In this document: in pieces, positions 1 through 64,000 of the stretch
How positions within the stretch are numbered: position 1 is the first letter of the stretch
How the letters are laid out: each line of letters begins with the position of its first letter
From: an uncultured delta proteobacterium
GTDB lineage: Bacteria > Desulfobacterota > Binatia > UBA9968
Direction: 5' to 3'
Length of the DNA stretch: 64,000 nucleotides
Assembly: GCA_963745035.1 (NCBI GenBank)
Contig: CAVUVW010000011.1
Span: 192,001-256,000 of the forward strand
Notes under the pieces: generated by a model
Seen by the model: the letters and a program-made list of their open reading frames with translations, nothing else
What the model was told of the DNA's origin: nothing
Database searches by the model: none
Program-made: the position numbers and the translations under genes

Positions 1-55
1 CGGTGATGGTCGAAGCGGCTCTCGTGCGTGCTATCAACGTGGGGATTGCTGGCAT
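1..55 (-). CDS. Possible 5' end of a gene running off the left edge (MPAIPTLIARTRAASTIT...)
   Basis: ATG (cat 53-55) with GGAGAA about 5 nt upstream on the minus strand; too short to identify. Confidence 0.3.
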   Translation of the reverse strand, partial: MPAIPTLIARTRAASTIT

Positions 56-165
56 GGAGTTTCTCCGCTGGCAGGAGAAAGAGCGTGAGCGTTTACAACT
101 TTTTATCAGAGGCCTGCTGATCCAAAGTGACTCGGATTGGAACCGCCCTTAAACGACCGTAAACG

Positions 166-2094
166 CTATCGTCCAGCTAGCTTGCCCCGATACTGCATTA
201 GAAGCGCAAGGCCAAAGAGTCCCAGGCCGATCGCATCCTGTGTCAGTCCTGGGTAGGCCAGAATCAAGCCCGCCCCGATCAGCAGACCTCGCTCCAGCGG
301 ATTCGTTTTGGCGAGCAACCAACCGGTAAGCCCTGCAGCCAGGGCGCTAAGTCCCACCAGCGCGGTAAGCGCAGTCCAGAGGATATTGCCCCAAGCACCT
401 TTGAGCAGTAGCCCGATGCCGTCGGGGTGAAGCGTGAACATGAGCGGCACCAGAAATGCCGGCGCCGTATACTTCCACGCCATCATCGTCGTCTTGTACG
501 CGCTGCCGCCGGTGATCGCGGCGGCGGCAAACGGCGCCAGCGCGGTCGGCGGCGAGACTTCCGAGAGCACGGCATAATAAAAAATAAACATGTGCGCGGC
601 ATATTCCGGGATGCCGAGCTTGATCATGGCTGGCGCCGTAATCACAGCCGCGATGATGTAGGACGCGGTCACCGGCACCGCCAGGCCGAGGACCCACAAC
701 GCCAAGGCTGTGTAGAGAACCGTGAGAAAAAGGTTGTTGCCCGCCAAGGTCAGAATGATCAGGGAAAATTTTAGACCGAGGCCGGTGAGAGTTACCACGC
801 CGACGATGATGCCCGCCGTGGCGCAGGTGGAAGCGACGGACAGCACGTCGGTCGAGCCTTTCTCGAACGTGCGCCACAAGCGCGGCGGCGTCAATGCGGT
901 ATCACGCCTGAGGAAACTCAGCGCCACGGCGAGCACGATCGCATAGGCGACGGATAGGATCGCCGTGTAGCCCCACATCATAAAGGCCACGATCGCGACC
1001 AGAGAAACGAAATGATAACCGTACTTGCGCGTCAGACTCCAGGCGGTTTCGCCTTCGATGCTTATCGGTTGGGCGCCGAATTTGCGCGCGTCGAGCTCCA
1101 CCATCATGAAAATCGACCAGTAGTAGAGTAGGGTCGGGATCGCCGCCATGGCGAGCACTTCGAGATAGGAAATCCTCAGAAACTCGGCGATGAGGAAAGC
1201 CGCGGCGCCGAGCACCGGCGGCGAAATAATCGCGCCGATGCCGCCGGCAGAGAGAAGGCCGCCAGCCGATTCCCTATCGTAGCCGGCTTTGGACAAAAGC
1301 GGCCACGATACAGAGGTGAGAGTAACCGTTGTCGCTACACCGGAGCCCGACGGACCGCCAAGTAGAAATGAGGCAAGCGTCACGGTGCGTCCGGCGGCGG
1401 CCGGCTTGCCGCCCGTGGCGGCCAGTGAAAAGTTGACGTAAAACTCACCGGCCTTGGAGAATTCCAGGACTGCCCCATAGATCGTAAATAGGATGATAAA
1501 AGTCGCGGCCACGTCGAGCGGCACGCCGAAAATGCCTTCGAGCGTGATGTACATGTGACCCACCAAACGGTCGAGAGCGTATCCCTGATGTGTCCAGGGC
1601 GGCGGCAAATAGGGACCGAGCCAGGCGTAGGCAAGGAATGCGATGGCGACGGCGGGAAGGATCCAGCCGGTCGTGCGGCGCGTTGTTTCGAGGACCAGTA
1701 TAATGGTCAGACCGCCAAAAACCTGATCCTCTGACGTCGGCAGCGCCGCTCGATAAATGAATTCCTCGAAATCCCACAGCGGATAGGCGACGGCGGCGAT
1801 ACTGGCAACAATTAGAAGCCAGTCGTACCACGGCACGCCGTTTTGCCGGGACCGGCGTCGGGCCGGATAGACCAGGAAAGTGAGAACCAGGGCGAACCCA
1901 AGAAATACCAGCCGCAGCACCTGCGCGGTGACCGTCGCCCAGGCCCAGTAAAGAAACAACAGCGACATGGCGACGGCCAGCAGCGCGGCGAGTTTGGCGA
2001 CCATGCCCCCGAGTTGGCGGCGGGGTCCTTCTTCTTGCTCGATGAACTGCTGGGCGGCCTCGAGGCGAGACTGGTCGACGACCTCTTCAGCCAT
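166..2094 (-). CDS. TRAP transporter fused permease (DctQM, TAXI-associated 4TM/12TM fusion)
   Basis: 642 aa, highly hydrophobic; EGIFGVPL, SGSGVAT, PPVLGAAAF and SPPTALA motifs; next to a TAXI binding protein. Confidence 0.93.
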   Translation of the reverse strand: MAEEVVDQSRLEAAQQFIEQEEGPRRQLGGMVAKLAALLAVAMSLLFLYWAWATVTAQVLRLVFLGFALVLTFLVYPARRRSRQNGVPWYDWLLIVASIAAVAYPLWDFEEFIYRAALPTSEDQVFGGLTIILVLETTRRTTGWILPAVAIAFLAYAWLGPYLPPPWTHQGYALDRLVGHMYITLEGIFGVPLDVAATFIILFTIYGAVLEFSKAGEFYVNFSLAATGGKPAAAGRTVTLASFLLGGPSGSGVATTVTLTSVSWPLLSKAGYDRESAGGLLSAGGIGAIISPPVLGAAAFLIAEFLRISYLEVLAMAAIPTLLYYWSIFMMVELDARKFGAQPISIEGETAWSLTRKYGYHFVSLVAIVAFMMWGYTAILSVAYAIVLAVALSFLRRDTALTPPRLWRTFEKGSTDVLSVASTCATAGIIVGVVTLTGLGLKFSLIILTLAGNNLFLTVLYTALALWVLGLAVPVTASYIIAAVITAPAMIKLGIPEYAAHMFIFYYAVLSEVSPPTALAPFAAAAITGGSAYKTTMMAWKYTAPAFLVPLMFTLHPDGIGLLLKGAWGNILWTALTALVGLSALAAGLTGWLLAKTNPLERGLLIGAGLILAYPGLTQDAIGLGLFGLALLMQYRGKLAGR

Positions 2095-2596
2095 TTTGGG
2101 GATCTTTACAGTGAGTGATCGTCAAGTGCAGCGTACTGTCTGGCGGCATGACGAGTTCGAGGGAGTTTTGCTCCTGGTCGAAAAACAGGGACAGTGATGC
2201 AGCGGCGCTCGTACGCAAGCTGAGCGACGAAGTCGCCGCAGGCCGAGGTCGCACAACCCACATATTGTTTTTGTGGTTGGCATCTTCATAGCCATAGAAT
2301 TCCGCCAACCGACGCTCTGCATAACGTAGCTCGGTGAGATGAAAGGCATCAGGTGCCAAATGAAAAAGCTCCTCCACCCGACTGCCGTAGATCGAATGCT
2401 GAAAGCTCAAACGCACTTCACTGCCGGAGCTGACCCGTATCGTGCGCCAGGGTAATCCATTCTTCTGGACCTGTATGCAGAGCGATGCCGCGCTCGCGCC
2501 AGCGGGAGGTATGGCTGCAAGCGCGGCAAGCAACAAAAAGAGCTGCGCGGGCAACCAGCGCTTTTCGCAGACGAGATTGACTTTGATGCCAATCAT
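2087..2596 (-). CDS. DUF1850-like TAXI-TRAP accessory protein
   Basis: Signal-like N-terminus, LSFQHSIYGSRVEE motif, located between the TAXI binding protein and the permease. Confidence 0.7.
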   Translation of the reverse strand: MIGIKVNLVCEKRWLPAQLFLLLAALAAIPPAGASAASLCIQVQKNGLPWRTIRVSSGSEVRLSFQHSIYGSRVEELFHLAPDAFHLTELRYAERRLAEFYGYEDANHKNNMWVVRPRPAATSSLSLRTSAAASLSLFFDQEQNSLELVMPPDSTLHLTITHCKDPQNG

Positions 2597-3585
2597 TTCG
2601 GTGCCGGCACCTTCACTCCTTTTTCCTTGAAGTAACGAAGCGCGCCCGGATGGAAAGGCAGAGGCGATCCGATTACGGCGTTTTTCAGGCTGATTTCGCT
2701 CGCGGCTTTGTGCACGGCGACCAGATCGGCGGTGTGCTCAAGAGTGAGCTTGGTAATTTGATAAGCGAGGTTTTCATCCATCTTTTCGTTGGCGATCAAC
2801 AAATTAGTCGCTCCCGCGACAGGCACAACTTCATCGACACCTTTGTACGTACCTTTGGGCACGTTGGCGACAAAATAGAGCGGTCCGTACTTCCCGACCA
2901 TCTTCGGAACCGCGTCGCCGTGGGGAATCATCGACATCTTGATCCCCGGCGTTGCGGCAAGATCGAGCACCGCGCCGGTCGGTAAGCCGCCGTCCCAAAA
3001 AAATGCGTCGATCTTGCGATCCTTGAGCGCGCCGGCAGATTCGCTCGCGCCAAGGCGTTCCTGGCTCGTAAAATCCTTCGGCCCCAGACCGTAAGCTTCC
3101 AAGACCCGCAGCGCCTTGATCTCAGTTCCTGAGCCGGGCGCTCCGGTGGAAACCCGTTTGCCTTTGAGATCGGCGACGGATTTGATGCCCGCGCCGTCGA
3201 TGGCGACGATGTGCATGAAGTTGGAATAAAGCGACAGCAAGGTGCGTATATTGGCTTTTTCCTTAAAGCCCTTGAGTTGTCCATTGAAACCTTCCAAAGC
3301 GGTGTCAGGCAGGCAGAACGCCAGGCCCACCCGGTTGCCGTGCAAGAGCTTTACATTGTCCACGGACGCGGTGGTTACCTCGGCCGTCGCTTCGGTATTG
3401 GGAATGTGCTTCGAGATCAGCGCCGCAAGACCGCCGCCGAGCGGGTAATACACCCCGCCGGTGCCGCCGGTGGCGATCGAAATCCGGGTTTTGACCTGCG
3501 CGGTTGCCCACTCCTGAGTTGCCAGAAGCGCGATGATGATTGTGCCGGCGATCAGCAGTGCGGGATTTTTTACGGCGAATTGCAT
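2593..3585 (-). CDS. TAXI family TRAP solute-binding protein
   Basis: ATGGTGGVYYPLGG, DLKGKRVSTGAPGSGTE and PFHPGALRYF motifs; start MQFAVK at 3585 follows AAGGAG. Confidence 0.93.
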   Translation of the reverse strand: MQFAVKNPALLIAGTIIIALLATQEWATAQVKTRISIATGGTGGVYYPLGGGLAALISKHIPNTEATAEVTTASVDNVKLLHGNRVGLAFCLPDTALEGFNGQLKGFKEKANIRTLLSLYSNFMHIVAIDGAGIKSVADLKGKRVSTGAPGSGTEIKALRVLEAYGLGPKDFTSQERLGASESAGALKDRKIDAFFWDGGLPTGAVLDLAATPGIKMSMIPHGDAVPKMVGKYGPLYFVANVPKGTYKGVDEVVPVAGATNLLIANEKMDENLAYQITKLTLEHTADLVAVHKAASEISLKNAVIGSPLPFHPGALRYFKEKGVKVPAPK

Positions 3586-3696
3586 GGATACTCCTTGTGC
3601 ACTTACTTTTTTGCTGCCCACTAATGAAGACGTTCGGATCGATGATTTATTCGGTCCGGGAAGCTCAGGCAACTTCTGGACCGCAAATTCGTGGTC

Positions 3697-4674
3697 TCAC
3701 GATATGACCCTGCGCATGGGAATCGTGTAGTAGGGTACGAAACCCTGCCCGCCGTCGACTTCCAAGTTTTCTTCGAAGCCTTCAGGTGTTGGTGTGAGGA
3801 TTTTGCGAGCGCGTTTCCACTGATTGGCATGTCCGGGCGCGAGATCGGCAAATTCGAGAGCTTGCGCGGAACGGGCGATAGCGTATTCGCGCACGATGCC
3901 GCCGTCGGTGAAGGCGTGTGCGGTTATATTTCCCGAAGACGGCTCCGAGCCGACGATGACCAAAGCTTTGTGAACATCTTTGCGGCCGTCGGCAAGCGGG
4001 TAAGACGCGTCCATCCGCAATGCGATGAAACGACCGCCCGCCTCGAAGGAGCCGATCACTTCCTTGTGAAACGCGTACTCGGTCATCGCGTAACGGCCCT
4101 CGCCGCGGAAATGACCGAGCAGGAATCGCAACGGCTTCAAATGAGCGCTGGGTTTGCCGTGATCGTGCACCGGATCGTGGAGATAGTCCTCGGCGTCCCC
4201 GGGATCGATCAACAGAGAACCGGCACGGACCGCCGCTTTGACAAAGCCGAGCACCGCGCGCCAATCGTCCTCAGTGGTCACGTGCGCGAACATCTCGCTG
4301 CGCGCGCCGATGCGAAGAGAAACGATCGGGGCTTGCTTGCATGGTCCCTGGCAGCCGGTTTTAGAGATTGGTAAGCCGACTTCGCGGCTCAGACGATCAA
4401 TCGCCGCGTCCGAAGTGTCGAAACCAATTTTGCTGCAACACGGTTGCGCGGCACAAACATACAAACGGTTTTGGCCGTCGAAATATTTTTCTTTGGCGGC
4501 GCCGAGCGCATCGTCCAACTCATGTGCCGACGGCGACAAACGGCGAAGATTCAGGAAATGGCGAAACTGAGCGAGAGCCGGCTCCGTCCAAGAACCTTCT
4601 ACTTTGACGAGGAAGCCGGAGGCGTGAAAGTTTATTTCCGTCTGTCTTTCAGCGGATGTGCGCGCGCGAGTCAT
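3697..4674 (-). CDS. Thioredoxin-like [2Fe-2S] ferredoxin fused to a nitrobindin/DUF1579-like beta-barrel
   Basis: YVCAAQPCC...TGCQGPCKQAP cysteine pattern; C-terminal LKPLRFLLGHFRGEGR barrel start; GGAGGA SD. Confidence 0.6.
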   Translation of the reverse strand: MTRARTSAERQTEINFHASGFLVKVEGSWTEPALAQFRHFLNLRRLSPSAHELDDALGAAKEKYFDGQNRLYVCAAQPCCSKIGFDTSDAAIDRLSREVGLPISKTGCQGPCKQAPIVSLRIGARSEMFAHVTTEDDWRAVLGFVKAAVRAGSLLIDPGDAEDYLHDPVHDHGKPSAHLKPLRFLLGHFRGEGRYAMTEYAFHKEVIGSFEAGGRFIALRMDASYPLADGRKDVHKALVIVGSEPSSGNITAHAFTDGGIVREYAIARSAQALEFADLAPGHANQWKRARKILTPTPEGFEENLEVDGGQGFVPYYTIPMRRVIS

Positions 4675-4747
4675 CGGAATCCTCCTCCATGGCGCGCAAC
4701 TTACTGCGGGCGGATTCCTGCGTCAAGGAATCGACGTTGTGTGAAAT

Positions 4748-4775
4748 GTAGGGGCGACCGGCCGGTCGCCCCTAC
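4748..4775. repeat. GTAG-type REP-like perfect 28 bp palindrome
   Basis: gtaggggcgaccgg|ccggtcgcccctac. Confidence 0.85.
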
Positions 4776-4786
4776 GTAGCGACGAA

Positions 4787-6153
4787 TTACCGCGGCCAGA
4801 GTTTCTGCCACCACTTTTCGCCGCCGTCGTTAGTCGCGGTCCGAAGATTCATTTGCGCGCGGATGCCGGCGAGGTCCCAGCCGGTGAGCTCGGCCAATTG
4901 GCGCGCTTCGTTCTCCCGGCGCCGCAAGACTTCGCGGCGGTAGTCGTCGGTCGCGGGACAGGATGCCTCTTCGCCCTGCCATGGATGACGCAGCACGTAG
5001 CGCGCCTGAAAGTTATTGCGGTCCGCGGTTTCCTGGAGCACGAGGTCTTCGGGAAAGCGCTGCGCGTCGTAGCGCACGTGCATGCGCGTCACGAAAACAT
5101 TGCGGGCGTCGCCGACCGGCGGTGCAGGACGGCGGCCCTGACCGGGAACGAACACGGGTCCGTCGTTCTTGAGCCAAAAAACACCCAGACTGCGCAATTC
5201 CTCCACGGATAACGGGTCGGCGGCGCACGGATCGCACCAGTTCATGTCCCACGCGTACTCGGTAAAGACGGCGCGCATGTCGGCTTTTTTGACCTGCTGA
5301 TCGAACATATCACGGTAGAAGTCTTTGAAGCGTGTCTTGATGTAGACGGGTAGATCCATATCCAGTGGGCAATTTGATCGATCGATAATTGGTCGGCTCA
5401 ACGCGGCCCTTTTGCGTCAACGTGTAGATGAAAAGCTCCTGATAGCCATCGGCGTTTAATGTCCCGAGGCGCAGCGGCAGCATGAACTTCGGCGATTCGA
5501 AGGCCACCTGGATCGGACGCAGATAGCTGAAGCCGAGCTTGGACTGCTCCTGGAGATTCACCTTGGCGACGAAGAAGTGCATTTTTTGCTTGATGTAGCT
5601 GCCGAGAACTTCCGACGCGCCGCGCGGCAGGCGATAGCCGTTCTCCTTGAGCCAGGTTTCGAGTCCCTGTCCCTGCTTCGCCGAGAGAATGACGATGTCG
5701 TACTCGCCCACCGTGTATTGCGCTTGAACCGTGACGCCGAGGGCTTCGGCACGGCGGCCCGCTGACGGCGGAAGACGGCATCGCTGCATCGCGGCTCATG
5801 CGCCGCTCCAGGAGCGCGAGCTGGCACGGGCTGCCGTCGAAGTATTCGACCAAGCGCGGCGAGGTGTAGGCGTCGAGATGATCGATGACTTTCTTGTCGC
5901 CGACGTTGATCTGGCCCTTTTCGATGAGCGTCGGCACCGGGATGACGACGGCGAATTCCTTCGGATCGCCTTTGAAGTCGTTCACCATGGTGATGACAGT
6001 CTTGTCGTCGTGGCGGGCGAGCACGACTTGCGACGCCTTGTTGAAAATCTTCGTATCGGCCTTGGCGACGTAAAAGCCGCAGAAGCTGTGCGCTGAATCC
6101 GGTTTAGCCAACAGGCCGAGGGACAGGGCGAAGAACCAGGCGACTCTCTTCAT
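4787..6153 (-). CDS. DUF2330 family secreted protein (split over three frames)
   Basis: Signal peptide then FCGFYVAKAD; SPRLVEYFD, GEYDIVILSA, FMLPLRLG, TRMHVRY and FQARYVLRHPW across ORFs 5398-6153, 5310-5789 and 4787-5401. Confidence 0.85.
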
Positions 6154-7001
6154 CGGGAATGTCTCCTTTGTTTCCAGTGTTGGGATTGCTCCATTTGTAT
6201 TTCGTTCCGGGCAGCCAGTAATCGATGAATGGAGTCAGCAGCGAGCAGAGCGCCAGCGACCAAAGCAGGCCGTTGGTGCGGTAGAGGACAAACTGCACGT
6301 AGGCGGCGCCGGCGGCGACGAGTACGGCAAACAAGATTCTGCCGGCGCGCGCATCGGGCGTCGTCTTGGGATCGGAAATCATGAAGAAAGTGAAGAGTAA
6401 GAGCGCGCCGCTCTGCAATTGCTTCAGCGGAATCGCCAGCGGATCACCGAGCCAGTAGGCTCGGCCGAAGAGGATCGCGGCGTAGGAAAGAATGAATGCG
6501 CAGCTCACATCGCTGCGCAGCGCGCGATGCACGACCATGCCGCCCAGGCACGCCATCAGAAAGCCAAATTGAAGCTTGCTGCCCCACTGCGCCGGCGAAA
6601 CCCACACGTCGCCGCTGAGCGCAATCATCGCGACGATGCCGAAGTTGGTGGGATTGAAGATGTGTTTGTGATTCCACTTGATCACAAACTTGCTGGCGAT
6701 CGTCACCACGGCTGTCGCGATCAGCAGCGGCACGCTGTTGCTGCGCAGCAAAAGACAAAGAGATATTCCCGAGATCAGCGCGCTGCGCGGATCGAAGGGC
6801 GTCGCGGCGATGAATCTATTGCAAAGGAATTGTGTGGTCAGGACCGAGCCGAGCAGGATCGCGATCTCGGCCATGTCGGTGTCGAAGCTCAGCCAGCCGA
6901 CGCCGTAGACTAAGAGAGAAGCCAGAACTGCGATCTGGTAGTAGCGCGGGTCGCGCGGCACAAAACGTGACGGGAGGAGCGAAGAAAGTTCTTGTGGGCA
7001 T
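6104..7001 (-). CDS. Stand-alone RnfD/NqrB-like membrane protein
   Basis: DPRYYQI, KHIFNPTNFG and FFMISDPKTTP motifs; probable start at 7001 with GGAGGT SD, then an early frameshift. Confidence 0.8.
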
Positions 7002-7172
7002 CGGCGACCTCCGCCTGAACGATGATTCTTTACTGGCTGGATTAGACGGAGCAGCTTGAAAAAAGGTTCGTTGAGGCATCTTGGACGAGTGCATGCACGC
7101 TTGTCAGAAGTTTCTAGATCCTTGCCAACCTCCTGAGGAAGGCGGCGCTGTGATTCCACTGCAGGTTAAGAG

Positions 7173-7200
7173 AGATCTCTCACGTCCGTTCGAGATGACA
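7173..7200. repeat. TGTC/GACA-family REP-like half element
   Basis: agatctctcacgtccgttcgagatgaca resembles 24390-24416. Confidence 0.5.
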
Positions 7201-7280
7201 GGCTGTGCTTGTTGTCACTGGGCACGTTCCGACGAGAAAACTAAGTGTGAGTGCCGCCACAGGAAGCGAAATCGCTCGTC

Positions 7281-7310
7281 TTGACGAGACGGCAAGATCT
7301 TAAGTAGAGT
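7281..7310 (+). promoter_or_regulatory. Possible sigma70 promoter
   Basis: TTGACG-N18-TAGAGT upstream of the gene at 7374. Confidence 0.3.
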
Positions 7311-7373
7311 GATCCAAACTGTAAACTTCATTAACTACTAACGGGGCATCGATAGCAGGAAAGGAGGACGGCC

Positions 7374-8486
7374 ATGTTTGTATGTTTGTCACCCGGAGGT
7401 CAGTCGCTCACTCAAGGTGAGACGGCAAAGGATAAGTTGCTCGTCGGTACCGTCGACGGTATCTTCGCGTTTCAAAAACAAGGCGGCTCGTGGCAGGGGG
7501 ACGGAACCATGGTTCCGGGCAAGCACTTCAGCTCGATCATCTTCGAGCCCACGACGAAGACGCTTTTCGGCGGGACTTACAGTTGTGAGATCTACGCCAG
7601 CTCGGATCTGGGAAAAACTTGGGAGCGGCGCGATAACGGCATCGGCGACAAGGAGATTTATTCTCTAGCGACGCAGATGGTCGATGGCAAGCCGCGCGTG
7701 TATGCGGGCACCCAGCCGGCGCATCTGTATTACAGCGACGATCTCGGGAAAAGCTGGACCGAGCTGCCGGGTGTGCGCCAAGTGCCGGGCGTGGAAAAGT
7801 GGACTTTCCCGGGCCCGCCGCATCTCGCGCACGTGAAGAGCATCACGTTTCATCCGAAGGATCCGAACATCATCCACGTGGCAGTGGAAGTCGGCGGCTT
7901 TCTCAAAAGCACCGACGGCGGCAAGACCTGGACGACCATCGATAATATCAATCCCGACGCGCACCGGGTGCTGATTCCGACCAACGATCCGAGCAAGCTC
8001 TACGGCACCGCGCCGACGACCAACTGCGGTCCGGAAACGGCGGCAGGCTTTTGCGTCAGCAGCGACGGCGGCGCGAGCTGGAAGAGCATGACGCCGAGAG
8101 ATTTTCGCATCGGCTACGTCGATCCGTTCTTCGTCCATCCCGGCGATCCGAACTTGCTGTTTGTCGCCGGCGCCAAGACCGGACCCGGCACCTGGAGAAA
8201 ACTGCACACTGCCGACGCGCGCATCGCGCGCAGCCGCGACGGCGGCAAGACCTGGGACATCTTAACGGGCGGGTTGCCGGATCACATCCGCGCCAACATC
8301 GAAGGCATGGCGATGGACGTGTGGAACGGCGGCTACGCGATCTTCGCCGGAACGACCGACGGCGATGTTTTCTACAGCGAGGATGAAGGCAATCACTGGC
8401 AGACGATCATCAAGGGCATCGGCCCGGTGTCCAAGTCGCACCACCACGTTAATCTGTCCTTGGACGAACAAGCCGCGCATCACTGA
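7374..8486 (+). CDS. BNR/Asp-box repeat beta-propeller protein
   Basis: Repeated SxDxGxTW Asp-boxes; AAGGAGG SD. Confidence 0.85.
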   Translation: MFVCLSPGGQSLTQGETAKDKLLVGTVDGIFAFQKQGGSWQGDGTMVPGKHFSSIIFEPTTKTLFGGTYSCEIYASSDLGKTWERRDNGIGDKEIYSLATQMVDGKPRVYAGTQPAHLYYSDDLGKSWTELPGVRQVPGVEKWTFPGPPHLAHVKSITFHPKDPNIIHVAVEVGGFLKSTDGGKTWTTIDNINPDAHRVLIPTNDPSKLYGTAPTTNCGPETAAGFCVSSDGGASWKSMTPRDFRIGYVDPFFVHPGDPNLLFVAGAKTGPGTWRKLHTADARIARSRDGGKTWDILTGGLPDHIRANIEGMAMDVWNGGYAIFAGTTDGDVFYSEDEGNHWQTIIKGIGPVSKSHHHVNLSLDEQAAHH

Positions 8487-8516
8487 CAATTCGGCAATTC
8501 GGTTATCGGAGTAACA

Positions 8517-8550
8517 AAAGGGGCATGGTACACCATGCCCCTTTGTGTTT
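8517..8550 (+). terminator. Intrinsic terminator
   Basis: aaaggggcatgg-taca-ccatgccccttt followed by gtgtttt. Confidence 0.7.
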
Positions 8551-8594
8551 TACTAGGCCTGTCCGATGTCACGATCGCGAAGGGAAGCAATCCA

Positions 8595-8933
8595 ATGAAA
8601 ACTTTCTTGTCGGCGCTCGTATTGTTCGTTTTAATTGGAGCCAGCTATCGCACAGCAGAGGCGCAGCCATATGGGCCTTACTACAATGGCCCGTATGGGG
8701 ACCTCCAGTACCAACATTATCTACAGTGGCAACAGTACTTGGCGTATTTGCAACAAGTTGATCCGTATTATGAACTGCATGTGATGCACTACCAGCTCTA
8801 TCGCCAGCCATTCCAGCCATATCTCCTCTATCCGCCATGCTGCTACGCACGGAGTATCGTTCCACAGCATCGAGGATTTCACGTGCGGCGCCCGCCCGTT
8901 ACTCCGATCCCACGATCGACCAAAAGGCGGTGA
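8595..8933 (+). CDS. Small secreted Tyr/Gln/Pro-rich protein
   Basis: MKTFLSALVLFVLIGA...AEA signal peptide; low-complexity mature region. Confidence 0.6.
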   Translation: MKTFLSALVLFVLIGASYRTAEAQPYGPYYNGPYGDLQYQHYLQWQQYLAYLQQVDPYYELHVMHYQLYRQPFQPYLLYPPCCYARSIVPQHRGFHVRRPPVTPIPRSTKRR

Positions 8934-9046
8934 TGTTTTTTACAGCGACAGGACGCTGTGCGCCACGTTACGGAAGATCAACTAGGAGAAAAGCGAGAGG
9001 AGCATGAACGTAGCAATAGAAGCCAGGAATGAAGTTCACCGTTCGG

Positions 9047-10174
9047 CTAATCACCGGTAAGATAGGCGTCTCGGTAGTCCTCTTGGCGCGCCAAGGACTG
9101 GCGCGCTGATTCAGCTTCTTCGCGCGCGTCGAAGGGTCCGACGCGTACGCGATAATAAGTTTGTCCTTTCACCTCGGCCTGGGCCACGTAGCCGTTATAG
9201 CCCTGGGCGATTAACCGCTGCGCCAATTTGTCCGCAACATCTTTCGCCGGCGCGGCGGAAATCTGCACCGACCATTTTTTGCCAAAACTGCCGCTTGCCT
9301 GACCGCCCGCCGGGGTCGTCTTCGCCCGAAGCATTCGAACGTCCATCTCATCAACGCTTGTAGCCTTAGTCGCGGCCAATCTCACAGTATCGTTCAGGCC
9401 CGAGGCATTGGCAGGAATATTCGGGGCCGCAAGTATTGGATCGACGTTTTGTTTTCCGGGCGTGCGAGCCGCGTCGCGCGAAGGGGCATTTTGCGGTTTT
9501 GAACCGGCTTTTATCTGACGCGAAACCGGAGACTGCACGATCGAAGTTCGTTGCGACGGTTGTTCGGCCATCGGATTAGCCGGATTTGACTCATTGCCGG
9601 CAGGTCTAAAATAAAAAAGCATCGTTGCGGCTGCAACTAACGCCACCGCCAATGCAGAGCGCCGCGTGCGGTCAAAGTGAAATCGGCGAACTTTGGGGCG
9701 CTTTTCGCCAAGAAAGCGAAATTCGTGAGGATCGAAGTCGCTTTCTGATTCCCGAACAACCTGAACTTCCTCCAACGTGATCGGATCGGCTGCCGGGGCC
9801 CTTTTCCGTAGATCGGCTAGGGTTTGCAGCACCGGGCGGAATCTTGCGATCAGTTCGGACGCCTTGGCCTTGCGTAGTTCCACTGCGCAGGGCTCAAAGG
9901 TAAAACCGGTCGGCCGCAAGTGCTGCGCGTGAAAGTCGGATCCGCTTTCGAGGCGTAACAAGACTTCCTGGATATTTGCCGACTCGCCGATAAAAAGCTG
10001 GCAATTAAAGTTGAAAAGCCCGTATACGCCGGAAGTTGCCGGCGCGCAGGCGAGGATCGCCTCTCTGGTGAAACTATCGCATCGACCGTCCGGCTGCCAA
10101 GACAGAGTCCAGCTTTCCAGCTCTTTGTCGGTAGCAGGGAGCGAATCAAAATCGGGGACCTGAATGGTTTTCAT
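9047..10174 (-). CDS. SPOR-domain membrane protein with an N-terminal GIY-YIG-like domain
   Basis: C-terminal WSVQISA...YYRVRVGPF SPOR domain; one TM helix; N-terminal APATSGVYGL...LFIGES. Confidence 0.8.
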   Translation of the reverse strand: MKTIQVPDFDSLPATDKELESWTLSWQPDGRCDSFTREAILACAPATSGVYGLFNFNCQLFIGESANIQEVLLRLESGSDFHAQHLRPTGFTFEPCAVELRKAKASELIARFRPVLQTLADLRKRAPAADPITLEEVQVVRESESDFDPHEFRFLGEKRPKVRRFHFDRTRRSALAVALVAAATMLFYFRPAGNESNPANPMAEQPSQRTSIVQSPVSRQIKAGSKPQNAPSRDAARTPGKQNVDPILAAPNIPANASGLNDTVRLAATKATSVDEMDVRMLRAKTTPAGGQASGSFGKKWSVQISAAPAKDVADKLAQRLIAQGYNGYVAQAEVKGQTYYRVRVGPFDAREEAESARQSLARQEDYRDAYLTGD

Positions 10175-10453
10175 AATGGTTATTGAACAGTATGTTAGTG
10201 CACAGATAAAATAACGATTCGAGTTAGTTTAAGCTATTTCGAAAAGCGTGTCACGAAATAGTCGGTCTGCCCATCACTCGGGCGCCTGCCCAACCAGTGT
10301 CCCCGTCAAAGCCCTTTCCCAATCCTTCCTTGACGCCCGCCGATTACCTGGCGTAAAAGACAGCAGACCGCTGGTAAGTGGTTATTGCGCCAATACCGCT
10401 CCGTTCCCTCCTCGCGCAGCCGGCGGCAATTCTTTCCACTTTTTTTCGCCCCT

Positions 10454-13400
10454 ATGGCTGCAAGTACAAAAAAGGGACACAAAAACACTATGGCAAAGCC
10501 GCGCCCGCCGGCTGTGAAAAAAGCCCGGGCCAAATCGCCGCAGATTATTGAGTCGCTAAAGCGCGAGCTTGCCGAGGCGCGGGAGCAGCAGGCGGCCACG
10601 AGCGAGATCCTGCGCGTGATCGCCAGCTCGCCGACGGATCTTCAGCCGGTGCTGGATACGGTGGCTGAAAATGCCGCGCGGCTCTGCGCAGCCGATGATG
10701 CGCAGATCCACAGGTCGATGGGGATGTTTTGCGCCTCGCGGCATCCTACGGATCACGCCAAACCGCGGAAGACTCGGCCCATCACACGAGAAATCGTGGC
10801 TGGCCGCGCGGTGATCGACCGGGAGACGGTCCATATTCACGACATTCGTGCAGCGGAAGATCAAGGGTTCAGACGTGGCGCTGCCTTTGGCATCGGTGAA
10901 AGTCGTACTCTCCTTGCGGTGCCGCTGCTTCGTGAGGGTATTGCTCTCGGCACTATTCTCATTCGCCGGTTCCAAGTGCGCCCGTTCTTGGACAGCCAGA
11001 TTGCGCTTCTCAAAACGTTTGCCGACCAGGCGGTGATCGCCATCGAGAACGCGCGGCTGTTCCAGGAGCGTGAATCGCGCAACCGTGATCTTGCCGCCCT
11101 GCACGATGTGACCGCTGCCGCCAGCCGGTCATTTAGAGATCACAGCCTGTACTGGATGAGGTCGTCAAGAAAATTACCGAGATTTTCAATTTCGATTCCG
11201 TGCGATGTGTTTCCTTTACGATCGCAAGACCGAAACCTTAAATCTGCGAGCGTTGTTTGGCATACCGCAAGTGCAAACCAGTCCAAGCGCATTTCGCCGC
11301 GGCCGAGGACTAACCGGCCGGGTTGCTGAAACCGGTGAGTACATGATCTTCGAGGACGTAAGGGCCGATCTGCGTTATCAGGAGCTGTCCCAGTCAAATT
11401 CTATGCGCCAACTCGGTGCCTGCTTCTTCGCGCTCTTTCCGATCAAAGCCAAAGAACGGTTTCTGGGAACCATCAATTGCATCGGCAAGGCGCCAAGAAA
11501 ATTGACGCTCGAAGAAATCCGCCTGATCCAGTCCATGTGCGATCAAATTGGTGTTGCGGTCGATAACATCAATCTCTTTGAGGAAGTAAAAACCAAGACG
11601 ACTGAGTTGGAGTGCTCCAACGCCGAACTCAGGGAAGCACTGGAGCACCAGACCGCAACTTCCGAAGTGCTCGGCATCATCAGCCGCTCGCCGACTGACG
11701 TGCAGCCTGTCCTCGATGCCATCGTCGAAAGCGCGGCACGGGTTTGTGGGATTGACGATGTGGTACTACGGCTCCACGAGAGCGACGCTATGGTTTTACG
11801 GGCTCATTTTGGTCCCATACCCATACCGAGTAGCCGCGTCGAGATGAGTATCGATGAGCCACGGTTTCGCTGGATGCGCGAGCATGGGACCCTGCATATT
11901 CCCGACCGCCGGGAGCAGAACTATTATCCCGACATCGGGTTCCGTTAGCTGACTGGCGCACCTGGTTAGGTGTTCCTCTTCGCCAGCAAGGGCAACTCGT
12001 TGGGGGACTGGTCGCGCGTCGCATCGAGGTACGCCCCTTCACACCGGCGCAGATCAAGCTGCTTGAAACTTTCGCTGATCAGGCAGCAATCGCCATCGAG
12101 AACGTGCGGTTGTTCCAAGAACTAAAAGAATCGTTGGAACAGCAAACTGCGACGAGTGAAATCTTAGGTGTCATCGCAAGCTCGCCGACGAATATCCAGC
12201 CGGTGCTGGACACCATTGCAGAAAATGCTGCTCAGCTTTGTGGCGCGGACGATGCTGTTATCCGGCGGGTCGAAGGTGGTGCCTTGCGCGTTGCTGCCCA
12301 TTTTGGCTCGATTCCGATGGCGCGGCAGTTGGGCCGTCTTGATCCCATTGAACGTGGCGGCTTCGCTGGGCGAGCGATACAAGAGGGTCGGACACTCCAT
12401 GTTCACGACCTCGCCGCCGCCGAGGACCAGTTTCCTGGCGCAAGGGAGAGAGGGATAGCTTTGGGGGTTCGCACAGCGTTGGCTGTGCCGCTGCTGCGGG
12501 AAGGCGAGCCGATCGGGCTAATCCATATCCGCCGGCTGAAAGTCCAACCCTTCACGGAGAGGCAGATCAAACTCGTTGAAACTTTTGCCGACCAGGCCGT
12601 AATCGCCATCGAGAACGTGCGTTTATTTCAGGAGCTCCAATTACGAAATCGCGAACTGACCGAGGCTCTCGAGCAGCGGACAGCAACAGGAGAGATCCTT
12701 TCCGTTATCAGTAGCTCGCCGACCGATGTGCAGCCGGTCTTCAGCACCATAGCCGAGAGCTCAATGCGACTGTGCGGGGCTCTCTTCAGTTCTGTTTACC
12801 AGTTCGATGGCGAGTTGATTCACATGGTTGCCGAACGCAACTATCCTTCCACGGCTCGTGAGCTCTCCGAGCGCCTTTTTCCATCAAAGCCAAATCGCGA
12901 GCTATTCACAGGCAGAGCCATCCTGGAGCGGGCGGTGATAAATGTCCCCGACGTCCAGAGCGATCTCGAATGGCACAGCGATGCTGACAGATCTCGTGTT
13001 TCTCACACCGCCGGTTTTCGCAGCGTTCTTTCGGTGCCGATGCTTCGCGGCGAGAGCGCAGTCGGTGCAATCACCGTCTGGCACGCGGAGGTGGGCCCGT
13101 TCACCGACAAGCATGTAACCCTTCTTAAAACCTTCGCCGACCAAGCCGTGATCGCCATCGAGAACGTGCGGTTGTTCCAAGAACTCAAGGAGGCGTTGGA
13201 ACAGCAGACAGCGACGAGTGAGATCTTGGGGGTCATCGCCAGTTCGCCGACTGATGTTCAGCCCGTGCTGGATGTCGTGGCGGAAAATGCTGCTAGGCTA
13301 TGTGAGGCAACGGATGCAGAGATTTTTCGCGTCGATGGAGACCTCCTCAGCCCCGTTGCGGTGTATGGACCAATGCCAGCTCCCCCAATACCGCTACCCC

Positions 13401-16400
13401 TGACTCGCAGAACACCTTCGGGGCGAGCGGTTATCGACCGGCAAACGATTCGCGTGGATGACCTTGCGGCAGAGCTTGCAACAGAGTTTTCGGATACCAG
13501 AGCCAGAGCCGAGGTTACGGGTACGCGTACCATCGTTGCCACGCCGCTATTACGTGAAGGCGTAGCTATCGGCTCGCTTGTCATTCGCCGGCCGGAGGTT
13601 AGACCTTTCACTGACAAACAAATTACGCTTCTTAAAACCTTCGCCGACCAGGCGGTGATCGCGATTGAGAATGTTCGCCTGTTCAAGGAAATCCAAGAGC
13701 GCAACGCAGAATTGCGCGAGGCGCTGGAGCATCAGACCGCAACGGCCGAGGTGCTCGGCATCATCAGCCGCTCGCCGACTGACGTGCAGCCGGTGCTCGA
13801 CGCCATCGTCGAGAGCGCCGCTCGGGTTTGCGGGATTGATGACGTGGTGCTGCGACTTCGGGACGGAGATAGGATGGTTATCCGTGCTCATTTTGGTCCA
13901 ATCCCCGTTGGGCTGGTCGAGATAAGCTTTGATCGGTCAGAGTTCCGCTGGATACGCGAGCACGGTACTCTCCACCTTCCCGACGTCCGCGCCTCGCAGA
14001 ACGATTTTCCTATGCTCGGTGCGGTCGGCGGATTTCGCACCTTCTTGATGGCTCCCCTCCATCAGCACGGAGAGACCACTGGATCGCTGACCGCACGTCG
14101 CACCGAGGTGTGCCCCTTCACGCCGGCGCAGATCAAGCTCCTCGAAACTTTCGCCGACCAGGCGGTCATCGCACTTGAGAATGTCCGGCTGTTCAAGGAA
14201 CTGACCGAGGCGTTGGAGCAGCAAACCGCGACGAGCGAGATCTTGGGCGTCATCGCCAGTTCGCCGACCGACATCCAGCCAGTGTTGGATGTGGTTGCAG
14301 AGAATGCCGCGCGGCTATGCGAGGCAAGGATGCCCAATTCCCTCGTTGAAGGCGATACTCTCCAGTCGCGTCGCCCACTTTGGGACTGATTGCCCGACGT
14401 CGGAATCAGATGTCCCATCAGCCACGAGGAACAGTCAGCGGCCGAGCGATTCTTGACCGAGCAGACAATTCATATTCACTGATCTTGCGGCAGAGATGGA
14501 GGACGAGTTTCCGGAAGGACGCAGATCCACGAAACAGCTCGGCATCGGACATCTCTTGTTACACCGATGCTCCGGGAAGGGAAGCCTATCGGAACAATCT
14601 CAATCCGCCGAATGGAGGTTCGTCCTTTCTCCGAGAAGCAGATCAGCTGCTCGAAACCTTCGCCGACCAGGCGGTGATCGCCATCGAGAACGTGCGGCTG
14701 TTCCAAGAGCTCAAGGAAGTCGTTGGAGCAGCAGACGGCGACGAGCGAAATCTTGGGCGTCATCGCCAGCTCGCCGACGGATATTCAGCCAGTGCTGGAT
14801 ACCGTCGCGGAAAATGCCGCCCGGCTGTGCGACGCAAGCGATGCTCAGATTACTCGTGTCGAGGGTGACATACTGCGACTAGTGGCTACCTATGGATCAC
14901 TGCCCAGCCCTCGGCGCTGACGAGCCTGCCATCAGTCGTGGCACGTCTAGCGGCCGAGCAATACTTGACCGACAGACCATCCATGTTCACGATCTCGCTG
15001 CAGAGCTCGAAACCGAGTTCCCCGACGGCAGGTCGCTCAGCAGCTCTGGGGATTCGGACCATGCTTGCCACGCCGCTGCTCCGCGAAGGGCGTTCCGATC
15101 GGTGTAATCACGATTCGGCGCACGGAAGTTCGTCCGTTCACCGACAAACAAATCAAACTGCTCGAAACCTTTGCCGACCAAGCCGTGATCGCGATCGAGA
15201 ACGTGCGGCTGTTCAAGGAAATCCAGGAGCGCAACGCAGAATTGCGCGAGGCCCTGGAGCATCAGACGGCGACCGCCGAGGTGCTCGGCATCATCAGCCG
15301 CTCGCCCACGGACGTGCAGCCGGTGCTCGACGCCATCGTCGAGAGCGCCGCGCGGGTTTGCGGGATTGATGACGTGGTGTTGCGACTCCGCGAGGGGAAC
15401 GCTATGGTTCCGCGGGCTCATTTTGGTCCCATACCCATTGGCCGCGTCGAGATCAGTATTGATGAGCCACAGTTTCGCTGGATGCGCGAGCACGGCACGC
15501 TCCACATTCCCGATGTTCGCGCGCAGAACGATTTTCCGACGGTCGGGTACCAGCGGCTGCGCGCACCTTCTTAGCCGCTCCCCTTCGTCAGCAGGGGGAA
15601 CTCATTGGAGACTGATCGCGCGTCGCACCGAAGTGCGCCCCTTCACCCCGGCGCAGATCAAGCTTCTTGAAACCTTCGCCGACCAGGCCGTGATCGCCAT
15701 CGAGAACGTCCGCTTGTTCAAAGAATTGGATGAGCGAACCAACGAATTGACACGCTCGGTAGGCGAGCTCAAAGCCCTCGGCGAAGTCAGCCAGGTAGTC
15801 AGCTCCACTCTCGACCTCGAAGCCGTGCTGACGAGAATCGTCTCCCATGCGGTCCAGTTGAGCGGCACCGACGGCGGAGCGATTTACGAATACGACGAGC
15901 CCTCCGAAGAGTTTCACCTGCGCGCCACCGATCACATGGAAGAGGAACTCATCACTGCGCTCCGCGCCAATCCGCCCCGGCTGGGAGACGGAGTCATTGG
16001 AAGAGCGGCGGTCAGCCGGGAACCGGTCGAGGTCCCCAATATCCTCGAAGAGCGCGCCTACGCCCCGCGCATGCGCCAGTTGCTCGAACGTTTTGGCTTT
16101 CGTGCCAGCCTGGCCGTTCCCTTGCTGCGCGAAGACCGCATCATCGGCGGCTTGGTGGTACGGCGAAAATCCACCGGCGAGTTTCGCCCCGAAGTGATCG
16201 AGCTTTTGAAAACCTTCGCCACCCAGTCCGTATTGGCGATCCAAAACGCCCGGCTGTTTCGCGAGATCGAGGACAAGAGCCGCCAGATCGAAGCCGCCAA
16301 CCGCCACAAGTCGGAGTTCCTCGCCAACATGTCCCATGAGCTTCGAACCCCGCTCAACGCCATCATCGGCTTCTCCGAAGTCTTAGGGGAGCGACTATTC

Positions 16401-16991
16401 GGCGAGCTGAACGAGAAACAAGCCGAGTACACCGACGACATTCTCACCTCCGGCCGCCATCTCTTGTCTCTTATCAACGAGATTCTCGATCTCTCCAAGG
16501 TCGAAGCCGGGCGCATGGAACTGGAGCTGGCCACCTTTGACCTACCCCTGGCCATAGACAATGCGCGCACCTTCGTGCGCGAGCGCGCCACCAAGCACGG
16601 CATCGCGCTCGATGTCGCGGTGGACGACCGGCTTGGGGATTTCCTCGGTGACGAGCGCAAGATCAAGCAGATACTGCTCAATCTGCTATCCAACGCGGTC
16701 AAGTTCACGCCCGAGGGGGGACGGATCGGAATAGACGCCAGGCAGACGGACGGCTCGGTGGAAATCTCAGTCAGTGACACCGGCGTTGGGATTGCCGCGG
16801 AGGACCAGCCGAAGGTGTTCGAGGAGTTTCGCCAGGTGGGGTCCGACTATGCGCACAAGGTGGAGGGGACCGGACTGGGATTAACCTTGGCCAAGAAGTT
16901 TGTCGAGCTGCATGGGGGAAAGATCTGGGTGGACAGTGAAGTGGGGAAAGGCAGTACTTTTACGTTCACGCTGCCGATTCATTCCGGGTGA
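10454..16991 (+). CDS. Giant multi-GAF sensor histidine kinase 1 (11 GAF + HisKA + HATPase_c; frameshifted in the assembly)
   Basis: Repeated (F)[17 protein letters not shown] termini; [10 protein letters not shown]-box, [16 protein letters not shown] and GTGLGL boxes. Confidence 0.9.
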
Positions 16992-17032
16992 AGGGTAAGG
17001 AGTAAGTCGCGCTGAAGAAGAATTAGGATATC

Positions 17033-17120
17033 TCACCGCCGAGGCGCGGAGGGCGCGGAGAAAAGAGGTTTCTCGTTAAAAAATATTTCGAACTCTGTGA
17101 ACTCCGTGTCTCTGTGGTGA
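17033..17120. repeat. Hairpin element with 9 bp periodic arms
   Basis: caccgccgaggcgcggagggcgcggag ... ctctgtgaactccgtgtctctgtggtg. Confidence 0.75.
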
Positions 17121-17160
17121 ATCATCTGCCACGGCAAACACGACAGAGTCTTTAGCTCTT

Positions 17161-20100
17161 ATGGCCAAGACAACCAAAAAAGCGGCGAAGAAAACCAATC
17201 CAAAGCCGCGCGCGGCGTCCTCGGCGGATTCGGTCTCGAAACTGAAGAAGACGATCGCCGCGCAGGGGCGGGAAATGCGCGAGGCCGCGGAGCAGCAGGC
17301 GGCGACTAGCGATATCTTGCGCATGATCGCCAGCTCGCCGTCCGATCTGCAGTCAGTCTTGGATACGATCGCCGAAAGCGCCGCTCGACTGTGCAGCGCG
17401 GATGACGCACTTGTGTGGCGAGTGAGTGGCAACGTTTTAGTGCTCGCTGCGCACTTCGGTCCGATACCCACGGTGGTGACTGAGGGTAGCGGGCATGTCA
17501 TCGATCGTGACACTCCTGCTGGGAGAGCGGTGGTCGACCGGCAAACTATCCATGTGCACGATCTCGTGAAAGCCGCCATTGATTTTCCCCGCGCTACGAC
17601 CCGCGGCATAGCCGTGGGAGTTCGGACTGCCCTTGCGGCACCCTTATTACATGAAGGAAACGTTATTGGCGTCATTCATATTCGCCGCACGGAGGTTCGG
17701 CCTTTTGCAGATCGTCACATCAAACTGCTCGAAACCTTCGCCGACCAGGCCGTTATCGCGATTGAGAATGCTCGGCTGATTGATGAGCAGCAGTCTCGCA
17801 ACCGTGAACTGACCGAAGCTCTGGAGCAGCAGACCGCGACAAGTGAAGTCCTGCGAGTCATCGCTTCCTCACCGACCGAGCTGCAACCGGTCCTCGACAC
17901 GCTGATCGCGAACGCCGTTCGGCTCTCCGGGGCAACCAGGGGGCATGTCCGGCAATACGGGGATGAGTTCTATCGTGTCGTGGCCCACTATGGCGAGACA
18001 CCGGAAATGATCGCCACACTCCGTGCCAACCCCCTGCCGGCCAGTCCGGAACTCCCTGCGGCTCGGGCGCTTCTCGGTGGCAAACCGGTCCATATACTCG
18101 ATGTTCAAGCGGAGACCGGAGTGCATCTCAATCTCGTGCGGCAAATGGGTACGCGAACATTGCTCGCCGTACCGCTGCTGCGCGAAGGAGCGAATATCGG
18201 TAGCCTCACGATCTGGCGCGATGTTTGTCGAACCGTTTACCGAACGGCAGATCGAGCTGGTCAAAACCTTTGCCGACCAGGCCGTGATCGCCATCGAGAA
18301 CGTGCGGCTGTTCCAAGAACTCAAGGAGTCGTTGGAACAGCAAACCGCGACGAGTGAGATCTTGGGCGTCATCGCCAGCTCGCCGACCGATCTACAGCCG
18401 GTGTTGGACACGATCACAGAGTGTGCCGCACGCGTGTGCGGCGCCGAAGATGCCGCCATGCGACTCGTTGATGGAAATGTGCTGCGCTTGGCCGCACACT
18501 ATGGACCGGTACCAGATGTCGCGCTGGAACGACCGATCGATCGCCACAATCCCGGTGGCCGGGCCGTAGTAGACCGAGAGATAATCCACGTCGAGAATAT
18601 GCACGATCAGGTAGCGAAAGAGTTCCCCGGGATTGTTGATACACATAGTCGCACCGCGGTTGGAACCGTGCTGGCCGTGCCCCTGATGCGAGAAGGTAAC
18701 GCTATCGGCGCGATCCACATTCGTCGCAAACAAGTCCAACCGTTTACCAATAAGGAGATTGCTCTTCTCAAAACCTTCGCTGATCAAGCCGTGATCGCGA
18801 TCGAGAACGTGCGCTTATTTAAGGAACTCGGCGAGCGCAACGCGGAATTGCGCGAAGCGCTGGAGCATCAAACCGCAACGGCCGAGGTGCTCGGCATCAT
18901 CAGCCGCTCGCCGACGGACGTGCAGCCGGTGCTCGACGCCATCGTCGAGAGCGCGGCGCGGGTTTGTGGGATCGATGACGTGGTGCTGCGACTCCGCGAG
19001 GGGAACAATATGGTTCCGCGGGCTCATTTTGGTCCCGTACCCATCGGCCGCGTCGAGATCAGTATTGATGAGCCACAGTATCGCTGGATGCGCGAGCATG
19101 GCACGCTCCACATTCCCGACGTCCGCGCGCAGAACGATTTCCCAATGTAGGTTCCGCAGCGGCTGCCCGCACCTTTTTGTTCGTTCCCCTTCGTCAGCAG
19201 GGGGAACTCATTGGAACACTCAACGCACGTCGCACCGAGGTGCGCCCCTTCACCCCGGCGCAGATCAAACTGCTCGAAACCTTCGCCGATCAGGCGGTGA
19301 TCGCCATCGAGAACGTGCGGCTGTTCCAAGAACTCAAGGAGTCATTGGAGCAGCAGACGGCGACGAGTGAAATCTTGGGTGTCATCGCCAGCTCGCCGAC
19401 GGATATCCAGCCGGTGTTGGAGTCAGTTGCCGAGAATGCGGCGCGACTGTGCGAGGCGACCGATGCGCATGATCTTCGCTGCGTCGAGGGTGACGAACTT
19501 CGTCTGTGGCGCTCATTCGGTTCAATCCCGATGCCGCCGAGCAGAGTTCGTACCCATCGATCGCAGTCGATATCCGCGGCCGCGCCATGATGGACCGGCA
19601 AACCATTCATATCGATGACCTGCAGCGGAGCGCTGAGACGAATTTCCTGACGTCCGAGGCTTCGCCAGCGAGCTGGATTCGGACTGTCTGTCGCACGCCG
19701 CTACTGCGCGAGGGCGATCGCAATCGGCGTTATCATGATTCGCCGCATGGAAGTGCGTCCCTTCACCGCAAGCAGATCAAACTTCTCGAAACCTTCGCCG
19801 ATCAGGCGGTGATCGCCATCGAAAACGTGCGGCTGTTCAAGGAATTGCAAGAGCTCAACGGAACTGCCGAGGCGTTGGAGCAGCAGACGGCGACGAGCGA
19901 AATCTTGCGGTGTCATCGCCAGCTCGCCGACAGATATCCAGCCGGTGTTGGACACCGTCGCCAAGAATGCCGCCCGGCTCTGCGAGGCGACGATGCCCAG
20001 ATTCGACTCGTTCGAGATCGACAGTGATTCGACTAGTGCGCATCCTATCGGCTACTCTCCAAGCGCCAGAATTTGTCCCCGATCGCCCGACTAAATCCCG

Positions 20101-23100
20101 GCGGCCGAGCGATTCTTAAGCGACAGACCTTCCATATTCATGACCTTCAGGAACGATCAAGGACGAATTCCCCGACAGGCACGCTTTAAGACGACGGGCT
20201 CCGGACGTTTCTTAGCGCGCCGATGATCAGAGAGGGAACGCCAATTGGCGTGATCAAATCCGACGCATGGAAGTGCGTCCTTTCTCGGACAACACAAATC
20301 ACACTGCTCGAAACATTCGCCGAGCAGGCCGTGATCGCCATCGAGAACGTGCGGTTGTTCAAGGAGATCCAGGAGCGCAACGCGGAATTGCGCGAAGCCC
20401 TGGAGCATCAGACGGCGACGGCCGAGGTGCTCGGCATCATCAGCCGCTCGCCGACCGACGTGCAGCCGGTCCTCGACGCCATCGTCGAGAGCGCGGCAAG
20501 GGTTTGTGGAATCGATGACGTGGTGCTGCGACTCAACGAAAATAATGTTCATGGTTCCGCGAGCTCATTTTGGTCCCATACCCATTGGCCAGGTCGAGAT
20601 CAGTATTGATGCCCCACAGATTCGCTGGATGCGCGAGCATGGCACGCTCCACATTCCCGACGTCCAAGCGCGGAACGATTTTCCGACGTTAGGGATCCCA
20701 GCGGCTGGCGTACTTTCTTGTCCGCTCCCCTTCGTCAGCAAGGCGAACTTATTGGACTATTGAACGCCCGTCGTATGGAGGTGCGTCCCTTCACCCCGGC
20801 GCAAATCAAGCTCCTCGAAACTTTCGCCGACCAGGCCGTCATCGCACATTGAGAATGTCCGGCTGTTCAAGGAACTGACCGAGGCGTTGGAGCAGCAAAC
20901 CGCGACGAGCGAAATCTTAGGTGTCATCGCCAGTTCGCCGACCGATATCCAGCCAGTGCTCGACGTTGTCGCTGAGAACGCTGCCCGGCTATGTGATGCA
21001 ACCGACGCGGTCATTCATCGCATTGATGGCGACGAGCTCCGACCAGTGGCGAATTACGGGCCATTGCCGGGACGGCCGGGTGAGGGTTCAGGTATTCCGC
21101 TAATGGATCGTCGATCTATACCCGGCCGAACCATAATTGACCGGCAGACACTTCACATTCATGATTTGGCAGCAGAACCAGAAGACGACCTCCCGCAGCG
21201 TTTCGCAGAAGTTCGGCGTTCGGACCGTGCTCGCTACGCCGTTGCTGCGCGAGGGAATTCCCATCGGGACGATTCATATCCGCCGCATGGAGGTCCGCCC
21301 GTTCACCGAGAAGCAAATCAAACTGCTTGAAACCTTTGCAGCACAAGCCGTCATCGCCATCGAGAACGTTCGGCTGTTCCAGGAACTCAAGGAATCGTTG
21401 GAACAGCAAACTGCAACCAGCGAGATCCTCGGCGTCATCGCCAGTTCGCCGACGGATATTCAGCCGGTGCTGGACGTTGTCGCTGAGAATGCTGCGCGAT
21501 TGTGCGACGCCGTGGACGCTCAGATGTGGCTCGTCGAAGCAGACAGAGTTCGATTTGCCGCCCAGTATGGATCGATCCCGAGTCCGAGGGTCCATGAGGG
21601 CAGGCCGATCGTTCGGGGTTTGGCGGGAGGGAGAGCTATCCTCGATCGAGAAGTCGTACATATTCCGGATACTTTCGATCCGGTCGTTGAAAGGGAATTT
21701 CCCGTAACCTGGGCACTGAGCCATGAGGTCCATATCAATACCTTGCTTGCCGCCCCGTTGCTCCGCGAAGGGATTGCCATAGGCTACATTATGATTCGTC
21801 GGCTCGAATCGCGGCCATTCTCGGAGAAGCAAATCGCGCTCCTCAAGACTTTCGCTGACCAGGCCGTGATTGCCATCGAGAACGTGCGACTGTTTAAGGA
21901 ACTGCAGGCGAGAACGCAGGAGTTGGCGCGCTCGGTCGGTGAACTGAAGGCTCTAGGTGAGGTCGGTCAAACGGTCAGCTCGACTCTCGACCTTGAAATT
22001 GTGCTGACGAGAATCGTTTCCCATGCGGTTCAGTTGAGCGGCACCGACGGTGGGGCGATTTACGAATACGACGAATCCTCGGAAGAGTTTCTGTTGCGCG
22101 CCACCCATCAGATGGACGAAGAACTCATCAACGCACTTCGCGCAAATCCGCCGCACTTGGGAGACGGGTTAGTGGGCCGGGCGGCGTCAAGCGTGAACCC
22201 ATACAAATCCCCAATATCCTCGAAGAGCGCACTTACGCGCCGCGCATGCGGCAGTTGCTCGAGCGGTTCGGCTTCCGTGCCAGCCTGGCCGTACCGTTGC
22301 TACGGGAAGACCGCATCATCGGCGGCTTGGTGGTACGGCGAAAAGCGACCGGCGAGTTTCGCCCCGAAGTCATCGAGCTTTTGAAAACCTTCGCCACCCA
22401 GTCCGTCTTAGCGATCCAAAACGCCCGGCTGTTCCGCGAGATCGAGGACAAGAGCCGGCAGATCGAGGCCGCCAACCGGCACAAGTCGGAATTCCTCGCC
22501 AACATGTCCCATGAGCTGCGCACGCCGTTAAACGCGATCATCGGCTTCTCCGAAGTCTTAGGGGAGCGACTGTTCGGCGAGCTGAACGAGAAACAAGCCG
22601 AGTACACCGAGGACATTCTCACCTCCGGGCGCCATCTCTTATCTCTTATCAACGAGATACTCGATCTCTCCAAGGTCGAGGCCGGCCGCATGGAACTGGA
22701 AGCTGGCCGCCTTCGACCTTCCCCTGGCCATCGACAATGCGCGCACCTTTGTGCGCGAGAGGGCCACCAAGCACGGCATCACGCTCGATGTAAGCGTTGA
22801 CGACCGTCTTGGCGACTACGTTGGTGACGAGCGCAAGATCAAGCAGATACTTCTCAATCTGCTATCCAACGCCGTCAAGTTCACGCCGGAGGGGGGACGG
22901 ATCGGCATTAACGCCCAGCAGGCCAACGGCGCGGTGGAAATCTCGGTCAGCGACACCGGCATCGGGATCGCGCCGGAGGACCAGCCAAAGATCTTCGAGG
23001 AATTTCGTCAGGTGGGGGCCGACTACGCGCACAAGAGCGAGGGGACGGGACTGGGGTTAACCTTGGCCAAGAAGTTTGTCGAGCTGCACGGGGGAAGGAT

Positions 23101-23167
23101 CTGGGTGGAGAGCGAAATCGGCAAGGGCAGCAAGTTCACATTCACGCTTCCGATCCCTTCCCAGTAA
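17161..23167 (+). CDS. Giant multi-GAF sensor histidine kinase 2 (10 GAF + HisKA + HATPase_c; frameshifted)
   Basis: Same module grammar as kinase 1; its last GAF and kinase core are nearly identical to kinase 1. Confidence 0.9.
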
Positions 23168-23208
23168 GGAGTCAGTGGTCAGGAGTAAGGGGCGAAGCAG
23201 AGAGAGGG

Positions 23209-23370
23209 AAAATTTCGAATAGCGAAATCCGAAATCCGAAACAAATTCAAATGATCCAAAAACTACAAATTCAAAACGAGCCAGACCGGATTCGAGGTTT
23301 TGGATTTTCCGATTTTGATTTATTTGGCTTTCGAGTTTGTTTCGGATTTCGATATTCGGATTTCGGATTT
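23209..23370. repeat. CGAAATC-heptamer hairpin element, empty copy A
   Basis: cgaaatccgaaatccgaaacaaa ... tttgtttcggatttcgatattcggatttcggattt. Confidence 0.9.
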
Positions 23371-23449
23371 AGTCGGGTGTGGTGAGTTGGCGGGAACATA
23401 CTCCGGAATCAGCAGAGTGTTTTCTCGGAAAATGGAGTGAGGTGGACAT

Positions 23450-24267
23450 ATGCCGATCATCACAATCTATCAGGGCGCGTCCGGCGAAGGTCAGGAATTG
23501 GCGGAATCTCTCGCTACGGCTCTTGGTTATCGATGTGTAGGGCGTGACGTGCTCGTTGAGGCGAGTCGGCGCTATGGCATACCCGAGGCAAAACTCAACG
23601 AGATCATCGACAAAGGCCCTCACTGGTGGGAGCGTCTGCTGCAAGATTTGCGACCCTACCGGCTTGTTCTTCAAGCTGCGCTCTGCGAACTGGCTCAGGA
23701 GGGAAAACTGGTGTACCACGGCCACTTGGGTCACGAGCTTTTGCCTGATATTGGGCACGCGCTGAGAGTACTCTTGACCGCGCCAGTCGAATTTCGCATC
23801 CAACAAATTCGCGCGCGGCAAAATCTGAGTGATGCCGCAGCGCGCCGTTATCTAGAAGAGGTGGACAAGGCGCGCAGCCGCCGGCTCATGGCGATGTTCG
23901 GCGCGGATTGGCGTGATCCGACTCGTTTGACCTTATACTCAATATGAGCACGATGAGCCGAGAGGGGGCGACGCGTGTGATTTTAGAGGCAGCGAAGCTC
24001 GAAGGATATCAGCCGACTCCCGCTTCCGATCAGGCTTTGAAGGATCTCGCGCTTGGTTCTCGGGTCTATGCCGCGTTATTCGGATCGCCCGATTTACGAG
24101 TATCATCCCTCGAGGTTCGTGCCGATAGTGGCCATATCCACGTCAAGGGTAGAGTCAATCAGGGCTCGGAACATCAGCTTGTAAATATAGTGAAAAATGT
24201 ACCCGGTGTGATCAGAGTCACATCCGATGTTTATTCCGCTCCGCCGGAAGGATTTTTAGAACCCTGA
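23450..24267 (+). CDS. Cytidylate-kinase-like protein with C-terminal BON domain (frameshift near 23930)
   Basis: IITIYQGASGEG, LRVLLTAP and DWRDP motifs; LEVRADSGHIHVKG...VPGVIRV BON domain. Confidence 0.8.
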
Positions 24268-24319
24268 GCGAATTCAGATCCGAAGCACTGGCGGGAGAAG
24301 ATCCAGATCGGAAAAGATT

Positions 24320-24450
24320 ACTCGCGCAAAGACGCAAAGGCGCCAAGATAACCCAATTGTCCTTTCGACCGAAGGGAGAAATCTTTCTTAGATCCCTCAC
24401 ACTCGCTCGGATAACGGGGCTCGGCCGTCACTTGCCGACTTGGCGAAGAA
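24320..24450. repeat. GCAAAG hairpin element with a nested TGTC/GACA-family element
   Basis: ctcgcgcaaagacgcaaaggcgccaag [tgtcctttcgaccgaagggagaaatct...agatccctcacactcgctcggataac] cttgccgacttggcga. Confidence 0.7.
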
Positions 24451-24497
24451 AAGTCGAGAATCCGAGAAGAGTATTCTGGCGCAAAGACGCGAATCAA

Positions 24498-24657
24498 AAT
24501 ATCGAAGCACGAAATCCGAAATTCGAAACAATTTTCAATGTTTAAAAAAACGAAATTTCAAACAACGACTATTCAGACTCAGTGTTTTGGATTTGCCGAG
24601 TTTGAGAGTTGCTTGATCGCTGATTGTTTCGGATTTCGATATTCGGATTTCGGATTT
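24498..24657. repeat. CGAAATC-heptamer hairpin element, empty copy B
   Basis: cgaagcacgaaatccgaaattcgaaacaat ... attgtttcggatttcgatattcggatttcggattt. Confidence 0.9.
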
Positions 24658-24678
24658 GGAACTTCCGGGATGTAGAGG

Positions 24679-27600
24679 ATGCCTCCTACTAAGCGACTAC
24701 CATCAAAAAAGCGCAGTCCCGCTCCTAAGGGGGCCAACGCTAAGCTTGTTCGCGAGAACAAGGAGTTACGGCGGGAGCGTGACGAGAGCGCAGAGCAGCA
24801 GGCCGCGACCAGCGAAATTCTGCGCATGATCGCGCGCGCGCCGGCGGATCTTCAGTCGGTGATGGATACGATTGCCGAGAGTGCTGCTCGGTTGTGTGAT
24901 GCCAAGGATGCTGTGATTTTTCGCGTTGAGGGTGATGTTCAGCAACGGGTGGCGGTATATGGAGCAATGCCAACGGCAACAGCTATTGGAATCCGGGGCA
25001 TTACTCGTGGGACTCCCGTGGGCCGAGCTATCATCGATCGGGAGACGATTCACATCCATGACATCGCGGCAGAGATTGAAACAGAGTTCCCAGAATATCG
25101 GACTATCCAAAAGGCTACCGGCATTAGAACTGCGCTGGCCACACCGCTTATGCGCGACGGTGTGCCGATTGGCGTCATTAACATTCGCCGCATGGAAGTG
25201 CGCCCGTTTACAGACAAGCAAATCAAGCTACTCGAGACCTTCGCTGATCAAGCGGTAATCGCGATCGAGAACGCCCGGCTTATTCATGAACAACAGGCGC
25301 GCAATCGGCAACTGACGGAGACTTTGGAACAGCAGACCGCCACCGGCGAGGTGCTGGAGGTGATCAGCAGTTCACCGACCGACCTTGAACCGGTCTTTCA
25401 AACGATCTTGGCGAACGTCACCCGATTGTGCGAATCCAACATCGCACACGTAGCTCTCTACGACGGCGAAGCGCTAGATGTCGTCGCTCAGCACGGCGCC
25501 ACAAGGGAATTTGCCGAATTCCTCAAGGGCAAACGAAACCCCAGTCGTGAGACTCCGACTCGACTGGCGGCGCTGGAGCGGAGGACTGTTCATGTGTCCG
25601 ATCTGCTGACGGATCCCGAGTTCTCACCCCCGCAGATCGAGGTATACCAAAGGGAGAATATCCGGACGGTATTGTCCGTTCCAATGCTACGCGAAGGCGC
25701 CCTTGTCGGAGTCATGACCACGTGGCGGCGCGAAGTGAGAGCCTTCACGGACAAGCAGATAGCCTTGGTGCAAACCTTTGCCGCACAGGCAGTCATCGCC
25801 ATCGAAAACGTGCGGCTGTTCCAAGAACTCAAGGAATCGTTGGAGCAGCAGACAGCGACGAGTGAGATCCTGGGCGTGATCGCCAGTTCACCGACGGATC
25901 TTAAGCCGGTGCTGGACGCTGTTGCTCGAGAGCGCAGCACGGTTGTGCGAAGCGAACGATGCGCAAATTCGTCGTACTCGACGGTGAAGGTCATCCGAGT
26001 TGCAGCATGTTATGGCCAAATACCGCATGTGGAATTGGGAGTAGACAAGGGCATCAGTCGGGAGATCGTCAATGGCCGCGCGATTATCGAGCGCAGGACC
26101 GTTCACGTCCACGACCTAGCGACAGAAATGGAGAACGAGTTCCCAGCCTCGAGAGTATTCCAGGAACGCTTTGGAACGCGCACCGTCCTTGCTACGCCGC
26201 TACTGCGAGAGGGCGTTCCCATAGGAGTGATTCATGATTCGCCGAACCGAAGTCCAGCCCTTCTCGGACAAGCAAATCAAGCTACTCAAAACTTTCGCCG
26301 CTCAGGCAGTGATCGCCATCGAGAACGTCCGGCTGTTCAAGGAGATCCAGGAGCGCAATGCGGAATTGCGCGAGGCGCTGGAGCATCAGACCGCAACGTC
26401 CGAGGTGCTAGGCATAATCAGCCGCTCGCCGACGGACGTGCAGCCGGTCCTCGACGCGATCGTCGAGAGCGCGCGCGAAGGTTTGCGGGATCGATGACGT
26501 GGTGCTGGGGTTGCGCGAGCAGGAGATGATGAACGCGCGGGCTCATTTTGGCACATACCATACCGGCCGCGATGAGATCAGCGTTGATGACGCCACGGTA
26601 TAACTGGATGCGCGAGCACGGCACGCTCCACGTTCCCGACGTCCGCGCCGCGCAGAACGATTTTCCAACGTTGGGTGTTGTCGGGGGTTTTCGCACCTTC
26701 TTGGCTGCTCCCCTTCGTCAGCAGGGGGAACTCATTGGATTACTGGGCGCACGTCGCACCGAGGTGCGCCCCTTCACCCCGGCGCAGATCAGGCTGCTCG
26801 AGACCTTCGCCGACCAGGCGGTCATCGCCATCGAAAACGTTCGACTATTCCAAGAACTCAAGGAATCTTTGGAACAGCAAACTGCGACGAGTGAAATCTT
26901 AGGCGTCATCGCCAGCTCGCCGACGGATATCCAGCCAGTGTTGGACACGGTCGCGGAAAATGCCGCCCGGCTATGCGAGGCGACTGATGCGCAGATTCGC
27001 CTCGTGGAAGGCGACGGCCATCGATTGGTGGCGTCATTTGGAACTCTCCCAGCCCCGGAGTTTCGAACCACAAGCGTAGAAAACCCATTCAGCCGCGCGA
27101 TTCTTACGCGAGAAACAATACATATTCACGATCTTCAGGAAGGGTCTGGTTATGATTCATCCTCTGGAACACGGACCCTTCTAAGCACACCGATGCTCCG
27201 AGAGGGGACGCCGATAGGTCTGATCAATATCAGGCGCACGGAAGTTCGTCCTTTCTCCGACCGACAGATCAACTTCTTGAAACGTTCGCAGGCAAGCCGT
27301 CATCGCGATCGAGAACGTGCGGCTGTTCAAGGAAATCCAGGAGCGCAACGCGGAATTGCGCGAGGCGCTGGAGCATCAGACCGCGACGGCCGAGGTGCTT
27401 AGCATCATCAGCCGCTCGCCGACGGACGTGCAGCCTGTGCTCGATGCGATCGTCCAGAGCGCGGCAAAGGTTTGCGGGATCCATGATGTGGTACTGCGAT
27501 TGCGGGGGCGCGACACGATGAAAGTGCGGGCGCATTTTGGGTCCATCCCAACTGGTCGTCCGGAGATCAGCGTGGATGAGCCGCAGTATCGCTGGATCGA

Positions 27601-30600
27601 CGAGCACGGCGCGCTTCATATTCCCGACGTTCGCGCGCAGAACGAATTCCCTTCACTGGGTTCCACCGGCTTCGTACCTATTTGGTTGTTCCACTTCTCC
27701 AGCAAGGAGAATTCATTGGGGTACTTGGCCGCGCGTCGCAACGAAGTGCGTCCCTTCACTCCCGCGCAGATCAAACTTCTTGAGACATTTGCTGATCAGG
27801 CAGTCATCGCACTCGAAAACGTGCGGTTGTTCAACGAACTCAAAGAATCTTTGGAGCAGCAAACCGCCACGAGTGAAATCTTAGGCGTCATCGCCAGCTC
27901 GCCGACGGACATTCAGCCGGTGCTGGATGCGGTGGCTGAGAGTGCGGCTCGCTTGTGCGAAGCGCCAGATGCCGTGATCTTCCGCCGAGATGAGGGTGTT
28001 ACTCGACCTGCGGCGCGGTATGGATCGATTCCATTGGCCCGGCCTATTGGAGAAGCTTTTCCTGACACGAGTGGATCGCCTCCTGGAAGAGCGATGATCG
28101 ATCGGAAAACGATTCATGTTCACGACATTGCTGCGGAACTCGATCCGAATATCCGGACTCCAAGCCCCGTCACATAACTACCGGTTCGCGCACGATACTG
28201 GCTACTCCATTGCTGCGTGAAGGCGTGTCAGCAGGCGCAATCATGATCCGCCGCACCGAAGTTCGCCCTTTCACTGATAAACAGATCAAACTTCTTGAAA
28301 CATTCGCTAGCCAAGCGGTCATCGCCATCGAGAACGTCCGGTTATTCCAGGAACTCCAACAACGCAATCGAGATCTTACTGAGGCGCTGGAGCAGCAGAC
28401 GGCCACGAGTGAGGTGCTCGGGTCATCAGCGGCTCGCCGACCGACGTGCAGCCGGTCTTCGATGCGATCGTGCAAAGCGCCACCAGGCTGTGCGAAGCAT
28501 CCTTCGGCTCGGCACACCGCTTCGAAGACGGCTTGGTCACGTTCGATGCGCAGCACGGTATGACGCCCGAACAGTTCAAAATCGGCAAAGAGCGATTTCC
28601 AACACCTCCGTCCCGAGAAACTGCTGTAGGTCGAGCGATCATGAGTCGAGAGGTTAGACATATTCACGACATCGAAGCTGATCCTGAATATGTCTTCATC
28701 CCTCATCAACGGCAGCTCAGCTATCGCACCGTGCTGGCTGTGCCACTGTTAAAGGAGGGCAATCCGATCGGTGCGCTTGGCATGTGGAGACGGGAAGTAA
28801 AGCCGTTCACAGAAAAGCAGATCGCTCTCATTGAAACATTTGCCGACCAGGCGGTCATCGCCATCGAGAACGTGCGGCTGTTCAAAGAGCTAGAGGAACG
28901 TAATCGCCAGATTACCGAAGCTGGAGCAGCAGACGGCAACGAGTGAGATCTTGCGTGTGATCGCGAGCTCGCCGACGGATATTCAGCCCGTACTGGATGT
29001 AGTCGCGGAGAATGCGGCGCGGCTTTGTGAGGCGAGTGACGCTCTGATTTATCGGCAGGCGGACGGCCGGGCCCACTTGGCAGCCCGATTTGGTGATATT
29101 CCTGTTGCGCCTGACCCGCTGCCCATCAGCCGTGGCTTCGTAGGCGGGCGGGCAATGGTGGATCGAAAAACGATTCATGTGCACGATGTCTCCGTGGAGA
29201 ACGAGACAGAGTACCCGGAGGCCAGGCATCTGCAACGGATCGCGGGAGCCCGTACCGTTCTGGGCACGCCTCTGCTTCGCCAGGGCGAACCCATCGGCTC
29301 GATCGTGATTCGCAGGCAGGAGGTTCGGCCTTTTACGGAGAAACACATAAAGCTCCTGGAAACGTTCGCCGACCAAGCTGTGATCGCGATCGAGAACGTC
29401 CGGCTGTTCAAAGAACTCGATACTCGCAATCGCCAACTCACCGAGGCGCTGGAACAGCAGACGGCGACGAGCGAGATATTGCGCGTGATCGCCAGCTCGC
29501 CAACGGATATCCAGCCGGTGTTGGATGTGATGGCCGAAAATGCCGCGAGGCTGTGTGACGCCACGGATGCCGCGATCATTACGAATTGAGGGCGACTCAT
29601 ACGGATCGTGGCGAATTATGGCAACATGCCGATATCCGGCGCGATCGAGTCTCGACCACTTGATTCGTGGTCGTTATTCCGGCTAGAGCGATGATCGACC
29701 GGCAAATGATACATATTCATGACATTGAGGCGTGCCGGAAGACAGATGGATTTCCCGAAGCCTCGGCTCTCGTTAGAAGTCTCGGCATCCGCACGGTTCT
29801 GGCAGCGCCCCTGCTTCGTGAAGGAACTGCGATCGGCGCGATTCTGATTCGTCGCAACAACGGTTCGACCTTTTAGCGAAAAGCAGATCGCGCTTCTAAG
29901 AACCTTCGCCGACCAGGCCGTGATTGCCATCGAGAACGTGCGGCTGTTCCAAGAGTTGCAGGAACGGACGCGCGAATTGGTGGAGTCCATGGAGGAAATG
30001 AAGGCACTGAGCGAGGTCGGGCAAGCAGTAAGCTCGACCCTCGATCTTGAAACTGTGCTGGAAACCATCGTCGCGCGGGCCGTCGAACTGTCGGGGACCG
30101 ATTGCGGCGTTATTTACGAATATGACGAGGCGGCCCAGGAGTTTAATTTGAGGGCGAGCCACCACATGGAAGCCGAGGCAGTTGAAGTGCTTAGGACGGC
30201 GCGCATCCGTCTCGGGGAAGGCGCAACCGGGCAAGCGGCGAGCACGCGCGCGCCGGTGCAGATCCTGGATACGTCCGAAGAGCAGCAACGAGCGGTCTCA
30301 AGGGTAAGACCCGTACTGAATCGATTGGGTTACCGCTCACTACTCACGGTGCCGATCCTGCGCGAGCAGCAGATCATGGGTGGACTGACGCGTGTGGCGG
30401 CGGCGGGTTGGGGAGTTTGAACCGGAGGTGGTTAAGCTCCTGCAAACTTTCGCGACGCAGTCGGCTCTGGCGATCCACAACGCGCGGCTGTTCCGCGAGA
30501 TCGAAGAAAAGGGCCGGGAGATCGAGGCGGCCAACCGGCACAAGTCGGAATTTCTCGCCAACGTGTCGCATGAGCTGCGCACGCCGCTCAACGCGATCAT

Positions 30601-31219
30601 CGGCTTTTCGGAAGTATTGCAGGAGAGATTGTTCGGCGAGTTGAACGAGAAGCAAGCCGAATATACCGACGACATTCTGTCCTCCGGGCGCCATTTGCTG
30701 TCGCTGATCAACGACATTCTGGATCTATCCAAAATCGAAGCGGGGCGCATGGAGTTGGAGGTGACGACGTTTTATCTGCCGGACGCCATCGAGAACGCGC
30801 TCCTGCTCGTGCGCGAGCGCGCCAGCCGGCACGGCATCAAGCTCGATCGCGCCATCGACGACCGGCTCGGGGACTTCACCGGCGACGAGCGGAAGGTCAA
30901 ACAGATTCTCGTCAACATTCTCTCCAATGCGGTCAAGTTCACGCCGGAGGGCGGGCAGGTCAAAGTCGATGCACATTTGGGCGACCACAGCGCGATCATT
31001 TCGATTTCCGACAGCGGCATCGGCATTGCCAAGGAGGATCAAGAAGCGATCTTCGAAGAATTCCGGCAAGTCGGCAGCAACTACGCCCACAAGCGCGAAG
31101 GCACGGGTCTGGGGCTCACGCTGACGAAGCGCTTTGTCGAAATGCACGGCGGCAAAATTTGGGTCGAGAGCGAAGTCGGCAAAGGCAGCACGTTCACTTT
31201 CACGCTGCCGATCGGATAA
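24679..31219 (+). CDS. Giant multi-GAF sensor histidine kinase 3 (11 GAF + HisKA + HATPase_c; frameshifted)
   Basis: Repeated GAF modules; [25 protein letters not shown] and GTGLGL. Confidence 0.9.
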
Positions 31220-31224
31220 GAAAA

Positions 31225-31327
31225 TTATCTCGCAAAGGCGCAAAGGCGCTAAGTTAAAGGAGGTGGGAGATGAAATTTGTCTGCGTTTGTTTTTCTAAAC
31301 TTTGCGTCTTGGCGACTTAGCGAGAGA
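31225..31327. repeat. GCAAAG hairpin element, empty copy
   Basis: tctcgcaaaggcgcaaaggcgctaagtt ... aactttgcgtcttggcgacttagcgaga. Confidence 0.85.
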
Positions 31328-31349
31328 TCTCCGGATCCGGATCGGAGTA

Positions 31350-31794
31350 TTATCTCGCAAACGCAAAGGCGCTAAGTTATGACGGAGAATGATATCGGAA
31401 GAATCGTTGTCGATGCAGCGATTGCAGTACATCGGGAGCTTGGGCCGGGTTTGCTCGAAAGCGTGTACGAAGTCATTATGGCCTACGAATTAGGACGACG
31501 TGATCTCTCAGTGAGACGGCAGGTTCCGATACCGATCCACTACAAACAGATGATATTCGAAGAGGCGTTCCGCGCCGACTTGGTGGTCGAAGACAAGATT
31601 ATCATAGAGCTAAAATCAATTGAGCAAGTCAGCGAGGCCCACAAGAAACAGCTCCTGACTTATCTGCGGCTAACAGGCTGTAAACTGGGATTCCTTCTTA
31701 ACTTTGGTGAGGCGCTGATGAAGCGGGGCATAACGCGCACTGCAAACGGAATCGAGGATTTCTAAACTTTGCGTCTTTGCGCCTTTGCGAGAGA
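31350..31794 (+). mobile_element. GCAAAG hairpin cassette carrying the GxxExxY gene
   Basis: Arms 31350-31378 and 31760-31794 match the adjacent empty copy and abut the ATG and TAA. Confidence 0.7.
31379..31765 (+). CDS. GxxExxY family protein (PD-(D/E)XK nuclease-like fold)
   Basis: LGPGLLESVYE, FRADLVVEDKIIIELKS, QLLTYL and GFLLNF motifs. Confidence 0.93.
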   Translation: MTENDIGRIVVDAAIAVHRELGPGLLESVYEVIMAYELGRRDLSVRRQVPIPIHYKQMIFEEAFRADLVVEDKIIIELKSIEQVSEAHKKQLLTYLRLTGCKLGFLLNFGEALMKRGITRTANGIEDF

Positions 31795-31809
31795 AAATCC
31801 GAAAATCCT

Positions 31810-32187
31810 ATGGCTAATGAACTGATTTTGATCGTCGAGGATAATGAAAAGAACCGGAAGCTTGCCCGGGATGTACTCCAGGTCAAGGGTTATAGGACCA
31901 TCGAAAGCGAAACGGCGGAGGAAGGGCTTAAACTCATTGTAGAGAAAGGTCCGGACCTCATTCTTATGGACATCCAACTGCCGGGCATGGATGGCATCAC
32001 GGCGATGAAACAGCTCAAGGCCGACCCCGGCACAACAAGCATTCCGGTCATCGCGATCACCGCGTCGGCGATGACGCACAACAGGACGACTATGCTGGCG
32101 GAGGGATTCGACGGCTACCAGACCAAGCCGATCAGTCTGAAAGATTTTATCGGGGAAATTGAAAGAGTGCTTTCAGTACACAAGTAA
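31810..32187 (+). CDS. Single-domain response regulator (DivK-like)
   Basis: ILIVEDN, PDLILMDIQLPGMDG, IPVIAITA and TKPI. Confidence 0.92.
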   Translation: MANELILIVEDNEKNRKLARDVLQVKGYRTIESETAEEGLKLIVEKGPDLILMDIQLPGMDGITAMKQLKADPGTTSIPVIAITASAMTHNRTTMLAEGFDGYQTKPISLKDFIGEIERVLSVHK

Positions 32188-32793
32188 ATCCGAAGCACGA
32201 ATTTCGAAATCCGAAACAAATTTCCAATGCTTAAATAACAGAAAATACAAAACTGCAGCTAAAGATTCGCTAGCATAAGATACAAATGGAAACCGTCGGG
32301 CTAGGCACAGCCAAAACGAAGCCACCAAGAAAATATGATCTGGAAGATCGGACCCTTGAGTTCGCCAAAAATGTGCGGACATTTGTTCGGCAAATTCCGA
32401 AAACCATAGCGAATATTGAAGATTCTAAGCAAGTCGTTCGATCGTCCGGCTCCATTGGCGCAAATTACATAGAAGCGAATGAATCTATCGGCAAGAAGGA
32501 CTTCCTGATGAGAATCCGAATCTGCCGCAAGGAAGCTAAGGAAACTCGTTATTGGTTGCGCTTGATTGAAATCGTCGACAATCCGACTCTGGAGAAATAT
32601 AGGGTTGAGCTCATCGGGGAGGCGACCGAGTTAATGAATATATTCGGCGCTATTCTTCGTAAAAGCGAATAGATCTTTGAAATTCAGAAGGCCCCGAAGG
32701 ATCTAATTCGGAGTTCGAAGTTTTGAATTTTCTTCGTTTGACATGCATTTGATTGTAATTTGATTCGGATTTCGAGATTCGGATTTCGATATT
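32186..32793 (+). mobile_element. CGAAATC hairpin cassette carrying the four-helix-bundle gene (filled copy C)
   Basis: Left arm 32186-32254 and right arm 32719-32793 are homologous to the four empty copies. Confidence 0.75.
32286..32672 (+). CDS. Four helix bundle protein (23S rRNA intervening-sequence protein / Avd-like family)
   Basis: DLEDRTLEFA, QVVRSSGSIGANYIEA and KEAKETRYWLRLI motifs. Confidence 0.92.
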   Translation: METVGLGTAKTKPPRKYDLEDRTLEFAKNVRTFVRQIPKTIANIEDSKQVVRSSGSIGANYIEANESIGKKDFLMRIRICRKEAKETRYWLRLIEIVDNPTLEKYRVELIGEATELMNIFGAILRKSE

Positions 32794-32798
32794 ATTGA

Positions 32799-33914
32799 AT
32801 GAATACACCTCCCAAAATTCTCGTGGTCGATGACACGCCGCGGAATGTAAAACTTCTCGCGGATCTGTTGGTCGTGAAGGGCTACGGCGTCATCACCGCG
32901 GATTCCGGACGCGAGGCTTTGATCAAGCTCGATGCCGAGCAGCCGGACTTGGTCTTGCTCGACGTCGTCATGCCGGAGATGAGCGGCTACGAGGTGTGCC
33001 GCAAGATCCGTGAAAACTCCGCGACGGCGATGCTGCCGGTCGTCATGGTAACGGCGCTCGATCCCGCCGAGGAGCGAGTTAAGGGGATCGATGCCGGCGC
33101 TGATGATTTTCTCAGCAAGCCGATCAATCAAACTGAACTGCTTGCCCGCGTCAAGTCGCTGCTTAGAATCAAGGAGCTGCACGATACCGTGCGAACCCAA
33201 TCCACGCAGCTTGCCGAGTGGAATCAAAGGTTAGAGGGGCGTGTTCAGGAACAAGGGGAACAGCTGGAACGTTTGGAGCGACTGAAACAATTCTTCTCGC
33301 CGCAGCTTGCGGAGATGATCGTCAACGGCGGGGCCGAGGATCCGCTGAAAACGCACAGGCGAGATCTGACCGTCGTTTACTTGGATCTGCGCGGGTTTAC
33401 CGCCTTCGCTGAGAGCGCCGAGCCGGAAGAAGTGATGGACATCTTGCATGAGTATCACGCGGCGATGGGAAAATTGATCGACGAGTACGAGGGGACCGTC
33501 GAGCACTTCGCCGGCGACGGCATGATGATTTTCTTCAACGATCCGGTGCCGGTCGATAACCCGGCGGAGCGGGCGGTGCAAATGGCGCTGGCGATGCGCG
33601 CGCAGGTGAAAGAACTGACGGTCAAATGGCGCAAGCTTGGCCACGATCTTGACTTCGGCGTCGGCATCGCCCAGGGGTACGCCACCATCGGCGCCATCGG
33701 ATTCGAAGGGCGCTGGGAGTACGGCGCGATAGGAAGCGTCCCGAATTTGGCTGCTCGTCTTTGCGGTGAGGCGAAGCCGGGAGAAATCTTGGTTCCGCAG
33801 CGCTTGCTCGGCAAGGTGGAAGACGTGGTAGAGGCTGAATCTGCCGGTGAATTAACTCTGAAAGGTTTTCATCGACCCGTGAGCGCATACAATGTTCTGC
33901 GACTCAAAGTGTAG
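32799..33914 (+). CDS. Response regulator fused to a class III adenylate/guanylate cyclase
   Basis: REC domain (ILVVDD, LLDVVMP, SKP), coiled coil, then DLRGFT, AGDGMM and NLAARL. Confidence 0.92.
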   Translation: MNTPPKILVVDDTPRNVKLLADLLVVKGYGVITADSGREALIKLDAEQPDLVLLDVVMPEMSGYEVCRKIRENSATAMLPVVMVTALDPAEERVKGIDAGADDFLSKPINQTELLARVKSLLRIKELHDTVRTQSTQLAEWNQRLEGRVQEQGEQLERLERLKQFFSPQLAEMIVNGGAEDPLKTHRRDLTVVYLDLRGFTAFAESAEPEEVMDILHEYHAAMGKLIDEYEGTVEHFAGDGMMIFFNDPVPVDNPAERAVQMALAMRAQVKELTVKWRKLGHDLDFGVGIAQGYATIGAIGFEGRWEYGAIGSVPNLAARLCGEAKPGEILVPQRLLGKVEDVVEAESAGELTLKGFHRPVSAYNVLRLKV

Positions 33915-33916
33915 CA

Positions 33917-34078
33917 AAAAGTCGAAGCACGAAATCCGAAATCCGAAACAAATTCGAATGGTCAAAAAAAATGGAATGTTCCAAACGGTGCTGATTTCTG
34001 ATTCCGCGTTTGGAATTTGCCCGCGTTTTGGATTTGTCTGTCTTTGTTTCGGATTTCGAAATTCGAATTTCGGGTTTT
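33917..34078. repeat. CGAAATC-heptamer hairpin element, empty copy D
   Basis: cgaagcacgaaatccgaaatccgaaacaaa ... tttgtttcggatttcgaaattcgaatttcg. Confidence 0.9.
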
Positions 34079-34096
34079 GAGGTAGTAGGAGATGCC

Positions 34097-34549
34097 ATGC
34101 GAGATCAGGCTACGGTTCTTGAGGCAGGTCAGGGCACGGTATTTTCCGCGCGCGGCAGCATGATGTTCTTCAAAGCCACAAGGTCGAGCACCAACGGTGC
34201 GTTTTCCCTGATGGAGCGCACGCTGCCTCCGGGAGGCAGAAAGCCGCCGCCGCATATTCATACGAACTGCGAGGAGGCATTCTACGTGCTCGACGGCGAG
34301 GTGGAGTTTTCCCTGGGAGAAACGACAACCATCGGACGCCCTGACACATTCGTGCTGGTGCCGGGCGGCGTCTCTCATACGTTCGGTAACGCCGGTGCGA
34401 CACAGGCGCGGCTGCTGGTCATGCACGCGCCGGCGATGGATGCCTACTTTGAAGAGCTTCAGACACTGTGGGCGCGAGAGGTTCCGCCTAGTCGTGAAGA
34501 TGAGTTGGAATTGATGCGCCGGCACGGCATGGAGCCGGTAGAACGATAG
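34097..34549 (+). CDS. Cupin domain protein
   Basis: PPPHIHTNCEEAFYVLDG and VPGGVSHTF. Confidence 0.88.
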   Translation: MRDQATVLEAGQGTVFSARGSMMFFKATRSSTNGAFSLMERTLPPGGRKPPPHIHTNCEEAFYVLDGEVEFSLGETTTIGRPDTFVLVPGGVSHTFGNAGATQARLLVMHAPAMDAYFEELQTLWAREVPPSREDELELMRRHGMEPVER

Positions 34550-34706
34550 TCTGCAGATCCATTTACTCCGATTCGCCCAAGTCTATCCATTTACTCTGCT
34601 AGAAATTGCCACCCGTTCAATAAAGAGCACGCCGAGTAGGCGCGGTTGGTCTTCACCGCACATCGGTGTTATTTAACAATTCGAAGTTCGTATCGAGGAG
34701 ACGACA

Positions 34707-35753
34707 ATGAATGTGCTCTTGATGGGTTTACTCGCTCTTTTCGCATGGACGGCATCCACTTCGGCGCAGGCCGGGAAGCCGGTGTCGATGGCCGAGCTCG
34801 CGGCCTATAACAAACCGGACCGGGAAAAAGTGCTCTACGAAGGCGCGAAAAAAGAAGGCCGGTTGATGTGGTACACCTCGCTTACCGGCGGGCCGAACAG
34901 CGATGCGCCCAAGGTGTTCGAGGCGAAGTACCCGGGCCTGAAGCTCGAAGTTTACCGCGGTGACAGCGACGCGATCATTCAGCGAGTGCTGCAAGAGGCT
35001 CAAGCGAAGCGCTTCCTCGTCGACGTGATCGAAACCACGTTCCCCGTGCTCAAGGTGATGCAGGAGTACAAGCTGCTGGCGCCGTACTTTTCGCCGCACC
35101 TGGCGCAGTATCCGGACGAGGCAAAGGAAAAAGCCGAAAAAGAGTTGGTCTATTGGGCGACCGATCGCGAGTCGTATATCGGTCTCGCGTATAATACAAA
35201 TTCCGTCCAGGGAAACGCAGTGCCGAAGGGCTTCGAAGATCTGCTCAAACCCGAGCTGCGCGGCAAGATCGGCTTTGCCACGACGGACACCGGCGCGCGC
35301 GTCATCGGCGCAATGATTGCGAGCAAAGGCGCCGAGTTCGTGCAGAAACTGAAAGCGCAGCAGATCACGCTGCATTCGGTATCCGGACGAGCGATTCTCG
35401 ACATGGTGATTTCCGGCGAGCTGGGTGTGTCGCCGACGGTTTTTCTCAGTCATTCAAGAGTATCGATTGCCAAAGGAGCGCCGATCAAGTGGGTGCCGAT
35501 GGAATTCGTGCCGACCAACGCCGGCGGCGTGGCCGTGCCTGCCAATGCGCCGCGCCCGCACGCGGGACTGCTATTCAGCGATTTTCTGCTCAGCCCGGAA
35601 GGACAGAAATTCCTCGGCAAGTACGGCCTGGACAGCGCGATGAACAAGCCGAGTTTCCAGCGCTACTACGCCGAAGCGGGAATGACCGCGGCGCAGTACG
35701 AGAAAGAAAACGAGAAATGGGAGAAGCTGCTCCGGGAAATCGGCAGGAAGTAG
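34707..35753 (+). CDS. ABC-type extracellular solute-binding protein (Fe3+/AfuA-like)
   Basis: Signal peptide, GAKKEGRLMWYTS, LAYNT and DFLLSPEGQ. Confidence 0.82.
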   Translation: MNVLLMGLLALFAWTASTSAQAGKPVSMAELAAYNKPDREKVLYEGAKKEGRLMWYTSLTGGPNSDAPKVFEAKYPGLKLEVYRGDSDAIIQRVLQEAQAKRFLVDVIETTFPVLKVMQEYKLLAPYFSPHLAQYPDEAKEKAEKELVYWATDRESYIGLAYNTNSVQGNAVPKGFEDLLKPELRGKIGFATTDTGARVIGAMIASKGAEFVQKLKAQQITLHSVSGRAILDMVISGELGVSPTVFLSHSRVSIAKGAPIKWVPMEFVPTNAGGVAVPANAPRPHAGLLFSDFLLSPEGQKFLGKYGLDSAMNKPSFQRYYAEAGMTAAQYEKENEKWEKLLREIGRK

Positions 35754-35774
35754 AAGCGAGGAACTTCTCGGATT

Positions 35775-35803
35775 TATCGCGCAAAGGCGCAAAGACGCGA
35801 AGG
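35775..35803. repeat. GCAAAG-family left arm only
   Basis: tatcgcgcaaaggcgcaaagacgcgaagg. Confidence 0.65.
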
Positions 35804-35813
35804 TAGGAGAATC

Positions 35814-35973
35814 AAATTCGAAGCACGAAATTCGAAATCCGAAACAAATCCGAATGACCGAAAACCAGAAATCTGAAACGAGTCTGAAATCGGATTTATT
35901 TTGAAAATTTCTTCCGATTTTGACTTATTGCTTCCAACTTTGTTTCGGATTTCGATATTCGGATTTCGGATTT
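35814..35973. repeat. CGAAATC-heptamer hairpin element, empty copy E
   Basis: cgaagcacgaaattcgaaatccgaaacaaa ... tttgtttcggatttcgatattcggatttcggattt. Confidence 0.9.
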
Positions 35974-35983
35974 ATGTTTAAAG

Positions 35984-36695
35984 ATGGTTCGTCCGCGCTT
36001 TGCTTCGACCGTCGTACTGCTTCGGCCCGATGACGAACAGCGGCTTCGAGGTTCTCTTGACGCGCCGGCCCGAAGAGATGCGCTTTCTCGGCGGCTTTTA
36101 CGTCTTTCCGGGCGGCACCGTTCACACAACGGACTATTCGCCAAAAATCATCGAGCGCTGCCGCGGCATTTCGGGTGCGCAGGCGCAAAAGATTCTTGGC
36201 GGCCACCATGAGGCGGATGAAGCGGTCGGGCACTGGGTGGCGGTTGTGCGCGAGTTGTTCGAGGAAGTCGGCGTGTTGCTCTGCGTCAACGAGAAGGGTG
36301 AAGCGATTCAATTCAACAATCCTACGGAGAACCGGCGCATCGAGCTTGCGCGCCGGGCGATCGTTGCGGGAGAGGTCGATTTCGGCGACTTTCTGCAGTC
36401 GGAAAATTTATTCTGCGATCTCACCAAGACGAAGTACTTCGACCATTGGGTGACGCCCGAGATTTATTCCATGCGCTTCGACACTCGCTTCTATGTTGCG
36501 GTCCTGCCGGCCGCCCAAAGTGCGCTCACTCACTCAGAGGAGGTGTCGCATAGCTTGTGGATCAAAGCCGGCACAGCGCTCGCACGAATGGACCGTCGAG
36601 ATTTTCCGATCCTACCGCCAACCACAACGGTCTTGCAGCGCCTTTCTCGTATTTCGACCTGGGATCATCTGCGGACCGATTTCGAGCTACCTTAG
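35984..36695 (+). CDS. NUDIX hydrolase (Nudt19-like; frameshift near the start)
   Basis: PRFASTVVLLR, VFPGG, RELFEEVG and WVTP...RFDTRFY. Confidence 0.87.
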
Positions 36696-36794
36696 ACGGC
36701 GTGTTAAGTGTGTGTTCTTGCCCTTGATAGTTCATTGGTAAGTGTTAAAAGGGTGTCGAGCTGGAACCATCAACTAATCTAAAGGAGGAACATC

Positions 36795-37298
36795 ATGGCT
36801 ACAGTAAAATTCAAGGATGCTACCTTGACGCTTTTGGGCAACGAAGTGAAGGCGGGTCAAGGCGCGCCCGACTTCAAGGTGCAGAAGAGCGCTGACATGA
36901 GTGACTACACTTTGGCGAGCGGGGCAGGCAAGACTCGCATCATCGCCACCGTGCCGTCGCTTGACACACCGGTCTGCGATCTGGAGGCAAAAAGGTTTAA
37001 CGAGGAAGCGAGCAAGCTGCCCAACGTCGAAGTCGTTGTCGTCAGCATGGATTTGCCGTTTGCGCAAAAGCGCTGGTGCGGTGCCGCCAATGCCGACAAA
37101 GTCATCACGGCAAGCGATCATCGCGAAGGTTCCTTCGGCAAGAATTACGGCCTGCTGATTTCCGGCGGTCCGCTCGATCGCGTGCTCGCGCGCGCGGTTT
37201 TCGTCGTCGGGCCGGACAACAAGCTCAAACACGTCGAATATGTCCCCACCATCGGCGAGCATCCCAATTACGACGCCGCCCTCGCCGCGGCGAAATAG
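36795..37298 (+). CDS. tpx: Thiol peroxidase
   Basis: VPSLDTPVC, SMDLPFAQKRWC and LARAVFVV. Confidence 0.95.
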   Translation: MATVKFKDATLTLLGNEVKAGQGAPDFKVQKSADMSDYTLASGAGKTRIIATVPSLDTPVCDLEAKRFNEEASKLPNVEVVVVSMDLPFAQKRWCGAANADKVITASDHREGSFGKNYGLLISGGPLDRVLARAVFVVGPDNKLKHVEYVPTIGEHPNYDAALAAAK

Positions 37299-37310
37299 GT
37301 CAAGCCAGAT

Positions 37311-37352
37311 GGCAGCTCGAAGGCCGGTCTACGCCGCCGGTTTCGAGCTGCC
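37311..37352 (+). terminator. Hairpin downstream of tpx
   Basis: ggcagctcgaaggccgg ... ccggtttcgagctgcc. Confidence 0.5.
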
Positions 37353-37374
37353 GCCTCGTTATTTTCCGCCCGCG

Positions 37375-37402
37375 TTGAATTCCGGCGCTCAGCCTCTATA
37401 CT
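37375..37402 (+). promoter_or_regulatory. Possible sigma70 promoter
   Basis: TTGAAT-N16-TATACT upstream of 37453. Confidence 0.4.
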
Positions 37403-37452
37403 AAAATTGAGCGTTCATCCGAGCGCTTAATTTTTAGTGAGGAGAAATCATC

Positions 37453-37923
37453 ATGATTGAAGTCGGCAAGGAAGCGCCGGATTTCGAATTAGTCAGTCAT
37501 TTGGGCGGAACCAAGTTCACGTTGGGCCAGTTCAAGAACAAGAAAAACGTCATGCTGGTGTTCTATCCGCTGGATTGGACACCCACTTGAACCCGCGAGA
37601 TTCCGGCTCTGGAAGCTCTCAAGGAAGAGTTCAAAGCCTGTGACACCCAAGTTATGGGTGTGAGCATCGATAGCAGATTCTCTCACGATAATTGGGCGAA
37701 ATCGTGCGGCGGGATTTCTTTCCCCCTACTGCAGGATTTTCATCCCAAGGGGGAGATGGCGAAGAAATATGGCGTTTTTCTAGAGGATAAAGGGATTACG
37801 GACCGGGCGACGGTAATCATTGATAAGCAGGGAATCGTTCGCTACTCGAAATCGGTAACGCCCGCCGGTGAACGCAACCCCAAAGAGCTGTTGGCCGAGG
37901 CGCAAAAAATCAACAACGGATAA
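37453..37923 (+). CDS. Selenocysteine-containing peroxiredoxin (AhpC/AhpE-like)
   Basis: MIEVGKEAPDF...FYPLDWTPT-TGA-TREIP; in-frame TGA (37588-37590) at the peroxidatic Cys position; frame continues into ORF 37654-37923; GAGGAG SD. Confidence 0.88.
37597..37618 (+). promoter_or_regulatory. Putative bacterial SECIS element
   Basis: gag-a-ttccg-[gctc]-tggaa-g-ctc hairpin; apical loop begins with G 16 nt after the UGA. Confidence 0.65.
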
Positions 37924-37924
37924 T

Positions 37925-38164
37925 ATGGCGCTGGAACTTTATTTCTACAACGAATGCGGTGTTTCGCAGACGGTGCTGAACTGCATGACGAATCTTCACT
38001 GCGAAGATCAAATCGTCAAGAAGGATATTCGGGAGAATCCCGAATATGAAAGCGAGCTCATCGCCCTGACCGGAGCCAAAACGGTGCCCGTGCTCGTGAT
38101 CGACGGCAAGCCGCTCAAGGGCTCCGAGGAGATCAACCAATTTCTAGTGGGAAAGTTCCTGTAG
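37925..38164 (+). CDS. Glutaredoxin-like protein (CxxS)
   Basis: ECGVS, GAKTVPVLVIDG and SEEI. Confidence 0.8.
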   Translation: MALELYFYNECGVSQTVLNCMTNLHCEDQIVKKDIRENPEYESELIALTGAKTVPVLVIDGKPLKGSEEINQFLVGKFL

Positions 38165-38185
38165 TCGTAAGTCCACGATTGGCAG

Positions 38186-38218
38186 AGGGGGCGAAACGTT
38201 TGTTTCGTCCCCTTTTTT
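38186..38218 (+). terminator. Intrinsic terminator
   Basis: agggggcgaaac-gttt-gtttcgtcccct followed by a T tract. Confidence 0.8.
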
Positions 38219-38277
38219 GTTGTGAGCGCTAGGGGCTTAGTTTTCAGTTTGTCAAAGCTGATCTATTAGTAGTCCGT

Positions 38278-39081
38278 ATGGAAGCCGGGACCTCATTGGT
38301 CGTCGCGACCTACAATGTTCTCGCCAGCGCGTACATCCAGCGCGCGCGTTACCCTCGCTCGCCGGCGATGGTCTTGAGTCCGGCATGGCGTATTCCCGCG
38401 CTTGTTCAAGCGATCGCAAGTCTCGAAGCAGATATCCTGTGCCTCCAGGAAGTCGAACCGGAAACCCTGGCTGCGATCAATGCCCGTTTGTGCTCGCGCG
38501 GATATGCTAGCCGTTATGCGCGCAAACGCGGCGGGAGCCCCGAGGGCTGCGCAATTTTTTATCGGGAGGATCTCGCTTCGCTCAAAGAAGAAACCGTTGT
38601 CGTCTTTGCTCCGGATGGTGGGATGGGGGACAGAGGAAACATCGCTCAGATAGTCACACTATGGCATCTCGGGCCATCGTCTCGGCATCATCAATACCCA
38701 TCTGACCTGGGATCCGCCGGGGACGGCGCGGGAAAATCAGCAAGGTTTACGGCAAGTCGACTCAATTATTGCGCGCGTATGAAGAGATCGCCGCAACCGC
38801 GGACGGCTGGCTTATCGCGGGCGATCTGAATGTTACCCCCGGCAGTGAAGTCGTGGCGGTCATCGAAGCAACCGGCTTTCGCTTCGCTCACCGTGATCGC
38901 GCGGCAATGAACACCTGCAGCTTCAATGGCGAGGCCAAGATGATCGATTATCTTTTTCATTCCCCCCAATCGCTGCCCGGCCGGCCGACAGGCCGCCATC
39001 GATGCACAAACCATACTGCCTTCCGCTGAACAACCGTCGGATCACATCCCGGTGGTCGCGCGGTTTCGCTGGCTGCCTTAA
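38278..39081 (+). CDS. Endonuclease/exonuclease/phosphatase, CCR4/nocturnin-like (frameshifted)
   Basis: TYNVLA, DILCLQEV, EGCAIFYR, NTHL, AGDLN, IDYLF and PSDHIPV across three frames. Confidence 0.85.
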
Positions 39082-39083
39082 GC

Positions 39084-40494
39084 CTAGAGATCCAGCCGCC
39101 AGGCGGCGCGAAGATCCTCCTGAATCCGTTTCACGATGATAAAGGCGTCGCGAAGTTGCTTGCGCTCGAACTGGAGAAATCATCGCGGGGTCGATGCGGT
39201 TGTCGATGGTGACGCGATTGTTGTATTCGGCGAGCTGCGCGCCGAGCCGCAGGCGCAGAAGGAACGGGAAGATTTCGCTCAGGGAACGCGCGCTCTCGGA
39301 GCTGATCAACGCTGTCCGCACGACCGGCAAGAGAAAGTCGCTCCAAAGTGGAGCGTTCGCGCGATCCGGCTGCCAACCCATGACACGCGCGATGGAGACG
39401 ATCGGAGCGATACCGCCCATTTTGATGTCAATCTCGCCATTTGTCGCGCGCAGCCGGTTAAAGAAGCCGAGTGGCGGGCGAAACGCGAGCGCTCCGTTCA
39501 GCATGTGGGCGAGAAAACGCCGCTCGTCTTTGGCGGGCGCGATAGTTTCTTCCAAGGAATCGAGCGAAAGGCTGCCGGCGACGGGGCGGAAGTCGAAAAA
39601 GATAGCGGCGTCGAGCAGCGCCTGCGGTTCGGGCAGGCGAATCCATTGCGTGAAAAGTTGCCGCCATTCGAAGAGCGGCTTGCACCAGTTGGTGGCCATG
39701 AACCCGTCCGGCGCAAGGCGGAAAGCCGGCCTGAATCAGTCCATCAACCACCCGTTTCGAAAGCGCCCCAAAGTACTCTCGGTTCTGTCGGTATCTTCGC
39801 TGGAAAACGACCGCGTTGTCCTGGTCGGTGAGCAATGTTTGCTCCATGCGCCCTTCCGAGCCGAAAACGATCCAAGCGTACGGTGCCGGCGGCGGGCCCA
39901 ACGCTTGCTCGGCAAGCCCCACCAGCCGTCTGACTGAGAGCATCGTTAAGACTGGAGACGATCTCGGCAATCTGCAAGGCGCCGAGCCCGCTCTGAAAAA
40001 GCGCTTCGGCGAGGGCGCCGATCGCCGACGCATAGCTGCCGATGCTGCCGCTCGCCGAGCCCGTCGATGACACCGCGCAGATAGACCGGGTTGTTGGTCT
40101 GATGAAACAACAAATCAGTGGAGCTGATGACGCCGACAATTTTTCCTTCTTCAACCACAGGCAAGTGATGGATGTTCTCCTCGACCATCAAACGCAACGC
40201 GCTGAAGGCGAGCCTATCGGAGTCGATGGTCTTGATCGGGCGTGTCATGATGGCCGTCACCGGGGTTTCCGGCCCTAAGCCCGAGGCCAGGACGCGGCCG
40301 CGCAGGTCGCGGTCGGTAACAATGCCCGGCGGCTCGGTTGAGACGAGGACCGAGCCAATACGCGCACGCTGCATCTGCCGCGCGGCGTCGCCGACGCTGG
40401 CATCTGCCGCGATGAATACCGGCGCTGCTTTAATGAGATTTTTGACCGCCAGCGTGAGAGTACTGTCGAGCTGGGTGGCATTCTGGTCGGCCAT
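39084..40494 (-). CDS. CBS-pair + DUF294 nucleotidyltransferase-like protein (frameshifted)
   Basis: GIVTDRDLR, GSEGRMEQTLLTDQDNA, IFFDFR and DIKMGGIAPI. Confidence 0.88.
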
Positions 40495-40608
40495 GGCGGG
40501 GCCCTGGATTCGTCGACGTGTCGGGATATTCGACCTTAGCTAGAGCGGCGAATGCCGGATGAACCACGAAGAACGCGAAAGGCACGAATTGGCGCCGCGA
40601 CGCCCGCG

Positions 40609-40895
40609 TTAGCGCGACCGGAGTGAGCATCCTGCCCATGACGATGAAGCAGAGCCACAACAATCCGTAGAAAAGCAGCGACTTGGAGAGAAGCTCGCTC
40701 TCCGAACTGCCTGGCCCGAGCAAAGCTCGGACGGGGCGGATCAGCGGCGCCGTGAGCACGCCGAAAAACCATAGCAGCTTGCTGCTTGGGTTTTTGGCTC
40801 AAGCGCGCGACGAGTTTGTGCAGCGCCAGATAAAAGAAGGCCATGAAACAGAGGAAACGGCCAAGAAATACAATCTGAGAAAGCGGATCGATCAC
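40609..40895 (-). CDS. Small membrane protein (YggT-like; frameshifted, ends approximate)
   Basis: Hydrophobic helices and LLWFFGVLTAPLIRPVR. Confidence 0.45.
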
Positions 40896-40958
40896 TACGC
40901 AGCGACCGACCGGACGAGAAGATCGACTTGGCAATCTTCCCGTCCGGATATGAAAACG

Positions 40959-42893
40959 TTAGTGGGCGCCAGCGGGCAGATCGCGTCCCAACGGATCGCC
41001 CGTGACGGCCTGGCCGCTCTTGGGATAGCGCACGCTGGCGACAAGATCCTGCACTTGCTGCGGCGGCGCTTCGGTCATCAGCGAAACCAGCCAGATGGTG
41101 ATGAAGCCGACAGGCAGTCCGAAAACCGCCGAAGCGATGGTCTGAGTGCCAAACCAGGAGACGCCGTAGAAACGGCTGCCGATCATGTAGTAGGCGGTTA
41201 CGGCCAAGCCGGCGATCATGCCGACGCAGGCGCCGGTCTTGTTCGCCCGCTTCCACCAGATGCCCATGACCAGCGCCGGGAAAAAAGAAGCGCCGGCCAA
41301 ACTGAAAGCCCATGCCACCAGCTCGACGATGATGGCGATGCGAAAAGTGGCGACCCAGGCGGCGATCAGAGCGGTTACGACCAGGAGTATCTTGGTGATG
41401 GTCAGTCGCTTGGTCAGCGACGCCGTGCGGATCGATGACGTTGTAATACAGATCATGGGAGAACGCGTTGGCGATGGTCAGCAAGAGGCCATCCGCCGTG
41501 GATAGCGCCGCCGCCAAACCGCCGGCCATCACCAATCCCGTGATCACGAACGGCAAGCCCGGCGACCTCAGGCATCGAGAGAACGACGAAGTCGGTGGAC
41601 TTCACGACGAAGTCCGCCCACTGCACGATGCCGTCGCCGTTCTTGTCGATGACTTCGAAGAGGCCGGCCGGCTGCCACAAGCGTGACCCAGCGCGGCAGC
41701 TCCGCGATCTGCGTGCCGACCAGTTTGGCGTAGATCACGAAGCGGGCGAAGGCGGCATAAGCCGGCGCGGTGAAATAAAGCAGGAAGATAAAAAACAGCG
41801 ACCAAGCCACCGAGGTGCGCGCTTCGCGCACCGAAGGCGTGGTGTAGTAGCGCGTCAGGATGTGCGGCAGCCCCGCGGTGCCGACCATCAAGCAGAACGT
41901 CAGCGCAAGGAAATTCCACATGCCCACTCCGCTCGGCACCGTCAGGTACCGGCCGATTTTGGCGTCGTCGCTGGCGGCCGGAGCGGTTGCCTGCTGGGTG
42001 GCGGTTTTCGCGGCGGCTCTAAGCTTGTCGGCCTCCGTCGTCATTGAGATTGCCCATCTTGATCTTGGCGTTGGCCTCGTCGGCGTCTTTTTTCCACAAC
42101 GCGCGCGTCTCCTTCTCCTTGGCGTCGCGCGTGATCTCGATCGCTTTGGCGTTGTTCGTCTGCAGACAGCCTGCCGTAGGTGAGCTCGGGGATCGGAATC
42201 GCGAACAGCTGGTAGGAAAGGTAGACCACCGGAACCAGATAGGAGACGATCAGAATGATGTACTGCGCCACCTGGGTCCAGGTGACCGACTTCATGCCGC
42301 CGAGCACCGAACAAAACAGCACGCCGATCAGACCGACGAAAACGCCGATGTTGAAATCCAATCCGATGAAGCGCGACACGATCAATCCGACGCCGGTGAC
42401 CTGAGCGATCAGGTAAGTGAAGGAGCAGGCGATCGCGGCGACGACGCCGATGATGCGCGCGAAATTGCCGCCATAGCGGGCGCCGAGAAAGTCCGGAATC
42501 GTGTAGGCGCCGAATTGCCGCAGGTAGGGTCCCAAAAATACCGCGAGCAAGAGATAGCCGCCGGTCCAGCCCATGACATAGGCAAGACCGGCGAATCCCT
42601 GGGCGGACAAGCGCGCCCGCCATGGAGATAAATGAAGCGGCGGACATCCAGTCCGAGCCCGTCGCCATGCCGTTGAACACGGCCGGAACGCCGCGTCCGG
42701 CGACGTAGTATTGATCGGGATTCGAAGTGCGAGTGATGATGCCGATGACGACGTAGATGCCCAGCGAGAGACCCATGAAGATCCAGCCGATCCACTGCGG
42801 CGACAAACCGAAGAGTTGTTCGGCGATGCCGATGAGGACAGTCACGCCCAGGAAAGAGATCGTATAGAGACCGAAAATTTTAGCTAGGCTCAT
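40959..42893 (-). CDS. Sodium:solute symporter, ActP/VC_2705 type (frameshifted)
   Basis: GMATGSDWMSAASF, GWTGGY, TWTQVAQY, GTAGLPHILTRYYT and AALSTADGLLL. Confidence 0.9.
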
Positions 42894-42896
42894 GGT

Positions 42897-43166
42897 TTAT
42901 CCCTCCTCTCGGATGCCGTACTGAAGATCGAGCTTGTTCATCAAATAGGCGTACACCGCAATCTCGATGACGAAGATCGCCAGCGAGCCCTGTGCCGCCA
43001 TGTAGTAACCGAGCGGGAATCCCCAGAAGGAAAATTGATTTAGCCAGCCGGCCCAAAGACCCGAAATCAGATAGGTGACGACGAACCAGATGATCAGCAG
43101 GATGGTCGTCAGGGTGATGTTGTAACGCCAATACGACTTCTTTTGCTCTTCCGTGAGATCAGCCAT
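42897..43166 (-). CDS. DUF4212/DUF485 small symporter subunit
   Basis: YWRYN and GFPLGYYMAAQGS; GAGGAGG SD. Confidence 0.9.
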   Translation of the reverse strand: MADLTEEQKKSYWRYNITLTTILLIIWFVVTYLISGLWAGWLNQFSFWGFPLGYYMAAQGSLAIFVIEIAVYAYLMNKLDLQYGIREEG

Positions 43167-43490
43167 AAGCACCTCCTCGATGCAGATTGGAATCTGATGC
43201 TACGAGCGAAAACTGTCGTTTCCGGAGCTATGATCTCGATCGACGCTCTCGCGTTACTCAAGATTCGAGCGCTGACCGAGGGAAGGAGTGATCATCCCCG
43301 CCGGACGGAGTGGCAGAATCGACCGTCCAGATCGAGCGGGAAGTTGCATGTGCTGGCCTTTAGCAAAGGCCGTAACAAAGTGTCAAGCGAATTCGTAGTC
43401 GCGAGTTGACGGCTCATTGATGACGCTGGCATAGGGTATTCGGATCGACTAGTAAGATTCAAATTCTCGTCGACAGGAGCTCAAAGCTGC

Positions 43491-44372
43491 ATGGAAAATC
43501 GCCGCTACGATTATTCACCGATTATTCGCCGGCCGAAGATCGAATGGCCCGATCATGGGCGTATCGCGCTCTGGGTGGCGCCGAACATCGAATACTTTCA
43601 CTTCGACATGCCGATCCGCGGCTCGGGCAGCAATCATACGCCGGACGTGCCGGGCTACACCTTGCGCGATTACGGCTCGCGCGTGGGCGTGTTTCGCATC
43701 ATGGACGTGCTCGATAAGTATGGCATCCGCGCCAGCGTTCTTCTCAATGCCGAAGTGTGCGAGCAGCATCCGCCGATCATCGAGGAGGGCAATAAACGAA
43801 AATGGGAATGGCTCGGCCACGGCATGACCAACAGCGTTTCGATGCTCGATTACAAGCCGGAGGAAGAGCGCTCGATCATTCACAAAGTCAAAGAGATCAT
43901 CACCAAGGGCACCGGCAAGGCGCCGAAGGGCTGGCTCGGTCCGGGGCTGGGCGAGACCGCTGATACTCCAGATCACCTCGCGGCGGAGGGATTCGAATAC
44001 GTCTGCGACTGGGGCAACGACGAGCAGCCGACGCCGATGCGCGTCAAGAGCGGCCGGATGATCGTCGTGCCTTACGAGTTGGGCGTCAACGATATTCGCG
44101 TCTTTATCCGCGAGAACCACACGCCGGAGCAATACTACCGCATGGTGTGCGACCACTTCGACACGCTCTACAAAGACAGCGCCTCGGGCGGGCGCGTGCT
44201 CTGCCTGCCGCTTCATCCGTTCGTCATCGGCATGCCGTTCCGCATCAACTATCTCGACAAGGCGCTGGACTATATGTGCTCGCACGAAGGCGTGTGGCGC
44301 ACGACGAGCGGTGATATCGCGGAGTGGTACTACAAGAACTATTATAAAGATCCGGGGCGGTATGAAGGGTAG
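43491..44372 (+). CDS. Polysaccharide deacetylase family (PuuE-like)
   Basis: YSPIIRRP, DYGSRVG, GWLGPG and LHPF. Confidence 0.88.
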   Translation: MENRRYDYSPIIRRPKIEWPDHGRIALWVAPNIEYFHFDMPIRGSGSNHTPDVPGYTLRDYGSRVGVFRIMDVLDKYGIRASVLLNAEVCEQHPPIIEEGNKRKWEWLGHGMTNSVSMLDYKPEEERSIIHKVKEIITKGTGKAPKGWLGPGLGETADTPDHLAAEGFEYVCDWGNDEQPTPMRVKSGRMIVVPYELGVNDIRVFIRENHTPEQYYRMVCDHFDTLYKDSASGGRVLCLPLHPFVIGMPFRINYLDKALDYMCSHEGVWRTTSGDIAEWYYKNYYKDPGRYEG

Positions 44373-44388
44373 GGTCGAGTGAGTAAAA

Positions 44389-44520
44389 TTGGAGTGTTGG
44401 AGTGATGAAGCATGTGGAGTGATGGGTTTCGGAGTCGGGCGCTGCGCAAGGTCGAGTAGGTTGCGCAAGTTTCGGGCTTGGAACCAACACTCCATCACTC
44501 CAATACTCCACCACTCCATT
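44389..44520. repeat. GGAGT-octamer hairpin element
   Basis: ttggagtgttggagtgatg...ggagtgatggg ... ccaacactccatcactccaatactccaccactcca. Confidence 0.85.
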
Positions 44521-44537
44521 CTTCTAGGAGTTCGCTT

Positions 44538-45978
44538 ATGAGCGATCCGAAAGCAGTTTGTCTTTGATACCGTCGAGCGCAACCGCGAGGCGATCGCGCT
44601 GTTGTGCGACAATATTTTTTACTTCGCTGAGCTTGGCATGCAGGAATTCGAGACCTCGAAGATGATGATGGACTTGCTGGAAAAAGCCGGGTTCGAGGTC
44701 GAAAGAAACCTGTCGGGCATGCCGACCGGTTTCGTGGCGAGTTATGGCTCGGGCAAACCGGTGATCGCGCTGCATACCGAGTTCGACGCGACGCCGGCCT
44801 GTTCGCAAAAGGCGGGCGTGACCGAGCCGACGCCGATCGTCGACGGCGCGCCCGGACATACAGAGGGACATAACGTCAACGGCGCAGTGATGATCGGGGC
44901 GGCTTTCGCGATCAAAAAAGCGATGGATCAATTCGGTCTGAAAGGCACTCTGAAAGTATTCGGCGCGCCGGCCGAGGAGCAACTGGTGAGCCGGCCTTAT
45001 TTCGTGCGCGACGGCCATTTCCAAAATGTCGACGTGGCGCTCCACGATCACATCGGCAAGGAGTTCGGCAGCGTTTACGGCCTGCGCCAGTATGCGCTCA
45101 TCTCCGCCGAGTTTACCTTCAAAGGGCAATCGGCCCATGCCGCTACGGCGCCGTGGAATGCCAAAGATGCTTTGGATGCCGTGGTGTTGATGGATATCGG
45201 CTGGGACAAGCTGCGCGAACACTTGGAGCCGACGCAAAGGAGCCATCGGGTGATCACCAACGGGGGCGACCAGCCCAACGTTATTCCCAACCGTTCATCG
45301 ATCTGGTGGTTTTTCCGCGAGGCGACAGCCGAGAAAACCCGCGCCCTGTTTGAAAGAGCGAAGCGCGTCGCCGAAGGCGCCGCGCTCATGACCGACACGA
45401 GCTATTCAGTCAATGTTTTGAGCGCGGTGTGGCCGACGCGGGCAAACCGCACGCTCGGAGAAATCATCCAAAAGAACGTCGAGCAAATCGGCATGCCGCA
45501 GTGGTCGGAAAGCGAGCAAGGCATGGTTCACGAGCTGCAGGCGAAATTGAAAATCAAGCCGACCGGCATGCCGGCGAAGATCACCCCGCTCAAGGAGTGC
45601 GTTCAGTCCGTATCTGCCAACGATTCGGGAGAAGTTTCCTGGGTGGTGCCCACGGGGCTCATCACTTTTCCCTCTAATATTCCCGGCGTGTCGTATCATC
45701 ACTGGTCGGCGGGAGTGTCGCTGGCAACTTCCATCGCGCACAAAGGGGCGGTGGCGGGCGCCAAGGCCATGGCCGGCGCGGCGGTGGATCTGTTCTCGGA
45801 CCCGAAGCTCGTCGCGCAAGCGAAGGAAACGTTCAAAGAAGAAATCGGCGATACGGAATATCGGCCGCTGCTGCCGCCCGATCAGAAGCCGCCGCTCGAG
45901 CTAAACCGAGTTCTCATGGAACGCTACCGGCCGGCGATGCGGGAGCACTACGTCAAAGAAAAGCCGGTGTTCAGTTAA
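44538..45978 (+). CDS. M20 amidohydrolase, AbgB-like (frameshift near the start)
   Basis: AELGMQEFETS, GHTEGHN, PAEE, SAHAA and GGDQPNVIP. Confidence 0.88.
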
Positions 45979-45994
45979 CCGGTTAAGCAATCGA

Positions 45995-46708
45995 TTACTT
46001 ATCGCTGACCTCGACCGTCATGGCGACAGTCGAGCGTATCTCGACGGTTCCCGGTTCGATCGGCGTCGGCGCCGAGGCGGCTTCGGCTCGCGCCGCCATG
46101 GCCTGACGGAAAACCGGTTGCACCGCGCGCTCGCCTTCATTGACGGCGGTGATGCGGACGATCTTCAATCCCAGCGAGGAAGCGATCGCTTCGGCTTTGG
46201 CCTTGGCTTTCGCCGTTGCCGTCTTTAACGCTTCGAGCTGCGCCGACAGTTCATCTTTCAAAGTAAACACCAGCCTCTGAACATTGTTGGCGCCGGCTTG
46301 CATGGCGCCATCGATCAACTGGCCGACGAGGTTCAAGTTCGTCGTCTTGATGCGCAGCGTGTTGCTGGCGGTGTAGCCGACAATCTCGGGTTTCCCGCCC
46401 TGCGGGTAGCGGTAGTTCGGCGCGAGGGAATAGCCGCTGGTTTTTACCTCGTCGCTTTTGCCGAGCTGCTTTTTGACTTCGGCGAGCACGCGCGCAAATC
46501 TTTCGGCGTTTTCTTTGGAGGCTTCGGGAGCGGTGCGGGCTTGGGTAACCACTCCGATGTCGATCTCGGCCTGGTCCGGTTCGGCGGAAATCACGGCTTC
46601 TCCGCTGACCGTTATGGACGGCGGCCTGGGCCGATCATTTGCCTGCTGAGCATGAGTCGTTGACCCGAGTAACAGAATCATGCCGAAAATCGCCAGAAGT
46701 TTGCTCAT
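45995..46708 (-). CDS. SIMPL/DUF541 periplasmic protein
   Basis: ITVSGEAVISAEPD, AGAN and PIEPG. Confidence 0.9.
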   Translation of the reverse strand: MSKLLAIFGMILLLGSTTHAQQANDRPRPPSITVSGEAVISAEPDQAEIDIGVVTQARTAPEASKENAERFARVLAEVKKQLGKSDEVKTSGYSLAPNYRYPQGGKPEIVGYTASNTLRIKTTNLNLVGQLIDGAMQAGANNVQRLVFTLKDELSAQLEALKTATAKAKAKAEAIASSLGLKIVRITAVNEGERAVQPVFRQAMAARAEAASAPTPIEPGTVEIRSTVAMTVEVSDK

Positions 46709-46948
46709 AAAATTCCTCGGACCGCCGCGCTCGTCTCAAGGCTAGCGCAAAAGTCTTTGTTTCGCACTACAGAGCCGCGGTGACAATCGGAGATTTAGAC
46801 GCCGTGGACGTGAAAAAGTTCATCTTCGCCATCTTGTTTTTTTGTCGATCGGCTGCGCGACGCATCCCTCGCCGCGAGCGGCGAAAGGGCGAACAAATCC
46901 AAACGATGACGGCCGCCTTGTTACAGCAGGTTCGTCTCAGCCGGGCCA

Positions 46949-48298
46949 GTGATTCAATTGCATGTGCAGATGTATCCCTGCTACACCGATGATGTGGAGA
47001 CGGCAGCTCGGAGTGAACAGCGATTCAAGAATCCCGGTATTTTTTACGGCTGGTACATCGTCGGCGTCGGCTTTCTCGCCAATGTCGCTTCATCATTCGC
47101 GCTCGCCAGCACGCTCAGCATATTTCTCAAACCTTTGACCGCGGAGCTGGGCATCTCGCGCGGCGTGTTTTCTTTGTTGCGCTCGGGCGAGGGCATCATC
47201 GCGGCCTGCTTGGCGCCGCTGGTCGGGACACTGGTGGACCGCTACGGCGGGCGCTGGCTCATGGTGAGCGGGGCGGCGATCGCGGGCGTCGGTTTTTTGT
47301 TTCTTGGCTACATCGAGAATTTCGTTCAATTCACGGCGGTTCGCTTGACCTTGATAACGTTTGGCGACGTGTTGATGGGCTACATGGTCGTCAACGTGGT
47401 CGTCGCGCAATGGTTCGTGCGCATGCGCGGGCGCGCCTTTGCGTTCACGAGCATGGGCGTCGGTTTCGCCAAGGTGTGCATGCCGATCCTGGCGGCCTGG
47501 CTCCTGGTGTCGGTCGGCTGGCGACAGACCTGGATGGTGTTCGGCGTGCTCACGATGGCTTTGCTGGTGCTTGCCGGCGCTGCTCGTGGTGCGGCGCACG
47601 CCCGAGGATATGGGGCTTCGTCCCGACGGGGCCGCTGAGCCGATAACAGATACCGATCCGTTCGCGCGTGGCAAAAGAACCGGGCATGAGTTCTCGGCGC
47701 AACGATCCGGACACGCTCTGGACTCGCGCTGAAGCCGCGCGCACGAGCGCGTTCTGGTTGCTCGTCATCACGTTCGGTATTTCCAGCGTCGGCGTGACGG
47801 GGCTCAACCTGCACGTCTATCCCTACGTCACCGATATCGGTCATTCGCCGGTCGTAGCCGCCACCGTGATGAGCGTGATTGCGTCGATGCAGCTCGCTTC
47901 GCCGCTCGTCTGGGGATTGGTCGCCGAGCGCATCGACCCGCGCATCGCGGCCATGCTGCGCTTTGTCGTTCAAGGGCATCGGTCTCGCACTGGCAATCTC
48001 GACCAGCAGTCTGATTTGTCTCTATGCGGGATTTTTTCTCTACGGCATCGGCCTAGGCGGCAATATGGTCTTGCCCGATCTCCTGTGGGCCAACTATTTC
48101 GGCCGCCGCTCGCTCGGAAAAATTCGCGGCATGGGGTTGCTGATATCGCACTTCCTCGCTGCTTTGGGCCCGCCGTTTTTTGGTTTCTTGTTCGACATCA
48201 CCGGCGGCTATGGCCTCTCGTTCGCGATCTTCGGCGCGGCTTTGGCGACTTCGGCGGTGCTGAGCCTGATGCTGCGGCCGCCAAGGAAAACGGAATGA
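46949..48298 (+). CDS. MFS transporter (frameshifted; start uncertain)
   Basis: FYGWYIV, GTLVDRYGGR, WFVRMRGRA and NYFGRRSLG. Confidence 0.85.
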
Positions 48299-48382
48299 GG
48301 TGATGGAGTGTTGGAGTAATGGAGTATTGGGGAATCCAATCCGGAACCAACACTCCACCACTCCAGTACTCCAACACTCCAA
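48298..48382. repeat. GGAGT-octamer hairpin element
   Basis: tggagtgttggagtaatggagtattgg ... ccaacactccaccactccagtactccaacactcca. Confidence 0.85.
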
Positions 48383-48453
48383 TCTTTTCCGCCTTGCCGC
48401 CCATTGCAACTTTTTGATAGGAAGGGAGCAATTCGCAGAGAAAGGATCTCTCC

Positions 48454-49449
48454 ATGATCATTGACGTTCATAATCATATCGTTGCCGGCGAGCAGCTACA
48501 GACCTTTCAGGCGGGGCTGATCAACAGCGCTGGATTCCACCGGCCGCGCGGCGCGGTGGTGACGGAAAAGCATATCCAGGAAGCGAAGTGGCACGGCCAC
48601 CGCCATTCGGAAGTCTTGGGCGAAGTGGGAACGGATTACGCCTTTATCTCCCCGCGGCCTTATACGATGATGCATTCGGCCAAGCCGGAAAAGATCGTGC
48701 ACTGGTACTGCGAGGCGGTGAACGATGCGCTCGCGCTGCAGGTCAAGATGGAGCCCAAGAAATTTCGCGCCATCGGCGGTCTGCCGCAAAACGGCGGCGT
48801 GCCGGTCACCAACACGTTCGATGAGATCGATCGCTGCATCAACGATCTGGGATTTGTCGGCATTATGATCAATCCGGACCCGGGCGAAGGCGACGGGCAA
48901 ACGCCGGCCATGGGCAATGAATACTGGTACCCGCTTTACGAAAAGATGGTGAAGATGGACATTCCCGGACTCGTGCACGCGGCGAGCTGCAAGAACCCGC
49001 GCGAGTCGTTTCACGGCCATTTCATCACCGAAGAGAGCATCGCGATTCTCTCGCTCGTCGATTCCAAGGTTTTTCAAGATTTTCCCAAATTGAAATTGAT
49101 CATTTCCCATGGCGGGGGCTCGGTGCCCTATCAAGTCGGGCGCTGGCGCTCGCAGCTCCGCGGCCCGAACGATACCGAAACTTTTGATCAGCGGCTGAAG
49201 CAGCTCTACTTCGATACCGCGCTTTACAACGTCGAGTCGCTGAAGCTGCTTTTTCGCATCGTCGGGCCGGAGCGCTGCCTCTTCGGCACCGAGCGGCCCG
49301 GCGCCGGCTCCAAGACCGATCCGCGCACCGGCAAGTGGTACGACGACGTGCGGCCGAACATCGAAAGCATCCCGTGGCTGAAGACGGAGGACAAAGAAAA
49401 GATTTTTCAGAAGAACGCCGAGCAGGTGTTCAGCCGGTTCAAGCAGTAA
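48454..49449 (+). CDS. Amidohydrolase-2 family, LigJ (4-oxalomesaconate hydratase)-like
   Basis: MIIDVHNH, SPRP, INPDPG, WYPLYEK, SHGGGSVPY and FGTE. Confidence 0.8.
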   Translation: MIIDVHNHIVAGEQLQTFQAGLINSAGFHRPRGAVVTEKHIQEAKWHGHRHSEVLGEVGTDYAFISPRPYTMMHSAKPEKIVHWYCEAVNDALALQVKMEPKKFRAIGGLPQNGGVPVTNTFDEIDRCINDLGFVGIMINPDPGEGDGQTPAMGNEYWYPLYEKMVKMDIPGLVHAASCKNPRESFHGHFITEESIAILSLVDSKVFQDFPKLKLIISHGGGSVPYQVGRWRSQLRGPNDTETFDQRLKQLYFDTALYNVESLKLLFRIVGPERCLFGTERPGAGSKTDPRTGKWYDDVRPNIESIPWLKTEDKEKIFQKNAEQVFSRFKQ

Positions 49450-49458
49450 GCGGGAAGA

Positions 49459-49487
49459 TGTGGAGTGATGGAGTAGTGGAGTATTGG
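49459..49487. repeat. GGAGT-octamer left arm only
   Basis: tgtggagtgatggagtagtggagtattgg. Confidence 0.7.
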
Positions 49488-49536
49488 GTCGATTCTCCGC
49501 AGCTCGCTGCATTAAGTAAATCGGCTATCCGAAGTC

Positions 49537-49569
49537 CGTCATTTCCGCATGTCTTAAGCGGGAATCCAG
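49537..49569. repeat. GTCATTCCCGC-type REP-like half element
   Basis: cgtcatttccgcatgtcttaagcgggaatccag. Confidence 0.5.
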
Positions 49570-49618
49570 GCGGACTCGAAATTGGACGCCCGACCCATTA
49601 ATTGATTCAATAACCTCG

Positions 49619-50878
49619 ATGTCGCCAGAAATTGTTAATCTGGACTTTGCCGATCTCACGCCCGACCAGCAGGTAGGCCGGCTCAAGGATCAATTCGTTT
49701 TATTGCGCGGCCAAGACGCCGTCGTGCGGGCGCGAGTCGGCGAGTTACCCGTGCGCCAGTATATCTCGATGTTGGAGCGCGGTTATCGAATCGGGCTGGA
49801 ACGAGACGGCGAAAGCTTCACGCTTGTCCTTCGGCCCGACGGCTCGACCCCGCGTTTGGGCCTTCGCGGCGCGCATTCAGTGGTGAGCCACGCTGACGGG
49901 CGCGTCTATACCAATACGAGTGACAATCGGATCGCGGTCATCGACGCCTCGACGCGACAGGTGCAAAGGCATATCTCATCCGGCGACGATCCGTCGCATT
50001 TGGAATTGTCTCATGACGGCAAACGGCTTTACGTCGCCAACAGCGGCTCCAACGACGTCACGATTATCGATACGACGACCGATCAAACGCTTGCGACGGT
50101 TTCAACGGGAAGGCGGCCGCTGCTTCCGTGCGTGGCTGCAAATGGCAAGTCGGTCTATTTGCCGAGCGGGCCGGACCGGAATGTGACCGTGCTCGGAAGC
50201 GACGGGGAATTTCGCGCAAAAGTTCCAGTCGGGCTCGCGCCGCACGACATCGCCGTTTCCCCTGATAGCCGTTGGGCCTATCAACCCAACTCCGGCTCAC
50301 ACACGGTAACAGTCATTGACGGTTTGAATTACTCCGTGGCCGGCGAGATCACAGTCGGTCTCGGACCCGGGCACATCGCCTTCGACCCGGAGAGCCGCTA
50401 CGCCTATGTGGCCAACACGGTTTCGAATGACGTGACGGTCGTCAGGACGAGCGATCATGAAGTCGTGGCGACGATTCCCGCCGGCAAAGGCGCGCATCTT
50501 CCCGCGCTCAGCCCGGACGGGCGCTACGGCTATGTCGCCAATTTTGCGTCCGACGATCTGACGGTATGGGATTGCGGCGATCATCGCGTTGTCGCCACGA
50601 TCCGTGTCGGGATTTATCCACACTTCTTCGCCATCAGTCCAGATGGAAAGTGGATAGTGGTGTCGAACACAGGTGAATCGAGCATCTGCCTGATTGACGC
50701 CCACGATCACGAAACACGAGCACGACTCCCAGTCGGCGCCGCCCCGGCGCATCTCGCTTTCACCTCAGATAGCGAGTTGGCTTTCGTCGGCTGCGAGAGC
50801 ACGGATGAAGTGGCCGCGATCGACCTGCGAACGCAAACCGTCGTCGAGTTGATCAAAGCAGGAGAGGTCGTTCCGTGA
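49619..50878 (+). CDS. YVTN/YncE beta-propeller with a short N-terminal DUF2249-like domain
   Basis: Repeated YVANSGSNDVTxID and SPDG blades. Confidence 0.85.
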   Translation: MSPEIVNLDFADLTPDQQVGRLKDQFVLLRGQDAVVRARVGELPVRQYISMLERGYRIGLERDGESFTLVLRPDGSTPRLGLRGAHSVVSHADGRVYTNTSDNRIAVIDASTRQVQRHISSGDDPSHLELSHDGKRLYVANSGSNDVTIIDTTTDQTLATVSTGRRPLLPCVAANGKSVYLPSGPDRNVTVLGSDGEFRAKVPVGLAPHDIAVSPDSRWAYQPNSGSHTVTVIDGLNYSVAGEITVGLGPGHIAFDPESRYAYVANTVSNDVTVVRTSDHEVVATIPAGKGAHLPALSPDGRYGYVANFASDDLTVWDCGDHRVVATIRVGIYPHFFAISPDGKWIVVSNTGESSICLIDAHDHETRARLPVGAAPAHLAFTSDSELAFVGCESTDEVAAIDLRTQTVVELIKAGEVVP

Positions 50879-51015
50879 TCTGGTTTGCCAATCTCCCGTG
50901 ATCCCTTTTTGAAGTCCTCGGTCGACGACAAACCGACCTAGTATCTCGGAAAACTTTATTCCGAGGCGGTTTTGGTCTAAGAGGTAGAGAACGCAGCGAA
51001 GGACTCAACTCCCGA

Positions 51016-51813
51016 GTGAAAATAACTCCCGCCCTCGAACTTCGTAACGTCTCCCACGAAGCGAACGGCAAGCAGATTCTCGAGTCGATCAACTGGGTGG
51101 TTCAACCCGGCGAGCACTGGGCGATTCTCGGTCCCAATGGCTCGGGCAAAACGACGCTCGTCAAAATTGCCAGCGGCTATCTTTGGCCGAACCGCGGCGG
51201 CGAAGTTTACCGCAAAGGCAAGACGCTGACCCATCTTCCCGAACTGCGAAAAAGCATCGGTTGGGTAACCGCTTCGTTGGCGGGCGAAATCCCAATCCAT
51301 GAAAAAGCTCTGAACACCGTGGTTTCCGGGAAATTCGCCCAGATCGGTTATGTCGGTGGAACCTGGGGCGAGGCGAGCCGTTACGATTACACTTGCGCGC
51401 GGCAATATTTGAAAGAGCTCGGTTGCGAGCACGTCGGCGAACAGTCGTTCGGCACACTGTCGCAAGGCGAGCAGCAAAAAGTTCTCATTGCGCGGGCGCG
51501 CATGACTAAACCCTATCTGATCATACTCGATGAGCCGTGCGCCGGCATGGACCCGGGCGCTCGGGAAAAATTTCTCGCGGCGCTGAGCAAAATCGGCCGG
51601 CAGAAGAGAATTCCGGCGCTTATCTATGTGACGCATCATATCGAAGAGATCCTGCCGCTGTTTCGTAAAACGCTGGTGCTGAACGCCGGTAAGGTGCTCT
51701 ATTCGGGGCCGACCGGCAGCGTTCTCAAGGGCGATGTGTTGAAAAAATTGTATGGAGTTTCTTTGACGATGATCAAGCGCAAGGGACGTTATTGGCCGGT
51801 GACAAAAAAATAA
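51016..51813 (+). CDS. ABC ATP-binding protein (ModF/YlmA-like)
   Basis: GPNGSGKT, LSQGE, ILDEPCAGMD and VTHH. Confidence 0.9.
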   Translation: MKITPALELRNVSHEANGKQILESINWVVQPGEHWAILGPNGSGKTTLVKIASGYLWPNRGGEVYRKGKTLTHLPELRKSIGWVTASLAGEIPIHEKALNTVVSGKFAQIGYVGGTWGEASRYDYTCARQYLKELGCEHVGEQSFGTLSQGEQQKVLIARARMTKPYLIILDEPCAGMDPGAREKFLAALSKIGRQKRIPALIYVTHHIEEILPLFRKTLVLNAGKVLYSGPTGSVLKGDVLKKLYGVSLTMIKRKGRYWPVTKK

Positions 51814-51826
51814 GAGAACCCGAGCA

Positions 51827-51856
51827 AGATTTATCCCTACGGGCGAAATGACAATT
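51827..51856. repeat. TGTC/GACA-family REP-like half element
   Basis: Reverse complement matches 24355-24384 at 26 of 30 nt. Confidence 0.7.
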
Positions 51857-51937
51857 TGAGCCATTTGGACAGCCGCTTCTCCGGCTTTGAACCTCGAACC
51901 TTGCGACTTTGACGCCCGCATCCTTCGTTAATCGCAG

Positions 51938-53411
51938 ATGGCGCCGCCACAAGAATCATCATCATCACCCGGCCGCAGTCGCTGGTGGTCGCTGTCGGTT
52001 GCTTCGGTGGCGACTTTGATCGTCACCTTGGACACCGGACAATTGAGCATTGCTTTGCCTTTGATCATCCGGGAGTTCAACGCCGAGCTCGCGCTGGCGA
52101 GTTGGATGGCGCTCGTTTACGCTCTGATCACGGCGTCGCTTTACCTGCCTTGCGGAAGAATGTCCGACCTGTTCGGTCTGGGAAAGTTATTTCTCGGCGG
52201 ATTTATTTTGTACTCGCTGAGCTCATTCGCCGCGGGGGCCGCCCAAGGCGCGGGGCAGCTAATTTTTTGCCGCGCGCTTCAAGCCGCCGGCAGCGCGCTG
52301 ATCATGGCGAACAACTTTGCCTTGGTCACGGCGCTGTTTCCGCCGGAGGAGCGCGGCCGGGCGATGGGTATCGCCGGCGGCACGATTTCCGCGCTAGGAT
52401 ATTCGCTGGGCCCGGTGATTGGCGGCCTGCTTACTCATGCTTTCGGTTGGCGCTCCAATTTCTTTCTGTCCGGCACCCTGGCATTGGCGGGCTTTGCCGC
52501 GGCGCGCGCGCTGCTGCCGCCGGAGAGTTTTCGCGGCTCGAATCAAAGAAAGGAGCCGTTCGATTTTGTCGGCGCGCTCAGTTTCGCGTTAGCCATTTCG
52601 GCGCTTCTGACGGCCCTGGCTTTGGCGCAAAAAGGAGAGTGGCAGGATGCCTTAGTCGTGCAGCGTGGCTCTCGGCGGGGCCGGCGTGCTGGGATTTTTC
52701 ATCTGGTGGGAAAAACGCATCGACTACCCGCTGCTCGATCTCGCGATTTTTCGTATTCCCGCGTTCACCCTCGGCAACGCGGCGCGATGGTTGAGCTTCA
52801 TCACGATGAGCGTCAGCAACTTGCTGATGCCATTTGTTCTGCAGCTCGGCATGGGCCTCGATCCGCTGCGCACTGGGATTCTCGTGGCGCCGACGTCGGT
52901 GGCGATGGCGCTGCTGGCGCCGCTCACCGGCTGGATGTCGGAAAAATTCGCGCCCGAGCGTCTCTGCGCCGCCGGTCTCGCGGTGAATGGCGTAGCGCTG
53001 ATTTCTCTCAGTTTCCTTGCCCCCGATTCGAGCGCGATGGAAGTCGTCTTCGGATTGGGCCTGATGGGCGTAGGAATGGGAATTTTTCAAACTCCGAACA
53101 ATAATCTGCTCATGAGCTCGGTGCCGCGGCACCGGCTGGGCGTGGGATCGTCGGTGTTATCGATCGTGCGCAGCCTCGGTTACTCCATCGGCGCCACCCT
53201 GGCCACCATGATCGTCAGCTATTCTTTATTGAGCTCGACGGGAGCCGCGTCATTGCAGAGCCTCGCGGTCGGTTCAGGTGCCGGTTTCGATGGGCTCGTG
53301 CTTGCCGCGTTCCTGCGCGGGTACCGTTACGCATTTCTCACCGCCGCGGTCGTGGCATTCGCCGGCGCGCTGATCAGTCTCTGGCCGGCGCGCCGGGATG
53401 ATTTCAATTGA
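51938..53411 (+). CDS. MFS drug:H+ antiporter, DHA2 type (frameshifted)
   Basis: GRMSDLFG, ERGRAMG, GPVIGG, PLLDL and FQTPNNN. Confidence 0.87.
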
Positions 53412-53424
53412 TTCCGCCGATCGG

Positions 53425-54733
53425 TTAAAGCTTTGGACTGGACGGCGAGACGCAGTCCGCGGATGGCCAAAGCTGCTGGAGTCGCGCGAGTAACCCGACG
53501 AATAGAACCAGGAGGATCAGCTCCAGAACGAGTGGAACGATCTTCCACCCTGCGAAGACGAGAAGAATCGGCAGGAACACGCTCACCGCCACCCAGCCGG
53601 CGAGAGCAAGATCGTGAGAAACAATTTGCTTGGGCACGGGACCGTGATTTGCCAGCAAGAGGACGCCCGCCGGGAGCAAAACGCAGAGATCGTAATAAAG
53701 GAGGTGCGGCAGGGTGAGCGAGCAAAGCAAAACCCCGATGATGAGCGCGAGCGAGATCCATGTTCCATCGGCAAGCTTGGCGCGCGCGAGCTTCAGAGCG
53801 TAGCCGAATCCCACCAGCCAAAGCAGCGCGGCGCCTAGATAAAGCGGCCATTTGACCGCCGCTCTCAGCTCGGGCGGGAAGAGAATCATCAGATTGGCCG
53901 GCAAGACCGGTGATGAGGTGCGTCGGGATGCCGTGCAAGCCGCTGGAAAAGATCGAATCGCTCACGCGATGGCTTTGCAGCCAGCGCAAGGTCAGCTCCG
54001 GCGAAAAGAACATGACCGTCAAGCCCAGTAGAACGATCACTCCCAGCGCCATTCCGGCAAACGTGCGATAGCGGCCCGTGAGCGCGAGCACGAGCGCGAC
54101 GAAAGCGGCGGCGAGAAAATACTGCGGCTTAAGCAGCAGGAGCGACCAGACAAACCCCGCGGCGAGCGGCCATTGGCGCAGCAGCAAGAAGTAGCCGGCG
54201 CAAAGCGGCGCGACTCCGAACGCGAGACCGAGCTGCCCGGCCCAAAGCGTGAGGAAGACGGGGAAGTACAAGGAGGCAAGAAAAAAAATCTCGCCGGGTT
54301 TTCCCGATGTAACCTGGGCGAGGAGCCAGCAGGAAAAGGCCAGCGCGAGGACGGAAAGCGCTTGCCAGATCAGCAATGAATAATTTGGTCCGGCCAGGCT
54401 CAGCGGCGCAAAAAAGCCGGCGACGAGCGGCGTGTACATGTAGGCGCCGGTGGATCCTTTGGGTAAATGCGGCAGGAACTCGTGAGCGGCTTTGTCGAAT
54501 GGAGAGTTTACAAAGGATTTTGCGTCCGGCTCGGGATACAGCTCAGCGCCCCGCCCGGCCAGCACCAACTGCCCGGCGACGTAAAAAGTCATGATAAAAT
54601 CCGACTCTTGGAAGCGCTCGCGTTGGGAAAAAAGATTGTTGTCGACGAGGAAAATCCATGTGGCCACGGTCCAGACGGCGGCGACGAAAAGCGCGGCGCG
54701 GACCAAACGCGAAGACGGTGGAGTTTCCGCCAT
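53425..54733 (-). CDS. GT87/DUF2029 membrane glycosyltransferase (frameshifted)
   Basis: DFIMTFY, YMYTP, GQ, LKPQY and PHLLYYD. Confidence 0.8.
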
Positions 54734-54767
54734 TCGAGAGATAGATCGTCAGGCTAAGAAAATCTGC

Positions 54768-55514
54768 TCAGTGCTCGCTGACGCCGATACGGCCGATGAA
54801 CGGCAGTCGAAGGGCCGGTTTGGCGAAGTCGATGCCGAAATTCAACCCGAGCAAATTGAGCTCGAAGCCCTCTTCGCGGCCCATCGCCACGCCGAGGAGA
54901 CCCAGCATCGAAACCTGATAACCGGTGCCGCTGGGCGTGCAATCGAGCAGCGAGCCGTTGATCGGATAGTCCTTGCCGATCGCCGTCGCCGGCAAATCCA
55001 TGCGCAGCTCGGGCGTCTGGCGGCCGATGTAGGCCATAAACGTATTGCTATTCGGACCGGGCCAGACCTTGTACTCGTTGGCGTAGGGATAACTCGCCAC
55101 GGCTTCGAGTATTTTTGGTATGGCCCCGGCGGCTTCATCGCCGCTTAGCTCGGCCACCAAAGTCGGCTCGTTGCCGAACCAGCGGGCATCGGGAATGCCG
55201 GGCGCGGAAACCACCGACGAAAGACCGCGGTACAGGCGCCAGCCGATCACTTGATGAACCAGATACTCCGCCGCGTTCTCGGGTTTGGTCGCGATCCACG
55301 TATGAACGCCGAAGATACCGCGCCAGTTGAGCGCGCGGGCGTGGTAAACCTGCACGATCGCTTCGGGAGTATTCTCCGCGCGCGGCGCAAGGCCGGCGCT
55401 GGAGCGATCGGCGGTGCGAAAATCGCGGCCCAACGGCGCCTGCCCGGAAAGCACCGTGTAGAGAGGCAGGGCAACAAACAACAAGAGGCAGATGAGCAGC
55501 ACTTGAGATCGCAT
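54768..55514 (-). CDS. DUF3750 protein
   Basis: [19 protein letters not shown] and [10 protein letters not shown]. Confidence 0.88.
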
Positions 55515-55662
55515 GGCGATGAGCTTGCCGCGGATTATAGCTCAGGGCACGGGCCAACTCCAGACGGCCTGCGCCGTCTATTTTGCCGCTCGGTTTTCGC
55601 TTATATTGCATGTCGAGGCTGTTGGAGTGATGATACGAGCGGCGCATTCTTCGGCCGCGGCA

Positions 55663-56141
55663 ATGGATATTCGCATCGGACATGGCTTCGACGTGCACCG
55701 TTTTCAGCGCGGGCGAAAACTGATTCTCGGCGGCGTCGAGATCCCGCACGATCGCGGCCTGGCCGGCCATTCCGACGCCGATGCCGTGCTGCACGCGCTG
55801 ATCAACGCCATTCTTGGGCGCGCTCGGCGATGGCGATATCGGCGCGCATTTTCCTGACAGCGACCCGCGCTACAAAGATATCGCGAGCGGCAAACTACTG
55901 AAGGAAACCTTGCGCATCATGCGCCGCCGGCGGTTCAAGATCATCAACGCGGACGTGACCTTGGTTGCCCAGCGCCCGAAGCTGGCGCCCTATTATGGGC
56001 GAATGCGGCAAAGCGTCGCGCGCCTGTGCAGGGTTGCGGAAGGCCGGATCAATATCAAGGCAACGACTACCGAGAAGCTCGGCTGGGCGGGCGCCGGCAA
56101 AGGGCTTGGCCGCGACTGCGGTGGTTTTGCTGGCTCGGTGA
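55663..56141 (+). CDS. ispF: 2-C-methyl-D-erythritol 2,4-cyclodiphosphate synthase (two frameshifts)
   Basis: [23 protein letters not shown] and [12 protein letters not shown]. Confidence 0.93.
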
Positions 56142-56209
56142 GCGCCGTTTTCGACCGCGGTTTGTTGACATTGAAAAATTTCTATAATAATCAACGACTC
56201 TAATCTCAT

Positions 56210-56560
56210 GTGACATCCGATCCTGCCAAACCAGCGCCCGAAGCGCGTGAACAAGAGATCGAAAGGTTAGCTCAAGAGCTTGGCCGTCTGATTCAGGGCG
56301 CCGACCCTGAGCGACGCGAAGATCTCAAAGAGCTTGCGTTCGCCCTGATCCGCGAGGAGTTCATCCACAAGGCCGGCGACGAAAGCAGCGCGGCGGCAGG
56401 TTCGGCTCCGGCGCCGTTCAATCCACTGGGCACCGGAGTGTTGATATTCGTTTTGGGAGCGGGCTTGTCGTTTGTGTTCGGTCCGGTAGGGTTGGTGTTG
56501 ATGCTTGGCGGGATCATTTTTGTAGTCTGGGGCGCCCTGATTAGCTGGATTAAAGGATAG
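56210..56560 (+). CDS. Hypothetical membrane protein
   Basis: Helical N-terminus and two C-terminal TM segments. Confidence 0.6.
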   Translation: MTSDPAKPAPEAREQEIERLAQELGRLIQGADPERREDLKELAFALIREEFIHKAGDESSAAAGSAPAPFNPLGTGVLIFVLGAGLSFVFGPVGLVLMLGGIIFVVWGALISWIKG

Positions 56561-56566
56561 GCAATT

Positions 56567-57087
56567 ATGGCAGAGCCTGAGAAAGAAAAACGCGGTATCT
56601 GGTCGCGGCGGGATTTTTTTACACGCCTCGGGTGGGGCGGCTTCGGTATCTTTGGCGGGCTGAGCTCTGTTCGGATTTCTCCGATCAGCATTCCCGCGGG
56701 TATTATTCCAACCGCCAGCTACTTTTAAGGCCGGTCTGCCGGGCGATTACGCGCTCGGGCGAGGTCAGCGAAAAATACAAGCAGGACCAGCGCGTCTGGA
56801 TCGTGCGCGAGGACACCGGCTTCTATGCGATCTTCGCCAAATGCACCCACCTGGGCTGCACGCCGCGCTGGCTCGCCTCGGAGAACAAGTTCAAGTGCCC
56901 CTGCCACGGCAGCGGCTTCTTCAAGTCCGGCCTGAACTTCGAAGGGCCGGCGCCGCGGCCGCTCGACCGGTTCCAGATCACCGTCGGTGAGGACGGCCAG
57001 TTGGTCGTCGATAAGAGTAAAGTATTCAAAATGGGGCCGGGGGGCGAGCCCGACGAGCAGCATGCCGAGAGCATCCTCAAAGTCTAA
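56567..57087 (+). CDS. Rieske [2Fe-2S] subunit (QcrA/PetC-like; frameshifted)
   Basis: SRRDFF Tat motif, CTHLGC, CPCHGSGF and GPAPRPL. Confidence 0.92.
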
Positions 57088-57098
57088 CGGATAAAACA

Positions 57099-57871
57099 AT
57101 GAGCCTTATCGATAAAATCAAAAGCGATATCGTCGAGAGCCACGTCTGGAAGTCGATCTTTCGCCACGGCTACGAGGACACGCCGCGCAACCGCGTGATG
57201 ATGGTGACGGCCAACGTCTTTCTGCATCTTCATCCCGCCAAGGTGCGGCGCCACGCGGTGCGCATGCGCTTTACCTGGTGCATGGGCGGCCTCACCTTTC
57301 TCATGTTTCTCATCACCGCCGTGACCGGCATCTACCTGATGTTCTACTACCGCCCGGTGGCGGAATACGCCTACGCCGACATGAAGTATCTCGAGTTCGA
57401 CATGCCCTTCGGCATGCTCATGCGCAACATGCACCGCTGGGCGGCGCACGCGATGATCGTGTTCGTCTGGCTGCATATGTTTCGGGTCTTCCTCACCGGC
57501 TCCTACAAGCCGCCGCGCGAGTTCAACTGGATCGTCGGCGTGCTTGCTGCTGGTGCTGACGCTTGCTTTTGAGCTTCACCGGCTACCTGCTGCCGTGGGA
57601 TCAGCTCGCCATCTGGGCCGTCACCGTCGGCTCCAACATGGCGCGCGCCACTCCGTTGCTGGGCTATGAGGGACCGTTCGCCGAGTTCGTCGGCGCCAAT
57701 CCGATCTATGATGCGCGCGCTTTCTTATTTGGCGGCGGCGAGATCGGGCCGCACACGCTGCTGCGCTTCTACATCCTGCACTGCATCTTCATCCCGCTCG
57801 TCGCCAGCATCTTGATGGCCGTGCATTTCTGGCGCATCCGCCGCGACGGTTTCTCCGGTCCGTCGCTCTAG
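57099..57871 (+). CDS. Cytochrome b6-type N-terminal subunit (frameshifted)
   Basis: [32 protein letters not shown] and RFYILH. Confidence 0.92.
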
Positions 57872-57895
57872 CAATTACCCGATCGAGGAAGGCAC

Positions 57896-58668
57896 ATGGC
57901 AGAGGCCGCCCGCGAAAAAAAGCTCCCGCTCGACGATAAGGTCCATACCTGGCCGCACCTGGTGCGCATGGAGTTTCTCTGCGCGCTGTTCATCATGGTC
58001 GCGTTGTCGCTGTGGTCGATCACGATCGACGCGCCGTTGGAAGAGCCGGCCAATCCGACGCGCACGCCCAATCCGTCGAAGGCGCCGTGGTACTTTCTCG
58101 GTTTGCAGGAAATGCTGGTGTACTTCGATCCCTGGCACGCCGGCGTGGTGCTGCCGAGTCTCATCATCGTCGGATTGATGGTGATCCCGTACATCGACAT
58201 CAATCCGCGCGGCAACGGCTACTACTGCTTCAAGGATCGAAAGTGGGAGATCCTCACGTTCTATCTTCGGCTTCCACATTCTCTGGATCGTCATGATCAT
58301 CATCGGCACGTTCTTTCGCGGCCCGGGATGGAACCTGTTCTGGCCGTGGCAGCGCTGGGACCCGCACAAGGTCGTGGCGCTGACCAACGTCGATTTGCCG
58401 TATCTGCTCGGCTTTCGCGATTACTGGCTGTCGGCGGCCTTCGGCCTGTTTTGCCATCGGCGTCTATTTTGTCGTGGGAATGATCGGCTTTTACTATTTC
58501 GTGCTTGAAAGTGAAGGGCAAAGATTTCCTCGAGCGCTGGGGCATGGTGCGCTTTACCATCGTCGGCCTCTTGATCGTGCTCATGATGTCGCTGCCGGTC
58601 AAAATGTTTCTGCGGCTGGTCTTTAACGTCAAGTACGTTCTTAGTCGACTCCCTGGATCAATATCTAA
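57896..58668 (+). CDS. Cytochrome b/b6 subunit IV-like protein (frameshifted)
   Basis: TWPHL, APLEEPANP and NPSKAPWYFLGLQE. Confidence 0.85.
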
Positions 58669-58837
58669 ATGTTCTACGTGGCGAAGATTCTCCAGGCCTT
58701 GGGGCTCGCGGATATCGGCTACGCGCTCTATGTGGGCGTCATGAAAAATTCTTCCATGGCTGAAGAAATCGTGCTCGACGTTGATCGGTCTCGGGATTTT
58801 TTCCCTGGGACGCGCGCTCGAGCGCAAAGCAGCGTAA
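58669..58837 (+). CDS. Small membrane subunit (frameshifted)
   Basis: MFYVAKILQALGLA...; starts immediately after the subunit IV stop. Confidence 0.55.
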
Positions 58838-58847
58838 GGGAGTCGGG

Positions 58848-61543
58848 ATGGCGGAGCGAGGCATCGACCAAAAAGAAGAGAAAAAATCCTACGGCAGCAT
58901 CTTTGTTATCGGCATCGCTCTGTTGGTGGCGTCTGATCCTTTTGGGCTTTCTGGGACGATAACTTCACGCGCCGGCCGTGGAAAAGCGTGCAGGCGAGGT
59001 TCTACCGGCTCGATTACAACAAGGCCAAGGCGGCCTACGAAGAAGAGGACAAGAAGCTTCAAGCCGACGCCAATTACCAGGAGCTTTCGAAAAAACTCGC
59101 GGCGTTCCGCTCCAATCTCGACAACGGCGATTTGGGCAAAAAGCTCAGGGCGCTGGAAAGCGAAGAACAGCGCGCCACGGTCAGGTTTCAAGAGATCGAT
59201 CAAAAGGTCAAGGACGTAAAGAGCGAGCTCGAAGAAGCCTGGTACGAGCACGACCACGCGGTCCAGCAAAAGCGTGATCCGAAACCGTATCTCGAGATCA
59301 TCGCCGAGCTCGACAAACGCCGAGCTCCAACTCGAAAAGGAGCTCGAACCGGCGCGCGCCAAGCGCAATCAGCTCAAGGAAGAAATCAAAACAATTCAGT
59401 CCGGCGCCAAGGAGATCGAGGACGAGCTCACTAAGCTCTCGGCGGAGCGCGATAAATGGGTTCGGGTGATGGACAATGCGACCCTCAAGCTCGGACCCCT
59501 GACCTTGCCGAAGATCCCGAGCATTCAGCAGGTCTCTCTGGATGAATTCGATCGCAACCGCTTCGATCAGCCGGTGGCGCGCGTGGACCGCTGCGTCACC
59601 TGTCACCTGGCGATCAACCGGCCGGGATTCGAAAAGGAGCCCCATCCCTACAGAACTCATCCGCGCCGCGAAGTGCTACTGGCGGATAACGCTCACCCGC
59701 CGGAGAAATTCGGCTGCACCGGCTGCCACGAAGGCCAGGGCGTAGCCGTCAACAGCGTCAAGCAGGCGCACGGCGAAGTTCATCTCTGGGAGTTTCCGCT
59801 GCTGCGCGGCGATAAGGCGCAATCGAGCTGCACGTCCTGCCATCTCGACGTGCAGAAGTTCGCCGAGGACGCGCCGCTGCTGGCCGAAGGGCAGCGGCTC
59901 TTCGAGCAGGTGGGCTGCACGGGCTGCCACTTGGTGAAAGGATACGAAAACATTCCGAAGATCGCGCCGAGCCTGCTCAAAATCAGCGCCAAAGTCGATC
60001 CGAGCTGGATGGTGCGCTGGATCGAGAATCCGCACAAGTTCCGTCCGAAAACGCGCATGCCGAATTTCGAGCTCAAGCAGGACGAGGCGCTGGCGATCGC
60101 GTCGTATATTTGGTCGCAATCGAAGGAAGAAGGCGACAAGTGGACTAAAGAGCATCCCATGCCCGCTTCTTTCCGCGAGGGCGACGCCAACGCGGCGGCG
60201 CGCAGGGAAAGAAACTCGTGGAAACGATCGGCTGCAAGGGCTGTCACGGCTTTGCCGACGGCGAGTTTTCCACGCCGCTCGGCAAAGAAAAGGACCTGGT
60301 GCCCAATCTGAAAGACATCGCGGCGAAAAGCGGACCGCAGTGGATTTATCACTGGATCAAAGATCCGCGCGGCTTTCAGCCGGACACGCGCATGCCGAGC
60401 CTCCGTCTGACTGACGAGGAAGCCGGAGCGATTACTGACTTATCTTACGACGCTGGGGTCAAAGGCGGAGCCGATAGCGGGCATTGAAGAAAAACTCGCC
60501 GATCCGGCCAATATCAAGCGCGGCGAGTCGGCTGGTGCGGCGGTGGGGCTGTTTCGGCTGTCACGAGATCAAGGGCATGGAGAAGGAGTCGCGCATCGGC
60601 GCGGAGCTGACTACTTTCGGCTCGAAAACGGTCGAGGAGCTTTCTTTCGGTAACCGAACCGATGTGAAGCATACCTGGGACGATTGGACGTACCATAAAC
60701 TCAAGTCGCCGCGCGGCTACGCGACGGAGCGGGTCGAGCAGCTCATGCCGCAGTTCAATTTGGCCGATGAGGACATCAAGGCGTTGCGTATCTTGCTCGG
60801 CGGGTTCCGCGAGCGAAAAGTCGCCCAGCGCTACTTGGCCGACCAGGGACTGCGCGTGGAGCAAGTTGTCGAAGGGCGGCGCTTGATGCAGCAATATAAC
60901 TGCGTCGGCTGCCATGAGATTGAAAACCGAGGCGGGTTTGTTAGAAAGTACTACAAGGATAACGAGGCATCTGCGCCGCCGCCGCTCAACGGTGAAGGAG
61001 AAAAAGTCCAGTCGCCGTGGTTTTTTGGATTTCTCAAGGCGCCGATCACCCTGCGGCCCTGGTTGGAGATTCGGATGCCGACTTTCGGTCTTTCCGACGA
61101 CCATACGAATCAGCTGGTGAGCTATTTCAATGGTCTTTCCAAAGTGGATATTCCGTATGCCTACATCGATGACGGAAAGATTCCACCGGGAGCATATCGA
61201 CGCCGCGAAAATTCTCGTATCGAAGGACTATTTCAATTGCTTTAGCTGCCATGTGCAGGGCGGGCGCACTCCGGAAGGCCCCAAAGAAGGCTGGGCGCCC
61301 GATCTGGCCATGGCACGCCAGCGTCTCAATCCCAACTGGATCATCAAGTGGATAAAGGATCCGCAAAAAATTCAACCAGGGACGAAGATGCCGTCATTTT
61401 ATCCAGGCGGCCCCGATGACGTTCTCGGCGGCAAAGAGGATTTGCAGATTCAGGCGTTGCGCGATTATTTGGTCACTCTTGGCCGAAACGGCACGGCTCC
61501 AGCGCCAGCCGCGGCAGCAGTCAAAGTTAAACCAGCGAAATAG
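58848..61543 (+). CDS. Membrane-anchored octaheme cytochrome c with coiled-coil stalk (frameshifted)
   Basis: Eight CxxCH motifs (CVTCH, CTGCH, CTSCH, CTGCH, CKGCH, CFGCH, CVGCH, CFSCH) and repeated MP distal-Met motifs. Confidence 0.87.
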
Positions 61544-61608
61544 TGAATAACGCGGCGCTTGGTTTCGTCAGAATGGTGATGGGTCGTTAAAAGCGAAGGA
61601 GGAAAATC

Positions 61609-62322
61609 ATGAGAAAATTGGGCTCTTTAGTTTTATCGACGGCGCTGATGGCGGTGCCGGTTAGCGGCGTGGCAGCCTATCAAGCCGGCGATGTCAAAGA
61701 CGGCGGCAGCATTTCAGGAACGGTAAAGTTCAAAGGTAATGCGCCGGCGCCGAAAAAGCTCGACGTGGGAAAGGATAAGGAAGTTTGCGACAAGTCTCCC
61801 AAGATGGACCAATCGCTGGTCGTCAATAACGGCAATTTGGCAAATGCCGTGGTCACGATCACGGATATTCAAAAGGGCAAAAAGATTGCGACTCAAAAGG
61901 TAAAGTTGGATCAAAAGGGCTGCGAGTATCAGCCCCACGTGCTGGCCTTTCCCGCGGGAAGCACCGTCGAAATCGTGAACCCGGACGGCATTCTCCACAA
62001 CGTGCATTCTTACAGCAAGGCGAACAGCCCGTTTAATCAGGCGATGCCGAAGTTCAAGAAAACCCTGGACGTTAAGATCGACAAGCCTGAGGTCATCGAA
62101 GTCAAATGCGACGTGCATGGCTGGATGCACGGCTGGCTGGTCTCGGCGCCGACTCCGTATGTCGCGGTGACCGACAACTCGGGTGCTTTCAAGATGACCG
62201 ATGTTCCGGCTGGGTCATACACGGTCGAAGTATGGCACGAGAAGCTCGGTAAGAACACGCAGAAGGTTACCGTCAAAGCGAAGGACGACGCAAAAGTAAA
62301 CTTTGAAATGGCCGGCAAATAG
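61609..62322 (+). CDS. Periplasmic cupredoxin-like / carboxypeptidase-regulatory-like domain protein
   Basis: Signal peptide, LDQKGCEYQPHV, LHNVH and CDVHGWM. Confidence 0.8.
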   Translation: MRKLGSLVLSTALMAVPVSGVAAYQAGDVKDGGSISGTVKFKGNAPAPKKLDVGKDKEVCDKSPKMDQSLVVNNGNLANAVVTITDIQKGKKIATQKVKLDQKGCEYQPHVLAFPAGSTVEIVNPDGILHNVHSYSKANSPFNQAMPKFKKTLDVKIDKPEVIEVKCDVHGWMHGWLVSAPTPYVAVTDNSGAFKMTDVPAGSYTVEVWHEKLGKNTQKVTVKAKDDAKVNFEMAGK

Positions 62323-62345
62323 CCGCGTTCAGGCTCGCTTTACAC

Positions 62346-62380
62346 ACGGCGCCCGGATCTAATCCGGGCGCCGTTTTTTT
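62346..62380 (+). terminator. Intrinsic terminator
   Basis: acggcgcccggat-cta-atccgggcgccgt followed by a T tract. Confidence 0.88.
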
Positions 62381-62416
62381 GTGCGCAGTGGCGCGCTTCG
62401 AAAAACCTTGTGCGCG

Positions 62417-63106
62417 TCATCTTCTGGTATTCTCAACTCGGTGTTTGAAGAAATTCCACGCGCGTTCCATATCGACGGGGGGCAGCGCCTCGATCTGGCG
62501 CTGCTTTGATTCGTCAGGGGTAAGCGGGATCGGCTTGCCGATCTGGAGAGCGCCGTAAAGTATTTCGGCCGCTTCCTCTAAATAGATCGCCATCATCACC
62601 GCTTCGGGAATGGTTCGCCCTACCGTGACCTGGCCATTGCCGCGCAGCAGAATGGCGGGCTTATCGCCCAGCGCCTGAGCCACTTGGTTGCCCAATTGTT
62701 CAGTCGTTATCAGGTCCGGCGTGTGAAAGACCGGGACGCCGCCGGCAAAGAAACTCCCGTGGTTGTGCACCGGCTCAAGGCTGCAATCCGTCACGGAAAA
62801 TATATTCGCCACTCGGGCGTGAATTCGCGCGATCGCATGGACCCGCGGCATGGATTTCATGACCGCGGTATGAAGCCAGCTCTCGGATGGCGTTTGCCGG
62901 TGGCCTTCGACCACTTCGCCGCGAAAATTTAGGGTCAGCAGGTCGGATTCGTCGATCAGAGCCAAGCCGATGCGCGGAGTCATGATGAAAAGCTCGGTGC
63001 CGGGGATGCGGGCGCTGACGTGGCCGAAGCCTTCAACGAGTGTTTTATACGAAAGAATCCGGCAGGCACTGATGATGTCTCGTTTTAAGCCGCTGACGGT
63101 GTCCAT
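62417..63106 (-). CDS. Class II aldolase/adducin family protein
   Basis: GFGHVSAR, PSESWLH and LLRGNG. Confidence 0.85.
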   Translation of the reverse strand: MDTVSGLKRDIISACRILSYKTLVEGFGHVSARIPGTELFIMTPRIGLALIDESDLLTLNFRGEVVEGHRQTPSESWLHTAVMKSMPRVHAIARIHARVANIFSVTDCSLEPVHNHGSFFAGGVPVFHTPDLITTEQLGNQVAQALGDKPAILLRGNGQVTVGRTIPEAVMMAIYLEEAAEILYGALQIGKPIPLTPDESKQRQIEALPPVDMERAWNFFKHRVENTRR

Positions 63107-63179
63107 GGCGCTCCTTTAAAATCTATTATTTTTGCGTTATATTGCGGTCCTGCACGATGCGGGCAAGGATGAGTCGCAC

Positions 63180-63449
63180 ATGAAGATCAAAGTAGAGTCC
63201 CAATCCGACTCCAAAGGACAAGAGAGTCCTACCCGGTTTACGCTCGGAACGCGAACAATCGAAGTGGAAGCATGCGTCGATCGCTGGCATGGCGAGCTGG
63301 CATGTTACTATCGCGTGCTCGGGAGAGACGAAAACTCCTACATCCTTAAAGGCCCCCTCGGCGACGGCTCCTGGGAGTTGGTTTCTTTTACCCATAAAGA
63401 TTCCCGCGGCACCGAATTGGAATACGAAGGCAAAAGGGAACTTCAATAG
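63180..63449 (+). CDS. Small hypothetical protein (DUF6504-like)
   Basis: ESPTRF, VDRWHG, YYRV and WEL. Confidence 0.6.
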   Translation: MKIKVESQSDSKGQESPTRFTLGTRTIEVEACVDRWHGELACYYRVLGRDENSYILKGPLGDGSWELVSFTHKDSRGTELEYEGKRELQ

Positions 63450-63536
63450 AATCCCTCCTTTTGCTTCCCCGCTCGTCTTCTTTCATAATTCTTTCAGCGG
63501 TGAGAGAAATTTCTTGGCACTGAGGTAGGTAGGACT

Positions 63537-64000
63537 ATGTCGGAACAGCACTTAGTCGTTGTGGTCGGCGCGGGGCCCGCCGGAATCTACGGCACGCGCA
63601 AGCTCACCGAAGCGGGACATCGCGTCGTCTTGCTCAACCGCGATATCAAGCCCGGCGGTCTGGCTGAATACGGCATCTTCGTCGATAAGGAAAAGATGAA
63701 GACCGGGCTGCGAAAACAATTCAAGCGTATTCTCGCCGATCCGAAGGTCTTTTATCTGGGCCACGTCACCGTCGGGCGGAACCAGGCGGTAACCCTCGAC
63801 GATTTGAGAGGCATGGGCTTTGGCGCCATCGTCGTTACCGCAGGGGCGCAGGGCACCAAGAAACTGGGCATCGAGGGCGAGGACAATCTCGGCGTCTATC
63901 ATGCCAAAGACGTCGTCTACTACTACAATTCGCTGCCGCCGTTTAGCGAGCAGACTTTCGAGATCGGCAGGCGGGTCGCCATCATCGGCATGGGCAACGT
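63537..64000 (+). CDS. FAD-dependent ferredoxin--NADP reductase (FprA/adrenodoxin reductase-like), truncated at the window edge
   Basis: VVGAGPAGIY, PGGLAEYG and RVAIIGMGN; absent from the ORF track because it has no stop in the window. Confidence 0.8.
   Translation, partial: MSEQHLVVVVGAGPAGIYGTRKLTEAGHRVVLLNRDIKPGGLAEYGIFVDKEKMKTGLRKQFKRILADPKVFYLGHVTVGRNQAVTLDDLRGMGFGAIVVTAGAQGTKKLGIEGEDNLGVYHAKDVVYYYNSLPPFSEQTFEIGRRVAIIGMGN

Follow-up and report, generated by a model that had tools for sequence, protein, structure and literature searches.

Palindromes built of short tandem units, empty or filled with a single IVP-like or GxxExxY gene, in an uncultured member of the Binatia and its relatives

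Introduction

The closest described counterparts of the elements considered here are the ORF-bearing intervening sequences (IVS) of 23S rRNA genes in Leptospira, Coxiella and Xanthomonas, in which a gene for an S23p/IVP protein lies in the loop of a long stem formed by terminal inverted repeats. IVP/S23p (PF05635) and GxxExxY (PF13366), the two families that concern us, are very common small proteins for which we know of no role, and to our knowledge IVP has no recognised catalytic fold. Both are described in TIGRFAMs comments as large paralogous families. According to one account of the IVS, the loop gene encodes a four-helix-bundle IVP of about 120 aa, S23p is a homopentamer, the terminal inverted repeats measure 28 bp in Coxiella and the stems are RNase III substrates, while sporadic distribution, inferred horizontal transfer and a long-suspected mobile-element origin leave both origin and mobility an open matter since the 1990s (PMC4990558). 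IVP is reported to be homologous to S23p and Avd, the latter an obligatory partner of a reverse transcriptase (RT) (10.1101/2023.10.23.563531), IVP genes were earlier noticed within cas operons (PMC3936711), and PF13366 has been entered as 'Unknown, multiple transfers' (PMC3424549).

Four further classes share some features with these elements. REP/REPIN sequences, associated with RAYT enzymes, are also extragenic palindromes with conserved arms and variable loops, present in tens to hundreds of copies and often just 3' of genes. Bacterial MITEs, among them Correia, ERIC, RUP, BOX and Nezha, are likewise small, non-coding intergenic inverted repeats that are co-transcribed with their neighbours. 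Integron cassettes are promoter-less single genes associated with a hairpin, their attC sites being imperfect palindromes that are read as single-stranded DNA hairpins and whose asymmetry sets orientation. Free-standing homing endonuclease genes are small and selfish, with rampant horizontal transfer and an empty/filled dichotomy, and share a nuclease fold with GxxExxY only. The literature searched, with subscription journals and family-database comments outside its scope, contained no description of arms made of repeats on either side of IVP or GxxExxY genes.

Elements in the window

The window is a stretch of 64,000 nucleotides from an uncultured delta proteobacterium of the Binatia (contig CAVUVW010000011.1, positions 192,001 to 256,000). 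The following features were recognised in it.

17033..17120 (element 17037-17116), no strand: empty CGCGGAG/CTCTGTG hairpin of the GCAAAG superfamily, with a CGCGGAG-unit 5' arm (17037-17062) and a CTCTGTG-unit 3' arm (17091-17116); motif scan
23211..23370, + strand: empty CGAAATC-family hairpin with heptamer arms, inner arms and a short apical loop; repeat search and motif scan
24325..24341, no strand: solo GCAAAG-type 5' arm, a half element; motif scan
24492..24665, + strand: empty CGAAATC-family hairpin with an asymmetric GCAC/ATAT unit; repeat search and motif scan
31225..31326, no strand: empty GCAAAG-family hairpin with period-8 arms; motif scan
31350..31795, + strand: filled GCAAAG-family element; repeat search and motif scan
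31379..31765, + strand: cargo gene for GxxExxY / PDDEXK_3, nuclease fold, 128 aa; profile matches
32186..32788, + strand: filled CGAAATC-family element with outer heptamer and inner arms; repeat search
32286..32672, + strand: cargo gene for a four-helix-bundle IVP (23S_rRNA_IVP / TIGR02436), 128 aa; profile matches
33917..34078, + strand: empty CGAAATC-family hairpin; repeat search and motif scan
35780..35796, no strand: solo GCAAAG-type 5' arm; motif scan
35814..35973, + strand: empty CGAAATC-family hairpin; repeat search and motif scan
44388..44518, no strand: empty TGGAGT-family (GGAGT) hairpin, period 8; repeat search and motif scan
48304..48381, no strand: empty TGGAGT-family hairpin with a 24-nt loop; repeat search and motif scan
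49461..49484, no strand: solo TGGAGT-type 5' arm; motif scan

Several of these hairpins lie shortly downstream of a stop codon, at 3 nt for the receiver-cyclase gene and the CGAAATC hairpin 33917-34078, 6 nt for the histidine kinase gene and the empty GCAAAG hairpin, 16 nt for ORF 43491-44372 and the first TGGAGT hairpin, and 42 nt for ORF 15366-16991 and the CGCGGAG/CTCTGTG hairpin. In the filled GCAAAG element the ATG abuts the end of the 5' arm, and the stop codon marks the start of the 3' arm. The repeat search placed the arms around the IVP gene at 32191-32222 and 32757-32788.

An earlier reading of this DNA, made from sequence only, had listed the families present, and most of that inventory stands: five CGAAATC copies, two GGAGT copies with a solo arm, one CGCGGAG/CTCTGTG element, and two families each with a filled copy holding one 128-aa loop gene (GxxExxY in GCAAAG, IVP in CGAAATC). 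Its three two-armed GCAAAG copies with half arms become two, together with the CGCGGAG/CTCTGTG relative and the solo arms. The TGTC/GACA pair (19674-20140) is dropped as probably a chance match, because its halves are just 76% complementary and the run reads as coding sequence.

Census and anatomy across the genome

Four contigs (2.2 Mb) contain 65 inverted repeats whose arms are 18 nt or longer and have an internal periodicity of 0.6 or higher, and the same DNA shuffled in 200-nt blocks contains none. Genome-wide there are about 100 palindromes whose arms are arrays of three to five tandem units of 7-9 nt each, and 102 elements were assigned to families. Some 85-90% of the copies are empty, with a short apical loop; in the filled form the apical loop is occupied by a single gene of about 115-130 aa that lacks a promoter, either an IVP/Avd-like four-helix bundle or a GxxExxY PD-(D/E)XK protein. 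Nine of the ten tandem-arm palindromes with loops longer than 300 nt carry one or the other, the tenth (C13:1167201) having no called gene. Where paired arms stand 250-800 nt apart, an IVP gene, a GxxExxY gene or no gene lies between them, and nothing else. Genes were called by codon usage. Flank-to-flank repeats scoring at least 28, a score taken without a shuffle control, were found for 11 of the 17 IVP entries of this genome. The view that these copies form a class of element of their own, some empty and some holding a gene, is supported.

Of the 102 elements, 72 begin with a purine-rich arm, 17 with a pyrimidine-rich one and 13 with an arm of intermediate composition. The sequence-only reading had described the purine-rich arm as coming first on the transcribed strand; the bias holds as a topological one and is not a property of the strand, because the reverse complement of an arm-loop-arm' structure keeps the same first arm. 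Nesting was rejected as a general rule, the strict census finding no nested pairs and a looser test finding an inner repeat, itself aperiodic, in one of 27 long loops; individual cases are C17:170892-171138 and the second slot of two related loci (L178 and L179).

Arms are conserved and loops drift. Among 65 loops there are 16 weakly similar pairs, one of them at 96% over 114 nt, and in being mostly unrelated to each other these loops differ from those of ordinary MITE families. By eye, GxxExxY first codons appeared to be kept in empties; seven loops scored against shuffles stood at chance, no remnant of a cargo gene was detectable in them, and internal deletion as the source of the empties was rejected.

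Position, orientation and the level at which the arms pair

Proximity to stop codons, seen in the window, holds genome-wide, with a median distance from stop codon to element of 13 nt (interquartile range 6-40, n=95). At least one gene lies upstream of 95 of the 102 elements, and seven sit in divergent spacers, a class that makes up 869 of 4435 spacers in the genome. At 56 of 69 loci the GxxExxY gene is read in the same direction as the gene upstream of it, which would allow expression by read-through. Asymmetric CGAAATC elements are aligned with transcription in 10/10 cases in this genome and 7/10 in relatives, and cargo occurs either way round with respect to the asymmetry of the arms (17 G/A and 8 A/G).

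If the arms paired as RNA, an excess of G·U over A·C mismatches would be the wobble pattern to look for; the three tallies of sense-strand G·T against A·C (38 vs 37, 66 vs 75 and 30 vs 34) contain none. Such strand-symmetric complementarity fits DNA, so that of the RNA or single-stranded DNA hairpins proposed from the sequence, the RNA form is not favoured. Intrinsic terminators were also rejected, T-rich tails following only 10 of 81 elements against a background of 4.5%. Nothing in the window passed the Rfam gathering thresholds, the only hits being three matches to microRNA families (E 0.35-0.74), and 14 cargo loci gave nothing. Four soil or rhizosphere metatranscriptome runs, each with a low share (5-10%) of the words, yielded contigs over the conserved parts of the kinase and cyclase genes, some arm-loop-arm contigs from other organisms, and one 240-nt contig that starts in the 3' end of the IVP gene, spans the 3' arm and reaches the cyclase gene; none of these contigs demonstrates transcription, transcript ends or processing.

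Cargo proteins

The GxxExxY gene matches PF13366 (E 7.8e-42; 142.8 bits vs a curated cut-off of 22) and TIGR04256 (144.5 vs 35). Its PD-(D/E)XK catalytic residues E27, D67, E77 and K79 are invariant among 39 homologues, and the AF2 model is an alpha-beta fold (pLDDT 93.7) for which Foldseek returned weak, generic PD-(D/E)XK matches (Cas4, Hjc resolvase; best E 2.3e-3); no solved structure related by sequence was found. The family is rare on plasmids (8 of 72,556 records, all called non-mobilizable) and absent from 50,697 phage records. The IVP gene matches PF05635 (E 1.9e-13) and TIGR02436, and its structural match, 2rld, is a five-chain entry.

Arms and cargo across genomes and phyla

Three cargo lineages were sampled from more than 20 phyla, loci being chosen by cargo gene. 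Arms, defined for GxxExxY as a flank-to-flank score exceeding that of the best shuffle by 6 or more, accompany 68 of 77 testable GxxExxY loci (C(G/A)CNRAG motif in 65, period 8 in 57), 68 of 80 window-type IVP loci (CGAA motif in all 68, period 7 in 65) and 69 of 80 loci of a second, GTTCAA-type IVP lineage (periods 7, 8 or 9 in 67). Each cargo lineage has its own specific arm sequence, and the link between arm family and cargo family is strong both genome-wide and across phyla. The cargo tree shows 3 switches between the CGC and CAC arm types, against 16-20 in the first ten shuffles, and 37 changes of host phylum (62 labelled rows, 21 phyla), against 45-51. The cargo tree is tracked by arm type and not by host phylum, and arms and cargo behave as one unit in inheritance and in transfer between phyla.

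At the orthologous kinase-receiver-cyclase locus of related genomes, absent, empty, filled, frameshifted, tandem and nested states occur, the tandem state of L179 consisting of three empties and one filled element. Comparison of these alleles revealed polymorphism both of presence/absence and of family. One intergenic slot has been struck independently by different cargo lineages: G003 and G023 hold, in the same slot, a 43%-identical GxxExxY gene with CACGAAGG arms, whereas the kinase beside it is 79-86% identical. Across eight related loci, slot 1 was filled, occupied by another family or degenerate, never holding a lone GCAAAG empty, and slot 2 never held a lone CGAAATC empty, so that no same-family empty allele was seen at a slot filled elsewhere. 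No insertion or excision was caught between near-identical genomes.

Empties are more widely distributed than cargo. Of 31 related genomes, 23 have CGAAATC arms and 4 have the cognate IVP (E<=1e-20); G009 has 148 arm matches with no cognate IVP found at that threshold, G023 has 82 matches and G019 has 34. In TGGAGT, the commonest family in the genome of the window, about 50 copies are two-armed empties and none is filled. The proposal that empty and filled copies form autonomous/non-autonomous pairs is unproven, because empties abound where the cognate gene was not found.

Comparison with known mobile elements

The reported lack of a target-site duplication was confirmed, direct-repeat lengths at the outer arm ends equalling those of shuffled sequence at 42 GxxExxY and 45 IVP loci. 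Neither transposase nor RT lies inside the elements, and in the window no RT was found in or beside them and no integrase nearby. The transposase screen by family covered Y1 (Y1_Tnp, PF01797), which has four to five loci in the genome; none of the four examined has paired tandem-unit arms within 900 nt, and solo 3' arms of the AGGCA type lie on one side of one of them, at a distance of about 430 nt.

From REP/REPIN-RAYT systems the elements differ in having no arm-flanked Y1 transposase, in arms that are repeat arrays of 24-40 nt, and in an arm-linked gene that lies inside the hairpin and encodes an IVP or PD-(D/E)XK protein. Unlike bacterial MITEs, they show no target-site duplication and no parent insertion sequence with a transposase (Y1 screened), and hold their arms but mostly not their internal sequence in common. 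Where an integron cassette has its gene beside the hairpin and stands in an array, here the gene is inside and the copies are dispersed in operons. Homing endonuclease genes have no counterpart of the palindromic arms; moreover, IVP is no nuclease and a cognate empty allele was unseen at filled slots (eight loci). The 23S IVS, finally, lie in rRNA, whereas the window elements stand between protein-coding genes, just past stop codons, with tandem 7-9-nt arm arrays, abundant empties, a second and unrelated cargo (GxxExxY) and stems that show no mark of selection at the RNA level. At 3004 nt against a 2925-position model, the 23S gene of this genome has no large insert, and blastn of the rRNA operon region matched none of 240 cargo loci.

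Interpretation

We consider these elements to be widespread, horizontally mobile, DNA-level hairpin cassettes without a transposase, the non-rRNA counterpart of the ORF-bearing 23S IVS, and put the probability of this reading at roughly 0.6. A rather doubtful alternative is that the empties are independent, older repeats, spread by a trans-acting factor or kept for the host, and that IVP and GxxExxY are selfish loop genes invading empties with cognate arms by double-strand-break repair, in the manner of homing endonucleases with the arms as homology. It would account for empties far outnumbering cargo among the 31 genomes and for the unfilled TGGAGT family, and it agrees with the arm specificity of each cargo lineage, the missing target-site duplication, the retained GxxExxY nuclease residues and the insertion of cargo in both orientations. 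Against it, filled slots have no same-family empty orthologue at the eight loci, IVP is not a nuclease and arms of only about 28-37 nt are short for RecA-type homology; the cross-phylum sample, picked by cargo, is silent on empties there. It is unlikely that the hairpins are REP-like sequences kept for a service to the host at its transcripts or DNA, whether in stabilising 3' ends, in termination or as sites of RNase III cleavage, supercoiling or protein binding, with the small genes as incidental passengers. Their siting just past stop codons, depletion from divergent (promoter) spacers, conserved arms with drifting loops and abundance without cargo would suit such a role, as would the RNase III cleavage reported for known IVS stems (PMC4990558), but the sense strand has no G·U excess, T-rich tails are few, no Rfam family matches, families replace one another at a single slot, and the same arms accompany one cargo lineage across more than 12 phyla.

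An IVS-like cycle at the RNA level, with RNase III excision from the operon transcript, an RNA intermediate, an RT in trans and IVP acting like the Avd of diversity-generating retroelements, is very improbable. The homology of IVP to S23p and Avd, the RT partner (10.1101/2023.10.23.563531), and the orientation biases of cargo and of asymmetric elements speak for it; the missing wobble signature and the lack of an RT in or beside the window elements speak against it, as do GxxExxY elements, which have the same architecture without an Avd-like protein. Least probable of all is that these are ordinary MITEs of a conventional insertion sequence, or REPINs whose RAYT gene lies elsewhere in the genome: the Y1 loci, one with solo arms in its vicinity, would provide a source, yet paired arms flank 0/4 of those examined, target-site duplications are missing, only IVP and GxxExxY genes were found between arms, and the many arm families track cargo lineage.

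For the cassettes as we read them, movement would be at the DNA level, dependent on a hairpin or cruciform and strand-aware. The tandem units are candidate binding sites of an oligomeric cargo protein; cutting might be carried out by the GxxExxY nuclease or, in IVP elements, by a host structure-specific nuclease, and copying to a new site by host repair or replication. Empties could be non-autonomous derivatives or landing sites, and the ORF-bearing 23S IVS would be a special case, in which this same element has inserted into an rRNA helix. As a tentative extension, possible at best, the 7-9-nt units may be a protein-readable address, the oligomer of each lineage (a pentameric IVP ring or the GxxExxY nuclease) recognising its own array on single-stranded hairpin DNA and, together with host repair, driving transposase-free cut-and-copy to sites just after genes.

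Significance

Both the IVP and the GxxExxY families are housed in lineage-specific, repeat-built palindromes and move with them across phyla, and empty copies number tens to hundreds per genome. Through this housing, joint travel and the empties, the vague idea of a 'selfish element' becomes a defined element whose testable parts are its arms, their units, a marker of asymmetry and the cargo protein. For annotation it means that operons are interrupted by these hairpins, which may affect expression of the neighbouring genes. If the address mechanism is true, the elements would be prokaryotic mobile elements of a new class, in which there are two 'mobility' proteins unrelated to each other, IVP/Avd-like and GxxExxY proteins would gain a first function, and ORF-bearing rRNA intervening sequences would be explained by the same origin.

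Hairpin elements in the window

A repeat search of positions 16000-53000 of the window returned 45 inverted-repeat pairs and was followed by sequence reading and a motif scan, and the longest of these pairs have arms made of short tandem units. We refer to elements as filled when the loop holds a gene (the cargo), as empty when the loop is short and lacks one, and to single arms as solo. The elements comprise five two-armed CGAAATC, two two-armed GCAAAG and two TGGAGT elements, one further element and solo arms.

Hairpin elements and loop genes (window coordinates)
17037-17116, CGCGGAG/CTCTGTG element, related to the GCAAAG elements
23211-23370, CGAAATC two-armed element
24325 (start), solo arm
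24492-24665, CGAAATC two-armed element
31225-31326, GCAAAG two-armed element
31350-31795, GCAAAG two-armed element
31379-31765, PDDEXK_3/GxxExxY gene, 128 aa, inside a GCAAAG element
32186-32788, CGAAATC two-armed element
32286-32672, 23S_rRNA_IVP gene, 128 aa, four-helix-bundle protein, inside a CGAAATC element
33917-34078, CGAAATC two-armed element
35780 (start), solo arm
35814-35973, CGAAATC two-armed element
44388-44518, TGGAGT element
48304-48381, TGGAGT element
49461 (start), solo arm

Both loop genes lie within one histidine kinase - receiver - receiver/cyclase operon. The sequence-only reading had described hairpin elements in empty and filled forms, an observation that is confirmed and extended here, and had included a TGTC/GACA pair (19674-20140), which we have dropped as its complementarity is 76% and the sequence reads as coding. 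A third 128-aa ORF (20223-20609, plus strand) has no Pfam or NCBIfam match and is not enclosed by tandem-unit arms, and the stretch upstream of it (19600-20200) resembles disrupted GAF-type coding sequence. Soil metatranscriptome libraries hold contigs, aligning at 31253-31767, in which both GCAAAG arms are linked by unrelated sequence of 12-32 letters; they represent empty GCAAAG hairpins from other organisms whose sequence turns up in RNA libraries, which need not imply transcription.

Linkage of arms and cargo across phyla

The window GxxExxY protein has 379 confirmed relatives in a collection of species-representative genomes, the best 80 of which (65-83% identical, from 21 named phyla) were used, and the window IVP has 181, of which the best 80 are 60-75% identical. 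Host titles of the latter include MAGs of the candidate phyla radiation (Patescibacteria group), Planctomycetota, Nitrospirae/Nitrospirota, Verrucomicrobia, Armatimonadetes and Terriglobia (Acidobacteriota). The proposed tie between arm family and cargo family extends well beyond this genome. GxxExxY genes have arms in 68 of 77 testable loci, the flank-to-flank score exceeding the best of five shuffles by 6 or more, with C(G/A)CN(A/G)AG units in 65 of these and a period of 8 in 57; in 27 the end of the 5' arm is no more than 3 nt from the start codon. Window-type IVP genes are armed in 68 of 80 loci, all 68 with arms of the CGAA type and 65 with period 7, the odd GCAC/ATAT unit recurring in many of them. 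A second IVP lineage, that of a GTTCAA-armed copy on contig C6, is armed in 69 of 80 loci; its units are GTTCAANNN in the nearest relatives and give way to GTTCAAN, GTCCAAA, GTTTCAA, GTTTCGA and others with falling protein identity. Some IVP arms in Kiritimatiellae, Kiritimatiellia and Lentisphaeraceae MAGs (loci L228, L232 and L247) reach about 90-116 nt and are a more elaborate tandem-unit arm, each repeat unit containing a small GC-rich hairpin.

On a tree of 73 GxxExxY proteins, 58 of them labelled by arm type (CGC versus CAC units), there are 3 changes of arm type, where the first ten of 200 shuffles gave 16-20, and 37 changes of host phylum, where the first ten gave 45-51. This shows that arms and cargo are inherited together as a unit and have switched hosts often; because kin share labels, the test speaks to co-inheritance and not to co-adaptation.

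The orthologous kinase-receiver-cyclase locus

Receiver-cyclase orthologues 73-83% identical occur in genomes of the same genus and the same order. Window genes were mapped on eleven orthologous loci fetched from relatives, and in eight both intergenic slots are covered.

Contents of the two slots (L numbers, loci in relatives)
Slot 1 (kinase to receiver), source genome: empty and filled GCAAAG element
Slot 1, L173 and L174: single filled GCAAAG element
Slot 1, L175: frameshifted filled GCAAAG element and an empty
Slot 1, L179: tandem of three empties and one filled (GCAAAG)
Slot 1, L176: GATTTTG-type hairpin
Slot 1, L177: degenerate arm-like sequence
Slot 1, L178 (genome G003) and L180 (G023): other GxxExxY lineage flanked by CACGAAGG arms
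Slot 2 (receiver to cyclase), source genome and L173: CGAAATC element with IVP
Slot 2, L177: disrupted CGAAATC element with IVP
Slot 2, L174 and L175: empty GCAAAG hairpins
Slot 2, L179 and L178: GCAAAG hairpin or half, nested within a TAAGGAGT-type hairpin
Slot 2, L180: CACGAAGG empty
Slot 2, L176: little

The presence/absence polymorphism at orthologous sites that had been predicted is thus found, slot contents differing among the eight loci, and one slot is shown to have been used repeatedly and independently by elements. The GxxExxY protein of L178 and L180 (PF13366, E about 1e-43) is 43% identical to that of the window, and the adjoining kinase 79-86% identical.

Beside the hairpin elements, a further presence/absence difference concerns a solute-binding-protein gene (34707-35753) between the cyclase gene and a Nudix-like gene, which is present in L173-L176 and L183 and has no match at 45% identity or more in L177 (G004), L178 (G003), L179 (G007) or L180 (G023). 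Upstream of the kinase in L173-L180, the product of ORF 28951-29589 has four to six successive matches that partly overlap one another, which suggests that the region 28446-30420 encodes a long sensor protein with repeated modules of about 200 aa, their number varying by genome.

Genome-wide census and position

The source assembly (7.4 Mb, 28 contigs), in which the window is C11:192001-256000, was surveyed with 10-mer seeds extended without gaps, a maximum spacing of 800 nt and a minimum arm length of 18 nt. The resulting 276 inverted repeats gave 121 clusters whose arm periodicity was 0.6 or higher, of which 102 were assigned a unit family by motif and the other 19 (GC-rich, probably coding or chance) were excluded. 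On four contigs (2.2 Mb) there were 65 periodic inverted repeats, against 0 after shuffling within 200-nt blocks.

Unit families of the 102 elements
TGGAGT: 32 (loose motif, taking in at least one GATTTT element)
GTTCAA: 20
CGAAATC: 11
GAGGAT: 10
AGGCAAN: 8
AAGGATA: 7
GATTTTN: 6
GCAAAG: 4
AAAGTA: 2
CACGAAG: 2

Of the 102 loops, 87 measure 120 nt or less, 5 measure 121-300 nt and 10 exceed 300 nt; nine of these ten contain IVP or GxxExxY, the tenth (C13:1167201) having no called gene. Searched from the side of the cargo, the genome contains three PDDEXK_3 loci, and IVP has 18 matches, among which several are fragments. When the upstream flank of each gene was aligned to the reverse complement of the downstream flank, here with no shuffle control, repeats scoring at least 28 were found for two of three PDDEXK_3 rows (the third scored 22) and 11 of 17 IVP rows. 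The arm unit varies by copy (AGGCAAT, CGTGAT, GTTCAANNN, TAGTGAG, AATGGAT, AAGGATA, GATTTTN, CGAGGGT and CGAAATC), and the other IVP proteins of the genome are only 14-34% identical to that of the window. Contig C13 also has an integron-like array at 1772001-1800500 (L184:1-16000 and L185:1-12500), made up of small genes on the minus strand (Phd/YefM, ParE, DUF2283, DUF4258, PIN-like, ORF6N, an HTH protein and a group II maturase fragment) with at least eight IVP genes or fragments in CGTGAT or AAGGATA arms and a near-perfect palindrome of about 32 nt between genes, in about ten occurrences.

Codon-usage-based calling gave 6664 genes. Relative to these, 32 of the 102 elements occupy '++' spacers, 37 '--', 26 convergent and 7 divergent ones; over the whole genome, spacers 50 nt or longer number 1357, 1401, 808 and 869, respectively. 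The upstream stop codon is a median of 13 nt from the element (IQR 6-40, n=95). Overlaps of more than 40 nt with called genes affect eleven elements and mostly reflect doubtful calls. Across phyla, by a longest-ORF heuristic, the GxxExxY gene and its upstream neighbour are co-oriented at 56 of 69 loci, the gene and its downstream neighbour at 46 of 65, which fits a promoter-less cassette expressed by read-through. The asymmetric GCAC/ATAT CGAAATC elements point in the direction of the co-directional genes on either side in all 10 of 10 cases from the source genome and, by crude ORF calls and with one locus counted twice, in 7 of 10 in relatives; marker versus cargo gene direction over 80 loci was G/A in 17, A/G in 8, A/A in 9 and G/G in 2. 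The orientation bias points to a step that is aware of single strands. In G009, a relative in many contigs, a symmetric CGAAATC form has been amplified (69 pattern matches), in which both arms contain the GCAC unit and the pairs are spaced by about 120 nt; the cognate IVP was not found there at E<=1e-20.

Stems as DNA or RNA

Stems selected as RNA should show more sense-strand G·U than A·C mismatches. This excess is absent from 53 GxxExxY loci (38 against 37), from 56 IVP loci (66 against 75) and from 62 empties of the source genome read along the coding strand of adjacent genes (30 against 34), and a T-rich tail follows 10 of 81 empties, against a background of 4.5%. Complementarity is kept despite change of unit, with perfect arms of 26-27 nt in differing unit orders (L009, L025, L033 and L053) and 89% of 1505 positions paired overall. 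We read the stems as DNA-level palindromes, maintained by function or by copying. No target duplication was detected at arm ends, length distributions equalling those of shuffled sequence in 42 and 45 loci.

The two cargo proteins

In GxxExxY, residues E27, D67, E77 and K79 are invariant in 39 sequences and form the PD-(D/E)XK catalytic pattern. No solved relative was found by sequence; the AlphaFold model is confident (pLDDT 93.7), and Foldseek gave weak matches only, to Cas4 (4ic1, E 2.3e-3), the Holliday-junction resolvase Hjc (2wiw, 5.5e-3) and other nucleases. Together with the invariant residues, these fold matches make a structure-specific nuclease plausible. The IVP matches 2rld, a five-chain entry, and CGAAATC arms are about five units long. 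A passage of PMC4990558 describes S23p as a homopentamer of four-helix bundles, and Avd appears in part of 10.1101/2023.10.23.563531 as the pentameric partner of the DGR reverse transcriptase. That one IVP protomer might sit on each arm unit is speculation.

Empty elements and the mode of movement

The sequence-only reading took the elements for autonomous/non-autonomous pairs, and the distribution of CGAAATC arms speaks against a simple form of this. A 20-nt arm pattern (at most 3 mismatches) was sought in 31 related genomes, the tallies including the unpublished G005, on which no conclusion depends, and occurs in 23: it is present in 17 of the 18 genus members, in all 5 genomes of family f2 and in none of the 7 of family f3. 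The highest counts are 148 (G009), 82 (G023) and 77 (G012), with 0-2 for reversed-pattern controls. The cognate IVP was found at E<=1e-20 in 4 of the 31 (the source genome, G012, G015 and, truncated, G004), a tally in which some assemblies are incomplete and a failure to match this query does not equal absence. The TGGAGT family has about 50 two-armed empties in the source genome, where no TGGAGT arm pairs lie 251-800 nt apart. Most loops of empties show no relationship to each other (65 loops give 16 similar pairs), the sole clear sign of a recent copy being two GATTTT empties (C2:8023-8181 and C14:408720-408871) whose loops are 96% identical over 114 nt, and no gene remnant was detected in GCAAAG empty loops. 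Given the scarce cognate cargo, the unrelated loops and the lack of gene remnants, empties may be old non-autonomous copies with constrained arms, landing sites for a homing cargo or structures useful to the host.

For the elements as a whole we favour, at a probability of about 0.6, a DNA-level, hairpin-dependent cassette that moves without a transposase and in which the tandem units would be binding sites for the cargo protein; the binding of protein to arm, taken alone, is considerably less probable. The main rival is homing of cargo into empties, for which the landing-site option above would provide the targets. Y1 transposases are present in the genome, yet none of the four loci examined has paired arms on both flanks.

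Relation to known systems

The elements have no match in Rfam. The closest known system is the ORF-bearing intervening sequence (IVS) of 23S rRNA, which has the same cargo family in a terminal-repeat stem loop; the 23S gene of the source genome has no large insert, and 0 of 240 cargo loci lie in rRNA by blastn. An old suspicion that the IVS ORF serves mobility (Ralph and McClelland 1993) is cited in PMC4990558, and passages of other papers place IVP genes inside cas operons, e.g. between cmr3 and cmr2 (PMC3936711), and in rRNA insertions of candidate-phyla bacteria (PMC11270868), while a table in PMC3424549 enters PF13366 as 'Unknown ... multiple transfers'. In the literature searched, with subscription journals and database comments outside the search, no description was found of repeat-built arms, empty copies or an architecture shared by two cargos. 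The elements form a real and widespread class that is horizontally mobile as a unit of arms and cargo, and there is a fair chance that, although of the kind of IVS-type hairpin cassettes, these elements deserve a class of their own.

Follow-up and report, generated by a model that had tools for sequence, protein, structure and literature searches.

The locus and its setting

Why should a gene for a small four-helix-bundle protein lie between inverted repeat arms in the spacer of a host operon, and what might its product have to do with those arms? Such a locus lies in the window, by which is meant the whole stretch of 64,000 nucleotides that was analysed. An earlier note, made from the sequence alone, had placed an IVP/Avd-like four-helix-bundle gene in the loop of an element with four empty siblings, and the gene-plus-arms feature is real: the ORF at 32286-32672 matches TIGR02436 with 69.9 bits (cut-off 24) and PF05635 with 51 bits (cut-off 33.8), and its inverted arms are common to 17 empty copies. 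Profile searches matched this protein to no other family, and neither they nor a structural comparison of the model of a relative (L103) brought out a transposase or catalytic motif; the protein contains zero histidine. The gene is, as had been claimed, visibly AT-richer than its surroundings (G+C of 0.46 vs 0.576 across the window), and its frame is intact and strongly conserved.

On folding, 32186-32793 forms one long hairpin of -182.3 kcal/mol (z -5.15, with none of 20 shuffles as good), whose inner arms enclose 464 bp, where about 465 had been estimated. The overlap of the left arm with the receiver stop and the gap of 5 nt between the right arm and the cyclase ATG also hold, with the outer arm now refined to 35 nt in five units: the AA of the first left-arm unit is part of the TAA at 32185-32187, and 5 nt separate 32793 from the ATG at 32799. 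Both host genes, for a response regulator and a receiver-cyclase, lie on the gene's own strand (Table 1), and a sequence scan found no promoter-like site inside the element. In Rfam searches the window gave no rRNA match and only weak miRNA matches (E 0.39-0.82), and none of the 37 loci scanned had a match at the gathering score; an rRNA-like motif match in one of the loci (L114) was not borne out. Contigs from two RNA runs gave no cover at 32248-32609, which counts neither as excision nor as silence, and the candidates for an excision joint in contigs assembled from two RNA and two DNA runs have short sides or intervening letters and resemble other repeat copies.

Table 1. Features of the locus and related elements in the window
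Feature	Position	Strand	Basis
Empty sibling	23209..23372		
Empty sibling	24498..24657		
Empty sibling of second arm family, directly 5' of GxxExxY cassette	about 31228-31328		
Parallel cassette of second arm family (8-9-nt units), holding GxxExxY gene	31352..31790	+	
GxxExxY gene, TIGR04256/PF13366	31379-31765		profile searches
Upstream host gene, single-domain response regulator (PF00072)	31810..32187	+	profile search
Left outer arm, five 7-nt units (xxAA, then four CGAA)	32184..32218	+	
Left inner arm	32243..32255	+	folding
Four-helix-bundle gene, TIGR02436/PF05635, 128 aa, G+C 0.46	32286..32672	+	profile searches, ORF list
R125 codon, end of helix 4; residue tracking arm-unit base 2	32658..32660	+	helix from relative's model
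Right inner arm	32720..32732	-	folding
Right outer arm, same five-unit array on opposite strand, ending 3-5 nt 5' of cyclase ATG	32761..32795	-	
Downstream host gene, receiver and adenylate/guanylate cyclase domain (PF00072, PF00211)	32799..33914	+	profile search
Empty sibling, directly 3' of cyclase stop	33916..34079		
Empty sibling	35812..35975		

Empty copies and history of the site

The four empty siblings in the window stand up as folded inverted-arm elements, with a mean column identity of 76% in their alignment and folding z scores of -3.3 to -6.6. The window's genome as a whole contains 18 paired elements, 17 of them empty (114-176 bp) and one filled, together with nine single arms, and the core arm pattern has 0 matches in 2 Mb of base-shuffled sequence from the genome. 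A target-site duplication is not evident, the longest word shared by the flanks being 0-4 nt over the 18 elements and 4 nt in only two of them, a measure in which old copies could have lost theirs. Relative to the upstream stop, empties occur in both orientations (15 vs 8 where callable under strict calling). Folding is better in one orientation for 31 of 43 empties, by a mean of -3.2 kcal/mol, which is a weak hint at RNA-level pairing with an overstated p value, because the empties are related copies.

Element families can stack in one spacer, as partial arms of the second arm family (8-9-nt units) lie directly 5' of two empties (window 24320-24500 and 35765-35810). In another genome (G049), fifteen near-identical CTAA hairpins (L212-L226) lie within a MITE of ~200 bp. 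This MITE has terminal repeats of its own, and several copies show a 4-bp AT-rich target duplication, so that the hairpins hitchhike in a conventional element; it accounts for the sole recent copy burst observed. The same genome has three tandem empty hairpins at ~188-bp spacing with another heptamer repeat between them (L228, G049:C48:70500-72200).

Among relatives, the junction of the two host genes was followed at 20 loci, 17 of which were usable, two lacking the cyclase start and one being cut short. All 17, one of which may be a paralogous site, have a repeat-armed element before the cyclase. This element belongs to the C[G/T]AA family and holds the gene in four loci (including the window), is an empty of the same family in one, and comes from other families in 12; different relatives carry different elements at the orthologous junction. 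The earlier note had named retention of the gene at this site without arms as a sign against its reading, and arms are present at all four gene-bearing loci. Its layout of a gene within a loop fits the window and is looser elsewhere: G012 has a complete empty on each side of the gene, and G019 and G004 have a left arm on one side and a complete empty on the other. Among 30 other genomes of the genus, all of them fragmented assemblies, arms occur in 27 and a close copy of the gene in just four; five genomes of the genus, likewise fragmented, have 27-94 arm matches and no close copy of the gene. Upstream of the locus, at 19500-31220 of the window, genes for GAF-domain and histidine-kinase proteins are broken into many overlapping frames, by assembly errors or decay.

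Arm architecture across homologous loci

The arms were compared in a pooled set of 160 homologous loci, 80 from named genomes and 80 from metagenomes, in which 102 left and 99 right arms could be placed with an anchor that itself fixes three units. In the arm, an AA-only unit leads into four C[G/T]AA-NNN units, and beyond the former conservation drops to background. The fourth unit is kept in 88% of the left and 94% of the right arms, and the fifth shows AA in 88% and 95%, respectively, and C[GT]AA in just 5% and 1%. Slippage as the source of the tandem repeats is ruled out, since the unit number is fixed at five. A same-strand stop lies at most 80 nt from 95 of 113 left arms (within -2 to +8 nt in 70) and a same-strand start at most 80 nt from 92 of 115 right arms, the opposite-strand counterparts numbering 23 for stops and 29 for starts; filled elements run in the operon's direction.

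The motif is equally well kept on the top strand in the left arm and on the bottom strand in the right arm. The NNN spacers in the two arms of one locus show no paired changes (0.510 vs 0.504 shuffled, 61 loci), nor do those of 43 empties agree better than shuffled ones (0.450 vs 0.458). G-U pairs are not clearly favoured over A-C mismatches either at 52 loci (112 vs 124), at the pooled loci (122 vs 103) or in the 43 empties (96 vs 81 in outer and 41 vs 37 in inner arms). Selection for an RNA stem, on which the earlier reading leaned, thus goes unsupported so far, and since paired changes and a clear G-U bias are both missing, the arms resemble a pair of binding arrays, one on each strand, more than a selected stem. 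The spacers themselves are drawn, at loci L051-L211, from a small set (ATC, ATT, GCA, TAT, TTT, ACT) shared by both arm types and common across phyla, in shuffled order.

Match between protein clade and repeat unit

The 80 closest homologues are spread over many phyla. A three-unit array in the same polarity flanks 72 of them, including 52 with one on each side; among control windows 700-920 nt away, 0 of 71 and 3 of 66 contain such an array. Next to distant paralogues, arrays of the C[G/T]AA family occur in 0 of 25. Other members of the protein family have arms of their own with other units of 6-9 nt, and 28 of 40 pass an inverted-match test. In the window's genome, seven of 11 full-length paralogue loci pass a shuffle test for inverted short-repeat arms and the other four show arms by eye, with units that mostly differ from one another. 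The expectation that other four-helix-bundle genes would have heptamer arms has thus been borne out as regards inverted short-repeat arms and not as regards the C[G/T]AA heptamer. Genome-wide counts of arrays of the paralogues' units had a mixed outcome overall: 79 for one 9-nt unit, 32 for another and one for the unit of the C2 paralogue, with up to five for some control units.

A search for phage copies of the gene gave one weak match of 20 residues and then none in viral contigs. The L022 protein (G012) is 86% identical to the L051 protein from a Syntrophobacteraceae genome; this identity across lineages, together with the similar arms around both genes, suggests transfer between distant lineages. 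In the window's genome, ten TIGR02436 matches (genes and fragments) cluster at G000:C13:1773819-1796930 among nested arms of several unit types. Within the same contig (G000:C13:1787222-1789576), a four-helix-bundle gene is split by ~2 kb that hold the genome's only, broken, reverse transcriptase match, an insert whose ends we take to resemble those of a group II intron.

Residue 125 and the second base of the unit

Within the clade the arm unit is either CGAA or CTAA, and the choice follows a single residue of the protein: 29 of the 30 loci with CTAA arms encode T or E at position 125, and 118 of the 119 with CGAA arms encode another residue, mostly R. The discovery set comprised 80 loci, six of which were dropped as short or untyped; here, T/E occurs in 11 of 11 CTAA and 0 of 63 CGAA loci, and residue 125 is the sole fully matching column. 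Because the rule had been spotted by eye, it was then fixed and tested on the 80 metagenome loci, a set enriched in T/E relatives by a query led by a T/E protein. T/E was found in 18 of 19 CTAA loci and non-T/E in 55 of 56 CGAA loci, with five untyped; six of these CGAA loci have S, A, I or V at 125, outside the first residue list. Residue 125 was again the top column; in both sets the runner-up is residue 118, at a distance of two helical turns. A cause at the DNA level, such as a gene end mimicking the arm unit, is ruled out because the codons for residue 125 vary synonymously. The dispersed arms of genomes with a T/E protein are mostly CTAA in four of five cases (CTAA to CGAA 7:3, 24:4, 52:0 and 10:1, the count of 52 in G049 being inflated by the MITE); the exception, G051, has a T-type gene and yet mostly CGAA arms (4 CTAA vs 16 CGAA).

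The best tree needs 12 changes, and, on average, T/E proteins resemble one another no more closely than they resemble R proteins (E-E 0.67, E-T 0.66, T-G 0.69, G-G 0.67). Nevertheless, a single T/E-CTAA clade is not rejected by the AU test (p 0.63), and the well-supported branches force one change only, which amounts to one independent pair. The T/E-CTAA group may have had one origin, in which case the match could be one of shared ancestry. Since residue 125 changes together with base 2 of the unit across many bacteria, the covariation suggests that the protein reads the repeats both around its own gene and around the gene-less copies.

Structure of the protein

The closest solved relative of the protein is 2RLD (five chains, E 3e-13). 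The model of L103, a relative 67% identical to the protein, is a four-helix bundle (pLDDT 95) that matches 2RLD, 2GSC and Avd, with TM scores of 0.70-0.72 to 4DWL and 8UB7, and in it residues 118 and 125 lie two turns apart on helix 4. A complex of L103 scored 0.43 against 0.00 for the best control, with runs agreeing in at least 75% of contacts and pLDDT of at least 84, passing a mark that 20 of 30 solved pairs and one of 23 single chains attain; it was modelled with four copies, not five, and the pass may be memory of solved relatives. The interface named in this model involves helices 1-3.

A Xanthomonas member of the family is described as a homopentamer (PMC4990558), and in a study of Avd, all five protomers contact one RNA stem-loop, reading flipped-out bases with the same residues (bioRxiv 10.1101/2023.10.23.563531). 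As solved relatives are pentameric, Avd protomers read RNA and the arm has five units, an arrangement of five units for five subunits may be envisaged by analogy.

Proposed mechanism and its alternatives

The layout, the five-unit arms, their position at stop and start codons and the matches of protein clade to unit and of residue 125 to base 2 are direct observations. As to what lies behind them, we lean, with modest confidence, towards a selfish arm-gene-arm cassette, whose ring-shaped protein would recognise the arms and so help to copy or recombine filled and empty forms. The cassette would lodge in short operon spacers in the direction of the host genes, be read from the host transcript and leave gene-less derivatives. 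Its protein would form a five-membered ring like the solved relatives. A single strand would wrap round this ring so that every subunit binds one of its 7-nt units, and the C[G/T]AA core would be read by helix 4, as the covariation suggests. The two arms may be two recognised ends, one per DNA strand. The hairpin follows from the inverted layout and probably helps the host to tolerate the insert; its cutting by RNase III is plausible as a side effect, given that the enzyme cuts the IVS of Coxiella (PMC4990558). The weakest step is the last one, that recognition might help the cassette and its empties to be copied or recombined, while a host or trans-acting enzyme perhaps does the cutting and joining; such an enzyme is proposed because the protein lacks a transposase motif. 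The GxxExxY system, with the same layout and a possible nuclease, is for these reasons a candidate for the missing enzyme or else for a parallel system; GxxExxY genes have their own arms, different from the C[G/T]AA arms. In many relatives the GxxExxY (PD-(D/E)XK) gene, in some cases broken, again precedes the receiver gene. The genome's five Y1 transposase matches are all on other contigs.

By way of one residue from which one base can be predicted, the reading connects two puzzles: what a very common protein family does, and why intergenic regions carry unexplained 7-base repeats. Were binding to switch with residue 125, the family would be a ring-shaped, sequence-specific reader of nucleic acids with natural variants for units of 6-9 nt, and the movement of cassettes and of rRNA intervening sequences would become directly testable. 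More speculatively, and with clear reservations on our part, such transposase-free mobile elements might be widespread, a pentamer reading five-unit arrays, one unit per subunit, by a helix-4 code of residue to base and thereby driving the spread of the cassette and its gene-less copies; rRNA intervening sequences (IVSs) and many intergenic heptamers would then be footprints of such elements, and Avd a recruited member.

Three other explanations have to be weighed against the selfish cassette. An unlikely one is that protein and arrays form a regulatory pair that is not mobile, in which the protein would bind the array in mRNA, compete with the complementary arm and tune translational coupling or decay, the arrays having been spread by recombination or gene conversion and kept by the host. 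The tight placement of the arms at stop and start codons would suit this role, as would RNA binding by Avd (as described in bioRxiv 10.1101/2023.10.23.563531) and the proposal that intergenic heptamers before start codons are sites for an unknown post-transcriptional regulator (put forward in PMC4679880). However, the motif is equally kept on opposite strands, only one of which mRNA would show as the motif, element families have been swapped at one junction among close relatives, and near-equal proteins occur in distant phyla, as with the G012 and Syntrophobacteraceae loci.

We consider it distinctly unlikely that the element is an mRNA-embedded IVS, as the earlier note had supposed, with an RNA stem under selection and an RNase III cut that releases or destabilises the gene-bearing loop and splits the operon transcript. 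The analogy with IVSs is nevertheless real, because the 23S rRNA IVS of Coxiella burnetii, with a homologous gene, likewise has tandem heptamers in its 5' arm and is cut by RNase III at the first of them (PMC4990558). The strong hairpin, the direction of the gene with the operon, the lack of a promoter-like site and the better folding of empties in one orientation are all in keeping with such an IVS. A generic stem, however, leaves the fixed five-unit array and the residue-to-base match unexplained, the arms show neither paired changes nor a clear G-U excess, and cutting without re-joining offers no route to new sites.

Very unlikely, finally, is passive cargo, in which the hairpins would be moved by another enzyme (the GxxExxY nuclease, a Y1 transposase or a larger MITE) and the protein-repeat match would reflect co-inheritance: the possible single origin of the T/E-CTAA group, the arm-rich genomes without the gene, the hitchhiking G049 hairpins and the presence of GxxExxY and Y1 transposase genes in the genome speak for it, but only residue 125, then 118, among all protein columns marks the arm type in two sets, T/E proteins are on average no closer mutually than to R proteins, the best tree needs 12 changes, the frame is intact and strongly conserved, and the GxxExxY genes have arms of their own.

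Comparison with known systems

The selfish cassette shares features with several known systems. Like the C. burnetii IVS with its S23p protein, it carries a gene of this protein family in a loop closed by a terminal stem and has lower G+C than its host (PMC4990558). Three heptamers and a degenerate one are given for the Coxiella arm, as against five units here; the window's genome, unlike the Coxiella case, has dispersed empty copies, and in the available text of that paper no connection is drawn between protein and repeats (PMC4990558). ORF-bearing rRNA IVSs lie in a 16S or 23S rRNA gene, whereas the window element, with its S23p/PF05635 protein and complementary ends forming a stem around the ORF, lies in an operon spacer between protein genes; we regard it as a new, non-rRNA variant of the ORF-bearing IVS cassette, which its location keeps out of that class.

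DDE-type insertion sequences and MITEs are recognised by a target-site duplication and a transposase encoded by the full-length copy, neither of which was found for the window element. The Avd proteins of DGRs, with which the match for PF05635 in the open literature dealt, have the same fold, as judged from the L103 model, and form a pentamer each of whose protomers can read RNA bases, but they are described as binding one stem-loop and not a periodic array (bioRxiv 10.1101/2023.10.23.563531; PMC10053308), and the adjacent reverse transcriptase gene of DGRs has no counterpart near the locus, the genome's only match being the broken one on another contig. The intergenic heptamers of Beggiatoaceae, Cyanobacteria and Bacteroidetes resemble the arms in having two to six 7-nt units just before start codons in scattered phyla; they are presented as direct repeats without a known partner, and the terms 'helix bundle', 'intervening' and 'S23' are absent from its main text (PMC4679880).

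REPIN-RAYT systems share with the window system dispersed extragenic inverted doublets (here the 17 empties), variable spacers and several repeat groups per genome, as well as repeats beside the gene of the partner protein (PMC3337134). According to the same source, the RAYT is an IS605-like tyrosine transposase and the REP a short palindrome, as opposed to a four-helix bundle without histidine and an arm that is a five-unit tandem array; the HUH/Y1 tyrosine transposase partner is thus lacking here, and by analogy REPIN-RAYT is the closest working parallel (PMC3337134). The operon cassette and the residue-to-base match were not found described in the open literature. What the locus at 32286-32672 adds to these systems is a testable specificity residue, together with evidence that its arms behave like a pair of binding arrays.
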